Part shown: positions 1 through 64,000 of the stretch, one piece after another
How positions within the stretch are numbered: position 1 is the stretch's first letter
Layout: the number at the start of each line of letters is the position of its first letter
Translations under genes and position numbers: made by a program
The notes under the pieces: model-generated
Told to the model about the DNA's origin: nothing
The model's database searches: none
What the model saw: the letters and a program-made list of their open reading frames with translations, nothing else
Source: an uncultured Pseudomonadales bacterium
GTDB lineage: Bacteria > Patescibacteriota > Microgenomatia > UBA1400 > PJMF01
Reading direction: 5' to 3'
Length of the DNA: 64,000 nucleotides
Assembly: GCA_964412775.1 (NCBI GenBank)
Contig: CAYPPX010000001.1
Span: 65,122-129,121, forward strand

Positions 1-66
1 TTTGGTAGTGGCATTAATGAGGAAAAGACACCAATAGCTGACAAATTTATTGTTAGTCAATCGACT

Positions 67-321
67 TTGTATGTTATTTCTTTAGTGCCAACAGCAATTT
101 TTGTTTTTACTTCTTCAGGTAGTTTTTTGGCAATGGGCTTAATGGGTGGATTAATTATTTTTTTATTGGTAGAGATGTTGCAGAGTTTGGATAAGCCAGC
201 TTTATTTTTTTCTAAGTTTTTAGTTCAAGCAAAGTTCGAAGCCACTCAGCAAAACCTAAAAAAAATCATTATTAGTTCAGTGCTATTTTTTGTGATGTTA
301 CATTTTTTGGTTTTGCTTTAA
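67..321 (+). CDS. small hypothetical membrane protein
   Basis: 84-aa ORF, two hydrophobic segments; no recognisable motif. Confidence 0.3.
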   Translation: MYVISLVPTAIFVFTSSGSFLAMGLMGGLIIFLLVEMLQSLDKPALFFSKFLVQAKFEATQQNLKKIIISSVLFFVMLHFLVLL

Positions 322-340
322 GGTTAAGTTAAAGAAAATT

Positions 341-1081
341 ATGACTTTTCATCTTTATGGCTTAATTGTTGGTATAGCAGTGATTACTGTTTTTTTAATT
401 AGTGAAAAATTTGCTTTAAATTATGGTTTTTCTGAAAAACTATTTTCAAAAATTGCTATAGCTATTTTATTTAGTAGTATCGTTGGGGCTAGAGCTTGGC
501 ATGTTTTTACAGATTTTTCTTTATATAAAGAAAATTTCCAAGAAATTTTTTACTTATGGCAGGGTGGTCTAAGTATTTTTGGAGCGATTTTTGGTGGTTG
601 GTTTTGTTTAATTTTCTTGGCTAAAAAATATCATTTTGATCAAAAAATTTTACTTGATAGTTTAGCTTTTAGTTTTCCAGTTGGCCAGTTTATTGGCCGT
701 TGGGCAAATTACTTTAACCAAGAGCTTTATGGTTCACCAACAAGCTTGCCTTGGAAAATTTTTATTGATTTAGATAATAGAGTTGCTGGTTATGAAGGTT
801 TTTCATACTTTCACCCATTATTTTTATATGAAGGTTTATTAGCCTTAGTAGGTTTGAGTTTTTTGATTTACTTGTTCAAAACTAAAACCTATTATTTTGG
901 CAGTGGCCAGTTTTTTTATATTTATATTTTTTATTATTTATTTATCCGTTTCTTTTTAGACTTTTTAAGGTTAGAGAGAAGTCGAGTTATTGGGTATTTT
1001 GGTACTAACCAATTGATTATTTTATTAACTTTTATTTTTATAATTAGTTGTAAATTTTTAATGAAATGGCAAAAAAACTAG
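341..1081 (+). CDS. lgt: prolipoprotein diacylglyceryl transferase
   Basis: Multi-TM protein with Lgt-like motifs (GRWANYFNQELYG, HPLFLYEGL); length 246 aa typical. Confidence 0.85.
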   Translation: MTFHLYGLIVGIAVITVFLISEKFALNYGFSEKLFSKIAIAILFSSIVGARAWHVFTDFSLYKENFQEIFYLWQGGLSIFGAIFGGWFCLIFLAKKYHFDQKILLDSLAFSFPVGQFIGRWANYFNQELYGSPTSLPWKIFIDLDNRVAGYEGFSYFHPLFLYEGLLALVGLSFLIYLFKTKTYYFGSGQFFYIYIFYYLFIRFFLDFLRLERSRVIGYFGTNQLIILLTFIFIISCKFLMKWQKN

Positions 1082-1515
1082 TTTTTTTATTTTTAGTGAT
1101 TGGGTGTTTTTGGGCTTACTTGTTTTTTAGATCTAAGTCTTTTACACCAGGCTTATTGAATGTTTCAGACGGCGAAGTCATTAGCTGGCAATTAGAGGGG
1201 GAAAGTTTCAAGGTCAAAGTAGTTACTAACCAAGCAAGTATTGAAAAAGGTTTGGGAGGAATTAAGGAGTTTGTTGAAGCAGATGGAATGTTATTTGTTT
1301 TTCCTGGTAAAACTAAACCAATTTTTTGGATGAAAGGAATGCAGTTTGCAATCGATCTTTACTGGCTCAGGGATGGTCAAATTATTGGGGTAGAAAAAAA
1401 TATCTTGCCACCAGAAAGTGAAACTACTGATTTAGTTAAGTACTATTCTCCTGGTGAAGTTGATATGGTTTTAGAAATTCCAGTGAGTAAAAATCTTAAA
1501 TTTTACTCTGAATAA
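1066..1515 (+). CDS. DUF192-family protein
   Basis: N-terminal TM then 'MLFVFPG...PIFWMKGMQFAIDLYWL' resembling DUF192/COG1430; overlaps lgt end by 16 nt. Confidence 0.55.
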   Translation: MAKKLVFLFLVIGCFWAYLFFRSKSFTPGLLNVSDGEVISWQLEGESFKVKVVTNQASIEKGLGGIKEFVEADGMLFVFPGKTKPIFWMKGMQFAIDLYWLRDGQIIGVEKNILPPESETTDLVKYYSPGEVDMVLEIPVSKNLKFYSE

Positions 1516-1526
1516 TACTTCCTTAG

Positions 1527-2546
1527 TTGCTCCAAAAACAGTATTATAGAAGTGTGTCAGATCTTTCTGCCCAACCAGCTAGTAGGATGGCTAGTCGTTT
1601 TGTTGCTAAACAAAACTCGGCTATTGGTTCATTAATTAGAAAAGGGATGACTACTCAAGTAGTTAAAGCAACCAACCTAAATGATCAGCCAGCTACCACT
1701 CAAACTAAAATTCCAAATCAAGTTGTGAGCTCTGTCTCAACTCAAACTACTTCACCCTCAGTTCAGGTGGATGATTTTAAAACCAGTCTTGATGGTTTAT
1801 CAAGTTTGGTAGATCAATCTAAGCCAATTGGTAAGACAGCTGAGGATGTTGATTTAGATTCATTGGTTGGTATTGGTTCAACTCCACAACCTCAGCTTCA
1901 GTCTAGCTCAACCGTCTCAACTCAGCCAACTGATGATGATTTTAAACCCAGTTCAGATCCTTTAACTGATTTTGAAAAAATTATTCAAGACTCAACCCAG
2001 TCCTTGGAAGAAAAGACTCCAGAACAAAGCCAAGAACAAAAATATGGTGATCTAGATATCTTGGATCAGGTAATTAGTGAAGTTGAAGCTGGTGTGGTAG
2101 ACCAAGTTATTCCTCAAGTTGTTGTTCAAACTACTAGTACTTTGAATCCTCAACATCCAGTAAAATCTGCTGGCAGTAAAGAATCAGCTGGTAATATATC
2201 TTTAGACCAAGTAGCGATTGACGCAGCTCGCGGAGCTCAACAAGTCGAAACAGAGCCAACTCCAGAAATTCCTCCTGAAGTAGAGAGTTATTTACAAAAA
2301 GTTGAACAACATACCAACACAGCTCCACCAGAAATCGTGATTGCAGACGGTTCTAATACTCAACCCAACAACCACAACTACCCAGCTCAGCCAGTAGTAG
2401 TTTTACCAATTACTCCAGAGATTGAAAAACAAGGGGCTAATAAAAGTCCCAAGTTTAGTGTTCGTTGGTTAGTAGAATGGAGTAGAAAAATTATGAAAAT
2501 GTTTTCTGGTAAAGTAATTTACCGATTACCAGAGGAGGTCAAATAA
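1527..2546 (+). CDS. low-complexity S/T/Q/P-rich hypothetical protein
   Basis: 339-aa ORF, compositionally biased (Q,S,T,P,V), stop overlaps next ATG (ATGA) suggesting translational coupling; start uncertain. Confidence 0.35.
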   Translation: MLQKQYYRSVSDLSAQPASRMASRFVAKQNSAIGSLIRKGMTTQVVKATNLNDQPATTQTKIPNQVVSSVSTQTTSPSVQVDDFKTSLDGLSSLVDQSKPIGKTAEDVDLDSLVGIGSTPQPQLQSSSTVSTQPTDDDFKPSSDPLTDFEKIIQDSTQSLEEKTPEQSQEQKYGDLDILDQVISEVEAGVVDQVIPQVVVQTTSTLNPQHPVKSAGSKESAGNISLDQVAIDAARGAQQVETEPTPEIPPEVESYLQKVEQHTNTAPPEIVIADGSNTQPNNHNYPAQPVVVLPITPEIEKQGANKSPKFSVRWLVEWSRKIMKMFSGKVIYRLPEEVK

Positions 2547-4882
2547 TGATTTTTGGCTCCGCTGATTTTCTAAACCAAGTTTCTTTGTTTTTCATGAACA
2601 TGTTTCTAGTGATTTTATTGTTGATAGCTTTATTTTTTTTGGGTTACTTATTTTTTCAGTGGTTTAAGCATCGTAAGAGAGAAAGCTACTCTTTAGACTT
2701 TGTCACTTTATTAGTGAGATTACCAAAAGATAATGAAATTAAGATTGATGCAGCAGAACAAATGTTCGCTGGTTTGCACTCACTCAAAAAGCAGGGCTTT
2801 TTCTCATTTTTACAGCCAGAGGAAATGATTAGTTTTGAGTTGGTTGGTCTTAAAGAAGAAATTGCCTTTTATGTTAGTTGTTCCAAAAGCATTCGTGATT
2901 TAGTTGAGAAGCAGATTCATGGCGCCTATCCATTTGCTGATATTAAAGAACAAGATGAAGTTAATATTTTTAATGAAAATGGTCGAGTGGGTTTTGCTTC
3001 TTTAAAGTTAAAAGAGGCCCAGTATTTACCAATAAAAACTTATAAAGATTTGCCTACTGATGGTTTGTCTTTGATTACTTCTGCTTTTTCTAAAATGAGT
3101 GAAGGTGAGGGGGCAATTTTGCAAATTTTAATTCACCCAGATGGAAATAAGTGGCAGCAAAAGGGTCGAAGATACATGCAGGATGAAAAGAAACGAGAAG
3201 CTGATCCACAAAAAGCTACCTACGGCCATGATCCTAAAGAGATGGAAGCGATTAATAACAAAATTGATAAGCCAGGTTTTAGGGTTTCTGTCAGAATAGT
3301 GGTTTCAGCCCAAAATGATGTTGCTGCTGAGTCACACTTGAGCAATATTAAGGGAGCTTTTGCCCAATTTGCTTCTGCTTACAATCAGTTTGAGGAACCA
3401 TGGTTTTTTATTAAACATCTTTTTATGATTGATTTTATTTATCGTTATATGCCTTTGTTTGGTTGGGGTAGTTTTACTTTAAACACTGAAGAGTTAGCCA
3501 CTATTTTTCACTTTCCCAACAAAACAGTTGAGACTCATCATATCAAGTGGTTAACAGCCAAAAATGCGCCAGCACCAAACTTGATTCCAAGCCAAGGTTT
3601 ATTTTTGGGTAAATCTGTTTATCGGGGTGAAGTTCGTAATGTTTATATGAACTTAAAAGATCGTCAGCGTCACATGTATATTATTGGTAAAACTGGTACA
3701 GGCAAGTCAGAATTCTTAAAAGAAATGATTATGCAGGATATTGAGTCCGGACAAGGTGTGTGTGCCATTGATCCACATGGTGAGTTTGTTGAAGATATTT
3801 TACAGATGATTCCACCAGAGAGAGCCGAGGATGTAATTTACTTTAATCCATCAGACTCAACTCGCCCAATGGGTTTAAATATGATGGAAGCTGACACTGA
3901 AGAGCAGCGTCACTTTGTGGTTAGTTCTGTTATTGGTTTGATGTACAAACTTTATGATCCACACCGTACTGGTATTATTGGTCCTCGGTTTGAGCATGCT
4001 ATTCGTAATGCAATGCTAACGATTATGTGCAAAGAAGGATCAACTTTTATTGAGTTGGTACGTGCTTTGACTGATCAAAAATTTGTTGAAGAGTTGTTAC
4101 CCCTAGTCAAAGATCCGGTGGTGAAGCGCTATTGGACAGACCAAATGGCTCAAACAAGTGACTTTCATAAATCAGAAGTGCTTGATTACATTGTTTCCAA
4201 GTTTGGGCGTTTTGTGACGAACAAAACGATGAGAAACATTATTGGTCAGCCTTTTAGTGCTTTTAACTTTAGAAAAGCAATGGACGAAAAGAAAATTATT
4301 CTTTGTAATTTATCTAAAGGTATTCTTGGAGAAGAGGATGCTAAATTTTTGGGTTTGATTTTAGTGCCTAAAGTTTTGACTGCAGCGATGAGTCGTCAAG
4401 ATATCCCAATGGAACAGCGTCAAGATTTCTTTTTGTATGTTGATGAGTTTCAAAACTATGCAACCGAAGATTTTGCCACGATTTTATCTGAGGCTCGTAA
4501 ATATAAACTGAACTTAATTGTGGCTAATCAGTTTATTGGCCAGATTGATGAAGAAGTGAAAAATGCTGTTTTTGGTAACGTCGGTACGATGGTGTCATTT
4601 AGAGTAGGTGTGACTGATGCTAATTTCTTACAACATGAGTTTTCACCAACTTTTACTGAGAATGATTTAGCCAATGTAGAGAAATTTCATGTTTATATTA
4701 AAACCATTGTAAACAATGAACCAGTGCCTGCTTTTAGTATGTCTCTTGAAAAAGATATGGACGAAGTTAAAGCAAGGATGAACCCAAAACTAGCAGAAAT
4801 GATTAAGCAACTGTCCAGACTTAAATATGGTAAAGATAAAGAAGTAGTTGAGGCTGAAATCCAAGTTAGAGCTAGGTTGTAA
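2546..4882 (+). CDS. TraG/TraD/VirD4-family (type IV secretion coupling protein-like) P-loop ATPase
   Basis: N-terminal TM helix, Walker A 'IIGKTGTGKSEF', Walker B-like 'FFLYVDEFQN', 778 aa; architecture of T4SS-DNA-transfer/TraM-recognition ATPases common in CPR. Confidence 0.5.
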   Translation: MIFGSADFLNQVSLFFMNMFLVILLLIALFFLGYLFFQWFKHRKRESYSLDFVTLLVRLPKDNEIKIDAAEQMFAGLHSLKKQGFFSFLQPEEMISFELVGLKEEIAFYVSCSKSIRDLVEKQIHGAYPFADIKEQDEVNIFNENGRVGFASLKLKEAQYLPIKTYKDLPTDGLSLITSAFSKMSEGEGAILQILIHPDGNKWQQKGRRYMQDEKKREADPQKATYGHDPKEMEAINNKIDKPGFRVSVRIVVSAQNDVAAESHLSNIKGAFAQFASAYNQFEEPWFFIKHLFMIDFIYRYMPLFGWGSFTLNTEELATIFHFPNKTVETHHIKWLTAKNAPAPNLIPSQGLFLGKSVYRGEVRNVYMNLKDRQRHMYIIGKTGTGKSEFLKEMIMQDIESGQGVCAIDPHGEFVEDILQMIPPERAEDVIYFNPSDSTRPMGLNMMEADTEEQRHFVVSSVIGLMYKLYDPHRTGIIGPRFEHAIRNAMLTIMCKEGSTFIELVRALTDQKFVEELLPLVKDPVVKRYWTDQMAQTSDFHKSEVLDYIVSKFGRFVTNKTMRNIIGQPFSAFNFRKAMDEKKIILCNLSKGILGEEDAKFLGLILVPKVLTAAMSRQDIPMEQRQDFFLYVDEFQNYATEDFATILSEARKYKLNLIVANQFIGQIDEEVKNAVFGNVGTMVSFRVGVTDANFLQHEFSPTFTENDLANVEKFHVYIKTIVNNEPVPAFSMSLEKDMDEVKARMNPKLAEMIKQLSRLKYGKDKEVVEAEIQVRARL

Positions 4883-4900
4883 GTTGTTTTTAAGTTTAGG

Positions 4901-4942
4901 GTGAGATACTTGCCCATGGGGCAGAGGGGCCGGAGTTGTCTG
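4901..4942. repeat. GC-rich ~40-nt conserved intergenic motif, copy 1
   Basis: gtgagatacttgcccatggggcagaggggccggagttgtctg; about 88% identical to copy at 12413-12454; contains hairpin TGCCC-nnn-GGGCA. Confidence 0.45.
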
Positions 4943-4989
4943 ATTGAGTTATAATACTTTTTCTCCTAATAACAGGAGAAATTTTTTTT

Positions 4990-6201
4990 ATGTTGAATTT
5001 ATTTAGTAAAAAATCCATTTCTGAACAAAACATTACTGTTTATTACCTGATGCAGTTTTGTCATTCTTTGATTTTTTCTATTCCAATTTGGATTGTTTTT
5101 TATCGTCGAGTAATAACCATTGAAGAAATTTCTTTTTTGGTTGGCTTTCAATATTTTATTCAAATTATTGCTGAGTTACCAACGGGGGCTTTTGCTGATA
5201 TTTTAGGTAAAAAAGTCTCGATTATTATTGGTTTTTTGTTTTTTGCTGCCAGCTCCTTGTTATTTCCTTTTGCTCAAGGGTTTACTCACTATTTAGTTTT
5301 GGCTGCTTTTATGGGTTTGGCTGATTCTTTTTTATCTGGATCAGTTGATGCTTTGCTTTATGACTCACTCAAACAAGATGGTCGTGAGACTGAGTTTGCT
5401 GCGGTTTTAGCTAAACAAAGTATTTTTTACCAACTTGGTTTAGTGACCAGTACTGCCTTGGGTGGTCTGATTTATAAGTGGCATATTTTTGCGCCATTTT
5501 TTATTGAAGGGAGCTTTTTTTTACTCGGTGGTTTTTTTGCTTCTCTATTGAGAGAACCAAAAGTTGATTCAGAAATTTTTACCATTAGGAACTATTTAAG
5601 GCAAATTAAACATGGTGCTAAAGAAGCTTTTAAAAACAGTTTTTTAAAAAAGCTATCTTGGTTTTATATTATGGTGGGAGCAATTACTTGGTCAGCAGCC
5701 CTTTATTTTAATAGTTCACTCATGGTTGATTTGGGATTTTCAGATGAAGTTAGAGGTTTTTTACTTGGTTTAATGCGGTTGTTTAACATTGTTTTTTTGA
5801 CTAACTTACTCAAAAACAAAAAACTTTTTACTGAACGCAACTCAATTATTTTTTTTCCAGTCTTAATGATTGTTGCATTATTACCTGGAATTTATCTCCA
5901 AAGTTGGTGGGCGCTACCTTTTGTGGCAGGTTCAATGGCGGCTTCTACAGCTCGTTGGATTGTTTTGGGTAGAATGACTAATGACCACTTTTCTTCGAAA
6001 TACCGTTCAACAGCAATTTCAACTTTAAGCATGGTAATTGGTATTTTTTATACAATGTTTACGATTATTTCTGGTCCAGTGATTAAGTTGGGTACCACTA
6101 GGCTGATGTATACCATTTTGGGTTTAGTGACAGTGGTAGTTGTAGTTCCTTTAGCCAAGTCATTATTACTAGATGTAGATAAAAACTCTAAAGCAAATTA
6201 A
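4990..6201 (+). CDS. MFS-type transporter
   Basis: about 12 predicted TM segments, 403 aa, MFS-like loop between TM2-3 (GAFADILGKK). Confidence 0.55.
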   Translation: MLNLFSKKSISEQNITVYYLMQFCHSLIFSIPIWIVFYRRVITIEEISFLVGFQYFIQIIAELPTGAFADILGKKVSIIIGFLFFAASSLLFPFAQGFTHYLVLAAFMGLADSFLSGSVDALLYDSLKQDGRETEFAAVLAKQSIFYQLGLVTSTALGGLIYKWHIFAPFFIEGSFFLLGGFFASLLREPKVDSEIFTIRNYLRQIKHGAKEAFKNSFLKKLSWFYIMVGAITWSAALYFNSSLMVDLGFSDEVRGFLLGLMRLFNIVFLTNLLKNKKLFTERNSIIFFPVLMIVALLPGIYLQSWWALPFVAGSMAASTARWIVLGRMTNDHFSSKYRSTAISTLSMVIGIFYTMFTIISGPVIKLGTTRLMYTILGLVTVVVVVPLAKSLLLDVDKNSKAN

Positions 6202-6244
6202 ATGTTTTTTATAGTTTTTACGACTAATTAGTATCTTCAATTTT

Positions 6245-6787
6245 ATGGAAAAGACTAAGATAAGACATGGAGTTATTGGCGTTTTAACCCACCAAGATCA
6301 AGTGGTTTTTCTTGGTTTGCCCAGAGAGGATTCACTCCCCAAAGAAGCTGGAGGAAAAGGTAAGCAAGAAAGAGTTAAAGGTGAACAATTCTGGACTTTA
6401 CTAACTACTGGAATGTTGGGTTTCGTTAGTGGTGGTGTAAAAACATCGGCTGACTTAGAACAAATGCCAATTGAGGCTAGAAATGAAATTCTTTTAAAAT
6501 CTTTAACTAGAGAAGCCTTAGAAGAGTTTGATTTGGGTGTTGGCTTGGATAAAGCTGTTGTTAAAAGAGATGGCATAATTGAGCAGTTAAGATATGATGA
6601 ACAAATAACTTTTTTATTATGGGTAGTAAGTAGAGTAGTGATTCAAGAAAACCAACTTTTAAAGCTACGAGAAAAAACTGAAGTAGTTTTAGTCAAGGAA
6701 ACTAAATTAGCTGACTTTTTTGCAACTGAAAAAAATAGAATTAGGCCAGCTGCTCAACAAGCTTTAATTACAGCATATAACTTATGA
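6245..6787 (+). CDS. hypothetical protein
   Basis: 180-aa ORF, 4-nt overlap (ATGA) with downstream IPK gene suggests co-transcription. Confidence 0.35.
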   Translation: MEKTKIRHGVIGVLTHQDQVVFLGLPREDSLPKEAGGKGKQERVKGEQFWTLLTTGMLGFVSGGVKTSADLEQMPIEARNEILLKSLTREALEEFDLGVGLDKAVVKRDGIIEQLRYDEQITFLLWVVSRVVIQENQLLKLREKTEVVLVKETKLADFFATEKNRIRPAAQQALITAYNL

Positions 6788-7599
6788 AAAAATTTAATAA
6801 AAAACAACCAATTACTTTAGTCAAACTGGGTGGTTCTATTATCACCAACAAAAAAGAGTTTATGTCTCTCAAGAAAGAGGCAATCAATGATTTGGTTAAG
6901 CAGATTAAGTTGGTTATTAGTAGTTTTCCCAACGAGCATTTGATAGTTGGTCATGGTCAAGGTAGTTATGCTCACTTGCCAGCTAGTAAATATAGAACCA
7001 TGGAAGGTTTTGTTAACCAAGATAGTACTTATGGAATGGCTGTAGTTCAAGATATGGCTGCTAGATTAAATCGAGAAATAGTTGGGGCTTTTATTGAACA
7101 AAATATTCCAGCAGTATCATTTTTAATGAGTAACTCTTTAATTACCGAAAAACAAAAAGCTAGTCAGGACTTTTTTATTCTTTTAGAAAAATATTTAGAA
7201 AAAGGTCTATTTCCAATTACTTGTGGTGATGTTATTTTGGATGAAGTGATGGGGTGCACCATCTGGTCAACTGAAAAAATTCTAACTTTTTTTACCGAAC
7301 AGTTAACAGCGCATGGTTATCAAGTTGAAAGGCTAATTCATATTACTGAAGTTGGTGGTTTCCTTGATGATCAAAATCAAATTATTAAATACATTAATAA
7401 AACTAATTGGCCAAGTTTAAGTAGGCATTTAACAGCAACCAAAGGCGTTGATGTAACAGGTGGAATGGATTTAAAAGTAACAGAATCACTTGCTTTAGCT
7501 AGTAACTTTGGTCTTAAAACATATATTATGTCTGGTAAAAACAATAACTTATATAATTTTTTTGCTAAAAAAGACTGGGTGGGTACAGAAATTAGTTAG
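6784..7599 (+). CDS. isopentenyl phosphate kinase (amino-acid kinase superfamily)
   Basis: LVKLGGSIIT N-terminal motif, GHGQGSYAH, IPAVSF, CGDVILDE, DVTGGMD, GTEI C-terminus; these align with archaeal IPK motifs. Confidence 0.75.
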   Translation: MKKFNKKQPITLVKLGGSIITNKKEFMSLKKEAINDLVKQIKLVISSFPNEHLIVGHGQGSYAHLPASKYRTMEGFVNQDSTYGMAVVQDMAARLNREIVGAFIEQNIPAVSFLMSNSLITEKQKASQDFFILLEKYLEKGLFPITCGDVILDEVMGCTIWSTEKILTFFTEQLTAHGYQVERLIHITEVGGFLDDQNQIIKYINKTNWPSLSRHLTATKGVDVTGGMDLKVTESLALASNFGLKTYIMSGKNNNLYNFFAKKDWVGTEIS

Positions 7600-7960
7600 A
7601 GTTTTCTGGAGTGGGCGTTTGGCTAATTTCGTAGCTTTCCACTACTTGTTTACAATAAATGTATTGACCATATTCGATAGCTTTTTCATGAACTGGTTGT
7701 GAAGTATCTTCTTGGATAGTATTTTTGAAGGCATCTTGGGCAAAATTACCTAGCTCTTTGGCTCTAGTTGAAAAAGTTTCTAGTTGTTCTCCTGAGCTAC
7801 CTTGAAAGTTGTTAAAACTAGGAACTTTATTGGTAGCTTGATCGATTGTTTCTTTGGGGATTGCTGGCAAGTTGGTTGGTAGTAGATTATTGTAGCTAGA
7901 GTAAACATATCCACCGGCTAATCCTAGCAATAACAGAGCTATAATCAATTTTGTTCTCAT
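7592..7960 (-). CDS. small secreted hypothetical protein
   Basis: N-terminal signal peptide (MRTKLIIALLLLGLAGG), 122 aa. Confidence 0.4.
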   Translation of the reverse strand: MRTKLIIALLLLGLAGGYVYSSYNNLLPTNLPAIPKETIDQATNKVPSFNNFQGSSGEQLETFSTRAKELGNFAQDAFKNTIQEDTSQPVHEKAIEYGQYIYCKQVVESYEISQTPTPENSN

Positions 7961-8023
7961 CTTATAGTCCTAGTGTGGCAAAGTTAAAGGAAAAAGTAAA
8001 GATTTGGTAGAATATATTTTTAT

Positions 8024-9253
8024 ATGATAAAAGAACTTCAGAAAGTAGAGCCGACCCCAAATGAACTATTGGCAGAAAAATTAGAAAAAATAAGCCAAGA
8101 TCCTTTGTTTTGGTTTCTTAAAAAAGAGGTGGTTGAGAATAGCCCTTTTTGGAGACTTTTAACTTATCGTTTGCATGAAGCCCAAAATTCAGTTAATAGT
8201 CGTTTCATTTTTCATAGTAATAAAGTAAAAGCTGAAAATTCTGGATTTGTTTCCAAGCTTGATTTACTAATTGAGACAAGAGGTGGTAAAGAGGGCAAGC
8301 TTAATGAGGATGCCATTATGATTGAAAATCTTGGTGATGGTCGAGCTGTTTTTGCTGTATTCGATGGGGCTTCTAGTCAGGCACCAATCAAGGCTTTAGA
8401 GTCTCATGGTATTTCTGGTGCTTTTTATGTTTCTCATTTAGCTGCTTTTGGTTTTCCGACTAGTGATATCTTCCAAGAACTAAGTCAAAGAGATATTGTT
8501 ACAGCTGGTGAATTTACTAGGGCTTTAAACAAGTGGTTATATGAACAAATGAGTCAAGTTGATGGCGTTGATTATAATGATGTTTTAACTATTCCTGGTA
8601 TGGCCGCGACTATTGTAGTAGTTGATTTTAATAAACAGAATTTGTCAGTAGCAAGTGTCGCAGATACAGTTGGTATTGCTCACCATACAGATGGTGAATG
8701 GGATTATTTTACTGGTAACCTTAACGAAAGATTTGATCTTGAAACAATGTCTTTAGTTAAGCAAATTGCAGTAAGAGAAGGTATTTCAATTAAAGAAGCA
8801 GCTGGTTATCCAGAAGTTAAGGCTCAATTAGCTACTTCATTTAGAAAGAAAATTAATGCCCCAGAAGATTTACAAGGTTTAATTGGTTGTGGAATTTTAA
8901 ATGGTATGCCCGAATTAGAACACCCAGGTTTAATTGAAGAGTATTCTTTGGCTAGTTTGACTGATTTACACCAGTTGGTTTTGTGTAGTGATGGTGCTTT
9001 GACCCCATTTAAGGGTGAGGAAGTGGCTGATTTTTTGGTTAAGTTATTAGCTTTTAAAGAAAAGCACCTAGCTCAGCCAGGAATGATGAACATTGTAAAA
9101 AACTTATTAGATGAAGACCCAGACTTTTCATTGTTTGAACGTTTAAAGCACTCAGATGATGCTAGCTTACTAGTTATTGGGTTTAATCAACTTCGGGCTA
9201 TAGCATTTGAGAGATTTAGTTTGGTTAGGACCTTTTTTCAGAGAAAAAAGTAA
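8024..9253 (+). CDS. PP2C/SpoIIE-like phosphatase-domain protein (divergent)
   Basis: 'AVFAVFDGASS' and 'LVLCSDGALTPF' resemble PP2C motifs 2 and 8, but the His-Gly-Gly of motif 2 is replaced by Ala-Ser-Ser. Confidence 0.4.
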   Translation: MIKELQKVEPTPNELLAEKLEKISQDPLFWFLKKEVVENSPFWRLLTYRLHEAQNSVNSRFIFHSNKVKAENSGFVSKLDLLIETRGGKEGKLNEDAIMIENLGDGRAVFAVFDGASSQAPIKALESHGISGAFYVSHLAAFGFPTSDIFQELSQRDIVTAGEFTRALNKWLYEQMSQVDGVDYNDVLTIPGMAATIVVVDFNKQNLSVASVADTVGIAHHTDGEWDYFTGNLNERFDLETMSLVKQIAVREGISIKEAAGYPEVKAQLATSFRKKINAPEDLQGLIGCGILNGMPELEHPGLIEEYSLASLTDLHQLVLCSDGALTPFKGEEVADFLVKLLAFKEKHLAQPGMMNIVKNLLDEDPDFSLFERLKHSDDASLLVIGFNQLRAIAFERFSLVRTFFQRKK

Positions 9254-9255
9254 AG

Positions 9256-10464
9256 TTACTCGTATCTCAAAGCTTCAATCGGAGAGAGGCTAGCTGCTCT
9301 TTTGGCTGGAGCAACTCCAAAAATTACTCCAACAGCAGCCGAAACACTAAAGGCTAACATAATGGCACCTAAAGTAATTTTGGCTGGGAAAAAGGCTTGA
9401 ATAGCCAGTGAACCAAGATAAGCAATTGCTAAACCAATCAAACCACCCATAACCGAGAGTAGAGCAGATTCAATTAAAAACTGGACCAAAATTTGTTTTG
9501 GGGTAGCGCCTAGAGCTTTTCTTAGACCAATTTCTCTAGTTCTTTCGGTAACAGAAACTAACATGATATTCATAATCCCAATACCACCAACCACTAGGGA
9601 AATAGCAGCAATGCCCCCAAGACCCACAGTTAGCATGCCCAAAATACCATTAATTGTATCTAGAATTTCAGCTTGATCAACCACACTAAACTCATCTTCT
9701 TCTAGTCTTTTACCCAAAGTATTTTCGATAGCTTTAATTGATTCCTTCATCCTATCTTTGTCATTAATCTTGACCATAATTTCCACAATTTGTTCTGTAT
9801 CATAAATTCTAAAACTAGTTTCCAGTGGTATATATACATAAGTATCAAAACTTGGACCACCTCCACCCCCACCTTGTTTTTCAGCTGTGCCTACGACTTT
9901 AAAGGTTTGGGTACCAAGTTTGACCTTTTTACCAATAGGATCAACTTGACCAAATAACTCATCAGCAATTTGCCAACCCAAAACAGCCACTCTTTCTGCT
10001 CCTTGGTCTTCAGCTTTATTGAAAAACCGTCCTTTTTCTATCCCAATGATGAATTCTTCATATTGGTAGTTTGTACCAATTACTGAGACGGTTTTTTCTT
10101 CCTCTCTGAAAGAAATTTTGTCTGATTGAGTATTCATTGGTATAGCAAATTTGACAAATTCTCTCAGTCTATTAATTTCGTTGACATCTTCTAGTTTTAG
10201 TTTATTGTTAATAAAAGCATTTCTTTGTGATTCGGCGTTAAAGCCACCACCCTCAGCAAAGGGATTTCCTGGAACGATAAAAACATTGTTGGAACCAAGT
10301 GCTTCAAACTGGTCAGTAATGTAGGCTTGGAGACCAGTCCCGATGGAAGTTAGCAAGACTACAGAAGACACCCCAATAATGACACCCAACATGGTTAAGA
10401 ATGACCTACCTTTGTTGACCATGATGGCTTTAATGGCCACCAGGAAAGTATTTTTTAGTTTCAT
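9256..10464 (-). CDS. ABC transporter permease, MacB/FtsX-type
   Basis: N-terminal TM, large extracytoplasmic domain, C-terminal 3-TM FtsX-like domain; G-rich loop (GGGGGG). Confidence 0.75.
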   Translation of the reverse strand: MKLKNTFLVAIKAIMVNKGRSFLTMLGVIIGVSSVVLLTSIGTGLQAYITDQFEALGSNNVFIVPGNPFAEGGGFNAESQRNAFINNKLKLEDVNEINRLREFVKFAIPMNTQSDKISFREEEKTVSVIGTNYQYEEFIIGIEKGRFFNKAEDQGAERVAVLGWQIADELFGQVDPIGKKVKLGTQTFKVVGTAEKQGGGGGGPSFDTYVYIPLETSFRIYDTEQIVEIMVKINDKDRMKESIKAIENTLGKRLEEDEFSVVDQAEILDTINGILGMLTVGLGGIAAISLVVGGIGIMNIMLVSVTERTREIGLRKALGATPKQILVQFLIESALLSVMGGLIGLAIAYLGSLAIQAFFPAKITLGAIMLAFSVSAAVGVIFGVAPAKRAASLSPIEALRYE

Positions 10465-11159
10465 TTCTTTATTTTTCCATCATGAATTTCAATACTAGAA
10501 TGAGCAATTTTAGCCACATCATGTTCGTGGGTGACCATAATGATAGTTTTACCTTCTTTGTTGAGTTCTTTGAGAATTTTTTCAACTTCTTGTCCAGATT
10601 TAGAGTCTAAGTTGCCAGTTGGTTCATCAGCAAAAATAATTGAGGGGCTATTAATCAGTGCCCTAGCGATGGCAACCCTTTGTTGTTGACCACCAGATAA
10701 TTGTGCCGGACTGTTGTCCAATCTATTACCCAGTCCCACTCTTTCTAACATTACTTTGGCCATTTCCAGCCGAGTTTTTTCATCAATCCCAGCGTAAACT
10801 AGAGGTAAAGCAACATTTTCGAGAGCAGATGTTTTAGCTAGAAGGTTGAAGTTTTGAAAAATAAAGCCGATCTCTTTGTTTCTTAAATGGGCTCGTTCAA
10901 CTTCATCATAAGTAGTGGTATCTTTACCATTGATGAAAATTTTACCAGAGCTTGGGGCAGCTAAAATACTAGCGACCTGTAGAAAGGTTGATTTTCCAGA
11001 ACCAGATGGGCCCATGACTGATAGAAAGTCACCAGCTCGGACCTTTAAAGAAATACCATCTAAAGCTCTAATTTTTTGAGTACCAAGCGAATATTCTTTG
11101 ACAACATCAATCAATTCTAAAACTACTGGTTTATTATTTTTACTTGCTTTTTGAGACAT
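10461..11159 (-). CDS. ABC transporter ATP-binding protein (MacB/LolD-like)
   Basis: Walker A GPSGSGKST, signature LSGGQQQRVAIARAL, Walker B IIFADEPTGNLD; 4-nt overlap with the downstream permease gene. Confidence 0.9.
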   Translation of the reverse strand: MSQKASKNNKPVVLELIDVVKEYSLGTQKIRALDGISLKVRAGDFLSVMGPSGSGKSTFLQVASILAAPSSGKIFINGKDTTTYDEVERAHLRNKEIGFIFQNFNLLAKTSALENVALPLVYAGIDEKTRLEMAKVMLERVGLGNRLDNSPAQLSGGQQQRVAIARALINSPSIIFADEPTGNLDSKSGQEVEKILKELNKEGKTIIMVTHEHDVAKIAHSSIEIHDGKIKK

Positions 11160-11161
11160 CT

Positions 11162-12208
11162 TTATTCTGGAATAACGATTTCATCACTTGTAGATAAACC
11201 ACTAACTACCTCAATTTTTTCGTCTGTTTCTAATCCAACCTCAATTTCTCTTTCTTCGGTGGTTTTGTTGTCAATTTTGATATCAACATAGGTTTTACCA
11301 TCTCTTTCTTTGATTGCGACCAAAGGAACTGTCATCACATTCTGTTTGGTTTCTAGCTCTATTTTGACATCACCATTCATGCCTAAGCGGTATTTAGTTA
11401 AATCGTTTGATGAGATAGGAAACTCAACGACAAAGGCTGTACCACTAGCTGATGGAACACTTTGAAAAGAAATATAGTTGACAGCACTAGTGAAATTTTC
11501 TTCTGGGTAAGCATCTAGTTCGATTGTGGCTGATTGATTTTGAGTAACCAACGAAATATCTGATTCGTCAACTAAAGCTTTGAAAGTAAGTGTGGCTGGG
11601 TTAACAATCTCAAAACTATCTGTAGCTAAGAGTTGAACTCCAGTCACCGGAGTTGGACTTTTAATCAAGATACCATCAAATGGTGAAGTCATCACTCCAT
11701 TTGAGATAGAAATGGCAGCTAGTTCCACATCAAGAACTGAGTTAGTAAGGTCAAATTGTTCTTTGTCGATGGTTCTTTTTAAAGATTCATCAACGGTTGT
11801 GCCATCACCAATATCGTCCTGTCTTTGGTCCCAATCAAGTCTTTCCTTAGAGTAAGCATTGAGGTACTTTTCTTGAGTTTTTAGGGCAGTCCTTTGATCA
11901 ACTGTGGCGATGGTTTGCCATTTTTTGACAGTATCACCTTCTTTGGCTCCCAGGTAAACCACTTTACCACCAGCCACAAAGCGCAGGCTAACTTTTTCTT
12001 TAGCATCAATAACACCAGAAACATCAAGAGTTTTAGTAATGGTTTCAATTGTGGGGTGAGCGAAAACAAGAACTGGTTGGTTAGCTTTACTTTTAATGAT
12101 GTTGTTTAAAATTAATCCCAGAATCACAACGACAGTAATAATTAACCACTTTCTTTTTTGCCAGATGCTTTTTAGATTGCTAAATAAACCTTTAATTTTA
12201 TTTGCCAT
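11162..12208 (-). CDS. HlyD/MacA-family periplasmic adaptor (efflux membrane-fusion protein)
   Basis: N-terminal TM anchor, coiled-coil region, beta-barrel-like C-terminal region, 348 aa; operon with MacB-like ATPase/permease. Confidence 0.6.
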   Translation of the reverse strand: MANKIKGLFSNLKSIWQKRKWLIITVVVILGLILNNIIKSKANQPVLVFAHPTIETITKTLDVSGVIDAKEKVSLRFVAGGKVVYLGAKEGDTVKKWQTIATVDQRTALKTQEKYLNAYSKERLDWDQRQDDIGDGTTVDESLKRTIDKEQFDLTNSVLDVELAAISISNGVMTSPFDGILIKSPTPVTGVQLLATDSFEIVNPATLTFKALVDESDISLVTQNQSATIELDAYPEENFTSAVNYISFQSVPSASGTAFVVEFPISSNDLTKYRLGMNGDVKIELETKQNVMTVPLVAIKERDGKTYVDIKIDNKTTEEREIEVGLETDEKIEVVSGLSTSDEIVIPE

Positions 12209-12250
12209 AAGTCTTTCTCAGATTATAGTTGCTCAATTATATAACTTTAG

Positions 12251-12323
12251 TGCGTGCGCTAGGACTTGAACCTAGAACCACCAAGGTATAAGCTTGGCGC
12301 TCTGCCAATTGAGCTACGCACGC
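12251..12323 (-). tRNA. tRNA-Ile (anticodon UAU)
   Basis: Hand-folded 73-nt cloverleaf on minus strand: acceptor GCGTGCG/CGCACGC, D-stem GCTC/GAGC, anticodon stem CCAAG/CTTGG with loop CTTATAC, T-arm CTAGG-TTCAAGT-CCTAG; no encoded CCA. Confidence 0.8.
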
Positions 12324-12412
12324 TTTATGATGTGCTAATTATAAAACAAAACAGATTAAACTATTTGAGTAGTTTGATTTAGTTATTTGTAGTCAGCTGG
12401 TGGAAATGTTCG

Positions 12413-12454
12413 TGTGAGACACTTGCCCACGGGGCAGAGGGGTCGGGTTGTTTT
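12413..12454. repeat. GC-rich ~40-nt conserved intergenic motif, copy 2
   Basis: gtgagacacttgcccacggggcagaggggtcgggttgttttc; lies between surface-protein gene stop and tRNA-Ile. Confidence 0.45.
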
Positions 12455-12456
12455 CT

Positions 12457-13689
12457 TTACAAGAAGAGTAACAGTAATGCACCAATACCAAGGGCTCCAA
12501 GACCAACTTGTAAGTATTGTAGCCAATTTTCTGGACCACTCTTTGGTAGCTCTGAAGGAAGAGTTGGTTCAGTTGAAGTATATCTGTTAGTGATATTAAC
12601 AGTAGCCGTACTTGAAGACGATGAGCTAGATGAGGAACTACTGCTACTACTGCCTTCAGTTGGAACGGCTGTTGGGGCATTACAACAGGCTGCTTTGCCA
12701 GGGTTAGCGATACAAGCATCCTCATAGGCAGGCATTGAACAATAATTGTCACCGTCATTGGCAGTGACACAGATTAAGCCATCATTACAATCATTATCAT
12801 CGTCACAAGGGGTGTAGCCACATTCTTCTGGTAAAGGAGTTGGAGTAATAGTTGGGGTAGGTTCATTACAACAGGCCTCAACACCAGGGTTAGCGATACA
12901 AGCATCCTCATATTCAGGTAGAGAACAGTATTTATCACCATCATCAGCAGTAACACAGATCAAACCCTCATCACAGCTGGCATCAGTAGTACAAGGAGTG
13001 TAACCACATTCACTAATCATCGGAGTTGGACTTGGGGTAACAGTAATGGTTGGAGTAATAGTTGGGGTTACACCAGGAGGTAGTGTTGGAGTTGGACTTG
13101 GTACTCTGGTTGGTGTTGGAGTAGCAGTTGGTGTAATAGTCGTAGTTGGAGGCTCGGTTGGTTCAGGTGGTTCGGTGGGTCTTGGTGGTCTAGTAGGTCC
13201 ACCACCAGGACAACAGCCATCTTCATCTGGCCCATAAATATCAGAACAACACACATAGCCTTCAACACAACAAGTTGTTCCTTGGCCTTGATAGTTAGTA
13301 CAGTAAGCTCTGCCTTGATTTTCACATTGGGTTTCTAATTCTGGTTCGCATTTTGTTCCATTACATAAATCTCCACCTAAACAGTGACACCACTCTGGGT
13401 GTCCACCACAAGCATTAGGGTCATTAATGTTACACTCAAAGTTACTATATTGACCGGTATCTGCCTGTTGACGTAAATCTTGGTTGAGTTTGGTCATGTA
13501 AAGACCAGCAATACCTCCAAGAACTAGGAGTAAAAGTGATAAAAAAGCAAAAACAAGTTTTGTTTTTTTACTATTTGTATTTTTTAGTTTTTTTTCTTTG
13601 AAACTATTACCATCACCATTAACTATAGTCTTATCTAAAGAGGGGATATCACCAATTGGCTGGTTGATTTTAGTTAACAGGTCGGACAT
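12457..13689 (-). CDS. cysteine-rich cell-surface protein, paralog 1 (signal anchor, Cys modules, PT linker, poly-Ser, C-terminal LPKSG sorting-like signal)
   Basis: ORF 12457-13701 starts at a TTG; the first ATG is at 13689. N-terminal TM followed by conserved [17 protein letters not shown], two ECGYTPC...CVTADDGDKYCSLPEYEDACIANPG..CC modules, 16 consecutive Ser, and C-terminus ...[30 protein letters not shown]. Confidence 0.6.
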   Translation of the reverse strand: MSDLLTKINQPIGDIPSLDKTIVNGDGNSFKEKKLKNTNSKKTKLVFAFLSLLLLVLGGIAGLYMTKLNQDLRQQADTGQYSNFECNINDPNACGGHPEWCHCLGGDLCNGTKCEPELETQCENQGRAYCTNYQGQGTTCCVEGYVCCSDIYGPDEDGCCPGGGPTRPPRPTEPPEPTEPPTTTITPTATPTPTRVPSPTPTLPPGVTPTITPTITVTPSPTPMISECGYTPCTTDASCDEGLICVTADDGDKYCSLPEYEDACIANPGVEACCNEPTPTITPTPLPEECGYTPCDDDNDCNDGLICVTANDGDNYCSMPAYEDACIANPGKAACCNAPTAVPTEGSSSSSSSSSSSSSSTATVNITNRYTSTEPTLPSELPKSGPENWLQYLQVGLGALGIGALLLLFL

Positions 13690-13747
13690 GTATTTATACA
13701 ATACATAGAATAGCTTGTTTTTTATAGATTCGTCAATCTGCTGATTA

Positions 13748-15082
13748 TTATAAAAATAAGATTAATAATGCCCCAATACCTAATGCTCCAAGACCAATTT
13801 GTAAGTAGTTTAGCCAGTCGCTTGGTCCAGATTGAGGTAATTTTTCTGGATAGGTTGGTTGCTCACCTTTTGTAGTGGTTTTAGTGGTTGTTTTAGTTGG
13901 AGTTGCTGTTGTTGTTTTAGTAGCCACTTTGGTTGGAGAAGAGGTCGTATTGTTGGTAACAGTTCTGCCTCCACCTGACACAACAGTATTATTTTCAATG
14001 TTTATAACGACTGATGAAGATGAACTACTGCTAGAACTGCTGCTAGATGAGCTACCTCCACTTGGTGGGTTGGTTGGAGCAATACAACAAACAGCTTTAC
14101 CAGGGTTAGCGATACAAGCTTCTTCATATTCTGGCATCGAACAATAGTTATCACCGTTATTAGCAGTGACACAAATTAGGTCATCGCTACAATCGTTATC
14201 ATCGTCACAAGGAGTGTAACCACATTCTTCAGGTGCTGGAGTAGCGGTTGGAGTTGGAGTGGTAGTGGCTGTTGGAGCGATACAACAAGATTCGGTGCTT
14301 GGGTTATCTATACAAGCATCTTCATATTCTGGTATCGAACAATAGTTATCACCGTCATTAGCAGTGACACAAATTAGGTCATCGCTACAATCGTTATCAT
14401 CGTCACAAGGAGTGTAACCACACTCACTTGGCTCTGGGGTAGCAGTTGGAGCGTTACAACATTTTTCTACTCCTGGTTCGATAGCACATTCTTCAGCATA
14501 TTCTGGCATCGAACAATAGTTATCACCGTTATCAGCAGTGACACAGATTAAATCTTCACCACAGTCATTATCATCATCACATGGGGTGTAGCCACACTCA
14601 CTTGGCTCTGGGGTAGCAGTTGGAGCGTTACAACATTTTTCTGTCCCTGGTTCAGCGATACAAGCTTCTTCATATTCAGGTAAAGAACAATAGCTATTTC
14701 CATTTTCAGCGGTAATACAACTGAGGCCCTCAGCACAGTCGTTGGCCGTTTCACAAGGGCCAAAGCCACAATTTGCTTTGAGAGTTGGACCTGGAACAGT
14801 AAAGGAAATATGGCAACTATCTTGATTTATAAAGGCTGCAGGTTGTGAGTCTGGAGCATTTGGAGCTTTAATTGAATCATCAATAAATTGTTTTTGTGAA
14901 ATTAATACGCCAGCTAATCCAAGAATAAAAAAAGATAATAATCCAAAGGTAGTTAGGATAATATTTTTAATATTCTTCTTTGGTTTTTCTGGTTTGTTAA
15001 ATGAAGGCACGGAATCATTCAGCTTTACTTCAAAAGCTGTTGGATCTTGTTTGACTGGTAGGTTCTTTTTTAAATCAAGCAT
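13748..15082 (-). CDS. cysteine-rich cell-surface protein, paralog 2 (four tandem 8-Cys modules, C-terminal LPQSG signal)
   Basis: N-terminal TM; 4 repeats of SECGYTPCDDDNDC..DLICVTA.NGDNYCS.PEYEEACI..PG...CC.APTAT; poly-Ser (16); TTK-rich linker; C-terminus [32 protein letters not shown]; 9 nt downstream of paralog 3 (operon). Confidence 0.65.
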   Translation of the reverse strand: MLDLKKNLPVKQDPTAFEVKLNDSVPSFNKPEKPKKNIKNIILTTFGLLSFFILGLAGVLISQKQFIDDSIKAPNAPDSQPAAFINQDSCHISFTVPGPTLKANCGFGPCETANDCAEGLSCITAENGNSYCSLPEYEEACIAEPGTEKCCNAPTATPEPSECGYTPCDDDNDCGEDLICVTADNGDNYCSMPEYAEECAIEPGVEKCCNAPTATPEPSECGYTPCDDDNDCSDDLICVTANDGDNYCSIPEYEDACIDNPSTESCCIAPTATTTPTPTATPAPEECGYTPCDDDNDCSDDLICVTANNGDNYCSMPEYEEACIANPGKAVCCIAPTNPPSGGSSSSSSSSSSSSSSVVINIENNTVVSGGGRTVTNNTTSSPTKVATKTTTATPTKTTTKTTTKGEQPTYPEKLPQSGPSDWLNYLQIGLGALGIGALLILFL

Positions 15083-15091
15083 TTTTACTTT

Positions 15092-16255
15092 TTAGTCTTC
15101 ACAAGCTGTTGGTGTTAGGCTCTCCCAATCACAAACAGTATCTCCTGCTTCATCGATGCTACAAACAGAACATTGAGCCATGTAATCACCATACATACTA
15201 ATATTGTAATTAATTCCGTTTTCACCCTCTTCATTAATAAATTCTAGAGGTTCTAAGTGGTTATGACTGCCACATGGTTCGTAGATTCTAAAGGCGTAGA
15301 AGTATCCATCTGGTAAGGAACTTTGATTACTACTACAAACAAATCTAACAGTACTTTGTCCAGCAATAAGTTGATCATCGTCATTAGCTGACATTAGACT
15401 GCTTTGACCACTAGTCACGTTGTACATAGCAATATCTCTACATTGTGGTCCAATCATTGTTGTAGGGGTTGGAGTAGGCTCATTACAACAGGCCTCAACA
15501 CCAGGGTTAGCGATACAAGCATCCTCATATTCAGGTAGAGAACAGTATTTGTCACCATCATTAGCAGTGACACAGATTAAACCATCGTTACAACTGGCAT
15601 CAGTAGTACAAGGAGTGTAACCACACTCATTAATTACTGGAGTTGGACTTGGTGTAGGAGTGCTAGTTGGTGTAGGGGTAGCAGTAGGGGTAATGGTTGT
15701 AGTTGGTGGGTCAGTTGGATCTGGAGGATCATCTGGAGGGTCGTTTGGAGGGCAGTCAGTACAGACAACTCCGGCATCTTCACACAAAGCATCACAGCTA
15801 TCTGCAACACCAATTACCCAGTAGCCCTGGTCATTTCCTGGACCACATTTGCAACGGATCATACCTCCAGTACAACCTTCTACAACTGTAGTATTGGGAT
15901 TGTCACACCAATCACCACCCAAAGTATCTTCTGTACATAAACCGTCATCGTCATAACCACAAACAATAATGCCGTCACCATCAGGATCATCACAGTTTTC
16001 TAGCACACAACGGCCATTCACTAGATGGTAGTTTGGTTCGCAACTATATTGACCGGTATCTGCTTGTTGACGTAAGTCTTGGTTGAGTTTGGTCATAAAC
16101 AAGCCAGTGGTAACACCAATTACTAAAAAGAGTAAGGAGGCGATACCGATTAATAACTTATTTTTTGAAGATTGAGCGACAGCAAATTGAACCGTTTTTT
16201 TGCTTGGTTCTCTAGCAGAACTAAAACTAGTATTTTGGGGATCACTAGATTCCAT
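15092..16255 (-). CDS. cysteine-rich secreted/surface protein, paralog 3 (no C-terminal sorting signal)
   Basis: N-terminal TM + [18 protein letters not shown] (nucleotide sequence nearly identical to paralog 1), Cys-rich N domain, PT linker, one ECGYTPC module, distinct Cys-containing C-terminal domain ending ...TPTACED. Confidence 0.6.
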   Translation of the reverse strand: MESSDPQNTSFSSAREPSKKTVQFAVAQSSKNKLLIGIASLLFLVIGVTTGLFMTKLNQDLRQQADTGQYSCEPNYHLVNGRCVLENCDDPDGDGIIVCGYDDDGLCTEDTLGGDWCDNPNTTVVEGCTGGMIRCKCGPGNDQGYWVIGVADSCDALCEDAGVVCTDCPPNDPPDDPPDPTDPPTTTITPTATPTPTSTPTPSPTPVINECGYTPCTTDASCNDGLICVTANDGDKYCSLPEYEDACIANPGVEACCNEPTPTPTTMIGPQCRDIAMYNVTSGQSSLMSANDDDQLIAGQSTVRFVCSSNQSSLPDGYFYAFRIYEPCGSHNHLEPLEFINEEGENGINYNISMYGDYMAQCSVCSIDEAGDTVCDWESLTPTACED

Positions 16256-16312
16256 AAATAAACTGTTATTAAGAATATATCTTTTTTCAAGTACTCGTCA
16301 ATGAATAAAAAT

Positions 16313-16340
16313 AAAAAGGGACTAATTTTTAGTCCCTTTT
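16313..16340 (-). terminator. intrinsic terminator downstream of paralog 4
   Basis: Perfect 10-bp stem aaaagggact/agtccctttt with 7-nt loop, followed on the minus strand by T-rich tract. Confidence 0.55.
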
Positions 16341-16365
16341 ATTAATCTTAGTTATTATTGGTTTT

Positions 16366-17214
16366 TTATAAGAAGAGTAGTAGCAGTGCTCCAGCTCCTA
16401 AAGCACCCAAACCAATCTGTAAGTATTTAAGCCAGTCTTCTGGTCCAGTTTCTGGTAATTGTTCTGGTAAATCTGGTTGAGTAGTGTAACTAGTAGTACC
16501 AGTGCTGGTGCTAGTATTGATGTTTACAGTAGCACTACTATTACTTTCTGAGTAACTACTTGATGAACTGCCATCATTGTTGTTTGATTGGGTTGGTTCT
16601 GCTGTTGGTTCGGTTGTGGGCTCACTTCCACCAGTAGTTGGTTCGGTTGTCGGTTCACCGGTTGGTTCGGTTGTGGGCTCACCAGTTGGTTCAGTTGTAG
16701 GTTCACCAGTTGGTTCAGTTGTAGGTTCTGCTGTTGGTTCGGTTGTCGGTTCACCGGTTGGTTCGGTTGTGGGAGCTACAGTTGGAGTTGGATCAGATGA
16801 TCCAGCATCACAAGTACACTTAGCTTTACCATCGTTTCCAATTTGGTTTGGTAGTGATCTACATTCTCCATCACCACCACATGAATCACCTGGATCTTTG
16901 CCTTGACATTGAGAAGCAGAAGCATCAGAACAGTCGCCTCCAGTAGTGTATGCTCCTGTATCAGCCTGTTGACGTAAATCTTGGTTAATCTTCATCAAGT
17001 AAAGACTAATTCCACCACCTATTACTAATAGTAGTAAGAGAATCCCAGCAATTAGATAGCGTTTATTACTTTTTCTAGTGGGTTTTTTTGAAAATCTTTT
17101 TAGAGTCGGTTCTTTGTTTTCTGCTTTGTCGCTATTTAATTGAGTTGGATCAGCTGGTAAGCTAGGTCCAGACACATCGTTGCTATAACTAGGATTTTGG
17201 ATGGTATTAATCAT
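16366..17214 (-). CDS. cysteine-rich cell-surface protein, paralog 4 (EPTT/GEPT tandem repeats, C-terminal LPETG signal)
   Basis: N-terminal TM + [17 protein letters not shown], 12-Cys domain, about 9 tandem TEPTGEPT repeats (12/24-nt DNA periodicity), S-rich tract, C-terminus [32 protein letters not shown]. Confidence 0.6.
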
Positions 17215-17290
17215 TTAAAATTTCATCTTTTATTGGTATAAGGATACTAAGAATAGTATATTTACTTCTGTTTATATAGTCAATTTATAT

Positions 17291-18139
17291 TTGAATAGTA
17301 ATTTATATTATGGTATTTATTTTTATATAGAACTAAGACTTGTGACAATCAACAATTTAAGATCTCTTGAAAAATACAAAAACTGGTTTGATTTTTTGTG
17401 GTCAATGGCTGAAAAAGAAACTAAAGCAAGATATAAAAATGCTTTGCTTGGTTTTTCGTGGATGGTTATCAATCCAGTTTTGCAAATGTTAATTATTGGG
17501 ATTATTTTTCAGTTTTTTGTTTCTTTTCAAACCATAGACAACTATTATTTATTTTTGTTAGTTGGTTTATTAGTATGGAATTTTTTTTCATCAAGCTTGA
17601 GCCAAGTTTCTCCTGTTTTTATTCAGCAACGTTTTTTATTACAAAAAGCAAGTTTTTCTAGAGAGATTTTGCCACTTTCGGTTATTTTGTCGAATATGTT
17701 TCATATTATTGTTTCTCTTGTTTTACTTTTAGTTTATATTTTTATTTTTAATGGTTTTGTTTTTTCATTTGTTAAATTAGTGTTACTTCTTTTTTCAGTT
17801 ATTTGGTTGCTTATTTTTACTAGTGGATTGGGTTTGTTGACTTCATCTTTAAATGTCAAATACAGAGATGTAAGTTTTATGGTTCAAGCATCGTTACCAC
17901 TTGGTTTCTACTTAACGCCGATTATTTATGATGAAAGCATGTTGCCTGGCAGTATTAGGTGGTTATTATTCATTAACCCTTTGAGTTCAATTATTGCAAA
18001 TTTAAAATCTGTATTTTTATCAACTACTGTTTTATCTATTAATTACCAAATACTTAGTATTTTTGTGACAATTTTAATTTTATTTTTAGGCATTTTTGTT
18101 TTTTTTAGAAACAGTAAAAACTTTAGTGACTATGTTTAA
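17291..18139 (+). CDS. ABC-2 type polysaccharide/teichoic-acid export permease (Wzm/TagG-like)
   Basis: 'LWSMAEKETKARYKNALLGFSWMVINP' matches the Wzm/KpsM N-terminal signature, 6 TM; true start may be GTG at 17342 or ATG at 17405. Confidence 0.7.
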   Translation: MNSNLYYGIYFYIELRLVTINNLRSLEKYKNWFDFLWSMAEKETKARYKNALLGFSWMVINPVLQMLIIGIIFQFFVSFQTIDNYYLFLLVGLLVWNFFSSSLSQVSPVFIQQRFLLQKASFSREILPLSVILSNMFHIIVSLVLLLVYIFIFNGFVFSFVKLVLLLFSVIWLLIFTSGLGLLTSSLNVKYRDVSFMVQASLPLGFYLTPIIYDESMLPGSIRWLLFINPLSSIIANLKSVFLSTTVLSINYQILSIFVTILILFLGIFVFFRNSKNFSDYV

Positions 18140-18142
18140 TTT

Positions 18143-18871
18143 ATGAAAAAAAATGCTGTTATTTCTCTAAAGAACATTACTAAAGAATATACTTTAAGAG
18201 GGCATAGACCAACTTTAGTGGAAAGATTGCTTGGGAAATCTAAGTTGGAAAAAGTTGAAGCATTACATAATTTGAGTATTGATATTTTTCCTGGGCAAAA
18301 AGTAGGTATTGTTGGCTCAAATGGTTCAGGTAAAACTACTTTTTTAAAAATTATTTCTAATATTTCTCAACCCACATCTGGTGAAATGAAAGTTGTTGGT
18401 CGAGTTGTGTCAGTCATAGATTTGGAGGCTGGATTTCATCCAGATCTTTCAGGTAGAGAGAATATTATGATTAATGGCATGATTTTAGGTATGACTAAGA
18501 AAGAAATATTATCAAAAATGAATGAAATTCTTTCTTTTGCTGATATTGGTAGATTTATTGATGAACCAATATTTACTTATTCAAAGGGCATGAAACTTAG
18601 GTTGGGCTTTGCTATTGCAATTAGTAGTGATCCGGATATTTTTTTGCTTGATGAGATGATTGCTGTAGGTGATAAAGAATTTAAAGCCAAAACGGCAAAA
18701 AAAGTTGCTTCTTTTTTGAAGCAAGGTAAAGTGGTGGTTATTGCTAGTCATTTAATTGATTTTATTGGTCTTTCATGCAAAAGAATTGTTTGGTTGGAAA
18801 AAGGTAAAATTTTGGCAGATGGTGGTAAAGAAGTTGTAAAAAAGTACAAAAAATACAAAAGTTCTTTATAA
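18143..18871 (+). CDS. ABC-2 exporter ATP-binding protein (Wzt/TagH-like)
   Basis: Walker A GSNGSGKTT, Walker B FLLDEMIAVGD, 242 aa without C-terminal carbohydrate-binding domain. Confidence 0.85.
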   Translation: MKKNAVISLKNITKEYTLRGHRPTLVERLLGKSKLEKVEALHNLSIDIFPGQKVGIVGSNGSGKTTFLKIISNISQPTSGEMKVVGRVVSVIDLEAGFHPDLSGRENIMINGMILGMTKKEILSKMNEILSFADIGRFIDEPIFTYSKGMKLRLGFAIAISSDPDIFLLDEMIAVGDKEFKAKTAKKVASFLKQGKVVVIASHLIDFIGLSCKRIVWLEKGKILADGGKEVVKKYKKYKSSL

Positions 18872-18886
18872 ATTTTATTAATATAA

Positions 18887-20146
18887 ATGGAAAAAGTTTT
18901 TAAGAAAAAAATGTTTAATTTTTTTAGAAATAAGTACGACATTGTTATTAGCGCTCATGATTTTGGTTTGGGGCCAACTTCTATCATTTCTCAAACTTTA
19001 AAAAACCAAAATAAGTACAAATTTGGTTTGATAGGTAACAAAAACCAAGAAAATTTTATTAATAAACAGGGTTTTAAGGTAAAGTTATTGGCAGATCAGT
19101 ATGACTATTTAAATTCTAAAAATAGAGTCAAAGCCACAGTCTCATGTTTTGATCCGATGCTAGTTTTTTCTTCATGGAAAAGGGGTATTCCTGTTTTATA
19201 TATAGATAGTTTACTTTGGTTTTGGGATTTTGATGAAAAAAAATTACAAAAAACTTATGAAAAATTGTTTGCTTTGAGGGAAACTAGTAATCAAGATTTT
19301 GACTTTAGAGTTAAAGAAATAGTTGATTTTGATAGTCATTTACCTTTTGTTTTAGCACATTTATTTTCTACTCACTCTTTGATTCAACGTTTTGGTGGGT
19401 TAACGGAAAAAAGATTGAAGTTTATTAGAAAATTTAATAAGCAAATTAGTCTTTTTGGGGCTTTAGTTCCTAAAAAAAATAATTTAATTAAAGAAAAAGT
19501 TACTAAACCAGTTATTTATGTTCAACTTGGAGGTATGCTTAATCCAAATACTGGTTTAGATTTTAGTAAGAAATACGTTAATTATATTGCACAGATATTA
19601 GACCAAATTAATAAAAAAGATATTTATAAAGTTATTTTTAAGGTTAATTCTATTTTTGACAATTTAAAAAACAAATATAAACATTTAGATGTAATTGGTA
19701 ATTTATCATTTACTGAGCATATTTCCTTAATAAAAAACTGTGATTTTTTGATTTTGCAGCCAGGGCAACATGGTATTTATGAGTCTGTTTTTTTTAAAAA
19801 AAACATTTTTCTGTTACCGGAACAAACAACTTCTCATACTGTTCATGTTAAAGAAATGATTAAGAATGGCTTTGTGGTTGATCAGCATATGTTTTTTGAC
19901 TTTTATGATGCCAAAGCAAACAAGGAGAATACTGATTATTTGGTAAAAGGATTAAATCAGTTTAGAAGAGACAAAGTGAAGTTAATAAATAAAATTGAAG
20001 AATTTTTTCATAAAGATAAAAAACTTACAACCAAAGAGATTAAAACAAGATATCAAGTTACCAAAAGATTATTGGGTGATTTTGGTGGCAATGAAACTTT
20101 AATAAAGACTGCAGATTTATTTTTTAAAAAATTCGTTGATAATTGA
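18887..20146 (+). CDS. hypothetical protein (possibly glycosyl/glycerophosphotransferase-like)
   Basis: 419-aa soluble ORF in glycan cluster; no confident motif. Confidence 0.3.
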   Translation: MEKVFKKKMFNFFRNKYDIVISAHDFGLGPTSIISQTLKNQNKYKFGLIGNKNQENFINKQGFKVKLLADQYDYLNSKNRVKATVSCFDPMLVFSSWKRGIPVLYIDSLLWFWDFDEKKLQKTYEKLFALRETSNQDFDFRVKEIVDFDSHLPFVLAHLFSTHSLIQRFGGLTEKRLKFIRKFNKQISLFGALVPKKNNLIKEKVTKPVIYVQLGGMLNPNTGLDFSKKYVNYIAQILDQINKKDIYKVIFKVNSIFDNLKNKYKHLDVIGNLSFTEHISLIKNCDFLILQPGQHGIYESVFFKKNIFLLPEQTTSHTVHVKEMIKNGFVVDQHMFFDFYDAKANKENTDYLVKGLNQFRRDKVKLINKIEEFFHKDKKLTTKEIKTRYQVTKRLLGDFGGNETLIKTADLFFKKFVDN

Positions 20147-21025
20147 ATCAATTATTTTTTTGTCTACTTTATTTACAATTGTTACAGCAAATATTTTATC
20201 GCTTTTTTGAGACTCTTTGTTAAAAATGGGGAAGATAAACCCCGGTTCTTTTTTAATAAGTTTAGTTGATAAATATAACTTTTTTTTTGAATTTTGTTGT
20301 AGATGTTCCAATAGGATCGCTGTTAGTAAATCGTGAACTGCTGCTCCAGTATATTGGGTTTTTTCTAACTTTTCTGTAAAGAAAAACTTTTTGTTTTTTA
20401 TGTAATAGTTTAGGTATGGTTTAAAAAAAGTTTTTAAAGGTTCAATTTTTAAATCACTTAAATTGAGTTGAATTTTTTCTGTAATGTTAAGTGGTACTAA
20501 AACTATTTTTTCACTAAGTTTAAGTAAAACTTTTTCTACGGCGATTGGGTCCCAATAAAAGTTTGCTTCAGCGAGTGGCGTTGCGTTGCCAGGTGTAAGA
20601 ATAGCTCCTCCCATAATCAAAAGTTTATTGAGTTTTTTTAAAAAATTATTATTTTTTATTAACTTACTTAGGTTTGTTAGTGGACCAATTGAAAGATAGT
20701 CAAATTTGTCATTAAAACTGTTGTTATTAATTTGATTAACTCTGATGGGTTTTTTATTAATCCACTTATTGCCATGTATATGGTAAAAAGGTAAGAACTC
20801 ACCTTTAAGTGGTTGCTTTTCTCCTAAAAAAATCTCTATTTTTTTATCAGTTTTTAGTAAGCTTAAAAAATAACTAATTCTAGAAAGGCACTCTTCTCTA
20901 GAAAAAATTCCATAATTGGCAATAATTTTTATATTTTTATATTTTTTTGTTTTTATAAGGTAGTAAATTGCTAGTAAATCATCTGCACCAGCATCAGTAT
21001 CTACAACGATTGTTTTTACTTGCAT
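20117..21025 (-). CDS. nucleoside hydrolase (IU-NH family)
   Basis: N-terminal 'VVDTDAGADDLLAI' DxDxxxDD fingerprint of inosine-uridine nucleoside hydrolases; 302 aa. Confidence 0.7.
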   Translation of the reverse strand: MQVKTIVVDTDAGADDLLAIYYLIKTKKYKNIKIIANYGIFSREECLSRISYFLSLLKTDKKIEIFLGEKQPLKGEFLPFYHIHGNKWINKKPIRVNQINNNSFNDKFDYLSIGPLTNLSKLIKNNNFLKKLNKLLIMGGAILTPGNATPLAEANFYWDPIAVEKVLLKLSEKIVLVPLNITEKIQLNLSDLKIEPLKTFFKPYLNYYIKNKKFFFTEKLEKTQYTGAAVHDLLTAILLEHLQQNSKKKLYLSTKLIKKEPGFIFPIFNKESQKSDKIFAVTIVNKVDKKIIDSIINEFFKK

Positions 21026-21672
21026 TTATTTTCCAATTTTATACCTAAAAAATCTTTTAATTCATCAACTAAAATTGCTTGAAAACCCAACTTTTTGGCA
21101 GGCTCAATATCATTTTTATATGAGTCACCAACCATTAAAATCATTTTTGGGAAAAGTTTAGTTTCAGTTAAAACTTTTTTAAAAGGTGCTAGGTTGGGTT
21201 TTAAACTTTTTGTTTCGTTACAGTCAATTATTTTAGTAAAAGGTGAAAAAACAAGCTTTTTATTTTTCTTAAATCCAATTTTTTTTAGACATTTTTCTAG
21301 TTCAGCTTTAGGGGTATTTGAGAGAATTAAATGCTGATAATTATTAAGTTTTTCTAGTTGTTTGACTAGCTTTTTGTTTGGTTTTAGTAATTTACTCTTA
21401 TCAACTTTTTTTTCAACATAATTAATAACGTCTAGTTCTTTTTTATTCAGTTTTTTAGCCACTGCTTTACTCCAACGACCATGTTGTTTAATTAGCTGGT
21501 CAAATTCTTTAGTTGAAATTTTTTTATTTAAATTTTTATTTAGATAGTTGTAGTAGCCTTTTTTTAAAGCTTCCCCAACTTGGGGGTTAATATACAAAGT
21601 ATCGTCGAAATCCCAGACTATAACTCTAACTAGATTCCGTTTGATTATGTTTTTTATTTTTTTAAGTAACAT
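21016..21672 (-). CDS. HAD-superfamily hydrolase (nucleotidase-like)
   Basis: Motif I 'VIVWDFDDTLY', motif IV 'MVGDSYKNDI'. Confidence 0.65.
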   Translation of the reverse strand: MLLKKIKNIIKRNLVRVIVWDFDDTLYINPQVGEALKKGYYNYLNKNLNKKISTKEFDQLIKQHGRWSKAVAKKLNKKELDVINYVEKKVDKSKLLKPNKKLVKQLEKLNNYQHLILSNTPKAELEKCLKKIGFKKNKKLVFSPFTKIIDCNETKSLKPNLAPFKKVLTETKLFPKMILMVGDSYKNDIEPAKKLGFQAILVDELKDFLGIKLENKCK

Positions 21673-22779
21673 TTAAATTCTAGGAATATTTTCCAAGTGG
21701 GTGCTGTTTGAAACTAAGACAACTTTGGCATTTTTTTCAATTTCTTTGATGTCTTTAGTTCCCAAGTACCACATTGACCTAATTAAGCCACCTTTTAACT
21801 GGTTTAAAACAATATCGGCTGAACCTTTATATGGAACCAAAGCCTCAACTCCTTCTTCGAATTCTTTGTTTAGTTTTTGATTATTAAAAATAGATCTTTT
21901 AATTTTTCTTAAAATTTCTATAGGGTTCAGTTGTTCCCATGGTGTTTGATGTTTGTAAGCAGTGTCTGTGCACATTCCCCAAGAGTATTTATATTTTTTA
22001 CCATCTTTTTCAATGATTTCACCAGGGCACTCATCTGTGCCACTTAGTAAACCTCCAATCATCACTGCTTCAGCTCCAAAAGCAAATGCTTTGGGAATGT
22101 CACCTGAGTATTTAATTCCAGTATCAGAAATAATTGGAATATCATATTTTTTTGCTATTTGGTAACAATCCTCAACAGCACTTAGTTGTGGTCTACCTAC
22201 CCCAGTAACTAATCTAGTTGTACAGTGGGATCCACCTCCGATTCCAACCCTGATACTGTCAGCTCCAGCTTTGATTAGTTCTTTAGTTGCTTGTTGGGTT
22301 ACAACTAATGAAGCGCTGACTTTAATATCTTTAAAAGCATTTTTAATTTTGCTAATAAACTCAATTGTTTGAGTATTGTGGGCTTGACCTGTTTCTAGAG
22401 AAATTAAGTCAGCTCCAGCTTGAAGTAAAATTGAGACATCTTTTAGAGTAGTTGATTTGTTAAAAGAAATAGTCCCAGCAACCTTAACATTTTCTTTTTT
22501 TACTCTAGTAATTTGTTCTGCTTGGCTATTTATACTTTGAAAAGGATGGATAAAGCCTAATCCACCAGCTTTTCCAATCGTAATTGCCATTTTTTCACCA
22601 GTTACTCCAGGCATTGGGGCAGACACAATTGGTAAATCTAAGTAAAAATCTTTGGCAATTCTACCAGTAATTTTTATATTTTTCTTTTCATTGTCGACTA
22701 AAAAGTCAGACTTACCAGGTAAAAGTAAGACATCATCAAATGTTACTTCGTTAAAGTTGTTTGTTTTATCAATTTTCAT
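21673..22779 (-). CDS. IMP dehydrogenase/GMP reductase family protein (no CBS subdomain)
   Basis: 'FDDVLLLPG', '[26 protein letters not shown]', catalytic loop '[24 protein letters not shown]'; 368 aa. Confidence 0.75.
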
Positions 22780-24028
22780 TTACAATTCCAGTTTTTCTAG
22801 TTATATATATCGTTCCACTATTTATGCAATCAAATTGATAATTTGGCAAGTAGTATGTATAGTATCTTTCCATATTTGGGTAACAAGCTGTGTCTAAAAT
22901 TTGTTCATTCTGGTTTGTCATTTTTTCTTTTATTTTTGTTATTTCAGGAGAAAAAAACGTAAGTCTTAAAAAAGTAGAATAAATTAGAAACGATCCATAA
23001 AAGATAAAAATTATTTTTTTATTGGTTTCACTAAAAATATTATCAATGATTAATATGAAACTAAGCTGGATGATAATTGCTAAAGAAATTTGATAAGTTA
23101 GAACAGGGAATATATCTATAAATGGTTTGCTATAAAAAATAATAAATTGGATTATTGCAAAGATAACTAACCCTTTTTGCTTTTCTAAGATTTTTATTTT
23201 ATTTATTTTGATAATAGTGACGACTAATAATAGTAAAACAATAAAAATTATTATTTTGTAGTTTACTATTCCTTGGAAAAGACTTGTCCTGATTAATTCT
23301 AAAATAAAAGTTTTATCATAGTAAATCTGATTAAATTCATATCGGTAGTTTTCACCAAATAAAGCAGTGTAAATATTTTTAAAGTTAAATATCATGCTTG
23401 TAAAAAAACTAATCAAGATTGCTAAGGATGTATTTTTATTCTTTTGTAACAATGCTAATAGAAAGAAAGCTAAAAAATTTAGATAAAAAACATAGTGGGT
23501 TATTGTTCCTAAAGTTATTGTAATTATTAGTGAAATAGTTTTTATCTTTGTTGGTTTGCTATTTAAAAGATACAAGGAAATAATAAAAAACATTAAGTAC
23601 ATTGGGTAAGGTCTAGCTAGGTTGTAATATGTTAAAGTTACAACCGAAGTAGAGAATAAAAGAGCACTGAGTAGTATTGATTTTTTTGATTTATAAATAT
23701 TTTCACTAATTTTAATAATAAAAAAATAACTGACTGAAAGAAAAACTAAAGAAAGTGATCTTGAAATAAATTCTGAATGATAAGGAAATAAACTAAGATA
23801 ATTTTTTAAAGTAAAAAAATATAATGGGGGGTTTCCTATATCAAGGTTTTTTGAAAAAAAATTACTATTTTGGTTGTCTCTGGTTAATTCAAAAGAGAAA
23901 AATTCATCTCCAGTATAGGGTTGGTTAAAGTAAGAATTTCCAACCTTAAATAGTGAAAATAAAAATATCAAAAAAAGTAATATTAACTCTTTTTTTGAAT
24001 AATCAACTTTACTATTTAATTCTTGCAT
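22769..24028 (-). CDS. polytopic membrane protein, GT-C (ArnT/PMT-like) glycosyltransferase candidate
   Basis: about 11 TM segments, early 'YTGDEFF' DE-containing loop typical of GT-C enzymes. Confidence 0.4.
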   Translation of the reverse strand: MQELNSKVDYSKKELILLFLIFLFSLFKVGNSYFNQPYTGDEFFSFELTRDNQNSNFFSKNLDIGNPPLYFFTLKNYLSLFPYHSEFISRSLSLVFLSVSYFFIIKISENIYKSKKSILLSALLFSTSVVTLTYYNLARPYPMYLMFFIISLYLLNSKPTKIKTISLIITITLGTITHYVFYLNFLAFFLLALLQKNKNTSLAILISFFTSMIFNFKNIYTALFGENYRYEFNQIYYDKTFILELIRTSLFQGIVNYKIIIFIVLLLLVVTIIKINKIKILEKQKGLVIFAIIQFIIFYSKPFIDIFPVLTYQISLAIIIQLSFILIIDNIFSETNKKIIFIFYGSFLIYSTFLRLTFFSPEITKIKEKMTNQNEQILDTACYPNMERYYTYYLPNYQFDCINSGTIYITRKTGIVNEN

Positions 24029-24031
24029 AAA

Positions 24032-24892
24032 TTATTTAGTTTGTTTCTTTGCTATTAAAGTATAGCTAAGAGGCATTTTTTTTGTTGATTTTTCTAGTTT
24101 TTTAAAACTTAGTGAAAAATCTTCAGGGTGTTCTTCAAATGACACTATGGAAAATTTTGTTTTGACTAGTGTGTTTATAATTTCGGAAAGTTTATGGTAT
24201 TTACAGTATTGATTCGGAACTTTGTATTTATTTTTACCATAATAGTCTAGTGAAATATTATTTTGGTCTATGTTTTCATTAAAATATGATCTGTTAACTT
24301 TGATTTTTGTGATAGAGCTATTGTAGTCAAACATATGTAAGAGTGGATTCATTTCATTAATAATGATTTGGCCATTATTTTTTAGAATTAAACTGGTTTT
24401 TTTAAAAAAATCCTCAAGGTCTATCATCCATGGGAGTGTTCCAACAGAAATAAAAACTAGGTCAAATTTTTTCCCATTAAGTGCCCTTATTTTTAAAAAA
24501 TTATCTTTAATAAAATCGCAATTTTGTAAATTTATTGAATTTTTCAATTCATTAGCTTGGTCAATAAATTCTTTTGAGATATCTATTCCTAAACAGTAAC
24601 TTGCTCCTAGTTTTTTGATTGAAATTAACTCAACTCCGTTATTGCATGCTGGTTGGCAAACAGTTTTATTTTTAACTTTTAATTTTTTAAGGGCAATTAT
24701 TTGTTGTTGGTTTAGGCAAGAAAAGTTTTTTTCCCTTATTTTATTTAACCAATAGCTATGTTTTTCTTTTTTATGAAATGGTGAAACTGTGTTCCAAGCA
24801 ATTTCATTAGATTTATAGTAATGGTTGAAGTTTTTTTTACTGATCAAACTTTTAAGACCATTTTTGATTTTATTTTTAGTTGTATTTAGCAT
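24032..24892 (-). CDS. class I SAM-dependent methyltransferase
   Basis: 'CLGIDISKEFIDQA' (motif I-like) and 'FDLVFISVGTLPW' (post-I/II). Confidence 0.55.
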   Translation of the reverse strand: MLNTTKNKIKNGLKSLISKKNFNHYYKSNEIAWNTVSPFHKKEKHSYWLNKIREKNFSCLNQQQIIALKKLKVKNKTVCQPACNNGVELISIKKLGASYCLGIDISKEFIDQANELKNSINLQNCDFIKDNFLKIRALNGKKFDLVFISVGTLPWMIDLEDFFKKTSLILKNNGQIIINEMNPLLHMFDYNSSITKIKVNRSYFNENIDQNNISLDYYGKNKYKVPNQYCKYHKLSEIINTLVKTKFSIVSFEEHPEDFSLSFKKLEKSTKKMPLSYTLIAKKQTK

Positions 24893-24894
24893 TG

Positions 24895-26220
24895 TTAAAT
24901 AAAAAATAATTTTGGTTTTTTAAATATAAAGTCACCGCCAATAGTGCTGTTATAAGCACCTACGGCAAAGAAAACTATTAAATCATCTTTATTGACTTTT
25001 GGTAGATCTCCAACAAAGATTAAGTCATCTTCTTGGCATGATGAACCAAAAATTTGTGTTTTTAAATTTTCTTTTTGGTTGTTTAATTTAAGTTTATTAG
25101 TGTAAATCCTAACAAGGTTTGGTCGATAGTGAGTTAGTGGTAACATATTATTAGTAGCACTACAGGTAATCTTTTGTTTTTTATTTTCTGTTTTAATATC
25201 GAGTACATTGGTTATTAATATTTGGGCATCTTCGACAATAAATCTTCCAGGTTCTAAAATAAGCATTGGTTTTTTATTAGTAAAAGTATTTGCTAGCTCA
25301 CTTGATATAGCTACTATATATTTTTCTATTTCTTCGATTTTAGTTTTTAATTCGCTATTTGGTTGTGGAGCGTGGCTGGGAAAACCACCACCAAAATCAA
25401 TAAAATCCAAGTTGTTAAGTTTAGTGTCTTTAATGAACTTTTTAACCAAGATGGCTGCTTCTTTATATTTTTCAGGTTTGTAGTTGTTTGTTCCTAGATG
25501 CAAATGTAGGCCCTTAATTAATATTTTGTTTTTTTTGAGTCTGGTTAATGCGATTTTGGCCTCATTATTTTTGATAGAAAAGCCGAACCTACTGTTACTA
25601 TCAACTTTTAATCTTAGCCCCCAGCTAATTTGTTGTTGCTCTTTTTTAGTTAAGGATTTAATAATTTCAATTTCTGTTAAGTTATCAATATTAACAATGG
25701 CTCTTAATTTAGCCGCTTTTTTTAAAGAGTTAATTGTTTTTGCTGGTCCATTAAAAATAATTTTTTCATAGTTATGTTGATTCGCTAAAAGTAGCTCGTT
25801 TTCAGAAACAACTTCCGCCCAGAAATTTTTTTTAAAAAAACTATTACCAATTACTGAATAGTTGGTTTTGAAAGAGTAGGCTAATTGGTTATTTCCACCC
25901 CAATTTTTATTTAGAGAATTTTTAATTTTTGTGTAATTTTTAACAATAATACTTTTTTGAGTGACAAAAAAAGGCAAAGATTGTTGCTTTAAAAGTTTTT
26001 TTAAAGCAATTTCATTTTTGCCTATGTTAGTAAAAAAACTAAAATTTTTATTATTGTTTTTTTTATAAAAATAGGTCTTATTTAAGATAGATTTAGTGAT
26101 AAACTTAATCATAAAACTATGAACCATATCATACAACAAATATTTGGCAGTAAAAGAATAGTTAACAATCGATCTATTAAAAATTTTATTAATCATTTTA
26201 GTAAAGGTGACAATTGGCAT
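24895..26220 (-). CDS. PLP-dependent decarboxylase, Orn/DAP/Arg decarboxylase (alanine-racemase fold) family
   Basis: 'AYSFKTNY' (PLP-Lys region), 'FIDFGGGFPS', 'EPGRFIVEDA', 'GAYNS'; 5' end overlaps divergent gene by about 100 nt, so the true start may be internal (for example 26196). Confidence 0.65.
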   Translation of the reverse strand: MPIVTFTKMINKIFNRSIVNYSFTAKYLLYDMVHSFMIKFITKSILNKTYFYKKNNNKNFSFFTNIGKNEIALKKLLKQQSLPFFVTQKSIIVKNYTKIKNSLNKNWGGNNQLAYSFKTNYSVIGNSFFKKNFWAEVVSENELLLANQHNYEKIIFNGPAKTINSLKKAAKLRAIVNIDNLTEIEIIKSLTKKEQQQISWGLRLKVDSNSRFGFSIKNNEAKIALTRLKKNKILIKGLHLHLGTNNYKPEKYKEAAILVKKFIKDTKLNNLDFIDFGGGFPSHAPQPNSELKTKIEEIEKYIVAISSELANTFTNKKPMLILEPGRFIVEDAQILITNVLDIKTENKKQKITCSATNNMLPLTHYRPNLVRIYTNKLKLNNQKENLKTQIFGSSCQEDDLIFVGDLPKVNKDDLIVFFAVGAYNSTIGGDFIFKKPKLFFI

Positions 26221-26796
26221 GAATTAGATGAAAACTCTGGGAACTTGGGTTATGGTTGGGTACATTATTCATTAATTAGACTTTTAAAACCTAAAAGAGT
26301 TTTATGTATTGGTAGTAGATATGGTTTTATTCCAGCAATTTGTGCTTTAGCATGTAGAGATAATGGTTTTGGTGTTGTTGATTTTGTTGATGCTGGTTTT
26401 TCACAAAATAATATCTTAGATAAAGATCGACATTGGGGCGGTGTTGGGTTTTGGAATGATAAAAAAATTGATAAACATTTTGCCAAATATGGTTTAGCTG
26501 AACATTTAAAATTACACGTGATGCTTTCTGCTGATTTCAAAAATAAATATCCCAAAAGAAAATGGGGTTATATGCACTTGGACGGGGATCATTCATATAA
26601 AGGGGTTAAAAAAGATTTTCATGACTTTTGGCCAAGTTTAGAAACCAAAGGCATTGTGGGCTTTCATGATATTAATACCAACTTAGAGAATGACTTGGAT
26701 TATGGTGTTGATAAATTTTGGCAAGAAATTAGTAAAAAATATTCTGCCTTCGATTTTCCAGGATCAAATGGTCTTGGTTTAATTCAAAAAAAGTAA
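26119..26796 (+). CDS. class I SAM-dependent methyltransferase (TylF/MycF-like O-methyltransferase family)
   Basis: 'VLCIGSRYGFIPAICAL', 'HLDGDHSYKGVKKDFHDFWP', 'GIVGFHDI' resemble Methyltransf_24-type sugar O-MTs; start uncertain. Confidence 0.5.
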   Translation: MNHIIQQIFGSKRIVNNRSIKNFINHFSKGDNWHELDENSGNLGYGWVHYSLIRLLKPKRVLCIGSRYGFIPAICALACRDNGFGVVDFVDAGFSQNNILDKDRHWGGVGFWNDKKIDKHFAKYGLAEHLKLHVMLSADFKNKYPKRKWGYMHLDGDHSYKGVKKDFHDFWPSLETKGIVGFHDINTNLENDLDYGVDKFWQEISKKYSAFDFPGSNGLGLIQKK

Positions 26797-26797
26797 C

Positions 26798-27703
26798 ATG
26801 TCTGGTTTGTTGACTGTCGCAATTGTCACTAAAAATAGGAAAGTTGAGTTAAATAATTGTTTATCTAGTTTGGTAGAGCAAAAAGTTTTACCAAATGAAG
26901 TATTAGTTATTGATAACGACCCAGCTAGATCTGCTCAGGAAGTTATTAAAAATGAACGGTTCAAGGTTCTTAATATTAAGTATCTGAATTCAAAAAAAAC
27001 AGTCCCTGGTTGTAGAAACTTAGCTTTGGCCAAAACTAAAACTAAGTTTTTAGCGTTTACTGACGATGATTGTGTTTTAACACCCAATTGGCTTGCTTCT
27101 GGTTTGAGTAAGATAAAAACACACAATTCAAGTTACGTTTTAGGCAACAGTTTATTGTTAAACAAGCAAAGTATTTTAGCTTCAGCTCAGTTTGCTAGAG
27201 AAAACTATTGGAGAAAAATTGGTTTAAAAAAAGACTCAACTGATCCTAGAGAAGTTTTTGATACCAAAAATGTAATCATCAACTTACAAAAAATAATCAA
27301 AAATAAATTGAAGTTTGATGAAAAGATTCAATTTGGAATATATGACACGGCTGACTTTGATTTTGGTTATCAACTAAAAGCTGCAGGTTTAACTGGTTGT
27401 TATGAAAAAGAAATGAAGCTCTATCATGCCGAAACGTCAGTATTTAGGTCTTTTGCTCAAAAAGCTTTTGCTAGAGGCAAGTTAATGAATATTTTGCAAC
27501 AGAAGTTTGAAATTAAAAAAGATTTTATCAATAAGCGTGATGTGATTTTGCTTTTGTGGATTTTCAGGTTAATTAAACATTTCAGAGGAGATTTTAAAAA
27601 GTACTCAAAACAGATTAGTGGTGGAACTTTTAAAAAATTATTGGTTATTTTAAGTATCAAAGTTTATGAGAGATTTTTTGCTCTTGGGTATTCAGCCTCA
27701 TGA
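26798..27703 (+). CDS. glycosyltransferase family 2
   Basis: 'VAIVTKNRKVELNNCLSSLVEQ', 'VIDNDPA', 'TDDDC' DxD region. Confidence 0.7.
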   Translation: MSGLLTVAIVTKNRKVELNNCLSSLVEQKVLPNEVLVIDNDPARSAQEVIKNERFKVLNIKYLNSKKTVPGCRNLALAKTKTKFLAFTDDDCVLTPNWLASGLSKIKTHNSSYVLGNSLLLNKQSILASAQFARENYWRKIGLKKDSTDPREVFDTKNVIINLQKIIKNKLKFDEKIQFGIYDTADFDFGYQLKAAGLTGCYEKEMKLYHAETSVFRSFAQKAFARGKLMNILQQKFEIKKDFINKRDVILLLWIFRLIKHFRGDFKKYSKQISGGTFKKLLVILSIKVYERFFALGYSAS

Positions 27704-29178
27704 TTGCTAGTTTAAAGAAAAATACTGACTGGTTGGCAATCGCGAGTACTGTTGTTTTTTTTATTTTAGTATTGATGTCACCATCAGTTAAAATTTATTT
27801 TTTAGTTAGTTTACTCTGGTTTTTATTTTTATCTTTTTTTTACTCTTTCCCCAAAGCCCTGGTTTATACAGTGCCACTTTTGATGTCTTTTAATGCTGGC
27901 CAAGAGTACTCTTTTCAAGTCATTGGTCCTAACGACTTAAAGTCTGTTCAGTACTGGAACGGGAAACATTTATTTTTTGTTTTGTCACCTCATATGTTTA
28001 TTTGTTTAGTTGGCTTAGTGTTGTTACCTTTCTTTTATAAGCAGAGTAAGTTTAAGCTCTTTTTTCATGAAACTATTTTTATTTTTATGTTTTTATCTTT
28101 TTTGTTTTCATCTCTTTGGTTCTCTCAAATACCATTTTTGAGTTTACTTTTTTATTTTAAAGAAAGTGTGGTGGTTGTTTGGCTGATTTATATTTTTCTT
28201 TTTAGCAAGAAAAATAAATCTGAGAAAGAAAAAATTGTGTTTACATTTATCATTTTGTTGACAATTAATTTACTTTTTGAGTCTGGTTTAGTAACTATTC
28301 AGTTGCTAAGAAACTCAACTATTGGTTTAGTGATTGAGAAAACCCAATTAATTCCAGTTTTTGGTCTTGGTGCCGATGAAGGTGGTGGGTTTAGACCTTT
28401 TGGTTGGTATCCACATGCTAATAGTTTAGCTAACAATCAATTAATTTTTACTTTTGCTATTTTATTTTTATCTACTTATTTAAAAAACAACTTTTTTAAT
28501 AAATTAAAAAAGTTTTTACTACCAGCAGTTATATTTATGGGTTTGTTTTCATCATTTGTTGCTTTGAGTAGATCAGCTATTTTGGCTATTTTTCTGGCAG
28601 TTTTAATCTTTGTAATTGTTGGTTTTAAAAAAGATGAGTTTTATTCATTTTTGAGTCTATCTAACAGAAATATAAAGAAACTCTCACCAATTTTTAAATT
28701 ACTAATTTTGTTAGTTGGTTCGTTTTTAATTTTAAAAATGGTTGGCAGAATGGTTAATAGTTCATTTATTTTTTCACCATCTGGTGGTTTATATACAAGA
28801 ACTGAACAGTTTAGTGAGGCATTAGAAGTTGTTAAAAATGTTCCTTTTTTTGGGGTAGGAGTGGGAATGTTTATTCCAGCGTCATTTAGTTATTTTCCAC
28901 TAGGACAGATGAGATACTTTCCAGAAGATGTTCATAATGGATTTTTATTGTTTTTAGTTGAAAGAGGTTTTGTTGGCTTATTATTGTTAGTTTTATTTTT
29001 ATTTTTACTCTTTAAAGAACTAGTTAATTTATTTAAGAATAAAAAAACCAGAGCCGTGATATACTCAGGTTTGATGGCTGGCTTTATCATAATGCTTTTC
29101 CATCCATTTATTAATATTTTTAGTTTTAGTGTATTGTTTTTATTGGTAATAATTCATTATGAAAAAGAAACTATTTAA
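27700..29178 (+). CDS. O-antigen ligase/polymerase-like (Wzy_C family) membrane protein
   Basis: About 10 or more TM helices with a larger external loop near the C-terminal half, 492 aa, glycan-cluster context. Confidence 0.45.
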   Translation: MIASLKKNTDWLAIASTVVFFILVLMSPSVKIYFLVSLLWFLFLSFFYSFPKALVYTVPLLMSFNAGQEYSFQVIGPNDLKSVQYWNGKHLFFVLSPHMFICLVGLVLLPFFYKQSKFKLFFHETIFIFMFLSFLFSSLWFSQIPFLSLLFYFKESVVVVWLIYIFLFSKKNKSEKEKIVFTFIILLTINLLFESGLVTIQLLRNSTIGLVIEKTQLIPVFGLGADEGGGFRPFGWYPHANSLANNQLIFTFAILFLSTYLKNNFFNKLKKFLLPAVIFMGLFSSFVALSRSAILAIFLAVLIFVIVGFKKDEFYSFLSLSNRNIKKLSPIFKLLILLVGSFLILKMVGRMVNSSFIFSPSGGLYTRTEQFSEALEVVKNVPFFGVGVGMFIPASFSYFPLGQMRYFPEDVHNGFLLFLVERGFVGLLLLVLFLFLLFKELVNLFKNKKTRAVIYSGLMAGFIIMLFHPFINIFSFSVLFLLVIIHYEKETI

Positions 29179-30034
29179 ACTAAAAAAACAGTTTTTAAAG
29201 AAAGTTAAAGAAGCGAGCATTATTGATCTTCTGGGAATTTTTTTAGTAGTTTTTTTAGTTGGTTCAGCCTACTTTTTTTTCAGTAGAAAAACAGAATACT
29301 TAGAAGTGACCATCAAACTTTTAAACTACGATGGGCCTGAATATACCTTTGGCCAGAATAAACCCAGAGCTTTATACGTTGAGAAAATCAAACCTGGTAA
29401 AAAACAAATTGATGGTATTGGTAGATCTTTATCAGAAATAGTTGATGTTTATGAGTATTCATCTCCAACAGTTTTAAATGATGTTTATGTTACCTTAAAA
29501 CTAAGAGCTTTGAAAAATAAAGTCTCTAACCAATATATATTTGATGGAACTCCTTTATTAATTCATGAAATTAGATCATTTAAAATTCAAGATTTACTAT
29601 TAACTGGTGAAATCGTTGATTTATCGGCTGAGCAAAGAACTTACAAGGAATTTGTGGCTAAATTGGAAATAGAGCCTGATTTTGGTGCTTATAATGTTAG
29701 CTCAGCTTTAATTGAAGGTGTTGAAAACTATGTAGCTGATTCACTTGAGCCAGGAATGGTGATTAGAGATAGCACTGGTAGAGAGTTAGTCAAAATTATA
29801 ACAATTGATAAAAAACCAGGAACCAGAAGTTTTGTTTCTGAAAATGGTTTTTATTCAGTCGAGGATCCAAATAGAAAAAGAGTTTTTTTAACGATTAAAG
29901 TATTGGGAGAAAAAATTAATAATGGTTATTTTTATAGAAAAGAAAGCCCATTACTATTAAATGAAAAGTTATATTTAACTTTTGATAATATTGCTTTTTT
30001 AGGTACTATTTTTTCAATTGAAGAGAGCAATTAA
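29159..30034 (+). CDS. hypothetical membrane-anchored protein
   Basis: Single N-terminal TM, 291 aa, overlaps neighbours at both ends (operon). Confidence 0.3.
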   Translation: MKKKLFKLKKQFLKKVKEASIIDLLGIFLVVFLVGSAYFFFSRKTEYLEVTIKLLNYDGPEYTFGQNKPRALYVEKIKPGKKQIDGIGRSLSEIVDVYEYSSPTVLNDVYVTLKLRALKNKVSNQYIFDGTPLLIHEIRSFKIQDLLLTGEIVDLSAEQRTYKEFVAKLEIEPDFGAYNVSSALIEGVENYVADSLEPGMVIRDSTGRELVKIITIDKKPGTRSFVSENGFYSVEDPNRKRVFLTIKVLGEKINNGYFYRKESPLLLNEKLYLTFDNIAFLGTIFSIEESN

Positions 30035-30039
30035 CTTAA

Positions 30040-30888
30040 ATGAAAAAATACCCCAAAATATCTATTGTTACACCGTCTTTTAATCAAGGAGAGTTTTTAG
30101 AAAAAACAATTCAATCGATTGTTGGTCAGAATTATCCCAATCTAGAATATGTAATTATTGATGGCGGTTCCACTGATGGTAGTCAAAAAATTATTAAAAA
30201 ATACCAAAAATATTTAAAGTACTGGGAAAGCAAAAAAGACAGAGGTCAATCTCATGCTATCAACAAGGGTTTTTCTAAAACTAATGGTGAAATTATGGCT
30301 TGGTTAAATAGTGATGATATGCTAATGCCAGGAGCTTTGCATTTAGTAGCTAGTATTTTTTCAAACTTTCAAGAGATTAAGTGGCTTACAAGTTTGCCTT
30401 CGACAATTAACGATCAAGGTTATCAGCTTTATTTGGCTCAACCACCTTTTTATGTTAGCAACTTTATTAAAAGGGGATGGTATACCAAAAAATTTATGGG
30501 TTTTGTGATGCAAGAAGGAACTTTTTGGCGAAGGAGTTTGTGGAAGAAGGCTGGTGGCAGATTGGCCGAGGTACCATATTCAATGGATTTAAAATTATGG
30601 CAAAGTTTTGCTCAGCACGCTCAACTTTATCCAGTTCAGGCTTGTTTGGCTTCATATCGTTTAAACCCTAACCGAAAAAATAATGATAATCATGCTAAAT
30701 ACTATCGAGAAATGAATGCAATTGTTCCAGAAAAAGTCAGTTTAGTTGGTAAAATTATTTGGAGGCAAATTGCCAAATTTGCTCACCACTTACATTTGGC
30801 TCCAATTATTTATTATGATCAACATAAACTAAAATGGTTTTTTAGAAAAAACTTATTTGAAACTAAACAATTTGAATTATTAGATTAA
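30040..30888 (+). CDS. glycosyltransferase family 2
   Basis: 'KISIVTPSFNQGEFLEKTIQSIVGQNYPNLEYVIIDGGSTDGS', 'WLNSDDML'. Confidence 0.8.
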   Translation: MKKYPKISIVTPSFNQGEFLEKTIQSIVGQNYPNLEYVIIDGGSTDGSQKIIKKYQKYLKYWESKKDRGQSHAINKGFSKTNGEIMAWLNSDDMLMPGALHLVASIFSNFQEIKWLTSLPSTINDQGYQLYLAQPPFYVSNFIKRGWYTKKFMGFVMQEGTFWRRSLWKKAGGRLAEVPYSMDLKLWQSFAQHAQLYPVQACLASYRLNPNRKNNDNHAKYYREMNAIVPEKVSLVGKIIWRQIAKFAHHLHLAPIIYYDQHKLKWFFRKNLFETKQFELLD

Positions 30889-30890
30889 CT

Positions 30891-32438
30891 TTACTCAGTT
30901 ATTTCAGTTTTCTCATTTAATAATTGCTTGGTAGTTAAAAAATTATAGATTTTTTTAGCTATTAATGTGTGACCGTAATCAGTGGGGTGTATAACATCCC
31001 ACCATAAAATTCCATTATCACTTAGTTGGTTCAAATGATTTTGCATATCTATGATTGGAATATTTTCATCAATTGCCGCTTTTTTCATTGCTTGTTGTCT
31101 GTTTGTATAATCTTTGTTGTCAAGTTGACTAAGTTCTATTGAGTTTGCTTCTATAACAAAAACTGTTTTGATATTTTTATCTTTATTTATAGTGGCAAAT
31201 TTTTTAAGGTTTTTTTCAAAAAAATTTTCATCAAAGTCGTTATATGACAGATTAATAATTACTAATTTTGGATTTAAACTTAACCAGTGGTTTTGATAAA
31301 GATCTAATAAAATGGTTGAATCTGCACCGGGAATTCCGGCATTAATAACTTGCCATTGGTCGTTACTACTATTGATCATATTTTCTAGTATTTTGGCGAA
31401 AGAAAATTCTAATTTACTAGATCCTTGTCCCCAGGTTTGAGAAGTTCCAATGATGATTAGGGTTTTTTTATTTTGGTCTAACTCTTTACTCATAACTTGT
31501 TGATCGATTTTTTCAACAATTTCTTTAAGTTGATGGTTTGAATCTAAGACATTTTTTTCTTGGTTGGCTGGGATAAAAGATTTAGTGCTTATTAAATTTT
31601 GAGTTTTACTTACGATTGCTGGAAGTTGGTTCTTAGCTAATGAAAATAAACAAATTAGTATAAATAGAAGGGAGGTATTAACTAAAATTAATTTAGTTGT
31701 TTTATTTTCATTATTAGTTATAAACGAAAAAATAATATTAATTAGTGAAATTATGGCAAAATAACTAAATACATTTGGGAAAAGATTTACTTTTGGTTTA
31801 AATTTATCAGTGAATTTTTTATTATTTGAACTAACATAAAAATTATCTATTGTTTGTTTTGCTAAGGAGCTTTTAAAGCCAACTTTAAAACTATCTTTTA
31901 GCTCAATATTATCAATGGTGATTTTTTCTTTATTTTTATTTAAAAATAAATCTATAGAATTTTTGTTAAAGTTTATTTTTAATTTATTCCAGCCATCATT
32001 TAAATTTAGGTTTAATTTTTCATTTTTAGTAAACTGGTTATTTGCGTATGATTCAATGTAGGTATTAGGAAACAGTTGGTTGTTACTTAACCTAATTGCT
32101 GAAAATCCAGAATTATCTTTATTAAAAATGAAATATATATAGGAGTCTTTGTCTAGTAAAAAATCAAAACTAACTTCTTGAAAACTATCCTCTTCTTTGT
32201 AAATTAATTCTTCAAAACCATGCACAGCAGCTAGCTGAAGTTTTTCTGTTGATAGTGCTTGAGGACTAACAAAAAATTCTGGACCACCAGTCGGGGTATT
32301 TTCTAAACCAATTTTACTAGATATCCAATTACCGTTTTTTTCAATTGTATTATTCATTGAAGCACCAATGAAACAGAGAATTATGGCAATGGTTGCAATC
32401 TCAAAAATAAGAAATAGTTTTAGAAAATTTGTTTTCAC
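30891..32438 (-). CDS. membrane-anchored SGNH/GDSL hydrolase-family protein
   Basis: N-terminal TM segments; C-terminal 'LIIIGTSQTWGQGSS' (GDS-like block I) and 'WDVIHPTDYGH' (DxxH block V). Confidence 0.55.
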   Translation of the reverse strand: MKTNFLKLFLIFEIATIAIILCFIGASMNNTIEKNGNWISSKIGLENTPTGGPEFFVSPQALSTEKLQLAAVHGFEELIYKEEDSFQEVSFDFLLDKDSYIYFIFNKDNSGFSAIRLSNNQLFPNTYIESYANNQFTKNEKLNLNLNDGWNKLKINFNKNSIDLFLNKNKEKITIDNIELKDSFKVGFKSSLAKQTIDNFYVSSNNKKFTDKFKPKVNLFPNVFSYFAIISLINIIFSFITNNENKTTKLILVNTSLLFILICLFSLAKNQLPAIVSKTQNLISTKSFIPANQEKNVLDSNHQLKEIVEKIDQQVMSKELDQNKKTLIIIGTSQTWGQGSSKLEFSFAKILENMINSSNDQWQVINAGIPGADSTILLDLYQNHWLSLNPKLVIINLSYNDFDENFFEKNLKKFATINKDKNIKTVFVIEANSIELSQLDNKDYTNRQQAMKKAAIDENIPIIDMQNHLNQLSDNGILWWDVIHPTDYGHTLIAKKIYNFLTTKQLLNEKTEITE

Positions 32439-33601
32439 TTTGCTTTACTTAAGTAGGTTTTTTCTAATTGTTGAGCTACACTCGTCCATGACAATTTGAT
32501 GGCTACTTTTCTAGCATTTTTACCAAGTGACTCTTGTAATAGCGTGTTGTTTAAAAAGTTGTTTGCGGTTTCGGCGAACTTTTTTGGATTTTCTGAAGCA
32601 AATATGCCGATTTTTTCTTGGTTGAGTAGTTTTTTAACTTCTCCAGTAGGATTTGCTAAGATTGGTCTGCCAGCAGCTAGGTAGTCACCTAATTTGTTTG
32701 GAAATTTTCCGAGATTAATTTCTTTGTTGGCAAATGGCATCATCATGATATCACCAGCAGATAAGTATAGACTTAGTTTTTCTCTGGATACAATTCCCGG
32801 ATGAATAATTTTTTTTAGTGCTTGAGGCTCATTTCTAAATTGATTGTAAAAATTCGGAATATTTGGTCCGAGCAGAAGTAAACTAACATTTTTATTAATT
32901 TTATTAAGTTCAATAAACATTTTGGCTAGCAATACTTCGTCATAGGTCCCAACATACAAATATACTAATAACTTGTTTTTAATTTTTAACTTTTTTTTAG
33001 CTATATTTTTATTTATTGGGTTAATGTCTTTAACATTACAACCAATTGGTAAAAATACTATGCCTTTTCTACCTTTTCTGATTTCTGTGGCTTTCTTTAC
33101 CAGATCATCACTAATTGGAGTGACATAGCTAGCAATTTTAATGATTAGTTGTTCTGTATAGTGATCTACTTTTGCAGTGACAAAACTTAATGGACCATTT
33201 CTTCTATCGGCAATACCACCTTTTCCCCATAAATCTGCCCAATCAACAAACCACTTAGTTTTTGAAATAAGTGATTTGACTAAACCGGGAATGGTTGCTG
33301 CTGGTCTATGATTAAAACTATGGAAAACATCACATTTAGTAAATAAAGTTACTATGGTTCTGAAAATAATATCCAATGGATCATAACCACCTTTTCTAAA
33401 ACGATAGGGGAAGATTCCAATTGATTCAATAATCTTTACATTTTCTTCATAAGATATCTTGGGTAATAAAGTTGCTTTTTTGGCACTTGTCCAAAGATCA
33501 ACATCATTTTTTAGTTCTGCTAAACCTTTTGCTAATGAAAGTGATCTTAAATAACTACCACCAATTTCTTTAGTTTCGTAAGTTGAAAAAATTATTTTCA
33601 T
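32435..33601 (-). CDS. glycosyltransferase family 4 (GT-B, group 1)
   Basis: C-terminal 'GDIMMMPFANKEINLGKFPNKLGDYLAAGRPILAN' E-x7-E-like region. Confidence 0.7.
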   Translation of the reverse strand: MKIIFSTYETKEIGGSYLRSLSLAKGLAELKNDVDLWTSAKKATLLPKISYEENVKIIESIGIFPYRFRKGGYDPLDIIFRTIVTLFTKCDVFHSFNHRPAATIPGLVKSLISKTKWFVDWADLWGKGGIADRRNGPLSFVTAKVDHYTEQLIIKIASYVTPISDDLVKKATEIRKGRKGIVFLPIGCNVKDINPINKNIAKKKLKIKNKLLVYLYVGTYDEVLLAKMFIELNKINKNVSLLLLGPNIPNFYNQFRNEPQALKKIIHPGIVSREKLSLYLSAGDIMMMPFANKEINLGKFPNKLGDYLAAGRPILANPTGEVKKLLNQEKIGIFASENPKKFAETANNFLNNTLLQESLGKNARKVAIKLSWTSVAQQLEKTYLSKAK

Positions 33602-33603
33602 TA

Positions 33604-34317
33604 TTATTTATTTATTCTAAGAGTTTTTAATATTAAGTATTTTGGAATAGTTAGTAGATATCTTTTCCAGAGTCTAGCTGGTTCTGAAATTAATCTAAAC
33701 AACCATTCTAAACCATTTTTTTGCATCCAAATTGGAGCTTGTTTCTTTTGTTTGCTTAAAAATTCAAAAGCTGCACCTACACAAAAGATGCTAACTTTTT
33801 TTGTTTGTTTTTTAATAAGTACTGCTAGTTCTATTTGTTTTGGAGAGCCAAGTCCAATCCACACAAATTTTGGTTTTTTATTTATTATATCTCTGATAAC
33901 TTCTTTCTCTTTTTTGTCAGAATCTGTTTTTTTAAGGCTAATAAACTCAAAGTTTTTACCATTTAGGTTTAATAAATTTTTTAGTTTTTTTAATGTTTCA
34001 TCATCTGGTCCAAGTAAGACGTTTTTTCCTTTACCTTCTTTGATAAGAGTTTTCATCAAATCTGGTCCGTAAACTCTTTCTATTTTTTGTTTTTTTTTAA
34101 AGTCAAGCCACTTTGTAATAAACATACTATCTGTTGTACAGATATCAACTTCTTTATATAGATTAGAAATTTTTTTATTTTGTGATTTTTGAGCAAGATC
34201 ATTAAGTGAGCAGGGGAGGAAAATAGTGCTTTTTTGAGGAGTAATTTTTTTAATTTTTGAAACTACTTGTGAAAAAGTTCCAACTAAAAAGTTTTGTCCA
34301 TCTATTTCTATAAACAT
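33604..34317 (-). CDS. WecB/TagA/CpsF-family glycosyltransferase (GT26)
   Basis: 'VYGPDLM', 'IGLGSPKQIE', 'QKNGLEWLFRLISEPARLWKRYL' signature of N-acetylmannosaminyltransferase-like enzymes. Confidence 0.75.
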   Translation of the reverse strand: MFIEIDGQNFLVGTFSQVVSKIKKITPQKSTIFLPCSLNDLAQKSQNKKISNLYKEVDICTTDSMFITKWLDFKKKQKIERVYGPDLMKTLIKEGKGKNVLLGPDDETLKKLKNLLNLNGKNFEFISLKKTDSDKKEKEVIRDIINKKPKFVWIGLGSPKQIELAVLIKKQTKKVSIFCVGAAFEFLSKQKKQAPIWMQKNGLEWLFRLISEPARLWKRYLLTIPKYLILKTLRINK

Positions 34318-34320
34318 ATA

Positions 34321-35430
34321 TTAGTTATTTTCTAAAATTTGTGATTTAAAGTTTTCAAAAAGTATATTACCAAAATATTCTTCTCCATTATCTGATAAAT
34401 GCCTAATACCTTTGTAAGCAGGATCTAAATCAGAAAATAGTGAGTTTTTATCATTGGTATCCAAAACTGCTTGATCATCATCTTTGTAATATTTAGTCAT
34501 ACTAATATAACTACTATTTTCCATTAAAATAGACTCCAACGTTTGGTGTTGTTTAATTGTCCAATCTTCACAGTTAATGCCATTAACAATAAAACATTCT
34601 AAAGGTGAAACAGTTGTGAACAAACTAAACTCTTTTTTTTGGCTTATTTTTTCCACATTTTTGATTGCTAGTGATATAAATTTTTTGTTGTAATCGTATA
34701 GTTCTTCTCCTTCAAAAGGGTTGATGGGCCAACTTCTAAGAATATCTTTATTTATTAATTTGTTTGAAAGGTAAAATCCAAGAGTTGAATCTATCAAGAA
34801 AGGTATTTTTTGGTTTAGATATCCAGCCCAAAAAGCAGAGTTATCCCAAGCTTTTTTTCGAATAATGGAGTCATTTTTCATGTCGTGAACAGAAAATTTT
34901 ATGTTATCTAAAAAATCGTTCCAGTAAAACTGCCAGAACACAATGTTTGGATTGATTGAATCTATTTTATCTTCCAGTATTGCTAATTGTTGGCTAGTCC
35001 CAACTCCGCCAGAGGATAAGTAAGTACTTTCAACACAGTAATTTAAAGTGTCTGAAAGCTTTTCTGAGAAAAAATCACCATAGCTTTTCTTTGAAAATGG
35101 TTTTGAGGAGTAAGAGTCACCTAGAAACAAAATTTTTAGACATGTTTCATTTTCTAGATTTGTTTTAGTTATTTTTGTTGAGTCTAGTACTATTTCATCC
35201 AATGGCTTGAACCTTTTCCAACAGTCTACATCTCCACTAAAACAACTTTGCCAAAAAACATAACGCTCATCATACGTTCCATAAAGTATTGTCCAGTCAT
35301 GAGCTGGTATCTCTTGATTTTGATAGTAAACAAACTTTAGGTAGAGATTTGTTCCAAAAATTACTAAAAAAAGGGTTAGAATTGACGAAACTGTAGCAAG
35401 TAATATTTTTTTTAAAAACTTTTTTTTCAT
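34321..35430 (-). CDS. SGNH/GDSL-like hydrolase family protein (membrane-anchored)
   Basis: N-terminal TM, 'KILFLGDSYS' block I. Confidence 0.4.
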   Translation of the reverse strand: MKKKFLKKILLATVSSILTLFLVIFGTNLYLKFVYYQNQEIPAHDWTILYGTYDERYVFWQSCFSGDVDCWKRFKPLDEIVLDSTKITKTNLENETCLKILFLGDSYSSKPFSKKSYGDFFSEKLSDTLNYCVESTYLSSGGVGTSQQLAILEDKIDSINPNIVFWQFYWNDFLDNIKFSVHDMKNDSIIRKKAWDNSAFWAGYLNQKIPFLIDSTLGFYLSNKLINKDILRSWPINPFEGEELYDYNKKFISLAIKNVEKISQKKEFSLFTTVSPLECFIVNGINCEDWTIKQHQTLESILMENSSYISMTKYYKDDDQAVLDTNDKNSLFSDLDPAYKGIRHLSDNGEEYFGNILFENFKSQILENN

Positions 35431-35501
35431 TAACTAAATTAGCTATTTAAACAAAAAAAGGTTAGAACCCTTATCTGGTCATATTATAGTACAATTTACT
35501 T

Positions 35502-36707
35502 ATGCTGAGTGAGAAATTTTGGCTTAAAAATAGGACTTTTTCTGGCGAATTATTAGCTTCACAAGTTAACTTTACAGCAACTTCTGGTTGGTTTAAAAAA
35601 TTAGTTTTAGTAATTTTTTCTTTGATATTTATTATTGGTATTTTTTTCTCTATAGAGCTTGTGTTCAGAAAATTTATTACAAAAGAACAAGTTATATTTT
35701 TTCCAACTTTTGAAAGTCTGACCCAACAAGAACTAGTAAACAACTCTTACAAAAAGGTTAATTACCACTATAAGCCATTTTTGTTGTGGGTAGCAAACTC
35801 TAACCAGGATAATGGTGTTATTAAAACAAACTCGCTTGGTTATAGAGATGAAGAGTTTGGTAAAAAGGAAAAAGAATCTATCAGAATAGTATTATTGGGA
35901 GGGTCCTCTGTTTGGGGACAAGGTTCAACAAGTAACGAAACAACAATTGCTGGTTATTTAGAAGAAATACTTAATAAGTATTTTACAGGAAAGAAAGTTG
36001 AAGTTTTAAATCTTGGTCAACCTGGATACGTATCAACTCAAGAGTTTTTAATGTGGAGAGAACTAGTTGATTATGAACCAGATCTTGTGATTCATTATGG
36101 AGTTTTTAATGATATTTATGCGGGAATGATTGGCCGGCCAAATAGTAATTTAGCTGGCATAAATGAACAGATTTTGACATCAGAAAAAATGGTTGTTGCG
36201 ACCTCACTTATCAAAGAAGAGTTTTACAATTTGCTCTCAAGAAGTAAAGCCTTTAATTACTTTGAATTTCAATTCAAGAAGAAATTTACTAAGGTAAATC
36301 TTGACCAAACAGATTTGACATCTTTAACTGAAGAAAACTTATTAGTTTCAATTAATGAGTATTTGAAAAATGTAAGTTTTATAGAAGAACTTTCTAAAAA
36401 AGAGGATATTCCAGTTTTATTTGTTTTTCAACCCTCTATATTTTTGGGTAAAAAAACTTTAACAGAAGAAGAAATTTTTGTTTTAGATAGTTTTGAAAAA
36501 AACTATCCCACAGCTAAAGAATTTTTTGAAAAATCATATAAACAATTACAAGAAAAATTTTTATTAAAAGACAATGTTATAGATGGTTCTGGTTTTTATG
36601 ATGAATATGAAAATAATCTTTACATTGATCATGTTCATACTTCAGATGAAGGCTATAAAATAGCTGCTGAAAAACTATTACCTTTTATTTTGAGCAAATT
36701 AAAATAA
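35502..36707 (+). CDS. SGNH/GDSL hydrolase family protein (membrane-anchored)
   Basis: N-terminal TM, 'IVLLGGSSVWGQGS' block I, 'DHVHTSDEG' block V. Confidence 0.55.
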   Translation: MLSEKFWLKNRTFSGELLASQVNFTATSGWFKKLVLVIFSLIFIIGIFFSIELVFRKFITKEQVIFFPTFESLTQQELVNNSYKKVNYHYKPFLLWVANSNQDNGVIKTNSLGYRDEEFGKKEKESIRIVLLGGSSVWGQGSTSNETTIAGYLEEILNKYFTGKKVEVLNLGQPGYVSTQEFLMWRELVDYEPDLVIHYGVFNDIYAGMIGRPNSNLAGINEQILTSEKMVVATSLIKEEFYNLLSRSKAFNYFEFQFKKKFTKVNLDQTDLTSLTEENLLVSINEYLKNVSFIEELSKKEDIPVLFVFQPSIFLGKKTLTEEEIFVLDSFEKNYPTAKEFFEKSYKQLQEKFLLKDNVIDGSGFYDEYENNLYIDHVHTSDEGYKIAAEKLLPFILSKLK

Positions 36708-36842
36708 AACGTAAATAAATGGTCCAACTGGTGATGCTTGGGTAAACACAACAAGCAAACCAAAAATTACTAAAATAATTACTGGTGGGATTAACCACCA
36801 TGATTTATTTTTCCATAAATAAGCAAAAAGTTGTTTAAACAT
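36699..36842 (-). CDS. small membrane protein, DUF5989-like (47 aa)
   Basis: Hand-translated: MFKQLFAYLWKNKSWWLIPPVIILVIFGLLVVFTQASPVGPFIYVLF; below the ORF-track size cut-off; this matches my recollection of a tiny-protein family that accompanies NodU/CmcH carbamoyltransferases. Confidence 0.45.
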   Translation of the reverse strand: MFKQLFAYLWKNKSWWLIPPVIILVIFGLLVVFTQASPVGPFIYVLF

Positions 36843-36856
36843 ATTTAAATTTTATT

Positions 36857-38575
36857 TTACTTTAATACTAAAAATCTATCCATGAGAAGACAATCAATTT
36901 CAGTTTTCAGAAAACAATTAATTGCATTTTCAGGATTATTAACAATTGGTTCACCTCTAACATTAAACGAAGTATTGATGATGACTGGTATTCCAGTTTT
37001 TTTCTTATAAGCATCTATTAAGTCATAGTAAAGTTTATTTTCTTTTCTATTAATGCTTTGTAATCTACCTGTCCCATTAACATGGACGACAGATGGGATA
37101 TCTTTTGCTCCTTTTTTGGTAAAGGGGTAGACTAATAACATGTATTTAGCTAGAGGTGATAGTGGTTTATCTGCTTCAAAAAAATCATGAACGTATTCTT
37201 CCAAAATAACTGGGGCAAATGGTCTAAATAGTTCTCTCATTTTAACTTTTTCATTAAGAATGTCTTTCATATCACTACTAGTCGCAGCAGCTAAGATGCT
37301 TCTACTGCCCAGAGCTCTTGGTCCCCATTCAACCCTGCCTTGAAACCAACCAATTACTTTTTTATCTATAATGAGATCGCTTAGTAAATCTAGTAACTCT
37401 TTATCATTTTTATAATATTTATACTTTAGTCCAAATCTTTTTAACTCTGTTTCTATTTCTTCTTTTGTGTAGCCTGGACCAAGATAGGGAGTAAATGTTT
37501 TTGGATCAAAAGATTTAAGTTTTTTTTGTCCTAATAGTTCTGGGTTTTGGTTGAGGTAGAGTGCTGCTCCCATCGCTCCACCAGAATCTCCTGGGGCTGG
37601 AGGAATATAGAGTTTTTTAAATGGTGTATTTGAGAGTATTCTGCCATTCATTACAGAATTTAAAACCACGCCACCAGCCATACATAAGTTGTTAGATTTA
37701 TATTTTTTGTGTACTTTATTTAATAAATTAATAACGACTTCTTCAGTTTTATATTGAAGCGCTGCAGCAATATCCTCGTGATGAGTTTCAATTTTACTTT
37801 CTTTTGTCCTAGTTGGAAAACCAAAAAGCTCTTCCATTTTTTTAGATGACATGTGGTTTGACCAACCATAATCAAAATATTTCATGTTTAGGGAGTAGCT
37901 TCCGTCACTATGGACTTTGATTAGTTCATCAAATTTATCTAAAAATGGTTGATGTTTTCCATAAGCAGCTAGCCCCATGACCTTATATTCAGCATCATTG
38001 ACCTCAAAGCCCAAGTAAGCAGTAATAGTGCTGTATAAAAGACCTAATGAGTGAGGAAATCTAATTTCTTTATCCACTCTAATGTTGTTTCCTTCACCAA
38101 AACCAATGGTTGTCGAGGCCCATTCTCCAACACCATCAACAGTTACAATAACCGATTTATCGAATCCTGAGAGATAATAGGTACTGGCGGCATGAGATAA
38201 ATGGTGTGGAGAAAAAAACACTTTGCCATCATAACCAAGTTCTTTTTTTAAGATTTTGTTAATATTTAGTTTTTGGTTTAACCATGACCCTGTATTTTCT
38301 AGAAAGACCTTAAGACTAAAGGGGAAATACTCTAGATGTTGACTAATTAGTCTTTCAAATTTCCAAATTGGTTTTTCATAAAAGGCTATAGCGTCAAGTT
38401 CGTTTATGTTTAAACCACCTTCTTTGAGACAATATTCAATAGCTAAGTGTGGAAAACCATTGTCATGTTTTTCTCTAGATAGGCGTTCTTCTTCAACGGC
38501 AGCCACTATTTTGCCATCAACTACTAAACAAGCGGCTGAGTCATGGTAAAAACATGATATTCCAAGTATTTTCAT
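36857..38575 (-). CDS. carbamoyltransferase (NodU/CmcH family)
   Basis: 'MKILGISCFYHDSAACLVVDGKIVAAVEEERLSREKHDNGFP' N-terminal ASKHA-like fold, 572 aa, His-containing motifs. Confidence 0.85.
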   Translation of the reverse strand: MKILGISCFYHDSAACLVVDGKIVAAVEEERLSREKHDNGFPHLAIEYCLKEGGLNINELDAIAFYEKPIWKFERLISQHLEYFPFSLKVFLENTGSWLNQKLNINKILKKELGYDGKVFFSPHHLSHAASTYYLSGFDKSVIVTVDGVGEWASTTIGFGEGNNIRVDKEIRFPHSLGLLYSTITAYLGFEVNDAEYKVMGLAAYGKHQPFLDKFDELIKVHSDGSYSLNMKYFDYGWSNHMSSKKMEELFGFPTRTKESKIETHHEDIAAALQYKTEEVVINLLNKVHKKYKSNNLCMAGGVVLNSVMNGRILSNTPFKKLYIPPAPGDSGGAMGAALYLNQNPELLGQKKLKSFDPKTFTPYLGPGYTKEEIETELKRFGLKYKYYKNDKELLDLLSDLIIDKKVIGWFQGRVEWGPRALGSRSILAAATSSDMKDILNEKVKMRELFRPFAPVILEEYVHDFFEADKPLSPLAKYMLLVYPFTKKGAKDIPSVVHVNGTGRLQSINRKENKLYYDLIDAYKKKTGIPVIINTSFNVRGEPIVNNPENAINCFLKTEIDCLLMDRFLVLK

Positions 38576-38868
38576 TAATACATACTTTCATTAAAATTAT
38601 TTGTATATTTTGCTGCTGACCATTGGGATTTTTTATTATTTATTTCAAGGAACTTTTTACCAAAAAATGAAGCAACAAGCTTGGTTAATCCAAAACCAAT
38701 CAGGTAAGCAATAAATAAACTAACAAAAGAAACAGTAAAAGTTCCAGCTAGTTCTATCTTTTTTAGATTTTTTTTGACTTTGGTAACGTATTTTTCTAGT
38801 AAAGGGTATTTAACTAAAAAATTTTCAAATCTGTTTTTAATTTTTGTAGCAATAGATATTTTTTTCAT
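38575..38868 (-). CDS. small membrane protein (possible SxtJ-like partner of carbamoyltransferase)
   Basis: 97 aa with one hydrophobic helix; stop overlaps carbamoyltransferase start. Confidence 0.3.
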   Translation of the reverse strand: MKKISIATKIKNRFENFLVKYPLLEKYVTKVKKNLKKIELAGTFTVSFVSLFIAYLIGFGLTKLVASFFGKKFLEINNKKSQWSAAKYTNNFNESMY

Positions 38869-38955
38869 ATATTCGTTACCTAAACAAACTATTTCATATT
38901 AACTCAGATGTCAAGGTGATTGTTTGAACTACTTGTTATAGTTAGTAACTATGAT

Positions 38956-39933
38956 TTACTTTGAGTTTTCTTCTTTTTCAATCCATTGATAAAGGTGTTT
39001 TAGGCCTTTTTTCAAACTAATTGAAGGCTCCCACTTGAGGTATTTTCTGATTAAAGTGTTATCACTACTTCTACCTCTAACACCTTTTGGAGCATCAAGT
39101 TTATAGTTCTTTTTTATTTTAATTTTTGCAATGTCTTCAATAATTTTTGTTAGTTGGTTAATTGAGACCATTTCTTCACTTCCTAGATTAATTGGCTCTC
39201 GAATATCACTATGAGTAATTAAGTCTATACCTTTAACACAGTCGTCTATGTACATGAAACTTCTGGTTTGTTTGCCATCACCCCAAATTTCTATTTCATA
39301 TGATTTGTTTTTTTGGGCCTCAATAATTTTTCTAGTTAAAGCTGCTGGAGCTTTTTCTCTACCAGTGTTGTAGTCACCATTTGGTCCATAGACATTATGA
39401 AACCTAGCTACTCTGGTTTCTAGACCGTAGTCTTCCATGAAGTGTCTACACATTCTTTCACTGAATAGTTTTTCCCAACCATAACCATCTTCTGCCATTG
39501 CAGGATAAGCATCGGTTTCTTTTAGACCTTTATTATTAGCACTTTTTTGTTTTTCAGCTGCATAAACACAAGCAGAGGAGGAAAAAAAATATCTTTTTAC
39601 TTTTTCCTCTTTGGCAGCCATTAGTAGATGAGTGTTAATTAGGACGCTTAACATACACTCAGCTTTGTTGTTTTCTATAAAACCAATTCCACCCATATCA
39701 GCAGCTAGGTTGTAAACCTCATCAACACCTTTTACTGCCTTAAAGCAGTTTTTTTTCTCTGATAAATCTAAAACAATGTTTTCAACCTCACTATCTAGCT
39801 GGTGCCATTTTTTTAGTGGCTTAATATCCACAGCTCTAATTTGTTTTATTCCTTTTTTTTTGAAATATTTGACAAGGTGACCACCAATAAAACCACCAGC
39901 CCCAGTAATTAAAATTTTAGTATTTTTATTCAT
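38956..39933 (-). CDS. NAD-dependent epimerase/dehydratase (extended SDR)
   Basis: 'ILITGAGGFIGGHLVKYF' Rossmann motif, Tyr region 'YGWEKLFSE'; 325 aa. Confidence 0.8.
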   Translation of the reverse strand: MNKNTKILITGAGGFIGGHLVKYFKKKGIKQIRAVDIKPLKKWHQLDSEVENIVLDLSEKKNCFKAVKGVDEVYNLAADMGGIGFIENNKAECMLSVLINTHLLMAAKEEKVKRYFFSSSACVYAAEKQKSANNKGLKETDAYPAMAEDGYGWEKLFSERMCRHFMEDYGLETRVARFHNVYGPNGDYNTGREKAPAALTRKIIEAQKNKSYEIEIWGDGKQTRSFMYIDDCVKGIDLITHSDIREPINLGSEEMVSINQLTKIIEDIAKIKIKKNYKLDAPKGVRGRSSDNTLIRKYLKWEPSISLKKGLKHLYQWIEKEENSK

Positions 39934-39959
39934 AAGTTAAAGAGATGTTAACACAATAT

Positions 39960-42542
39960 TTATTTTTCTGAATATATTAAATTAGCAACATTAAAGTATC
40001 CGTATTGGTAAAATTGTTTTTTTTCAATATTTTCTATTGTTTGGAAACATTCCTGATGTGGATGTTGGTAGGGATAGGTGTTAACACATTGTTCAAATGC
40101 TTGTTTTGCCAGTTCCGGTTTGTTTAAAAATAAATAAATATTTCCTGGTTGTAGAGCTACCAAATAGTTATCAGGAATAATTTTTACCATTAAAGTTGTT
40201 AATTCTATGGCTAATTTTTCTTCTTCAGGACTAATATCTTCTTTTAATAATAATTCTTCAGCTTGTTTTTGAAAGATTTTGGTTATTGCAAATCTTTCTT
40301 GTCTATCAAATTCGGTAAAATCTGGGTAACTTGAATAAATTTCTTCTGTATCAATCCAAAAGTTAGCAAGATAAATTGATTCTATTAGTTTTTTTTCATT
40401 AACTAAACGTTTAATCTCATTTGCAAAAATTTTACTAAAGTCATGAGCAACTTCTGTTACTAAAATAGGGTTAGCAGTAATAATTGTTGTTAAATCAATT
40501 TTTAGTTGTTCTAAATCGATGTTTTCAATTTTGTTTTTAGTGATTAGTTTTTTGATAGTGTCAAGGTATTTATATAAAAAGTTGCCTTTGTTTGTTTGCC
40601 ACATATCTATCTCTTGGACTGAGAATTCTCTAAAGAAATTAATTTGATTATTTATTAGTTCAGCATCATTTATAGAGAGAATAGAAGATTGGTGAGTGCC
40701 CCAAATCCATGGGTTAATTTCTCTAGCTTTTTTGTAAAGTGTGACTGATTTTGTTGGTTTTTCAATAAAAATTTTATCTGCCAAGATGACACAACTATCC
40801 GCAAGTTCTTTGATTCTGTTGTTATTAAATATCCACTGGTTTTTATTACTCAAAGACTTATCAAGCATTTTTAAACTAAGTTCTAAGTCTTTCTCGGCTA
40901 GGTCTAATTGGTTTGTTTTTAAGTAGTAGTCAAAGTTATCTGAGTTTATTTTTTGCCATGGATCTATTTCATAGAGTTTGTTTCTTAGTTCTGCTAGTTT
41001 TTCTTCTTCATTTGTGTGAAGTTTTTTTGAAATTAAAAAACTATAAATTGTTGAATGATTTTGGTAAATTGATTCTAGTTTTGGATAAAGTTCCTCTTTT
41101 AACTCATTTTTGTAGATTTCTTGATGCCAATAAAAATAGGGGAAAAACCTAAAAGCTTTTTCGGTGTCACCAGCAACTATTTTTGTATCAGTTATAAAGT
41201 AAAGCAGCATCAGTGTTATGGGTATAGTTGTTAATAAAATAAAAAGAAATTTTGCAAATTTTATAATATTTTTTTTCACTAACCGTTGTTCAAAACTGAT
41301 TTCTTTAACCAAGATTGCTAATAGTATTAAACTAATTGAGAATATACCAACAAAATTCCAGTCAAAATCAAATAAGACATTAAGGTAGGAACTAAGGAGT
41401 GATAACCATATACAAAAAAGTAGGCCATTTGTATTTGTTGATTTATTTTTAGAGAAAATATTTTTAAGTTCTTGATAATACTTTCCATTGTTTGTTATAG
41501 CTATAAAAGGCTGATAAATAAAGTATATTAAGCTTATTCCACCGATTAGACCAAGCTCTGATAGTGAATCTAAAACAAAGTTGTGAGCAGAATTTGTTGT
41601 TAGTTGAGGAGAGTTCTTGTATCTTTCATTTGCGATTTGAAATGTTCCTGGTCCAGAACCAAAAAGTAGATGATCTTTTAATATATAAATGGCTTGTAAC
41701 CAGTAATATGGTCTAGGCTCTGTGTTAATTGGTTTACAAATTTTGTTATCTAGATAGTTTATTGGACAGTAAAAATCTGGTTTAACTAAACTAATACTAG
41801 AAAATAATAGTTTTAAAAATAAAACAGAACAAAATAGTATTTCTATAATTTTATGAATTTTACTAATTTTGATGTTTTTTTTTGCAAAAAGCATTCTTAG
41901 AGCAACAACCTCAATTAAACCAAGGAAAACCGCTGTTCTACCAAAGCTTAGGAGTAGTGCAAAAGAAAAGAGTACAGCTAAATATTTTAAAATTTTTTGA
42001 GGAATAATCTCACTAGTTTTTTTATCAGGGTTATTTGCTAGCCACCAAGTGATTGGAATGACTAATAGCAGTAATGAAGCAAGGTGATTGTGACCATAGG
42101 TTGAGTATAGAATATTCATTCCAGGCAGCAGAGATGCTAATTTGTGGTTAAATTGAAAAATTATGCTAATGATTGTTAAATCAAAAGCAAGAAAAATCAG
42201 TCCAGTTGTAATGATATTTAAATTGTTTCGCTTATATAAAACTAATGTCGCAATAAATACTATTATTGCAAATACATAAGTATTTATTTTTATAAGTGTT
42301 AGTGGAACACTAATGGTAAAGATTGCACTTAGGGTTAAAGTTATTGTAAAAAAAAATATTCTTTTTACCAAAGTTGAGTGGTAATTAAAAACATTCCAAT
42401 CTCCATACTTAAGGCTAGTAAAGGTAAGTAGAATGGTTCCTATACCAATTATAAAAAATTGAAGGTATGAATTACCAAGCAACGTTAATAATACTAAGTA
42501 AGTAAAAATAAAAAACAAAATTAGTATTTTTTTTAGGTTCAT
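39960..42542 (-). CDS. large polytopic membrane protein with O-antigen ligase-like (Wzy_C) domain and C-terminal soluble repeat region
   Basis: About 12 TM helices in N-terminal half, C-terminal about 400 aa helical/TPR-like; 860 aa. Confidence 0.45.
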   Translation of the reverse strand: MNLKKILILFFIFTYLVLLTLLGNSYLQFFIIGIGTILLTFTSLKYGDWNVFNYHSTLVKRIFFFTITLTLSAIFTISVPLTLIKINTYVFAIIVFIATLVLYKRNNLNIITTGLIFLAFDLTIISIIFQFNHKLASLLPGMNILYSTYGHNHLASLLLLVIPITWWLANNPDKKTSEIIPQKILKYLAVLFSFALLLSFGRTAVFLGLIEVVALRMLFAKKNIKISKIHKIIEILFCSVLFLKLLFSSISLVKPDFYCPINYLDNKICKPINTEPRPYYWLQAIYILKDHLLFGSGPGTFQIANERYKNSPQLTTNSAHNFVLDSLSELGLIGGISLIYFIYQPFIAITNNGKYYQELKNIFSKNKSTNTNGLLFCIWLSLLSSYLNVLFDFDWNFVGIFSISLILLAILVKEISFEQRLVKKNIIKFAKFLFILLTTIPITLMLLYFITDTKIVAGDTEKAFRFFPYFYWHQEIYKNELKEELYPKLESIYQNHSTIYSFLISKKLHTNEEEKLAELRNKLYEIDPWQKINSDNFDYYLKTNQLDLAEKDLELSLKMLDKSLSNKNQWIFNNNRIKELADSCVILADKIFIEKPTKSVTLYKKAREINPWIWGTHQSSILSINDAELINNQINFFREFSVQEIDMWQTNKGNFLYKYLDTIKKLITKNKIENIDLEQLKIDLTTIITANPILVTEVAHDFSKIFANEIKRLVNEKKLIESIYLANFWIDTEEIYSSYPDFTEFDRQERFAITKIFQKQAEELLLKEDISPEEEKLAIELTTLMVKIIPDNYLVALQPGNIYLFLNKPELAKQAFEQCVNTYPYQHPHQECFQTIENIEKKQFYQYGYFNVANLIYSEK

Positions 42543-43169
42543 CTATATAAAAATTTTAAGGGCTTTTCTTAGAAGATAAATAACCATTTTTACTATAAGT
42601 TTGTATTGTTCTTTTTCGTTTTTTAAGATTGTTGCTTGTTCTAGTTTTTCCCATTGTTTAATATCAGAGTGCCTTTTTTCTGCTAAGCTCCAGTCAGAAA
42701 AAATTCCTGGTTTAACTTTTTCTCTAAAGTTTTTCCAGGTTTTGGGAAGTAAGTTAGCTTCTTTTACAGGTAGCGGCCTTGGTCCCACAAAACTCATTTC
42801 ATTTTTCAAAATGTTTAGTAATTGAGGTAATTCATCTATTCCTGATCTAGAAAAGAACCTCCCAAAGCCGACGAATCTTGGATCATTGTGAATTTTAAAC
42901 ATTGGTAAAGGGGCTTCATTAAACTTTAAATATTTATGTTTAGTTATACTTGCATTTTTTTCCATTGTTCTAAATTTATAAATTACAAATTCTTTACCGT
43001 TCAGTCCACTTCTTTTCTGTTTAAAAATTATAGGAAAGCCAGAAGTAACATATATAGTTAAGCCAACTAAAATGAATAAAGGAGAGAGCAACACAAGTAG
43101 ACAAATTGAAAAACAGAGGTCAAAGACTCTTTTTCTCCAAGATTGGTAGTATGGGTTTATTGCTATCAT
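42543..43169 (-). CDS. undecaprenyl-phosphate sugar phosphotransferase (bacterial sugar transferase, WbaP/EpsL-like small form)
   Basis: 'KQKRSGLNGKEFVIYKFRTM', 'DPRFVGFGRFFSRSGIDELPQLLNILKNEMSFVGPRP' canonical motif. Confidence 0.85.
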   Translation of the reverse strand: MIAINPYYQSWRKRVFDLCFSICLLVLLSPLFILVGLTIYVTSGFPIIFKQKRSGLNGKEFVIYKFRTMEKNASITKHKYLKFNEAPLPMFKIHNDPRFVGFGRFFSRSGIDELPQLLNILKNEMSFVGPRPLPVKEANLLPKTWKNFREKVKPGIFSDWSLAEKRHSDIKQWEKLEQATILKNEKEQYKLIVKMVIYLLRKALKIFI

Positions 43170-43249
43170 TGTTGTCTGGAGTCCTTGTGAAAATTTAATA
43201 TCAGTATGATATACTTCACAGATCTCAAAAGAAAGGGGATTTATCGTGT

Positions 43250-44503
43250 ATGGCTACAAAGAAAGCTCAAAAAGATAAAAAAGAATTAGAAAAGACCGCT
43301 ATAGTTGAGGAGGTCGCTCAAGAAGAGCAAAAAGAATCAACTGAACAAGTTTCCCAAAAAGCAGAAAAAGTTGAAGAAACTGCCTCAAAAACTGAGGAGA
43401 AAAAATCAGCTAATAAGCCTCAAACTATGGAGGAATTACTGGCTGATGCTAAATACAACTTAGTTGTTCCACAAAAGGGAGATTCTCTAAAAGGAACAAT
43501 TACTGCTAAAAACAAAAAATCTTTGATTATTGACTTAGGTGCTAAAACTGAGGGTATCGTTGCTGATAAAGAGTACGATTTTGCTCTTGAGTTTATTAAA
43601 GACTTAAATGTTGGTGATGAAGTGTCCGCTTTGGTGGTTTCCACTGAAAACGATCGTGGTCAAATTGCCCTCTCACTAAGAGGTGCTGCTTCTGATGCCA
43701 AATGGGAATACTTTGAAGAAGCTTTTGAAAAGGAAGAAGTTTTAGATGCCAAAGGTATTGAGACCAATCGTGGTGGTTTAATTGTGGTGGTTAATGGTGT
43801 GAGAGGTTTTGTGCCTTCTAGTCAATTTGGTCGAGATTTTGTGGGTAAAGTTAATAACTTAAAAGGTGAAACTTTCCAAGTCAAAGTGATTGAGGTTGAT
43901 CGTGAGAAAAATAGACTTATTTTCTCTGAAAGACACGTTAGTGAAGCTAAAGAACTCGCTCAAAAAGATCAAGCTTTAGATAAAGTTGAATCTGGCAAGA
44001 TTTATGAGGGTGTTGTTTCTGGTGTGATGCATTTTGGTTTATTTGTCACTGTTGAAATTCCAGTTGATGATGACTCCAAGAATGTTGGTTATGTTGAAGG
44101 TTTAGTTCACATTTCCGAAATCAGTTGGGAAAAAGTCAATCATCCTAAGGATTACCACAAAGTTGGTGACAGAATTAAAGTTAAAGTTTTGGGCATTGAT
44201 GAAAAAACCAACAAACTTAATCTATCTATCAAACAACTAATCGATGATCCTTGGATTACTATTGGTGAGAGATACGCTGTCGGTACAACCTTTACTGGCA
44301 AAGTTACCAGAGTTGAATCTTTTGGTGTCTTTGTTAATGTTGAACCAGGAGTAGATGGCTTAATTCACTCTAGTAAACTTGATTCTGCTAAAGAGTTAAA
44401 AGTAGGTGAAGAAGTCACTGTTAACGTTGAGAATGTTGTTCCTGAACAACGCAGAATGAGTTTGAGTATTGTTTTGACTGAAGCCCCAATGGGTTACAAG
44501 TAG
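43250..44503 (+). CDS. rpsA: 30S ribosomal protein S1
   Basis: Four S1-type OB-fold repeats (G.V.....G.FV.......G..H.S), 417 aa. Confidence 0.8.
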   Translation: MATKKAQKDKKELEKTAIVEEVAQEEQKESTEQVSQKAEKVEETASKTEEKKSANKPQTMEELLADAKYNLVVPQKGDSLKGTITAKNKKSLIIDLGAKTEGIVADKEYDFALEFIKDLNVGDEVSALVVSTENDRGQIALSLRGAASDAKWEYFEEAFEKEEVLDAKGIETNRGGLIVVVNGVRGFVPSSQFGRDFVGKVNNLKGETFQVKVIEVDREKNRLIFSERHVSEAKELAQKDQALDKVESGKIYEGVVSGVMHFGLFVTVEIPVDDDSKNVGYVEGLVHISEISWEKVNHPKDYHKVGDRIKVKVLGIDEKTNKLNLSIKQLIDDPWITIGERYAVGTTFTGKVTRVESFGVFVNVEPGVDGLIHSSKLDSAKELKVGEEVTVNVENVVPEQRRMSLSIVLTEAPMGYK

Positions 44504-44538
44504 AAATAAACTTAAACAATTTAGTAGTAACTGAAGAA

Positions 44539-44562
44539 CTGGCCCACTCAAGGGCCAGTTTT
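44539..44562 (+). terminator. intrinsic terminator after rpsA
   Basis: ctggccc-actcaa-gggccag followed by tttt. Confidence 0.6.
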
Positions 44563-44615
44563 GAAAAAAGCCGATCTAATCGACTTTTTCTCTGGAAAAT
44601 GATATAATACCTTAT

Positions 44616-44783
44616 ATGGCAAAACAAAGAATGATTGTAACCGACGACCAACTTTTAATTGACATGGATCTGCTTTTTAATGCAATCCGTGAGGCTAAAG
44701 GCGATTGGAAAAAAGTAGAAGAGGATATGAATCAATATCTGGCTTCGATCCAAGCTATGTCTCACACTGAAGATGCTGAATAG
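44616..44783 (+). CDS. small ORF (55 aa), hypothetical
   Basis: Hand-translated MAKQRMIVTDDQLLIDMDLLFNAIREAKGDWKKVEEDMNQYLASIQAMSHTEDAE; preceded by TATAAT-like box; below ORF-track threshold. Confidence 0.25.
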   Translation: MAKQRMIVTDDQLLIDMDLLFNAIREAKGDWKKVEEDMNQYLASIQAMSHTEDAE

Positions 44784-44808
44784 TTCAGCTCTTTGAGGAG
44801 GTTAGATT

Positions 44809-45444
44809 ATGACAGATAAACAACCCACTTATGTAATTACATGTGGTGATGAAGGTATCCAAATCAATGAGGGAACTAGATTCTCTTTTGTTGGTAGTGG
44901 TTACGAGTTGCCTGGATTTTCTAAAGCAATTGTGGCTTTAAAAAAAGTTTTCGGTCCAGCAATTAGTATTGTGGCCTCACAAGAGAATGACTGGATTAAA
45001 GAAAAAATGCAGTTGGCTGACTTTGAACAAGCCGATGCCTCTATGCAACAACAAATTGAATCATTGGCTGACCGAGAAGGCTTATCTTATGCTGGTTTTA
45101 TTCCATTCTCTGATCCTAAAAAACTCAAAGACGAAGTTAAAGGTCACATGGTTAGACCTAGAGGCATTCACATTGCTAATAAAATTTGTTTGACCTTGGG
45201 TGGTGGTGAACAAGTTTATAACTTGGGTTGTTACAAAATCTCTGCTGATTGGGTTCATGCAACCACAGATAAAGTTGCTCAAGAAGTGATTGCTCCTCAA
45301 ATTGAGTTTTATAATAAGCTTGCCAAGAGAGAGTTGCCACTTTTTTATGAAACTGCTGGTGAACTTGACGAAAAAACTGTAAATAAAAATTTGAAAGTGT
45401 TGGAAAAAATTGGTTTAAAACTAGAATCTTTACCTGAAAGGTAG
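44809..45444 (+). CDS. hypothetical protein
   Basis: 211-aa ORF with GAGGAGG Shine-Dalgarno 8 nt upstream. Confidence 0.4.
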   Translation: MTDKQPTYVITCGDEGIQINEGTRFSFVGSGYELPGFSKAIVALKKVFGPAISIVASQENDWIKEKMQLADFEQADASMQQQIESLADREGLSYAGFIPFSDPKKLKDEVKGHMVRPRGIHIANKICLTLGGGEQVYNLGCYKISADWVHATTDKVAQEVIAPQIEFYNKLAKRELPLFYETAGELDEKTVNKNLKVLEKIGLKLESLPER

Positions 45445-45458
45445 AGTTTTTTCCTCTA

Positions 45459-45487
45459 TTGCAAATTTAAATATCTTTGGTTACAAT
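45459..45487 (+). promoter_or_regulatory. sigma-70-like promoter for the tRNA-Ala/23S/5S unit
   Basis: TTGCAA - 17 nt - TACAAT, about 140 nt upstream of tRNA-Ala. Confidence 0.45.
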
Positions 45488-45626
45488 ATGGCTCTCTGTT
45501 CGGGAAAACAGAAAATAGATATTCTTATTGATGTATTTCAATAGAATCCCTCACCCGATTTAAACAAGTAAAGAAACCTTTTGAATGGCCCTACATTTTT
45601 TTTGTGGGGAAGCATGGTCTTTAAGA

Positions 45627-45700
45627 GGGCCCTTAGCTCAGTTGGCTAGAGCGCTACATTTGCAATGTAGAGGCCAAGGGTTCGAGCCCCTTAGGGTCCA
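45627..45700 (+). tRNA. tRNA-Ala (anticodon UGC)
   Basis: Hand-folded: acceptor GGGCCCT/AGGGTCC (one G-U), D-arm GCTC-AGTTGGCTA-GAGC, anticodon arm CTACA-TTTGCAA-TGTAG, T-arm AAGGG-TTCGAGC-CCCTT. Confidence 0.85.
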
Positions 45701-45931
45701 CCGAGCAACTTAACATTAAGAAGTGGGTGAAAAACTTGGGCTTTTTGTTATTCGTTCATGGGTTGTTGGAAAAAACTAACGACTCGGAGCGAACAACAAG
45801 AAGCACAAACTTCTTGATTAGTTTGTTCTTTAAAAAGTGAAGAGATATGTCATCTAATAGTAAAATTCGTCGAGAATTTTATAACAAAATTTAATTAATT
45901 TAAATTTAAAAATGCAAATTTCGCTAATTAT

Positions 45932-48845
<2,914 letters not shown>

Positions 48846-48952
48846 AATAACAATTTACATTTTTATGAATTCGCGACAATATGCTGGCAGATGACAATTT
48901 CTCTTCACCTTTTAGGGAACATACCCTAAAATTAACAAAACAGAGCGTTTTA

Positions 48953-49070
48953 TTCTGGTCTCTAGAGCGAGGTGGTACCAACTCTTCCCATCCCGAACAG
49001 AGTCTTGAAACGCCTCAGCGCTGACAATAGTATCCCCTCGTTGGGACGCGAAGATAGGTCGAGGCCAGAA
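48953..49070 (+). rRNA. rrf: 5S ribosomal RNA
   Basis: 'CCCATCCCGAAC', 'GAAACGCC' and terminal helix TTCTGGTC.../...GGCCAGAA; flanked by an extended perfect processing stem (agcgttttatt / aataaaacgct). Confidence 0.8.
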
Positions 49071-49146
49071 TAAAACGCTTTTTTTGTGCCTATTTTTGTT
49101 TATCTCTTGCTTTGCTTGATTATTTACCTAATAATTTAGTGTTTTT

Positions 49147-50662
49147 ATGTTGACCAAGTTAAAAGAAAATAAATTTTTAAATTTATTTTTTATATTTTCT
49201 AGTTGTTTTTTTATTTTTAGATATCTCTTATATATTACTAACTCAGTTTTTTATCGATACCAACTTAACTTAGTTGAAAGTTATATTTTAGATCAGGTCA
49301 AAACTTTTCCTAACTTAGTTGGGCTTTATCCAACTGAGTCATCTTTGCTTACAAATTGGTTACCAACAGCTTATCCACCAATCTATGTTGCTTTATTAAG
49401 TATTTTTTATAACTTTTTTGGTCCGGCTTATTGGTATGGGCGACTAATTTCTTTTTTATCTATCATCGGTATTTATTTTATTATTTTAAAGATAGTTTTA
49501 TATAAAAAATATAATGTTTATCTTTCTTTATTTTTAATTTCAATCACTTTGGCTAACCCTTTTTTTATTAATTGGTCAATATTGGCCAGACCTGACTATT
49601 TAGCCTCACTTTTTTACTGGTTGGTAATTTATTTAGTTTTATTTGAATCAAAATTTAGCCTTAAAAAAAATTTGTTGATTTTGGGTTTTTCTTTATTAAC
49701 TATTTTCACTAAACAAACTTATTTACCAATATTACTGTTGACTGTTTCTTCATTTTTAATTTTAGAAAATAAAATAAAACTATTAATTATTTATATAATT
49801 TCACTTTTTACAGGTTTTTTTCTTATAACTTTTATCTTTAACTTTTTTACTCATGGGGGGTACTGGTTTAATATTGTGAGTATCAATGCCTCTATAGCCA
49901 AAGATTTAAGTAATTTTTTTAGTTTTTTTATAAATTTCTTTTCATTTAACTTCTTTTTTCTTATTTTTATAATTTTTTCTTTTTCTATTTTTTATTTTAA
50001 AACTAAGTTTTTAAAAAAAATTAGTTTTATTTTGTTTGCTTCTTTTTTTGCCAATTTTGATGAGTGTTCATATGGGAGCAGATTTTAATTATTTTTTTGA
50101 ATTTATGGTTGCTTTTTCACTTTTTTCTGTAGTAGTAGTTAATGAAAACCTAGTTAAAAATAACTCTAATAAAATCAAGTTTTTGTTTTTGTTGATTTTT
50201 TTACAGGTAATTATCTTTTTTAGGCCAAGTATTTTTCATGGCATCGAATATTTAGAGTATTGCAACCTGAATACCAGAATTTATTTGAGAAAAGTAAAAG
50301 ATCCGTTGTTAGCTACTTTAGAAAAAGTTGTTGTTAGTGAGAAATCAACTAGGGTTTTGGCAGATAGAGCGGCAATTGGTATTTTACCTTTGGTTGGTAA
50401 ATCAGTTGAAATTGATTTTTTTGCAGTTTCAAGACTTTATTTTAAGGGTATTGGGTGGGACAGAGATATTTTGGCTGAAAGTATTACAAATAAAGATTTT
50501 GATTTAATTATTCTTGAGCCGGTACCACCTCAGCCTGACAGTAAAAATCTTAATTTTGAAAAAGAGTATTGGTTTACACCAAGAGAGTATGAAGCTATAA
50601 GCGAAAATTACTATCTTTTTAAAAAAATATTTACTTTTTATATTTTCAAACCCAAAGAATAG
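49147..50662 (+). pseudogene. polytopic GT-C-like membrane glycosyltransferase candidate interrupted by a +1 frame change at a T7 run (ORFs 49147-50088 and 50036-50662)
   Basis: 313-aa multi-TM ORF and 208-aa soluble-domain ORF overlap in different frames across ttttttt at 50044-50050 (A8 run at 50013-50020 nearby); removing one T fuses them into an ArnT/PMT-like N-TM plus C-terminal-domain architecture. Confidence 0.45.
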
Positions 50663-50665
50663 TTT

Positions 50666-50905
50666 TTATGGTTGAACAAAAAACATAAAAGAAAGCATTA
50701 CAGCTAAAGCAAAACCAAAATGAACTAATCCTAATAAAGTTACTTTTCCAGACATTGGTGTAAGCAGAGTTTTTTTCATAATCGAGATCTGTCTGACTAC
50801 CACAAAAGAAAAAATTAAGTAGAAAAAAGACGCTATAATCAGTAAGTATTTAAAGATTATTAAGAGTGAAAAATTATAGTCAAAGTTACTGAAGTTAGTT
50901 ATCAT
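50666..50905 (-). CDS. small membrane protein
   Basis: 79 aa, two TM helices; start overlaps stop of upstream bPH_2 gene. Confidence 0.3.
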   Translation of the reverse strand: MITNFSNFDYNFSLLIIFKYLLIIASFFYLIFSFVVVRQISIMKKTLLTPMSGKVTLLGLVHFGFALAVMLSFMFFVQP

Positions 50906-51663
50906 TAGTTGACTCTCCCTTCGATTTTTTCTCTTTCTTCTTCTAGAATTAGCTCATTTAGAATAGCTGCTACCTTGGCAGGTTGAGGGACATTTTCAAA
51001 CTGAATTTCTGGACTTTCTCCAGCTGTTTGGATGTAAACTGTTCCATAGTCGACGATTGTACCAAGCATGCCTCCAGTTTTTGAACTAATATCTTCAATT
51101 GCATCGATTTTGGCTGAAGAGATGTCTTTAAATAGGAGTGATACAAAGTCAACATCAATAATTCGTTCGTCAGTGATGATAAAAACGCTAAAGAACCAGA
51201 CTAAAAAAGTTTCGAGTGAATAACCCAAAACTAGGGTATACCAGCCTAAAGTCATAGCAAATAGGTAAGATTGAGGGAAGAAACTCTCCATGCCAACAGC
51301 TCCAAACATAATTGGTATAAAAGTGGCAATGATTACACCAATAATTTTTTGTAGCAGAACTACGGGATGTTGTCTCAGTACTAGCACAATTTGTTCACCA
51401 GGCATTTGATTATCAAAACCAATCATGAATGGTTTTGGTAGAAAAGCATTTAAACAGTTATTTTTAGGTTTTTCTTGTCGCAAGATTGTTGAATAGTCAT
51501 CAATAGAACGAACAGTTTTTGCTTTGGAGGAATCTGAATGATTAGAAGGCACTGGTTCTTCCTTTTTAGCCTGTTTTGCTGAGTTAAATATTTCAGGCAT
51601 ATAACTATTATAGTATACCATTTTTAAATCAGGACTATGCATTTTGCAGAAGGTTTGATACAT
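50905..51663 (-). CDS. membrane protein with bacterial PH domain (bPH_2/DUF304, YdbT-like)
   Basis: Two TM helices followed by 'ITDERIIDVDF...KIDAIEDISSKTGGMLGTIVDYGTVYIQTAGE'. Confidence 0.55.
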   Translation of the reverse strand: MYQTFCKMHSPDLKMVYYNSYMPEIFNSAKQAKKEEPVPSNHSDSSKAKTVRSIDDYSTILRQEKPKNNCLNAFLPKPFMIGFDNQMPGEQIVLVLRQHPVVLLQKIIGVIIATFIPIMFGAVGMESFFPQSYLFAMTLGWYTLVLGYSLETFLVWFFSVFIITDERIIDVDFVSLLFKDISSAKIDAIEDISSKTGGMLGTIVDYGTVYIQTAGESPEIQFENVPQPAKVAAILNELILEEEREKIEGRVN

Positions 51664-51670
51664 TCAAGGA

Positions 51671-52501
51671 ATGTCAAAAACAACCACAAAAAAGACCAAA
51701 AAAACTCCAACTCGTACATTAGCAAAGAAAAGCTCTGCTAAAAAGATTACCAAACCAGTTGTTAAACAAACTGCTAAACCAGTAGCCAAGAAAACTCTAT
51801 CAACTCCTAAAGTTTCTCCAAAAATGGCTTCATCTACCATAAATAAATCAATGGTTGGTTCAGTTGCTCAGAAATCAATTAATTATAGTGAAGTATTTAA
51901 AAAGTTTTTTGCCAATCAAAAAAATGTCATTATTTTAGTGGCAGCCTTTTTGTTTTTGGGTTTAGGCTATTTACTCAAAGACGTATTTATTGTTGCGATG
52001 GTTAATGGTAAGCCAATTTATCGTTGGACGGTGGTTCAAAGATTGGAAGAACAAGGTGGTAGGCAAATTTTAGATTCGATTGTGGCAGAAACTTTGGTAA
52101 AACAAGCAATCAAAGATGCTGGCATCAAAATTGAACAGGCAGAAATTGATGCTGCCATTAAAGAGATTGAAGATAGAATTGCTGCTCAAGGTCTGTCTTT
52201 AGATCAAGCCTTAGCGGAACAAAACATGACTAAAGATGATTTGGTGGAAGACATTGTTTTGCAAAAAAGTGCTGAAAAAATTGTAGCTGATAAAATTACT
52301 GTGACAGATGAAGAGGTAATGGCTTATATGGAAGAAAATCAAGATTTTTTCCCAGAAGACTCTGACTTAGAATCAATGAAAACTTTAGTTAGAACTCAAC
52401 TTGAATCTACTAAGGTTAATACTGAAATTCAAACTTGGGTTCAGTCTCTTCAAGATAATGCTAAGATTATTTACCTAAAAGAATATAGTTTAGCTTTATA
52501 G
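51671..52501 (+). CDS. SurA-N/PrsA-like chaperone domain protein with Lys-rich N-terminal tail
   Basis: K/T-rich 60-aa N-terminus, TM, then SurA N-terminal-like helical domain; no PPIase core motif seen. Confidence 0.4.
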   Translation: MSKTTTKKTKKTPTRTLAKKSSAKKITKPVVKQTAKPVAKKTLSTPKVSPKMASSTINKSMVGSVAQKSINYSEVFKKFFANQKNVIILVAAFLFLGLGYLLKDVFIVAMVNGKPIYRWTVVQRLEEQGGRQILDSIVAETLVKQAIKDAGIKIEQAEIDAAIKEIEDRIAAQGLSLDQALAEQNMTKDDLVEDIVLQKSAEKIVADKITVTDEEVMAYMEENQDFFPEDSDLESMKTLVRTQLESTKVNTEIQTWVQSLQDNAKIIYLKEYSLAL

Positions 52502-52520
52502 TTGCCCTAAAGATTTAGAA

Positions 52521-52556
52521 AAATAAAAAAAGCTCCTCTTCATGAGGAGCTTTTTG
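52521..52556. terminator. bidirectional intrinsic terminator between convergent genes
   Basis: aaaaaaa-agctcctc-ttcat-gaggagct-ttttt: perfect 8-bp stem with A-tract and T-tract on either side. Confidence 0.7.
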
Positions 52557-52558
52557 GT

Positions 52559-54352
52559 TTAAGTTTTTAAAACTGCCAAGAATGTTTCTTGGTTTAACTC
52601 AACTTTACCAATTGATTTCATTTTTTTCTTACCTTTGCTTTGCTTTCGCAATAGCTTCATTCTACGAGTAACATCACCCCCATAAAGTTTAGCAGTTACA
52701 TCTTTGCGATAAGCTTTAATGGTTTCACGAGCAATAATTTTTCCACCAATCGCTGCTTGAATTGGTACTTCAAACATTTGGCGAGGGACAACTTCCTTAA
52801 GTTTACTGACTAAATCTCGACCTTTTTGTTCGGCTTTTTCTTTAACAGTAATAAAACTTAAAGCTTCAATTGGTTCTTTATTAATCATAATGTCCACCTT
52901 CAGAGCATTGATTGGTTGGTAGCCAGCCAATTCATACTCGAGTGAAGCAAACCCAGAAGTAGCTGATTTTAGTAAATCATGAAAATCAGTAATCAGTTCT
53001 GCCAAAGGAATAGTGTACTCAAGTCTGACTCTAGTGCCAGTGCCGATAGTATTATTTAGCACACCTCTTTTTTCTCTGGTGAGTTTGTAAACAGTGCCGA
53101 CATATTCTTCAGGGGTAAAAATCATGGCTTTAACGATTGGTTCTTCAATAGTTTGAATATTGCTTGGGTCGGGAAACTCAGCAGGAGTATTAACAATAGT
53201 TTGCTCGTTTTGTTTATTAGTGATCAAGTAACTAACAGATGGAGCTGTCGCAATTAAATCTAAATCAAATTCTCTAGAAAGTCTTTCTCGAACAATTTCA
53301 GCATGAAAAATGCCCAAGAAACCGACCCTTAGTCCGTTGCCTAAAGCTGTTGAGTGGGTGGGTTTACTCTGGAGAGCAGAGTCGTGAAGGGAAAGTTTTT
53401 CAAAAGCATCTTTTAGAGCCGGAAAATCATCAGCGTCGATCGGGTAAAGTTCCATAAACACCATTGGGGTTGGTTCTTTATAGCCAGGTAATTTTTCGAC
53501 TTTAGTTTTATCTTGTTGAAGGGTAAGCGTATCACCAACTTTAACATGAGAAATATCTTTTAGGCCTGTAGCGACAAAACCAACTTCTCCAGCAGACAGT
53601 TGATCTTTATTAACTCTTTCTGGTTTAAATACGCCTAGACTGATTGGTTGAAATAAACTTTCTGTTGAAAGTAAATACATTGGTGCTTTAGTTAGCACGC
53701 CATCAATCACTCTTAGATAGGCAATGACCCCTTGGTGGCTATCGAACAAGGAAGTGACAATCATGGCTTTGGCTGGTTTAGTCAAATCACCAGTTGGAGC
53801 AGGAATTTTTTCTACAATTGCTCTTAAAACTTCATCAATACCCAGGTTGTTTTTGGCTGAGGTTTTGTAAATATCTTCTTCATTAACACCCAGTAATTCC
53901 ATGATTTCTAAAGTTACTTGGTCAATATCAGCCGAAGGTAAGTCAATTTTGTTGATGACAGGAATGATTTTTAAGCCAAGATTAGTTGCTTTTTCAAAGT
54001 TAGCCAAGGTTTGAGCTTGAACACCTTGAGTAGCGTCAATTAACAATAACGCTCCTTCACAAGCAGCCAAAGAACGACTGACTTCATAACCGAAATCAAC
54101 ATGACCTGGTGTATCAATTAAATTGAGTTGGTAATTTTGCCCATTTAATTCATAGTCCATGCGAACTGGAGCTAGTTTAATGGTGACGCCTTTTTCTTGC
54201 TCAATGGGGTTGGAGTCCATGACTCTTTGTCTAGTTTCATTGGCTGAAATAGTATGAGTTGCTTTCAAAAAGGCATCAGTCAAAGTAGTTTTACCATGAT
54301 CGATATGAGCAATGATTGAAAAATTTCTGATGTGAGCAAGCTGATTTACCAT
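52559..54352 (-). CDS. lepA: elongation factor 4 (LepA)
   Basis: 'IRNFSIIAHIDHGKTTL', 'DTPGHVDF', LepA-specific C-terminal domain 'YGGDVTRRMKLLRKQSKGKKKMKSIGKVELNQETFLAVL'; 597 aa. Confidence 0.9.
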   Translation of the reverse strand: MVNQLAHIRNFSIIAHIDHGKTTLTDAFLKATHTISANETRQRVMDSNPIEQEKGVTIKLAPVRMDYELNGQNYQLNLIDTPGHVDFGYEVSRSLAACEGALLLIDATQGVQAQTLANFEKATNLGLKIIPVINKIDLPSADIDQVTLEIMELLGVNEEDIYKTSAKNNLGIDEVLRAIVEKIPAPTGDLTKPAKAMIVTSLFDSHQGVIAYLRVIDGVLTKAPMYLLSTESLFQPISLGVFKPERVNKDQLSAGEVGFVATGLKDISHVKVGDTLTLQQDKTKVEKLPGYKEPTPMVFMELYPIDADDFPALKDAFEKLSLHDSALQSKPTHSTALGNGLRVGFLGIFHAEIVRERLSREFDLDLIATAPSVSYLITNKQNEQTIVNTPAEFPDPSNIQTIEEPIVKAMIFTPEEYVGTVYKLTREKRGVLNNTIGTGTRVRLEYTIPLAELITDFHDLLKSATSGFASLEYELAGYQPINALKVDIMINKEPIEALSFITVKEKAEQKGRDLVSKLKEVVPRQMFEVPIQAAIGGKIIARETIKAYRKDVTAKLYGGDVTRRMKLLRKQSKGKKKMKSIGKVELNQETFLAVLKT

Positions 54353-54440
54353 TTTTTACCATTAACTAATAAATTGATATATCAAAATATTATCAACTTA
54401 TTGATAAAATAAATTTTACACAATTAAACTGAGCTAAAGT

Positions 54441-54749
54441 TTATTTTTTAGCTGTTTTTTTTGTGGTTTTTTTCTTAGCAGGGGAAGCTTTTTTAGCTGT
54501 TTTTTCTAATTTAGCTGGTTTAACTAATTTAGAAAGTTGAGCTTTCAAACGAGCTGCTTTATTGCCGTGCATAGTATTCTTTTTGACGGCTTTATCGATA
54601 GCTGAAAAAGCACCAGCTAGGAGTTCCATAGTTGGGGTCTTTTTCACTTTATCAACAGCATTCTTTGTTTTTGATTTAGTAACTCTGTTTTGAGTGGTTT
54701 TTTTCTTACTCACTCTTAAAGCTTTTTTTGCATTAGATAAGATTGGCAT
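54441..54749 (-). CDS. rpsT: 30S ribosomal protein S20 with Lys-rich C-terminal extension
   Basis: 'NAKKALRVSKKKTTQNRVTKSKTKNAVDKVKK...HGNKAARLKAQLSKL' S20-like; about 20-aa extra K-rich tail. Confidence 0.7.
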   Translation of the reverse strand: MPILSNAKKALRVSKKKTTQNRVTKSKTKNAVDKVKKTPTMELLAGAFSAIDKAVKKNTMHGNKAARLKAQLSKLVKPAKLEKTAKKASPAKKKTTKKTAKK

Positions 54750-54906
54750 AGATCGAGAATTATACAGTGTATATCTAGATTTATCAATGGATGTTTCTCA
54801 AGAAGTATTTTGAGTGAATTCTGTTGTTATTTTATTGAGTTTTAATAAGAAAGATAATAATAGGACCCTTTTATTTAAGGAGAGAAACTTTATAATCAAG
54901 GTTAGT

Positions 54907-56595
54907 ATGTTTTTAAGGTTGTCAAAGTTTTTTAGTCAAAATACTAAGTGGTTGGAAAAACAACAAACCTCGATTTTATCGGCTGCTTTTATCATTACCT
55001 TGGCTAATATTGCTTCATCGCTGGCTGGGTTGGTTAGAGAAAGACTGCTGATTTCTTCATTTTTTGATTCGGCAGTTTCCCAACAAGCTTATGAAGCTTT
55101 CCAAATTGCTTTCCAAATTCCAGATATGCTGTTTCAGTTAATTGTTTTAGGTGCCGTCTCGGCTTCTTTTATTCCTCTTTTTACTGATCTTAGAAAACAA
55201 AATGAGCAGAAAGCTTTTAACTTTACTTCATCGGTGATGAATTTACTGGTTTTGATTTTTTTGGTGGTGGCAATAGTGGTGGGATTTTTTGCTGACCCTT
55301 TGACTAGATGGAGGACTGGGACTGAGTTTACTAGTCACCAGGTAGAAATTGCAGTTAACTTGACTAGACTAATGTTATTTAGTCAATTATTTTTTGCTAT
55401 TTCAAACTTTTTAACTGGTATGTTGCAGTCCTATCAACGTTTTATCGTGGCGGCAGTTGCTCCAGTTTTTTATAACTTTGGCATTATTCTGGGAGTGTTC
55501 TTATTTAAAAACATGTTTGGTATTTACTCAGCTGGTTTGGGGGTGATTATTGGCGCCTTTTTACACATGTTGGTCCAGTTGCCATCAGTCAAAAACCTGG
55601 GTTTTAAACACAGCCTAAGAATTGATCTCAAAGATTGGTCGGTGCGTCGATTATTTAGATTAATGCCGCCAAGAGTGATGGCTTTGGGTATTTCTGAGCT
55701 ACAGAATTTGGGTTTAGGTTTTTTTGCGACGACAATTGGCAGCTTAAGTTTTGTGGTGATTCGATTGGGCTTGAGGTTAATGACAATTCCAATTCGATTA
55801 TTCGGTGTGCCGATTAGTCAGGCTTCTTTGCCATTTTTTTCTCAGGAAACTGAGGAAGAAGAGCGCAAGCGTTTTTCTTCTTTGGTCATTCAATCACTTC
55901 ACCAAATTTCTTTTTTTGCATTGCCAGCTTCTGTTTTACTCTTGATTCTTCGTATCCCAATTGTGCGTTTGGTCTTTGGTGCAGATAATTTTCCTTGGAA
56001 AACTACTGTTTTGACTGGTAAAGTGGTGGCAATTTTAGCTTTATCTGTAGCGGCTCAAGCAATGGTGCAGTTATTGGTAAGAGCTTTTTATGCCTTAAAA
56101 AACACCAAAACTCCTTTTTTTATAACTTCGGTTACAGTGTTAGTTTACTTTATCATTAGTTTGGTTTTTGTTTATGCCACTGATTTGGGAGTTTTAGGTT
56201 TGGCTTGGGCAACCACGATCAGCGCTTACTTGGAGTTGATTCTGTTTATTGTTTTTTTACAACCCAGAGCCAAGTGTTTTACTGGTTCAGATTTTTGGTT
56301 GCCGCAAATTAAAATGATTGTGTCAAGTTTTTTGATGGCAGTTTTTCTATATTTGCCTTTTAGAATTTTGGATGAAGTTGTTTTTGATACCTCAAGAACT
56401 CTAGAACTAATTGCTTTAACTTTTTCAACTGGGACGATTGGGATGCTAGTTTATATTTATTTCTCTTATTTATTTGATGTTAAAGAATTGAAGTACTTTT
56501 CAAGGGTTTTTTCGATTGTTAATAAGTGGAAAGATTTATTGGCTAATACTAAAGAAATTTTGGTTGATACTAAAGTTGAAAGCAATGAAGTTTAA
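54907..56595 (+). CDS. murJ: lipid II flippase MurJ (MviN)
   Basis: 'GLVRERLLISSFFDSAVSQQAYEAFQIAFQIPDMLFQLIVLGAVSASFIPLF' N-terminal signature, 14 TM; ATG at 54907 preferred over GTG at 54814. Confidence 0.8.
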   Translation: MFLRLSKFFSQNTKWLEKQQTSILSAAFIITLANIASSLAGLVRERLLISSFFDSAVSQQAYEAFQIAFQIPDMLFQLIVLGAVSASFIPLFTDLRKQNEQKAFNFTSSVMNLLVLIFLVVAIVVGFFADPLTRWRTGTEFTSHQVEIAVNLTRLMLFSQLFFAISNFLTGMLQSYQRFIVAAVAPVFYNFGIILGVFLFKNMFGIYSAGLGVIIGAFLHMLVQLPSVKNLGFKHSLRIDLKDWSVRRLFRLMPPRVMALGISELQNLGLGFFATTIGSLSFVVIRLGLRLMTIPIRLFGVPISQASLPFFSQETEEEERKRFSSLVIQSLHQISFFALPASVLLLILRIPIVRLVFGADNFPWKTTVLTGKVVAILALSVAAQAMVQLLVRAFYALKNTKTPFFITSVTVLVYFIISLVFVYATDLGVLGLAWATTISAYLELILFIVFLQPRAKCFTGSDFWLPQIKMIVSSFLMAVFLYLPFRILDEVVFDTSRTLELIALTFSTGTIGMLVYIYFSYLFDVKELKYFSRVFSIVNKWKDLLANTKEILVDTKVESNEV

Positions 56596-56664
56596 CTGGA
56601 TAGCTTCTTTTTTTTCTTGTTACCTAGCTATAAACAGCTTACAATGTAGATAAGACCTGCCTCT

Positions 56665-57270
56665 ATGCCAGAAACTAAAGTAGCAACTATTGATATTAAT
56701 TTGGTGCCTAAAGATCCATTTTTTGAGACTTTATTGGGGCGAAGTTTGAAGTGGGCTCTTTCTGCTGGGCGTTATATTGTGATGTTTACCGAGTTGATTG
56801 TGGTTTTAAGTTTTGTAACCAGATTCTATCTTGATCGGCAAATTACTGATTTAAACCGAAGCCTTTTTCAAAAAGAATCAGTAATTAGATCTTATGGGGA
56901 TTTCGAAGATGAAATTAGAGGGATTCAGGAAAGGTTGTCTCAGTACGATCAAATTGAACAAGAAGACAATATTGCTGATACTTTTCCTTTGTTGGCTGAG
57001 GTGATTCCTAGTGGGATTAAGCTTGATGAATTGGTGATTTATCCAGACAGGGTAGCTTTGAAAGGTACGGTTTTGTCTCAAAAATCATTGAATATTTTGA
57101 TTAATAATTTACAGATTTCACCTGATTTTAGTAACGTAGTAGTCAGTACAATTGAGTCTGAAGGTTTGAGTAATTCTGGTTTTTTATTTCAGTTAACGGC
57201 TCAAACTCAGGATACAACTAAAGCTACACCTAAAACGCCAACTCAAGTGCCAGCTAAGACTAATAATTAA
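56665..57270 (+). CDS. PilN-like type IV pilus assembly protein
   Basis: N-terminal 'IDINLVP' (PilN INLLP motif), single TM, periplasmic domain; 201 aa. Confidence 0.5.
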   Translation: MPETKVATIDINLVPKDPFFETLLGRSLKWALSAGRYIVMFTELIVVLSFVTRFYLDRQITDLNRSLFQKESVIRSYGDFEDEIRGIQERLSQYDQIEQEDNIADTFPLLAEVIPSGIKLDELVIYPDRVALKGTVLSQKSLNILINNLQISPDFSNVVVSTIESEGLSNSGFLFQLTAQTQDTTKATPKTPTQVPAKTNN

Positions 57271-57282
57271 TTTTGGGAAAAA

Positions 57283-57903
57283 ATGGTACAAAGCGAAACA
57301 AGAAAAGACCAAGTTAACAAGCTGTTAGATAGTTTTTATCACAACCCAATTGCAGTTGTTTCTTTTGAGTTATTTTTATCTATTAGTGTGGTGATTTTCT
57401 TTGCTGTGTTTGCGATTAGGCCAACCTTGTTAACAATGGCTGACTTGGTTAAAGAGATTGAAGATAAAAGAAAGCTAGATACTCAGTTAGCTCAAAAAGT
57501 TGCCGCTTTGGGAACAGCTCAAGCTCAATACTTAGCCGTTAGCAATCGAATTTTTGTTTTAGAAGAAGCTTTACCCAATGGGGGCGATGTTGTGAATACC
57601 TTAAAAATTATTGAGCGGGTGGCGAGTGACCAAGATTTAGTTATTAATAACATGACTTTATTGGAAATACCTGAAAATCCAGATCCAACTAAAACAATTG
57701 CTGAACTAGAAAGAAAGGCTATGCCAATTCAACTGACTGTAATTGGTCCATATAGTGCGATTAGAAGTTTTGTGGAGGGTCTAAGAAACTCCAGAAGAAC
57801 TTTTATTATTGAAAGAATTACTTTTTCCACTGAAGATAATCGTGGCCAGAAATCACTGGAAGCAACCATGTTGATTTCAGCGCCTTATTTTGGAGAAAAA
57901 TAA
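57283..57903 (+). CDS. PilO-like type IV pilus assembly protein
   Basis: TM, coiled-coil (EIEDKRKLDTQLAQKVAALGTAQAQ), C-terminal alpha/beta domain; immediately follows PilN-like gene. Confidence 0.45.
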   Translation: MVQSETRKDQVNKLLDSFYHNPIAVVSFELFLSISVVIFFAVFAIRPTLLTMADLVKEIEDKRKLDTQLAQKVAALGTAQAQYLAVSNRIFVLEEALPNGGDVVNTLKIIERVASDQDLVINNMTLLEIPENPDPTKTIAELERKAMPIQLTVIGPYSAIRSFVEGLRNSRRTFIIERITFSTEDNRGQKSLEATMLISAPYFGEK

Positions 57904-58286
57904 TGACTCAAAACGGTTTATTACAAGATCAGCTTAAGGGTTTAAAAAAACGAAAAGAGATTTTGGTAATTTTGATTTTTCTTTTTGTTATTGTGATTTT
58001 TTGGATTGGATTAAGTTTGTTTAGTTCTCAAGAAAAACTGGGTATTACTCCAGAACAAAAGAAAATGTCTCAGCCATTAACCCCAAATCTTAATGTTGCC
58101 ACATTAGAGAAGTTGGAACAAAAAAAGAAATACTCAGAGTTTGAGTTAAAAAACTTTCCAGTTTACTCACTTTTCCAAAATGGTGGGGTGTTAGAAGTGG
58201 TTGATGTTAGTCAAGGTTTACCAGAGGATTTAAAGGAAGTTGAGTTGTCAGACCCTGAGAATGAAGCGACTAGTTCTAGTTTTTAA
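57903..58286 (+). CDS. small membrane-anchored protein (possible PilP-like)
   Basis: 127 aa, N-terminal TM, ATGA overlap with PilO-like gene. Confidence 0.3.
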   Translation: MTQNGLLQDQLKGLKKRKEILVILIFLFVIVIFWIGLSLFSSQEKLGITPEQKKMSQPLTPNLNVATLEKLEQKKKYSEFELKNFPVYSLFQNGGVLEVVDVSQGLPEDLKEVELSDPENEATSSSF

Positions 58287-58418
58287 ACAGCCAAATGATT
58301 TAGCTTTGTGACCAAAATAAAATCAACTTATTTATCCAGGCTTAATATTGAATTAGTTTCATGTTTTTTTCGCCTTGTAGTTTTGTATTAATTTCTCTAG
58401 AGTATTAGAAGGAGTCTT

Positions 58419-59969
58419 TTGACTTCGCTGTTCTATATGCAACAACCTGCCGCTAAACAACGAGTACCACTTTCAAAAAGACAAATTCCAACCCTGTTGG
58501 GCTTGGGTATTTTAATTATCTCTTTGGTTGCTGGTTTAATGATGTTTGGTGAAGGCACTGGTGTTTTTGCTCCTAGAGCTACTCCACAAACTACCCCTAA
58601 AAATGTCAAAGTTACTAATTTGACTGATAAATCATTTACGGTTGTTTTCTATACAGATGAAAGTACTAATGGTTTTGTTAAATTTGGTACTGATGAAAAA
58701 TCATTAAAATCTCAGGCTACTGATGATCGAGACCAACTTTCTGGAACGGTTGGTAACTATAGATTACATCATATTACTGTTAGAGGTTTGACCCCAAATA
58801 CTAGTTACAAGTATGTTCTAGGAACTGCTTCAAACTCAAATTTTGACAATGAGGGTGTGCCTTTTACCATCAAAACTTTACCTGCTACTACTGCTGTGCC
58901 ACCAACTAACAAGACTATTTATGGTACTGTTTCAACTACTGCCGGTGGTCCAGCAGAAGGTAGTTTAGTTTTTGTTTCGGCTGACGGTGTAGGTGAGATG
59001 TCAGCTTTGGTTAAGTCGTCTGCTAGTTGGGCGTTGGCTTTATCAAATGCTAGAAAAATTGATGGCACAGGTTATGCTGAGCTAGCTGATACCGCTAATA
59101 TTAAACTAACAGTTCAAGGTGTTGAACCAACTCAAGTTTCAAGCTTTAGTTTGCCTATTTCCGCTGCCCAACCAGTGCCAGATGTTACTTTGGGACAAGT
59201 TCCACAAATTACGGTAAGTGAGACCTTAAATGAAGTTGCTGAGGGTGCTGAAGAGGCGGTTTTGGATACTGATGCTACTGCGTTGAACTTGCCAGCAAAT
59301 GCTGGTGGTTTAGAGTCACTAACTGAAGTAATGGACTTTGTTGATCAAGCAGAGCCAACTGAGGTAACTAAGAGTAGTAATACTGCTAGCGCTGAGGAAA
59401 TTTTGGATGTGGTTGCTGAAGAAGTTTTGGACTTAACTCAAACGGCAACAACTGACAAACCAGTGTTGGTTTCTCAACCAATTATTAAGGGTAAAGCTGC
59501 CCCTAATGTTGAAGTATCGATCGAGGTTCATTCAAACTCAGAAATTATGAAAACAGTGACTGCTGATAGTGCTGGTGACTTTGTTTTGAATATTATTGAG
59601 CTCCAAAAGATTTTAGAACCAGGAGATCATACGGTTACTTATAGTTATACTGATCCAGGGACTGGTCAACTGGTAACCAAGACTCAATCATTTATTGTTC
59701 AAGCAACCGATACTTTTGCTGAGAACACCTCTCCGTTTGGTTCTGGTAATCCATTTCCAATTGAAACCCCAACAATTGCGCCAACTGTACCAGTTGCTTC
59801 GGCTACCACTGAGCCATCTACCAGATCAGCAATTGTTTCAACTGACAGTGGTGCTTATAAATCAGGTACTGTGGGTAACACCATTGCTTTATTGGTTGGT
59901 GGTTTATTCTTAATGTTTACTGGTTTGTGGAGTTGGTGGTTGGCTCAAGAAGTAGAAGCCGCTGAATAA
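58419..59969 (+). CDS. large bitopic surface protein with FN3-like and carboxypeptidase-regulatory-like (CarboxypepD_reg) beta-sandwich domains
   Basis: N-terminal TM, 'VKVTNLTDKSFTVVFYTDE...YRLHHITVRGLTPNTSYKY' FN3/PAP-N-like, 'IYGTVSTTAGGPAEGSLVFV' CarboxypepD_reg-like, C-terminal TM (LLVGGLFLMFTGLWSWWL). Confidence 0.4.
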   Translation: MTSLFYMQQPAAKQRVPLSKRQIPTLLGLGILIISLVAGLMMFGEGTGVFAPRATPQTTPKNVKVTNLTDKSFTVVFYTDESTNGFVKFGTDEKSLKSQATDDRDQLSGTVGNYRLHHITVRGLTPNTSYKYVLGTASNSNFDNEGVPFTIKTLPATTAVPPTNKTIYGTVSTTAGGPAEGSLVFVSADGVGEMSALVKSSASWALALSNARKIDGTGYAELADTANIKLTVQGVEPTQVSSFSLPISAAQPVPDVTLGQVPQITVSETLNEVAEGAEEAVLDTDATALNLPANAGGLESLTEVMDFVDQAEPTEVTKSSNTASAEEILDVVAEEVLDLTQTATTDKPVLVSQPIIKGKAAPNVEVSIEVHSNSEIMKTVTADSAGDFVLNIIELQKILEPGDHTVTYSYTDPGTGQLVTKTQSFIVQATDTFAENTSPFGSGNPFPIETPTIAPTVPVASATTEPSTRSAIVSTDSGAYKSGTVGNTIALLVGGLFLMFTGLWSWWLAQEVEAAE

Positions 59970-61107
59970 CTTCCCAAAGTTCTCGATTATCACCTTCATA
60001 GCCTAATGACCAAATGGCAATACCACCCAAGTTTAGTTGGTTTACATAGTCAAGTTTATAACTAAGTGAGGCCTCATTTTCATAGTAAACAGTGTAGTAT
60101 TTTTCGTCTTCAATATAAGTTAGGTATGGTTCTAAAGCTTTGTTATCCCAGTGTTCAACTAGCTGAAGTTCTGCTTTTCTAGCTAAGAGTTCTTTAACCC
60201 TTTTATAGCTTGCGGTAGCACCAGTTTCTGGCATGGTAAAGGCTTGTGGCTCTAGACTGGTTGTTTGCCATTCATAACCATAAAAAGGAATGCCTAAAAG
60301 GATCTTATGAGTAGGGACTTTTTTAGCAAACTCAACTAGGTAAGTATGGATGCTTTCTTGGAAGAGTTGGTTATCGTTAAAAAGAGGTGCCACTGGCCCA
60401 GCTTGAGCTGAAGAACTTTGTGTAAAGTCGTAAGCCATGACGACAATGTAGTCAACATGAGCCTGGAGTTGATCGATATCCCAAAGCATCTTTTTTTTGG
60501 CAGCTGCGGCATAAGTGTCAATACTTAGCTCAATTTTGTTTTTATATCTATTAGTTAAATGTTGTTTTAAATTAATTACTAGCTGGGTATATTTATCCCT
60601 AAGTTCCTGACTGGCTTCTCCGGTGTACTCAAGATCTAGGTTTACTCCAGAGAATGGATAGGCTAGTAGTAGCGAGTCTAGTTCTTGGAAGAATTGATTC
60701 TGAGCTGCAGTTGAGCTCAAAAACTGTTCTATTTTTTTATTTTCAAAAAGTGATAACACAATATTGATTTTTTTGTTTTCAGCAAAAAGTGAGTTTTGAA
60801 TGGTGGCAAACTTTTCTGACTGAAGTTGGTAAAAACCAGGATCTAGGTTTGAATCTTCGGTTGTTTTGAGTGTGCCATCTTCATTAATAGTTAGTGAGAA
60901 GTACGCTAGATCAGTTAGTTCTGGTTGAATAGTAACATCAGCTAAGTTCCAATAGGGTAAAAATCCTAAGATTTTTTTAGTGGTGGTTTGTTTGGTGAGT
61001 TTGTTGTCAGTTGAAAAGGGTGAAAACAACGGCAAATCAGCAAATAATAATACCAGTAATAATACTAAGAAACTAATCAGCAATAAAATATTGATAATTT
61101 TTTTCAC
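59917..61107 (-). CDS. glycoside hydrolase family 18-like protein (membrane anchored)
   Basis: N-terminal TM; 'FSGVNLDLEYTG' resembles the GH18 DxxDxDxE catalytic motif; 'GGIAIWSLGYEG'. Confidence 0.5.
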   Translation of the reverse strand: MKKIINILLLISFLVLLLVLLFADLPLFSPFSTDNKLTKQTTTKKILGFLPYWNLADVTIQPELTDLAYFSLTINEDGTLKTTEDSNLDPGFYQLQSEKFATIQNSLFAENKKINIVLSLFENKKIEQFLSSTAAQNQFFQELDSLLLAYPFSGVNLDLEYTGEASQELRDKYTQLVINLKQHLTNRYKNKIELSIDTYAAAAKKKMLWDIDQLQAHVDYIVVMAYDFTQSSSAQAGPVAPLFNDNQLFQESIHTYLVEFAKKVPTHKILLGIPFYGYEWQTTSLEPQAFTMPETGATASYKRVKELLARKAELQLVEHWDNKALEPYLTYIEDEKYYTVYYENEASLSYKLDYVNQLNLGGIAIWSLGYEGDNRELWEVIQRLLLLEPTTNSTNQ

Positions 61108-61138
61108 GGCTTTACAGAGTATATCAGATTATAACAGT

Positions 61139-63481
61139 TTATCTGGGCTCAACGTAATGTTTTTCGTAGATAATTTTGCCTTCTGCATCAGTAGCTCGAT
61201 TACAGTCAGCACAGTAAAGCTCTGTTACTGGATCTTGGTAAAGGGTGTGTCTTTCTAAGATTAAACCCTCAGCTTGTTCGCCATACTCAGGTGGAAGGCC
61301 AGTTTCTGGCTTGATCCAGACTTCTTTTTCAGTTTTAGTAGCAATAGCTGGTTGGCCTTCTTTCCAATAGTAGTCCTCACCCACTATGGCACAAGCATCT
61401 TCGTTTAGTTCTGGTGGAAAGCCGGATGCACAAACTGGTCCTTTGAGTACACTTTCTGGTTTTTCTTGCCAAAGAGGTTCTTGGTTTCTGAGGACATAGC
61501 TCATGATGTCATTAAAAATTGGGGCAGCCCCAGTAACACCAGAGGCAACATAACTCATTGAGGTATTGTCATTGTTTCCTACCCAAGTAATGGTTAAAAA
61601 GGCAGGGGTAAAACCAATAGTCCAATTGTCTTTTAAATCATTAGTGGTACCAGTTTTAGCACTGACAATTTGGTTTTTGATTACGAGTTGTGAATTGCTA
61701 CCAAAGGCTAAGGTTCTGGCACTATTGTCTTGCATAATGTGACTAGCTAAGTAGGCTGGAGCAGCATCCATCACTCTTTCTAGATCATCTATTTTGGTTG
61801 AGTATTCATCGCTTTGTAATTCTTTTAAATTAGCTAATGTTTTATCAATGTTGTACTCTTTGATTAATTCGCCTTTATAGTTTTCTATTTTTAAAATTGG
61901 ATTAAGTGGAACTTTAATTCCCAGATTAGCCAGTGAGCCAAAAGCTTGAGCCATATCTAGCATTCTGACTTCACCACCACCAAGGGCAATTGATGGGCCA
62001 TAGTGGCTAGGATCATCCCAACCGGTGATGCCCATTTTTTCTGCTTGGTTGATAAAAGTTGGAATGTCGATAGTACTAACTGCTTTGACTGCTGGGATAT
62101 TCAAAGAATTACCTAAAGACTGTCTAACTGAAATTGGTCCCTTGAAGTCTCCAGTATAGTTTTTGGGACAGTAGTCAGCTTGACCTGGTTGTTTGAAACA
62201 AGTCGGGATATCTAAAAGAATTGTCCCTGGACTGAGTTTTTTTTCTTGAAAAGTAGTGGCGTAAACTAATGGTTTGATCGATGAACCAGGTTGTCGACGG
62301 GCAATGGTGACATTTACTTGGCCATCATTTTCAGTATCAAAGTAATTTTTTGAACCAATCATTGCCAAGATTTCACCAGTGTTTGGTTTAGTGACTACGG
62401 CTGCTCCATTTGAGACTTTGAGCCTTTCTAAAGTTTCTAGCTCAGCAGATAAAGATGCTTGAGCAGCTTCTTGTAGATCCAAATCCAGAGTAGTAGTAAC
62501 TCTCAAACCACCTTTTTCCACGGTTTCTTCGCCATACTCGGCATAGAGTTGATCTCTAACATAAAATACAAAGTGAGGGGCTTTAATATCTGTTTTTTTC
62601 AAAGCAAATTGCAAAGTTTCTGCTTTGGCTGCTTCAGCTTCTAATGCAGTAATAAACTTTTCTTCGACCATTCTTCTCAAGACTTCAGCTTGTCTAGCTT
62701 TGGCTCTTTCTGGATCAGAACCAAAGGGTGAGTAGAGACTAGGTGCCTGAGGTAAACCAGCCAACATGGCGGCTTCTGCTAAGCTCAAATCTTTGGCACT
62801 TTTGTCAAAGTATTTTTTGGCAGCTGACTCAATGCCAACGGCTGTACCTCCATAAGAAATATAGTTGAGATACATTTCCAAAATTTCTTTTTTAGAGTAA
62901 ATAACCTCAGTCATGACAGAAAGAGTGGCTTCTTTAATTTTTCTTTGAAATGATCTTTCTGGGGTTAGTAAGGCATTTTTGACTAACTGTTGAGTGATAG
63001 TTGAGCCACCTTCTAGTCTATCACCAGTTAAATTATTTTTTACTGCTCTGATAATACCCTCTAGGTCAAACCCAAAATGTTTATAAAAATTTTTATCTTC
63101 AATGGCAATTGAAGCTTGGCCAACATATTCAGGTAAATCATCGATATTAATAGGAATTCGGTTTTCATCAGCATAAATCTCATAAAGAAGTTGGCCATGA
63201 CGGTCAAAAATCTGGGTGCTGACAGCAAAGTTTTCTTGTGAAGTGAGGTTTTTGGGAGATGGTAAGTCTTTGACAAAATAAGCAAAAACAGCCAAGAGAA
63301 CAGTCACTAGACCGATGAGTGCATATTTAGTAATTGGATCACTAACTATTTTTTTGAAGAACTCAAGTCTAGTTTTTGTTTTGTTATGATGTTTAGTTTT
63401 AGAAGAGATTTTATTTGAACCAAGCAAGGCCTTTGCCGCGACTTCTCTAATGGCTGATTTTTTAGTTTTCTTTTTTTTCAT
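61139..63481 (-). CDS. class A penicillin-binding protein (PBP1A; transglycosylase + transpeptidase)
   Basis: GT51 motifs 'EDKNFYKHFG', 'GGSTITQQLVKN'; TPase 'PGSSIKP' (SxxK), 'SLGN', 'KTGTTND'; N-terminal TM. Confidence 0.9.
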   Translation of the reverse strand: MKKKKTKKSAIREVAAKALLGSNKISSKTKHHNKTKTRLEFFKKIVSDPITKYALIGLVTVLLAVFAYFVKDLPSPKNLTSQENFAVSTQIFDRHGQLLYEIYADENRIPINIDDLPEYVGQASIAIEDKNFYKHFGFDLEGIIRAVKNNLTGDRLEGGSTITQQLVKNALLTPERSFQRKIKEATLSVMTEVIYSKKEILEMYLNYISYGGTAVGIESAAKKYFDKSAKDLSLAEAAMLAGLPQAPSLYSPFGSDPERAKARQAEVLRRMVEEKFITALEAEAAKAETLQFALKKTDIKAPHFVFYVRDQLYAEYGEETVEKGGLRVTTTLDLDLQEAAQASLSAELETLERLKVSNGAAVVTKPNTGEILAMIGSKNYFDTENDGQVNVTIARRQPGSSIKPLVYATTFQEKKLSPGTILLDIPTCFKQPGQADYCPKNYTGDFKGPISVRQSLGNSLNIPAVKAVSTIDIPTFINQAEKMGITGWDDPSHYGPSIALGGGEVRMLDMAQAFGSLANLGIKVPLNPILKIENYKGELIKEYNIDKTLANLKELQSDEYSTKIDDLERVMDAAPAYLASHIMQDNSARTLAFGSNSQLVIKNQIVSAKTGTTNDLKDNWTIGFTPAFLTITWVGNNDNTSMSYVASGVTGAAPIFNDIMSYVLRNQEPLWQEKPESVLKGPVCASGFPPELNEDACAIVGEDYYWKEGQPAIATKTEKEVWIKPETGLPPEYGEQAEGLILERHTLYQDPVTELYCADCNRATDAEGKIIYEKHYVEPR

Positions 63482-63571
63482 AAATAAAAAGTTATCTCTT
63501 CAAGAATAAAGTTTGATCTTGTGTTATAGTTTTTGTATCCTAAAATCTAGGACAAATTGTAATAGTGAATT

Positions 63572-64000
63572 ATGGCTTATCTACCTATGAATTGGCAAGG
63601 TTTTCTTTCAAGTAGCTGGTATCAATATTTAGATGACGATCACCAAGCAATTGTTAGGACAGCAATAAAGTTAGCTGAAAATGAAGATTTAATTGGCCAA
63701 TTAGAGGATTACTCATTTATTGTTTTTTTATTTGCTAAAGCTTATGAAGCTTTTTTAAAGACTTATTTACTCAATCTTAATTTAATTGATGAAAACCTTT
63801 ATAACAGTAAAAAATTTAGAATTGGTCGAGCGTTAAATCCTGATGTGAGTGCTAATCATCGAGATGAATGGTGGTTGTATGATGATGTTTCTAGACAGTG
63901 TGGTGAGGCAGTAGCTCACTCTCTTTGGTTGGCTTGGTTAGAGGGTAGGAACAGAGTGGTTCACTCATTTCCTGGAGAAGATCCACTGTACTCTTGGGAA
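63572..64000 (+). CDS. hypothetical protein (5' partial, runs off window end)
   Basis: Open frame from ATG at 63572 to window end with no stop (about 143 codons); hand-translated. Confidence 0.35.
   Translation, partial: MAYLPMNWQGFLSSSWYQYLDDDHQAIVRTAIKLAENEDLIGQLEDYSFIVFLFAKAYEAFLKTYLLNLNLIDENLYNSKKFRIGRALNPDVSANHRDEWWLYDDVSRQCGEAVAHSLWLAWLEGRNRVVHSFPGEDPLYSWE

Follow-up and report, generated by a model that had tools for sequence, protein, structure and literature searches.

A conserved surface-glycan locus in a CPR bacterium with a proposed ABC-transporter-dependent route and a decarboxylase-containing hallmark module

What might a bacterium with a small genome build with some 26 kb of contiguous genes for sugar transfer, modification and export, and what place do purine-type enzymes have among them? 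The window, a stretch of 64,000 nucleotides, comes from an ultra-small CPR bacterium (Candidatus Pacebacteria), in keeping with the small genome presumed by an earlier, sequence-only reading. That reading had also proposed a contiguous surface-glycan locus with an ABC-type (Wzm/Wzt) export route, which domain content and conservation now bear out. Judged by its genes, the locus is a dedicated, conserved cluster for the assembly and export of a decorated cell-surface sugar polymer.

Gene content and conservation of the locus

The locus comprises 24 closely spaced ORFs that form six transcription units; gene classes were assigned by Pfam and NCBIfam profile searches (Table 1). Its proposed boundaries proved exact, 17291 being the earliest position at which the Wzm ORF can start (with TTG) and 43169 the start of the initiating transferase gene on the minus strand; the Wzm start possibly lies near 17405, because a 99% identical public contig (L001) has the protein called as 244 aa. 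All the gene classes listed in the sequence-only reading are present, the third SGNH protein and the GT-C candidate remaining tentative as they lack a direct Pfam match. Six ORFs had been missed, namely those for the IMPDH/GMP-reductase (GMPR)-like, HAD, nucleoside hydrolase, 419-aa, DUF4330-like and 97-aa proteins.

Table 1 Features of the locus and the adjacent surface-protein genes
Feature	Coordinates	Strand	Evidence
Four paralogous surface proteins, possible acceptors	12457..17214	-	three with sortase signals
Wzm, ABC-2 permease of glycan exporter	17291..18139	+	PF01061 (ABC2_membrane) 1.1e-16
Wzt, exporter ATPase	18143..18871	+	PF00005 (ABC_tran) 7.8e-23
419-aa soluble protein, family-less	18887..20146	+	lineage-specific
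Nucleoside N-ribohydrolase (IU-NH family)	20117..21025	-	PF01156 1.7e-38
HAD-IA phosphatase	21016..21672	-	HAD_2 3.1e-16; DFDDT motif
IMPDH/GMP-reductase-like enzyme, CBS-less	21673..22779	-	PF00478 1.7e-99
Polytopic membrane protein, probable GT-C (PMT_2/ArnT-like)	22769..24028	-	lineage-specific
Class-I SAM methyltransferase (Methyltransf_31/11)	24032..24892	-	PF13847 8.9e-12; lineage-specific
Fold-III PLP decarboxylase, FslC/DAP-decarboxylase-like	24895..26220	-	Orn_Arg_deC_N 1.3e-22
Methyltransf_24 cation-dependent O-methyltransferase, hallmark gene of the locus type	26119..26796	+	PF13578 1e-13
GT2 glycosyltransferase	26798..27703	+	PF00535 1.1e-16
Wzy_C (O-antigen-ligase-like) polytopic protein, 492 aa	27700..29178	+	PF04932 5.1e-15
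DUF4330-like protein with membrane anchor, core partner of Wzy_C	29159..30034	+	weak DUF4330 match
GT2 glycosyltransferase	30040..30888	+	PF00535 6.4e-25
Membrane-anchored SGNH hydrolase/acyltransferase-fold protein, 515 aa	30891..32438	-	Lipase_GDSL_2 4.4e-12
GT4 glycosyltransferase, TuaH-like	32435..33601	-	PF00534 3.6e-10
GT26 glycosyltransferase, WecG/TagA family	33604..34317	-	PF03808 1.8e-39
Anchored SGNH-like protein, 369 aa, tentative	34321..35430	-	'FLGDSYS' block-I motif
Anchored SGNH hydrolase-fold protein, 401 aa	35502..36707	+	Lipase_GDSL_2 4e-6, under Pfam cut-off
NodU/CmcH-type O-carbamoyltransferase	36857..38575	-	Carbam_trans_N 2.7e-92, Carbam_trans_C 1.4e-67
97-aa membrane protein upstream of carbamoyltransferase	38575..38868	-	family-less
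GDP-mannose 3,5-epimerase (GME) homologue	38956..39933	-	match to Arabidopsis GME 2C59
Wzy_C protein, 860 aa, candidate glycan transferase/ligase	39960..42542	-	PF04932 2.5e-12
Initiating polyprenyl-phosphate phosphoglycosyl transferase, small (PglC-size)	42543..43169	-	PF02397 (Bac_transf) 9e-45

The grouping is more than chance: G+C content is 0.27-0.32 over the locus, lower than the 0.35-0.41 of most surrounding intervals (with a peak of 0.47 over the 23S rRNA gene), and syntenic copies of the gene set occur elsewhere. Identity to L001 is 83-100% per gene, and in a distant relative (L089) 19 locus genes are collinear at 36-80% amino-acid identity, over a compared stretch that ends within the carbamoyltransferase gene. 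Shuffled versions occur in L002/L090, L005, L007, L009 and L169-L173, and about 40 non-redundant metagenomic loci contain recognisable forms of the cluster. The genes, which the sequence-only reading had considered might prove scattered in relatives, are thus co-localised and largely syntenic down to roughly 40-60% protein identity. A census covered 40 non-redundant sources, all of which carry the O-methyltransferase gene by construction. A decarboxylase is encoded in 35 of them, of fold III in 22 and, as a non-orthologous replacement, of group II in 13. The exporter genes are present in 29 (Wzt) and 26 (Wzm) sources, those for Wzy_C in 22, the DUF4330-like protein in 21, the IMPDH-like enzyme in 18 and the HAD phosphatase in 16.

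The hallmark module and its third partner

The decarboxylase, previously listed among the decorating enzymes, does not stand alone but belongs to a conserved module of four genes, which encode the O-methyltransferase, the PLP decarboxylase, the IMPDH/GMPR-like enzyme and the HAD phosphatase and are joined here by the nucleoside hydrolase gene. All but the O-methyltransferase gene share one operon of six genes, the last of which encodes the nucleoside hydrolase, found in 4/40 census loci. The O-methyltransferase has relatives in 321 clusters, and its AF2 model (pLDDT 89.4) resembles catechol/CCoA-type O-methyltransferases in Foldseek; among the highest TM-scores (0.66-0.67) is that of MeT1 (6G80), annotated merely as a Mycobacterium hassiacum methyltransferase. 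The decarboxylase, called as 410 aa in L001 and probably starting near 26127, has N-citrylornithine decarboxylase 7KH2 as its best solved relative (2.4e-30), DAP decarboxylases matching at 2.8e-17 or weaker. FslC, to which it is closest, decarboxylates a side-chain-conjugated amino acid. For the HAD phosphatase the nearest NCBIfam model is a pyrimidine 5'-nucleotidase, under cut-off, and all 16 HAD genes of the census sit in loci with the IMPDH-like gene. The DTDxGxDD and HD motifs of the nucleoside hydrolase align with plant NRH1 (4KPN).

The IMPDH-like protein falls under all NCBIfam equivalog cut-offs, keeps the catalytic Cys (in GGGSHCTTR) and is without the Arg-Tyr flap dyad of IMPDH. Phylogenetic analysis placed 57 locus-associated sequences in a single clade apart from 79 other IMPDHs; a His precedes the catalytic Cys in 55 of these 57, and the dyad is likewise missing from 55. 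The monophyly and the motif changes mark a locus-specific clade, probably re-purposed, although identity to true IMPDH cores, estimated from alignments, is still 45-50%.

Almost every locus encodes the O-methyltransferase and a PLP decarboxylase. The module's third partner varies: some loci have the IMPDH-like/HAD pair and others an ATP-dependent ligase, but none has both. The census gave 18 loci with the pair, 12 with a QueC-like PP-loop protein, four with a PaaK/CapK-like adenylating enzyme and two with an ATP-grasp ligase; the four types never co-occur (P ~6e-8, a value that ignores phylogeny and is confounded by the shared ancestry of the loci). Where gene order is otherwise conserved, one type can cleanly replace another, as between L163 and L161 or between L144 and L152. 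No transaminase or obvious amine-coupling enzyme was found in the IMPDH-like type of locus. This hallmark module, with its mutually exclusive third partner, is the new part of our finding.

It could be argued that the IMPDH-like, HAD and nucleoside hydrolase genes serve ordinary purine salvage, for instance providing GTP for GDP-sugars, and have no part in glycan chemistry. CPR bacteria rely on nucleoside salvage, the locus uses a GDP-sugar through its GME homologue, the NCBI pipeline names these proteins GMP reductase, and in L169 the IMPDH-like gene adjoins genes for PRPP synthetase and an HGPRT/XPRT-like protein. We nevertheless consider salvage unlikely, given a monophyletic clade with five altered substrate-contact motifs and a lost dyad where other CPR bacteria retain IMPDH with canonical motifs, a pair that swaps with ligases at one position, and no guaA gene nearby. 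Moreover, all ten distinct contexts looked up for the clade lie inside such glycan loci, with a HAD gene in nine, directly adjacent in eight. A good deal more doubtful is a role for part of the locus in the synthesis of a nucleoside small molecule of purine or deazapurine type, which the ABC-2 pump would export. ToyI is a HAD phosphatase, sister loci carry QueC-like genes, and Wzt is also similar to DrrA/NodI-type exporters. Furthermore, the L169 trio of phosphoribosyltransferase, IMPDH/GMPR-domain enzyme and phosphatase parallels the phosphoribosyltransferase, GMP-reductase-like and phosphatase steps of tubercidin and toyocamycin synthesis (TubE/TubD/TubG, ToyH/ToyE; PMC6112128). However, the module always lies among initiating transferase, glycosyltransferase and Wzy_C genes, QueC-like and IMPDH-like genes never occur together, GTP cyclohydrolase, QueD and QueE are absent, and the nucleoside hydrolase would destroy such a product.

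Assembly, decoration and export

Hydrophobic segments were counted by a scan that lists overlapping segments separately. Wzm has at least three distinct segments (four listed, two overlapping) and matches galactan Wzm/KpsM models of NCBIfam under cut-off. Wzt (242 aa) consists of the nucleotide-binding domain only, without a carbohydrate-binding extension, and scores 191 bits against galactan Wzt and 171 bits against TagH, both under the equivalog cut-offs. The initiating transferase has one segment. Among the glycosyltransferases, the GT2 at 30040..30888 is 78-80% identical in L002 and L089, and the GT4 reaches 68 bits with the TuaH model, under cut-off. The product of 22769..24028 is a probable GT-C glycosyltransferase: without a direct Pfam match, it has PMT_2 proteins as 24 of 30 remote relatives, a GDEFF (D-E) motif after the first hydrophobic segment and at least eight segments, an approximate count in which two pairs overlap. 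The 419-aa protein is possibly GT-B-like, with weak matches only to Epimerase_2 (E = 1.2e-3) and a CGA synthase (26 bits) and no PDB relative by sequence or by profile; it has homologues in L001 and L089 only, as does the class-I methyltransferase.

The 492-aa Wzy_C protein (about 12 hydrophobic segments) is encoded by a core gene adjoining that of the DUF4330-like protein. The latter has a clear DUF4330 match in L009 (2.6e-12), no PDB relative was found for it, and its single-sequence AF2 model (pLDDT 39) was unusable. A C-terminal region of about 400 aa with a weak TPR match (TPR_8 1.6e-4) characterizes the 860-aa Wzy_C protein, an architecture repeated in L173. By sequence, the roles of the two Wzy_C proteins are indistinguishable.

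Within the census the carbamoyltransferase is confined to loci of the IMPDH-like type (7/7); in L109 and L005, ORFs weakly similar to the 97-aa protein adjoin it. What had been termed an SDR epimerase is indeed of that class and can be refined to a GME homologue, matching 2C59 over its full length (2.7e-90, 306 bits; next SDR classes at most 95 bits), which predicts GDP-L-galactose or L-gulose. Two of the three proposed SGNH hydrolases are clear. The 515-aa protein carries Lipase_GDSL_2 at residues 330-491, predicted to lie outside, and three distinct hydrophobic segments, as two of the four listed overlap; the 401-aa protein has one N-terminal segment. For the 369-aa protein, whose family occurs in six census loci, an SGNH assignment is plausible yet unproven because it rests on an N-terminal anchor segment and the 'FLGDSYS' motif without a Pfam match. 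For all three an outward orientation is predicted, and they might just as well be esterases. The O-acetylation once thought probable is not supported: Pfam and NCBIfam searches of the locus gave no acetyl donor enzyme, whether an acetyltransferase of the AT3, the MBOAT or the left-handed beta-helix (LbH) type.

From this gene content, conservation, clade structure and motif change we infer an order of steps, an acceptor and a substituent chemistry, and hold with a probability of about 0.7 that a CPR surface glycan is made here by an ABC-transporter-dependent route along the following lines. The small phosphoglycosyl transferase would prime polyprenyl phosphate. Cytoplasmic assembly of the chain by the GT26, GT4 and two GT2 enzymes would follow, with GDP-L-galactose or GDP-L-gulose, supplied via the GME homologue, among the donors. 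Tailoring by the O-carbamoyltransferase and the cation-dependent O-methyltransferase would also be cytoplasmic. The hallmark module may install a substituent that bears an amine and stems from a decarboxylated amino acid, the IMPDH-like/HAD pair handling a phosphorylated, nucleotide-like intermediate where sister loci have an ATP-dependent ligase. Following export of the lipid-linked polymer through Wzm/Wzt, the PMT_2-like GT-C could add a branch on the outer side of the membrane and the SGNH proteins, whose roles are guesses, could process ester groups there. Finally, the Wzy_C proteins, as ligases rather than polymerases, would transfer the glycan to its acceptor.

The acceptor and known systems

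The four neighbouring surface proteins all have an N-terminal anchor, Cys-rich repeats and Pro/Thr linkers. Poly-Ser runs occur in 12457-13701 and 13748-15082 and a short Ser run in 16366-17214, and three of the four carry LP[EKQ][TS]G ahead of a hydrophobic tail; the protein at 15092-16255 has neither Ser run nor sorting signal. Attachment of the glycan to these proteins, as once suggested, is possible but unsupported by the neighbourhood, since Ser-rich LPXTG proteins adjoin the locus in this genome only (0/39 related loci). Their absence elsewhere fits a different view, less probable though a serious contender, in which they are unrelated neighbours and the polymer is ligated to peptidoglycan or a lipid, as a secondary cell-wall polysaccharide or lipoglycan. 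The best NCBIfam matches of Wzm/Wzt are indeed mycobacterial galactan and teichoic-acid exporters, GT26 enzymes are typical of wall-polymer linkage units, and a GT-C combined with an ABC exporter recalls streptococcal rhamnose polysaccharides. Conversely, LCP ligase, TagO, TagB/F and glycerophosphotransferase are all absent from the locus, and known protein O-oligosaccharyltransferases have the Wzy_C-plus-TPR architecture (PMC2943079). By analogy to S-layer O-glycosylation, we slightly favour surface proteins as acceptor. Least probable of the readings considered is that one of the Wzy_C proteins acts as a genuine Wzy polymerase in a Wzy-dependent block mechanism and the ABC pump serves another product. 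There are two Wzy_C proteins, and Wzy-dependent pathways typically use Bac_transf-type initiating transferases (PMC2943079), but domain annotation revealed neither a Wzx/MOP flippase nor a chain-length regulator in the locus, MurJ, encoded 11 kb away, is the sole MOP protein of the window, and Wzm/Wzt are conserved with the locus in 26-29 of the 40 sources.

A scheme of PLP decarboxylase, ATP-dependent amidoligase and phosphatase is established for decoration of the C. jejuni capsule (PMC12409886). The pairing of an ABC exporter with Wzy_C proteins is not unusual and agrees with what has been published on the O-glycosylation of S-layer proteins in the Gram-positive Geobacillus and Paenibacillus, in which the role of oligosaccharyl:protein transferase falls to a Wzy_C protein that carries a TPR motif or has one next to it (PMC2943079). 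Indeed, S-layer glycan loci and the present locus alike combine an initiating transferase, Wzm/Wzt, Wzy_C(+TPR), an O-methyltransferase and a GT26 enzyme (PMC2943079).

Architecture and recurrence of the glycan locus

The locus is of a known kind, a real and conserved ABC-dependent surface-glycan assembly cluster of the S-layer-glycan type, and within it lies a widely conserved set of decorating genes, not described before, whose centre is a divergent clade of the IMP dehydrogenase (IMPDH) family. Its 24 ORFs, separated by almost no intergenic space, form six transcription units. G+C within the locus drops to 0.27-0.32, compared with 0.35-0.41 for most flanking windows. Unit 1 (plus strand) encodes Wzm, Wzt and a 419-aa protein; unit 2 (minus) a decarboxylase, a methyltransferase, a polytopic membrane protein, an IMPDH-like protein, a HAD protein and a nucleoside hydrolase; unit 3 (plus) Methyltransf_24, GT2, Wzy_C, a DUF4330-like protein and a second GT2; unit 4 (minus) an SGNH-like protein, GT26, GT4 and SGNH; unit 5 (plus) SGNH; and unit 6 (minus) the initiating transferase, a Wzy_C-TPR protein, an SDR, a small membrane protein and a carbamoyltransferase. 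Every gene class listed in the sequence-only reading was recovered with Pfam and NCBIfam models. Three genes absent from that reading share an operon with the decarboxylase: an IMPDH/GMP-reductase-like gene (PF00478, 1.7e-99, without CBS), a HAD phosphatase and a nucleoside hydrolase of IU type that is intact by motif alignment.

Coordinates of features in the window and in related loci
Feature	Sequence	Position	Strand
VirD4/TrwB-like coupling ATPase	window	2546-4882	+
MacB-type ABC exporter and HlyD-like adaptor	window	9256-12208	-
tRNA-Ile (anticodon UAU)	window	12250-12323	-
Four paralogous surface proteins	window	12457-17214	-
Fourth surface protein	window	16366-17214	-
Glycan locus	window	17291-43169	
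419-aa protein	window	18887-20146	+
Nucleoside hydrolase	window	20117-21025	-
HAD phosphatase	window	21016-21672	-
IMPDH-like protein	window	21673-22779	-
GT-C-like membrane protein	window	22769-24028	-
PLP decarboxylase	window	24895-26220	-
Methyltransf_24 (marker methyltransferase)	window	26119-26796	+
Wzy_C protein, 492 aa	window	27700-29178	+
SGNH protein, 515 aa	window	30891-32438	
SGNH-like protein, 369 aa	window	34321-35430	-
SGNH protein, 401 aa	window	35502-36707	
Small single-pass membrane protein	window	38575-38868	-
SDR (GME homologue)	window	38956-39933	-
Wzy_C-TPR protein, 860 aa	window	39960-42542	-
tRNA-Ala(UGC), 23S, 5S	window	45627-49070	+
MurJ	window	54814	
GH18 chitinase-like enzyme	window	59917-61107	-
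Small single-pass membrane protein	L109	18742-18885	
Small single-pass membrane protein	L005	21009-21119	
Dph2-type radical-SAM enzyme	L002	13565-14821	
Dph2-type radical-SAM enzyme (same gene)	L090	3878-5134	

A metagenome scan was anchored on the Methyltransf_24 subfamily, and all ORFs of 40 non-redundant sources were clustered; the marker methyltransferase itself comprised 321 clusters. Besides the marker, present in 40/40 sources by construction, we found PLP decarboxylase in 35 (22 fold-III and 13 group-II), Wzt in 29, Wzm in 26, Wzy_C and GT2 in 22 each, DUF4330-like in 21, IMPDH-like in 18, HAD in 16, a QueC-like PP-loop ATPase in 12, GT26 in 11, the initiating transferase in 8 and the carbamoyltransferase in 7, all of these being lower bounds because many loci end at contig ends. 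A distant relative on a 303-kb metagenome contig (L089) retains 19 collinear locus genes at 36-80% protein identity, over a compared stretch that ends in the carbamoyltransferase gene, while still more distant loci keep the same gene set in shuffled order. The earlier view of a contiguous, dedicated cluster is thus upheld by collinearity in L089 and recurrence in 40 sources; the genes are not scattered in relatives. Together these examples define a recurrent locus type with at least 40 non-redundant members and a core of Wzm/Wzt, Wzy_C with its DUF4330 partner, and the O-methyltransferase with the PLP decarboxylase.

The anchor proteins of some distant loci carry the NCBI labels Shapirobacteria (L007/L127), Woesearchaeota and Pacearchaeota (L005/L006 and L171), and Methanoperedens; other loci are without a label. 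One relative (L002, with the same gene in L090) has, between nucleoside hydrolase and Wzt, a Dph2-type radical-SAM enzyme scoring above the archaeal Dph2 equivalog cut-off (236 vs 203 bits). From this gene and the Woesearchaeota and Pacearchaeota labels it follows that the locus type may be common to CPR bacteria and DPANN archaea, or else that bins are wrong. Other accessory genes recur as well. In one group of loci (L133, L144, L150, L152, L161 and L163) the marker methyltransferase is immediately preceded by a gene of the reversibly-glycosylated-polypeptide family; this is a family of UDP-arabinopyranose mutases, so that the polymers of these loci might contain arabinofuranose. In another group, to which the Shapirobacteria-labelled locus belongs (L007/L127, L099, L103, L116-L118 and L170), the core genes are interspersed with three to four genes for radical-SAM enzymes, some of them of B12-binding or SPASM type, and a GH39 glycosidase occurs in L007, L116/L127 and L170.

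Several locus proteins gave little by comparison. Neither sequence nor profile search found a PDB relative of the 419-aa protein, and profile search found none for the DUF4330 family, of which the window member gave a single-sequence AF2 model of pLDDT 39 with no usable fold; PDB matches of the HAD protein were uninformative. A blasticidin-like 'free base + GT-B' role for the 419-aa protein was dropped, since the gene is lineage-specific and its CGA-synthase match amounts to 26 bits across 39 residues. Taken at their longest, the divergent ORFs for the decarboxylase and the marker methyltransferase share 102 nt at their 5' ends, and in the public annotation of the near-identical contig the head-to-head overlap is still 9 nt. 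A promoter and terminator scan found no enrichment over shuffles. Directly upstream of the carbamoyltransferase, the window, L109 and L005 each encode a small single-pass membrane protein (97 aa in the window); similarity is weak (E = 3e-4 to 0.014), and these proteins may hold the carbamoyltransferase, itself soluble, at the membrane.

Proposed assembly, tailoring and acceptor of the polymer

The exporter genes lie 3 nt apart (Wzm, PF01061, 1.1e-16; Wzt, PF00005, 7.8e-23) and stay with the locus in 26-29 of the 40 sources. They are accompanied by the initiating transferase (Bac_transf, 9e-45), GT26, GT4 and two GT2 enzymes. Neither a Wzx flippase nor a chain-length regulator was found among the 24 ORFs, and MurJ lies outside the locus. 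Such a parts list (a small phosphoglycosyl transferase, cytoplasmic glycosyltransferases, Wzm/Wzt and no Wzx) is most consistent with ABC-transporter-dependent assembly, in which the Wzy_C proteins would act as ligases rather than polymerases. As the 242-aa Wzt consists of the nucleotide-binding domain only and lacks the carbohydrate-binding domain of the O9a-type cap reading, a coupled mode like that of Klebsiella O2a would be the only fit. The 860-aa protein joins Wzy_C (2.5e-12) to a weak TPR_8 match (1.6e-4), an architecture repeated in one relative (L173), and its sequence suits an O-oligosaccharyltransferase and a WaaL-type ligase alike. Wzy-dependent assembly was rejected because the locus has no flippase. 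We likewise rejected a wall teichoic acid pathway: TagO, TagB/F and LCP are all absent (no match to PF00953, PF04464 or LCP in the locus), and the likeness is limited to GT26 and a TagH-like ATPase (171 bits vs a 320-bit cut-off). The pairing of an ABC exporter with Wzy_C proteins, at first taken as unusual, is in fact part of a published scheme for S-layer protein O-glycosylation (PMC2943079).

For the tailoring enzymes the annotation can be sharpened. The SDR epimerase is a homologue of GDP-mannose 3,5-epimerase (GME), matching the Arabidopsis enzyme (2C59) over its full length (2.7e-90, 306 bits; other SDR classes at most 95 bits). It contains the SDR YxxxK motif as YGWEK, together with SSACVY and GREKAPAA, which probably hold the GME catalytic Cys and Lys. 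O-carbamoylation is well supported at the level of the family, both carbamoyltransferase domains being present (Carbam_trans_N 310 bits, Carbam_trans_C 227 bits); the NodU/CmcH assignment is family-level only, because the protein falls below the NodU equivalog cut-off (185 against 1000). The marker methyltransferase gave a confident AF2 model (pLDDT 89) resembling cation-dependent O-methyltransferases, with Mycobacterium hassiacum MeT1, presumably acting on a methylmannose polysaccharide, among the top TM-scores (0.66-0.67); by sequence it found nothing in the PDB, and by profile weak matches only. Overall, the polymer is predicted to contain L-galactose or L-gulose, as expected from the GME homologue, and to bear O-methyl and O-carbamoyl groups and a substituent with a decarboxylated amino acid as its source.

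Other assignments held in part. The GT-C-like protein has at least eight hydrophobic segments (two pairs overlapping) and an acidic GDEFF motif after the first; it has no direct Pfam match, and its putative affiliation comes from PMT_2 in 24/30 remote relatives, which were recovered by an exhaustive search where a word-based one returned the same species only. The sequence-only reading had counted three SGNH hydrolases. Two have Pfam matches and motifs for the block I Ser and block V DxxH (GTSQ...DVIH in the 515-aa and GGSS...DHVH in the 401-aa protein); the third, of 369 aa, has a GDS motif, no clear DxxH and no Pfam match. All three have a single anchor with the catalytic domain predicted outside, and could be esterases or transacylases. 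The O-acetylation that had been thought probable finds no support and is rejected as the default reading, since the locus encodes no acetyl donor enzyme (AT3, MBOAT or LbH acetyltransferase); among relatives, AT3 occurs in L169 only.

The host was identified through matches of 97-100% identity to window proteins in the Candidatus Pacebacteria MAG GCA_020849455.1, and we recognise as CPR-like the 23S-5S pair without 16S, tRNA-Ile(UAU), MurJ, PBP1 and PilN. The rRNA arrangement is unlinked: a full-length bacterial 23S and 5S follow tRNA-Ala(UGC), and no 16S gene was found anywhere in the 64-kb window. The tRNA-Ile(UAU), of a type uncommon in bacteria, lies between the surface-protein genes and the MacB-type exporter operon, the latter in a host presumed to lack an outer membrane. 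A VirD4/TrwB-like coupling ATPase and a GH18 chitinase-like enzyme are also encoded. CPR bacteria are episymbionts, and their surface polymers presumably make the contact with the host. A full-text literature search returned nothing on CPR surface-glycan chemistry, and nothing relevant on IMPDH with nucleoside hydrolase in O-antigen clusters or on CPR with carbamoyltransferase.

Directly upstream of the locus are four paralogous genes for surface proteins. Each protein has an anchor at its N terminus, Cys-rich regions, Pro/Thr linkers and a common post-anchor motif, [12 protein letters not shown]. Three have repeated Cys-rich modules of ~45 aa (ECGYTPC...LICVTA..GD.YCS.PEYE.ACI), the fourth a Cys-rich region of a different kind; three carry LP[EKQ][TS]G sorting signals (LPETG, LPKSG, LPQSG), poly-Ser runs 14-16 residues long occur in two, and the PT repeat is the sole part with a Pfam family. 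Their proposed role as glycan acceptor has adjacency in its favour in the window genome only: no LPXTG or poly-Ser proteins were found beside 39 related loci. We slightly favour a surface protein as acceptor, by analogy, because the S-layer O-glycosylation scheme and the Wzy_C-TPR architecture match; no S-layer gene was identified. Linkage to wall or lipid remains a strong rival because the LPXTG and poly-Ser proteins adjoin the locus in this genome alone.

The IMPDH-like clade and the enzymes that alternate with it

Neighbour-joining analysis (136 sequences) placed all 57 IMPDH-like proteins from such loci in one clade that contains none of the 79 other IMPDHs; these others include CBS-less ones from other Patescibacteria. 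The outgroup consisted of canonical IMPDHs from a scan of genome contigs, in which L009 was the one true relative among the matches listed. The Arg-Tyr flap dyad, which activates water in IMPDH, is missing from the window protein and from 55/57 clade members and present in 72/79 others. The clade also has a His before the catalytic Cys (GGGSHCTTR, 55/57), an extended, Lys-rich flap, and altered ribose, phosphate and base-contact motifs (SDTGI, MIGG, and SWGMCT or SAGMCS). Among other IMPDHs, 64/79 keep both the Ile before Cys and the dyad, and 53/79 keep YRGMGS. The window protein lies below every NCBIfam equivalog cut-off (TIGR01302, 304 bits vs 481.5); it has the GMP reductase triad positions C186, T188 and E309, with a best GMPR model score of 195 bits against a 397-bit cut-off. 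Judged from its sequence, it is IMPDH-like in fold and nucleophile and yet fails a defining IMPDH feature, since it lacks the dyad, and it scores below the cut-offs. The pipeline names 'GMP reductase' and 'IMP dehydrogenase' should be treated with caution, and the clade is a clean candidate for a new activity within one of the best-studied enzyme families. CBS-less homologues on haloarchaeal chromosomes (L015, L017, L021-L023, L048 and L064) also have a His before the catalytic Cys, and five of these seven lack the dyad; the tree separates them from the CPR locus clade, and their neighbourhoods showed no locus genes.

All ten distinct clade contexts that were looked up lie inside such glycan loci, with a PLP decarboxylase adjoining or one gene away in each and a HAD gene in nine. 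Across the census, the methyltransferase-decarboxylase pair is joined by one of four third partners without overlap among sources: IMPDH-like/HAD in 18 sources; a QueC-like PP-loop ATPase, in many cases accompanied by a PqqD-like protein, in 12; a PaaK/CapK-like adenylating enzyme together with a NitT/TauT-type importer in four; or an ATP-grasp ligase in two. This mutual exclusivity has P ~6e-8 with phylogeny ignored, and some loci that are otherwise syntenic differ by a clean exchange of the partner, as L163 does from L161 and L144 from L152. All 16 HAD genes and all seven carbamoyltransferases belong to loci of the IMPDH-like type. The decarboxylase itself undergoes non-orthologous replacement. 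Among solved structures, the fold-III form is by far closest to the N-citrylornithine decarboxylase FslC (7KH2, 2.4e-30); the top DAP decarboxylase reaches 2.8e-17 and BtrK (2J66), a weaker match, 7.1e-8. The group-II form is closest to histidine decarboxylase and MfnA. A histamine or imidazole idea, prompted by the histidine-decarboxylase-like group-II enzyme and by Dph2 in L002/L090, was left as speculation. Beside the IMPDH-like gene, a nucleoside hydrolase occurs in the window and three other census loci (L089, L090 and L005), and a DUF4406 protein, presumably N-deoxyribosyltransferase-like, is nearby in L009.

By analogy with the C. jejuni capsule pathway and from the FslC-like decarboxylase, the module would install an amine-bearing substituent made from a decarboxylated amino acid, with the IMPDH-like/HAD pair processing a phosphorylated, nucleotide-like intermediate where sister loci use a ligase. 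A bolder reading goes further: a neofunctionalised, NAD-dependent IMPDH-like enzyme and its HAD partner would replace the ATP-dependent ligases (PP-loop, adenylating and ATP-grasp types) of sister loci on the way to an amine-bearing glycan substituent. Taken as a whole, we give it a probability of a little under one in five. A Cys-bound intermediate would be passed to an amine instead of water, or a phosphorylated nucleotide-like precursor would be processed otherwise, and the decarboxylase and O-methyltransferase would then finish the substituent. If true, glycans would here be decorated by a chemistry so far undescribed, a hallmark of CPR envelopes that may extend to DPANN archaea given the NCBI taxon labels on three relatives; it is tempting to speculate that the primary amines could even be attachment points for sortase substrates.

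Two other products of the same genes have to be weighed. The IMPDH-like, HAD and nucleoside hydrolase proteins may be plain purine salvage feeding the supply of GDP-sugars, as the GME homologue of the locus and the PRPP synthetase and HGPRT-like genes that accompany a sugar isomerase near the IMPDH-like gene of L169 would suggest; against this rival stand the clade-specific motif changes, a genomic location exclusively in glycan loci and the alternation of IMPDH-like/HAD with ligases. The trio of phosphoribosyltransferase, GMPR-like enzyme and phosphatase recalls instead the synthesis of toyocamycin- or tubercidin-like nucleosides (PMC6112128), an unlikely product here, given that a nucleosidase is encoded as well and that glycan genes surround the trio in every case.

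Relation to known systems

The closest counterparts of the locus as a whole are the slg clusters of Geobacillus stearothermophilus NRS 2004/3a and Paenibacillus alvei, whose S-layer pathway employs a WbaP-type transferase, Wzm/Wzt, a terminal O-methyltransferase and a Wzy_C O-oligosaccharyltransferase with TPR on or beside it (PMC2943079). Common to these clusters and the window are the initiating transferase, cytoplasmic glycosyltransferases, O-methyltransferase, Wzm/Wzt and a Wzy_C protein (in the window a candidate transferase with a weak TPR match), and P. alvei slg also has a ManNAc-transferase-like glycosyltransferase (PMC2943079); both kinds of host have a Gram-positive-type envelope. 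The window differs from slg in that, apart from the GME homologue, it encodes neither rml nor any other operon for nucleotide sugars, and in several extra genes: those for a carbamoyltransferase, for three SGNH proteins, for GT-C and for a second Wzy_C with its DUF4330 partner, and the decarboxylase/IMPDH-like/HAD/nucleosidase module. With E. coli O8/O9a, Klebsiella O2a, TagGH and the mycobacterial galactan Wzm/Wzt it shares the building of the whole chain on a cytoplasmic lipid carrier, ABC-2 export and subsequent ligation, and GT26 is used in wall-polymer linkage units too. It differs from these O-antigen and wall-polymer pathways in lacking WecA/TagO, TagB/F, LCP and a carbohydrate-binding domain on Wzt, and in a host presumed to have neither an outer membrane nor a lipid A-core acceptor.

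For the module, the C. jejuni capsule offers a parallel: the amine phosphate made by a PLP decarboxylase is joined to a uronic acid by an ATP-dependent amidoligase, and a phosphatase carries out the last step (in HS:2, Cj1436, Cj1438C and Cj1435, respectively), and PRPP-dependent ribosylation is followed by dephosphorylation (PMC12409886, PMC12096443). The likeness lies in a decarboxylase, a coupling enzyme and a phosphatase adding an amine substituent through a phosphorylated intermediate in an ABC-exported polysaccharide locus, and in PRPP and phosphatase chemistry within a glycan locus. Cj1436 belongs to the aminotransferase-fold class, whereas the CPR decarboxylase is of another family (fold-III or group-II); in half of the CPR loci an IMPDH-like enzyme takes the place of the ATP-dependent ligase, and UDP-glucose dehydrogenase and transaminase were not seen. 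FslC and BtrK act on amino acids already conjugated at the side chain, and FslC and other NIS-siderophore decarboxylases and BtrK belong to siderophore or aminoglycoside clusters rather than to a glycan locus as here.

The IMPDH-like protein shares with IMPDH, GMP reductase and ToyE/TubD the TIM-barrel fold, the catalytic Cys-Thr-Thr-Arg loop and the ribose-binding Asp, and it is similar in size to TubD (368 vs 385 aa), with the CBS domain absent (PMC6112128). As with ToyE/TubD, a phosphatase gene lies alongside, joined in L169 by a phosphoribosyltransferase. The window clade nevertheless stands apart from all of these enzymes as a separate lineage: its motifs include [18 protein letters not shown] and SWGMCT, its long flap is rich in Lys and lacks Arg-Tyr, the window protein scores under every equivalog cut-off, and the genes always lie inside glycan loci.
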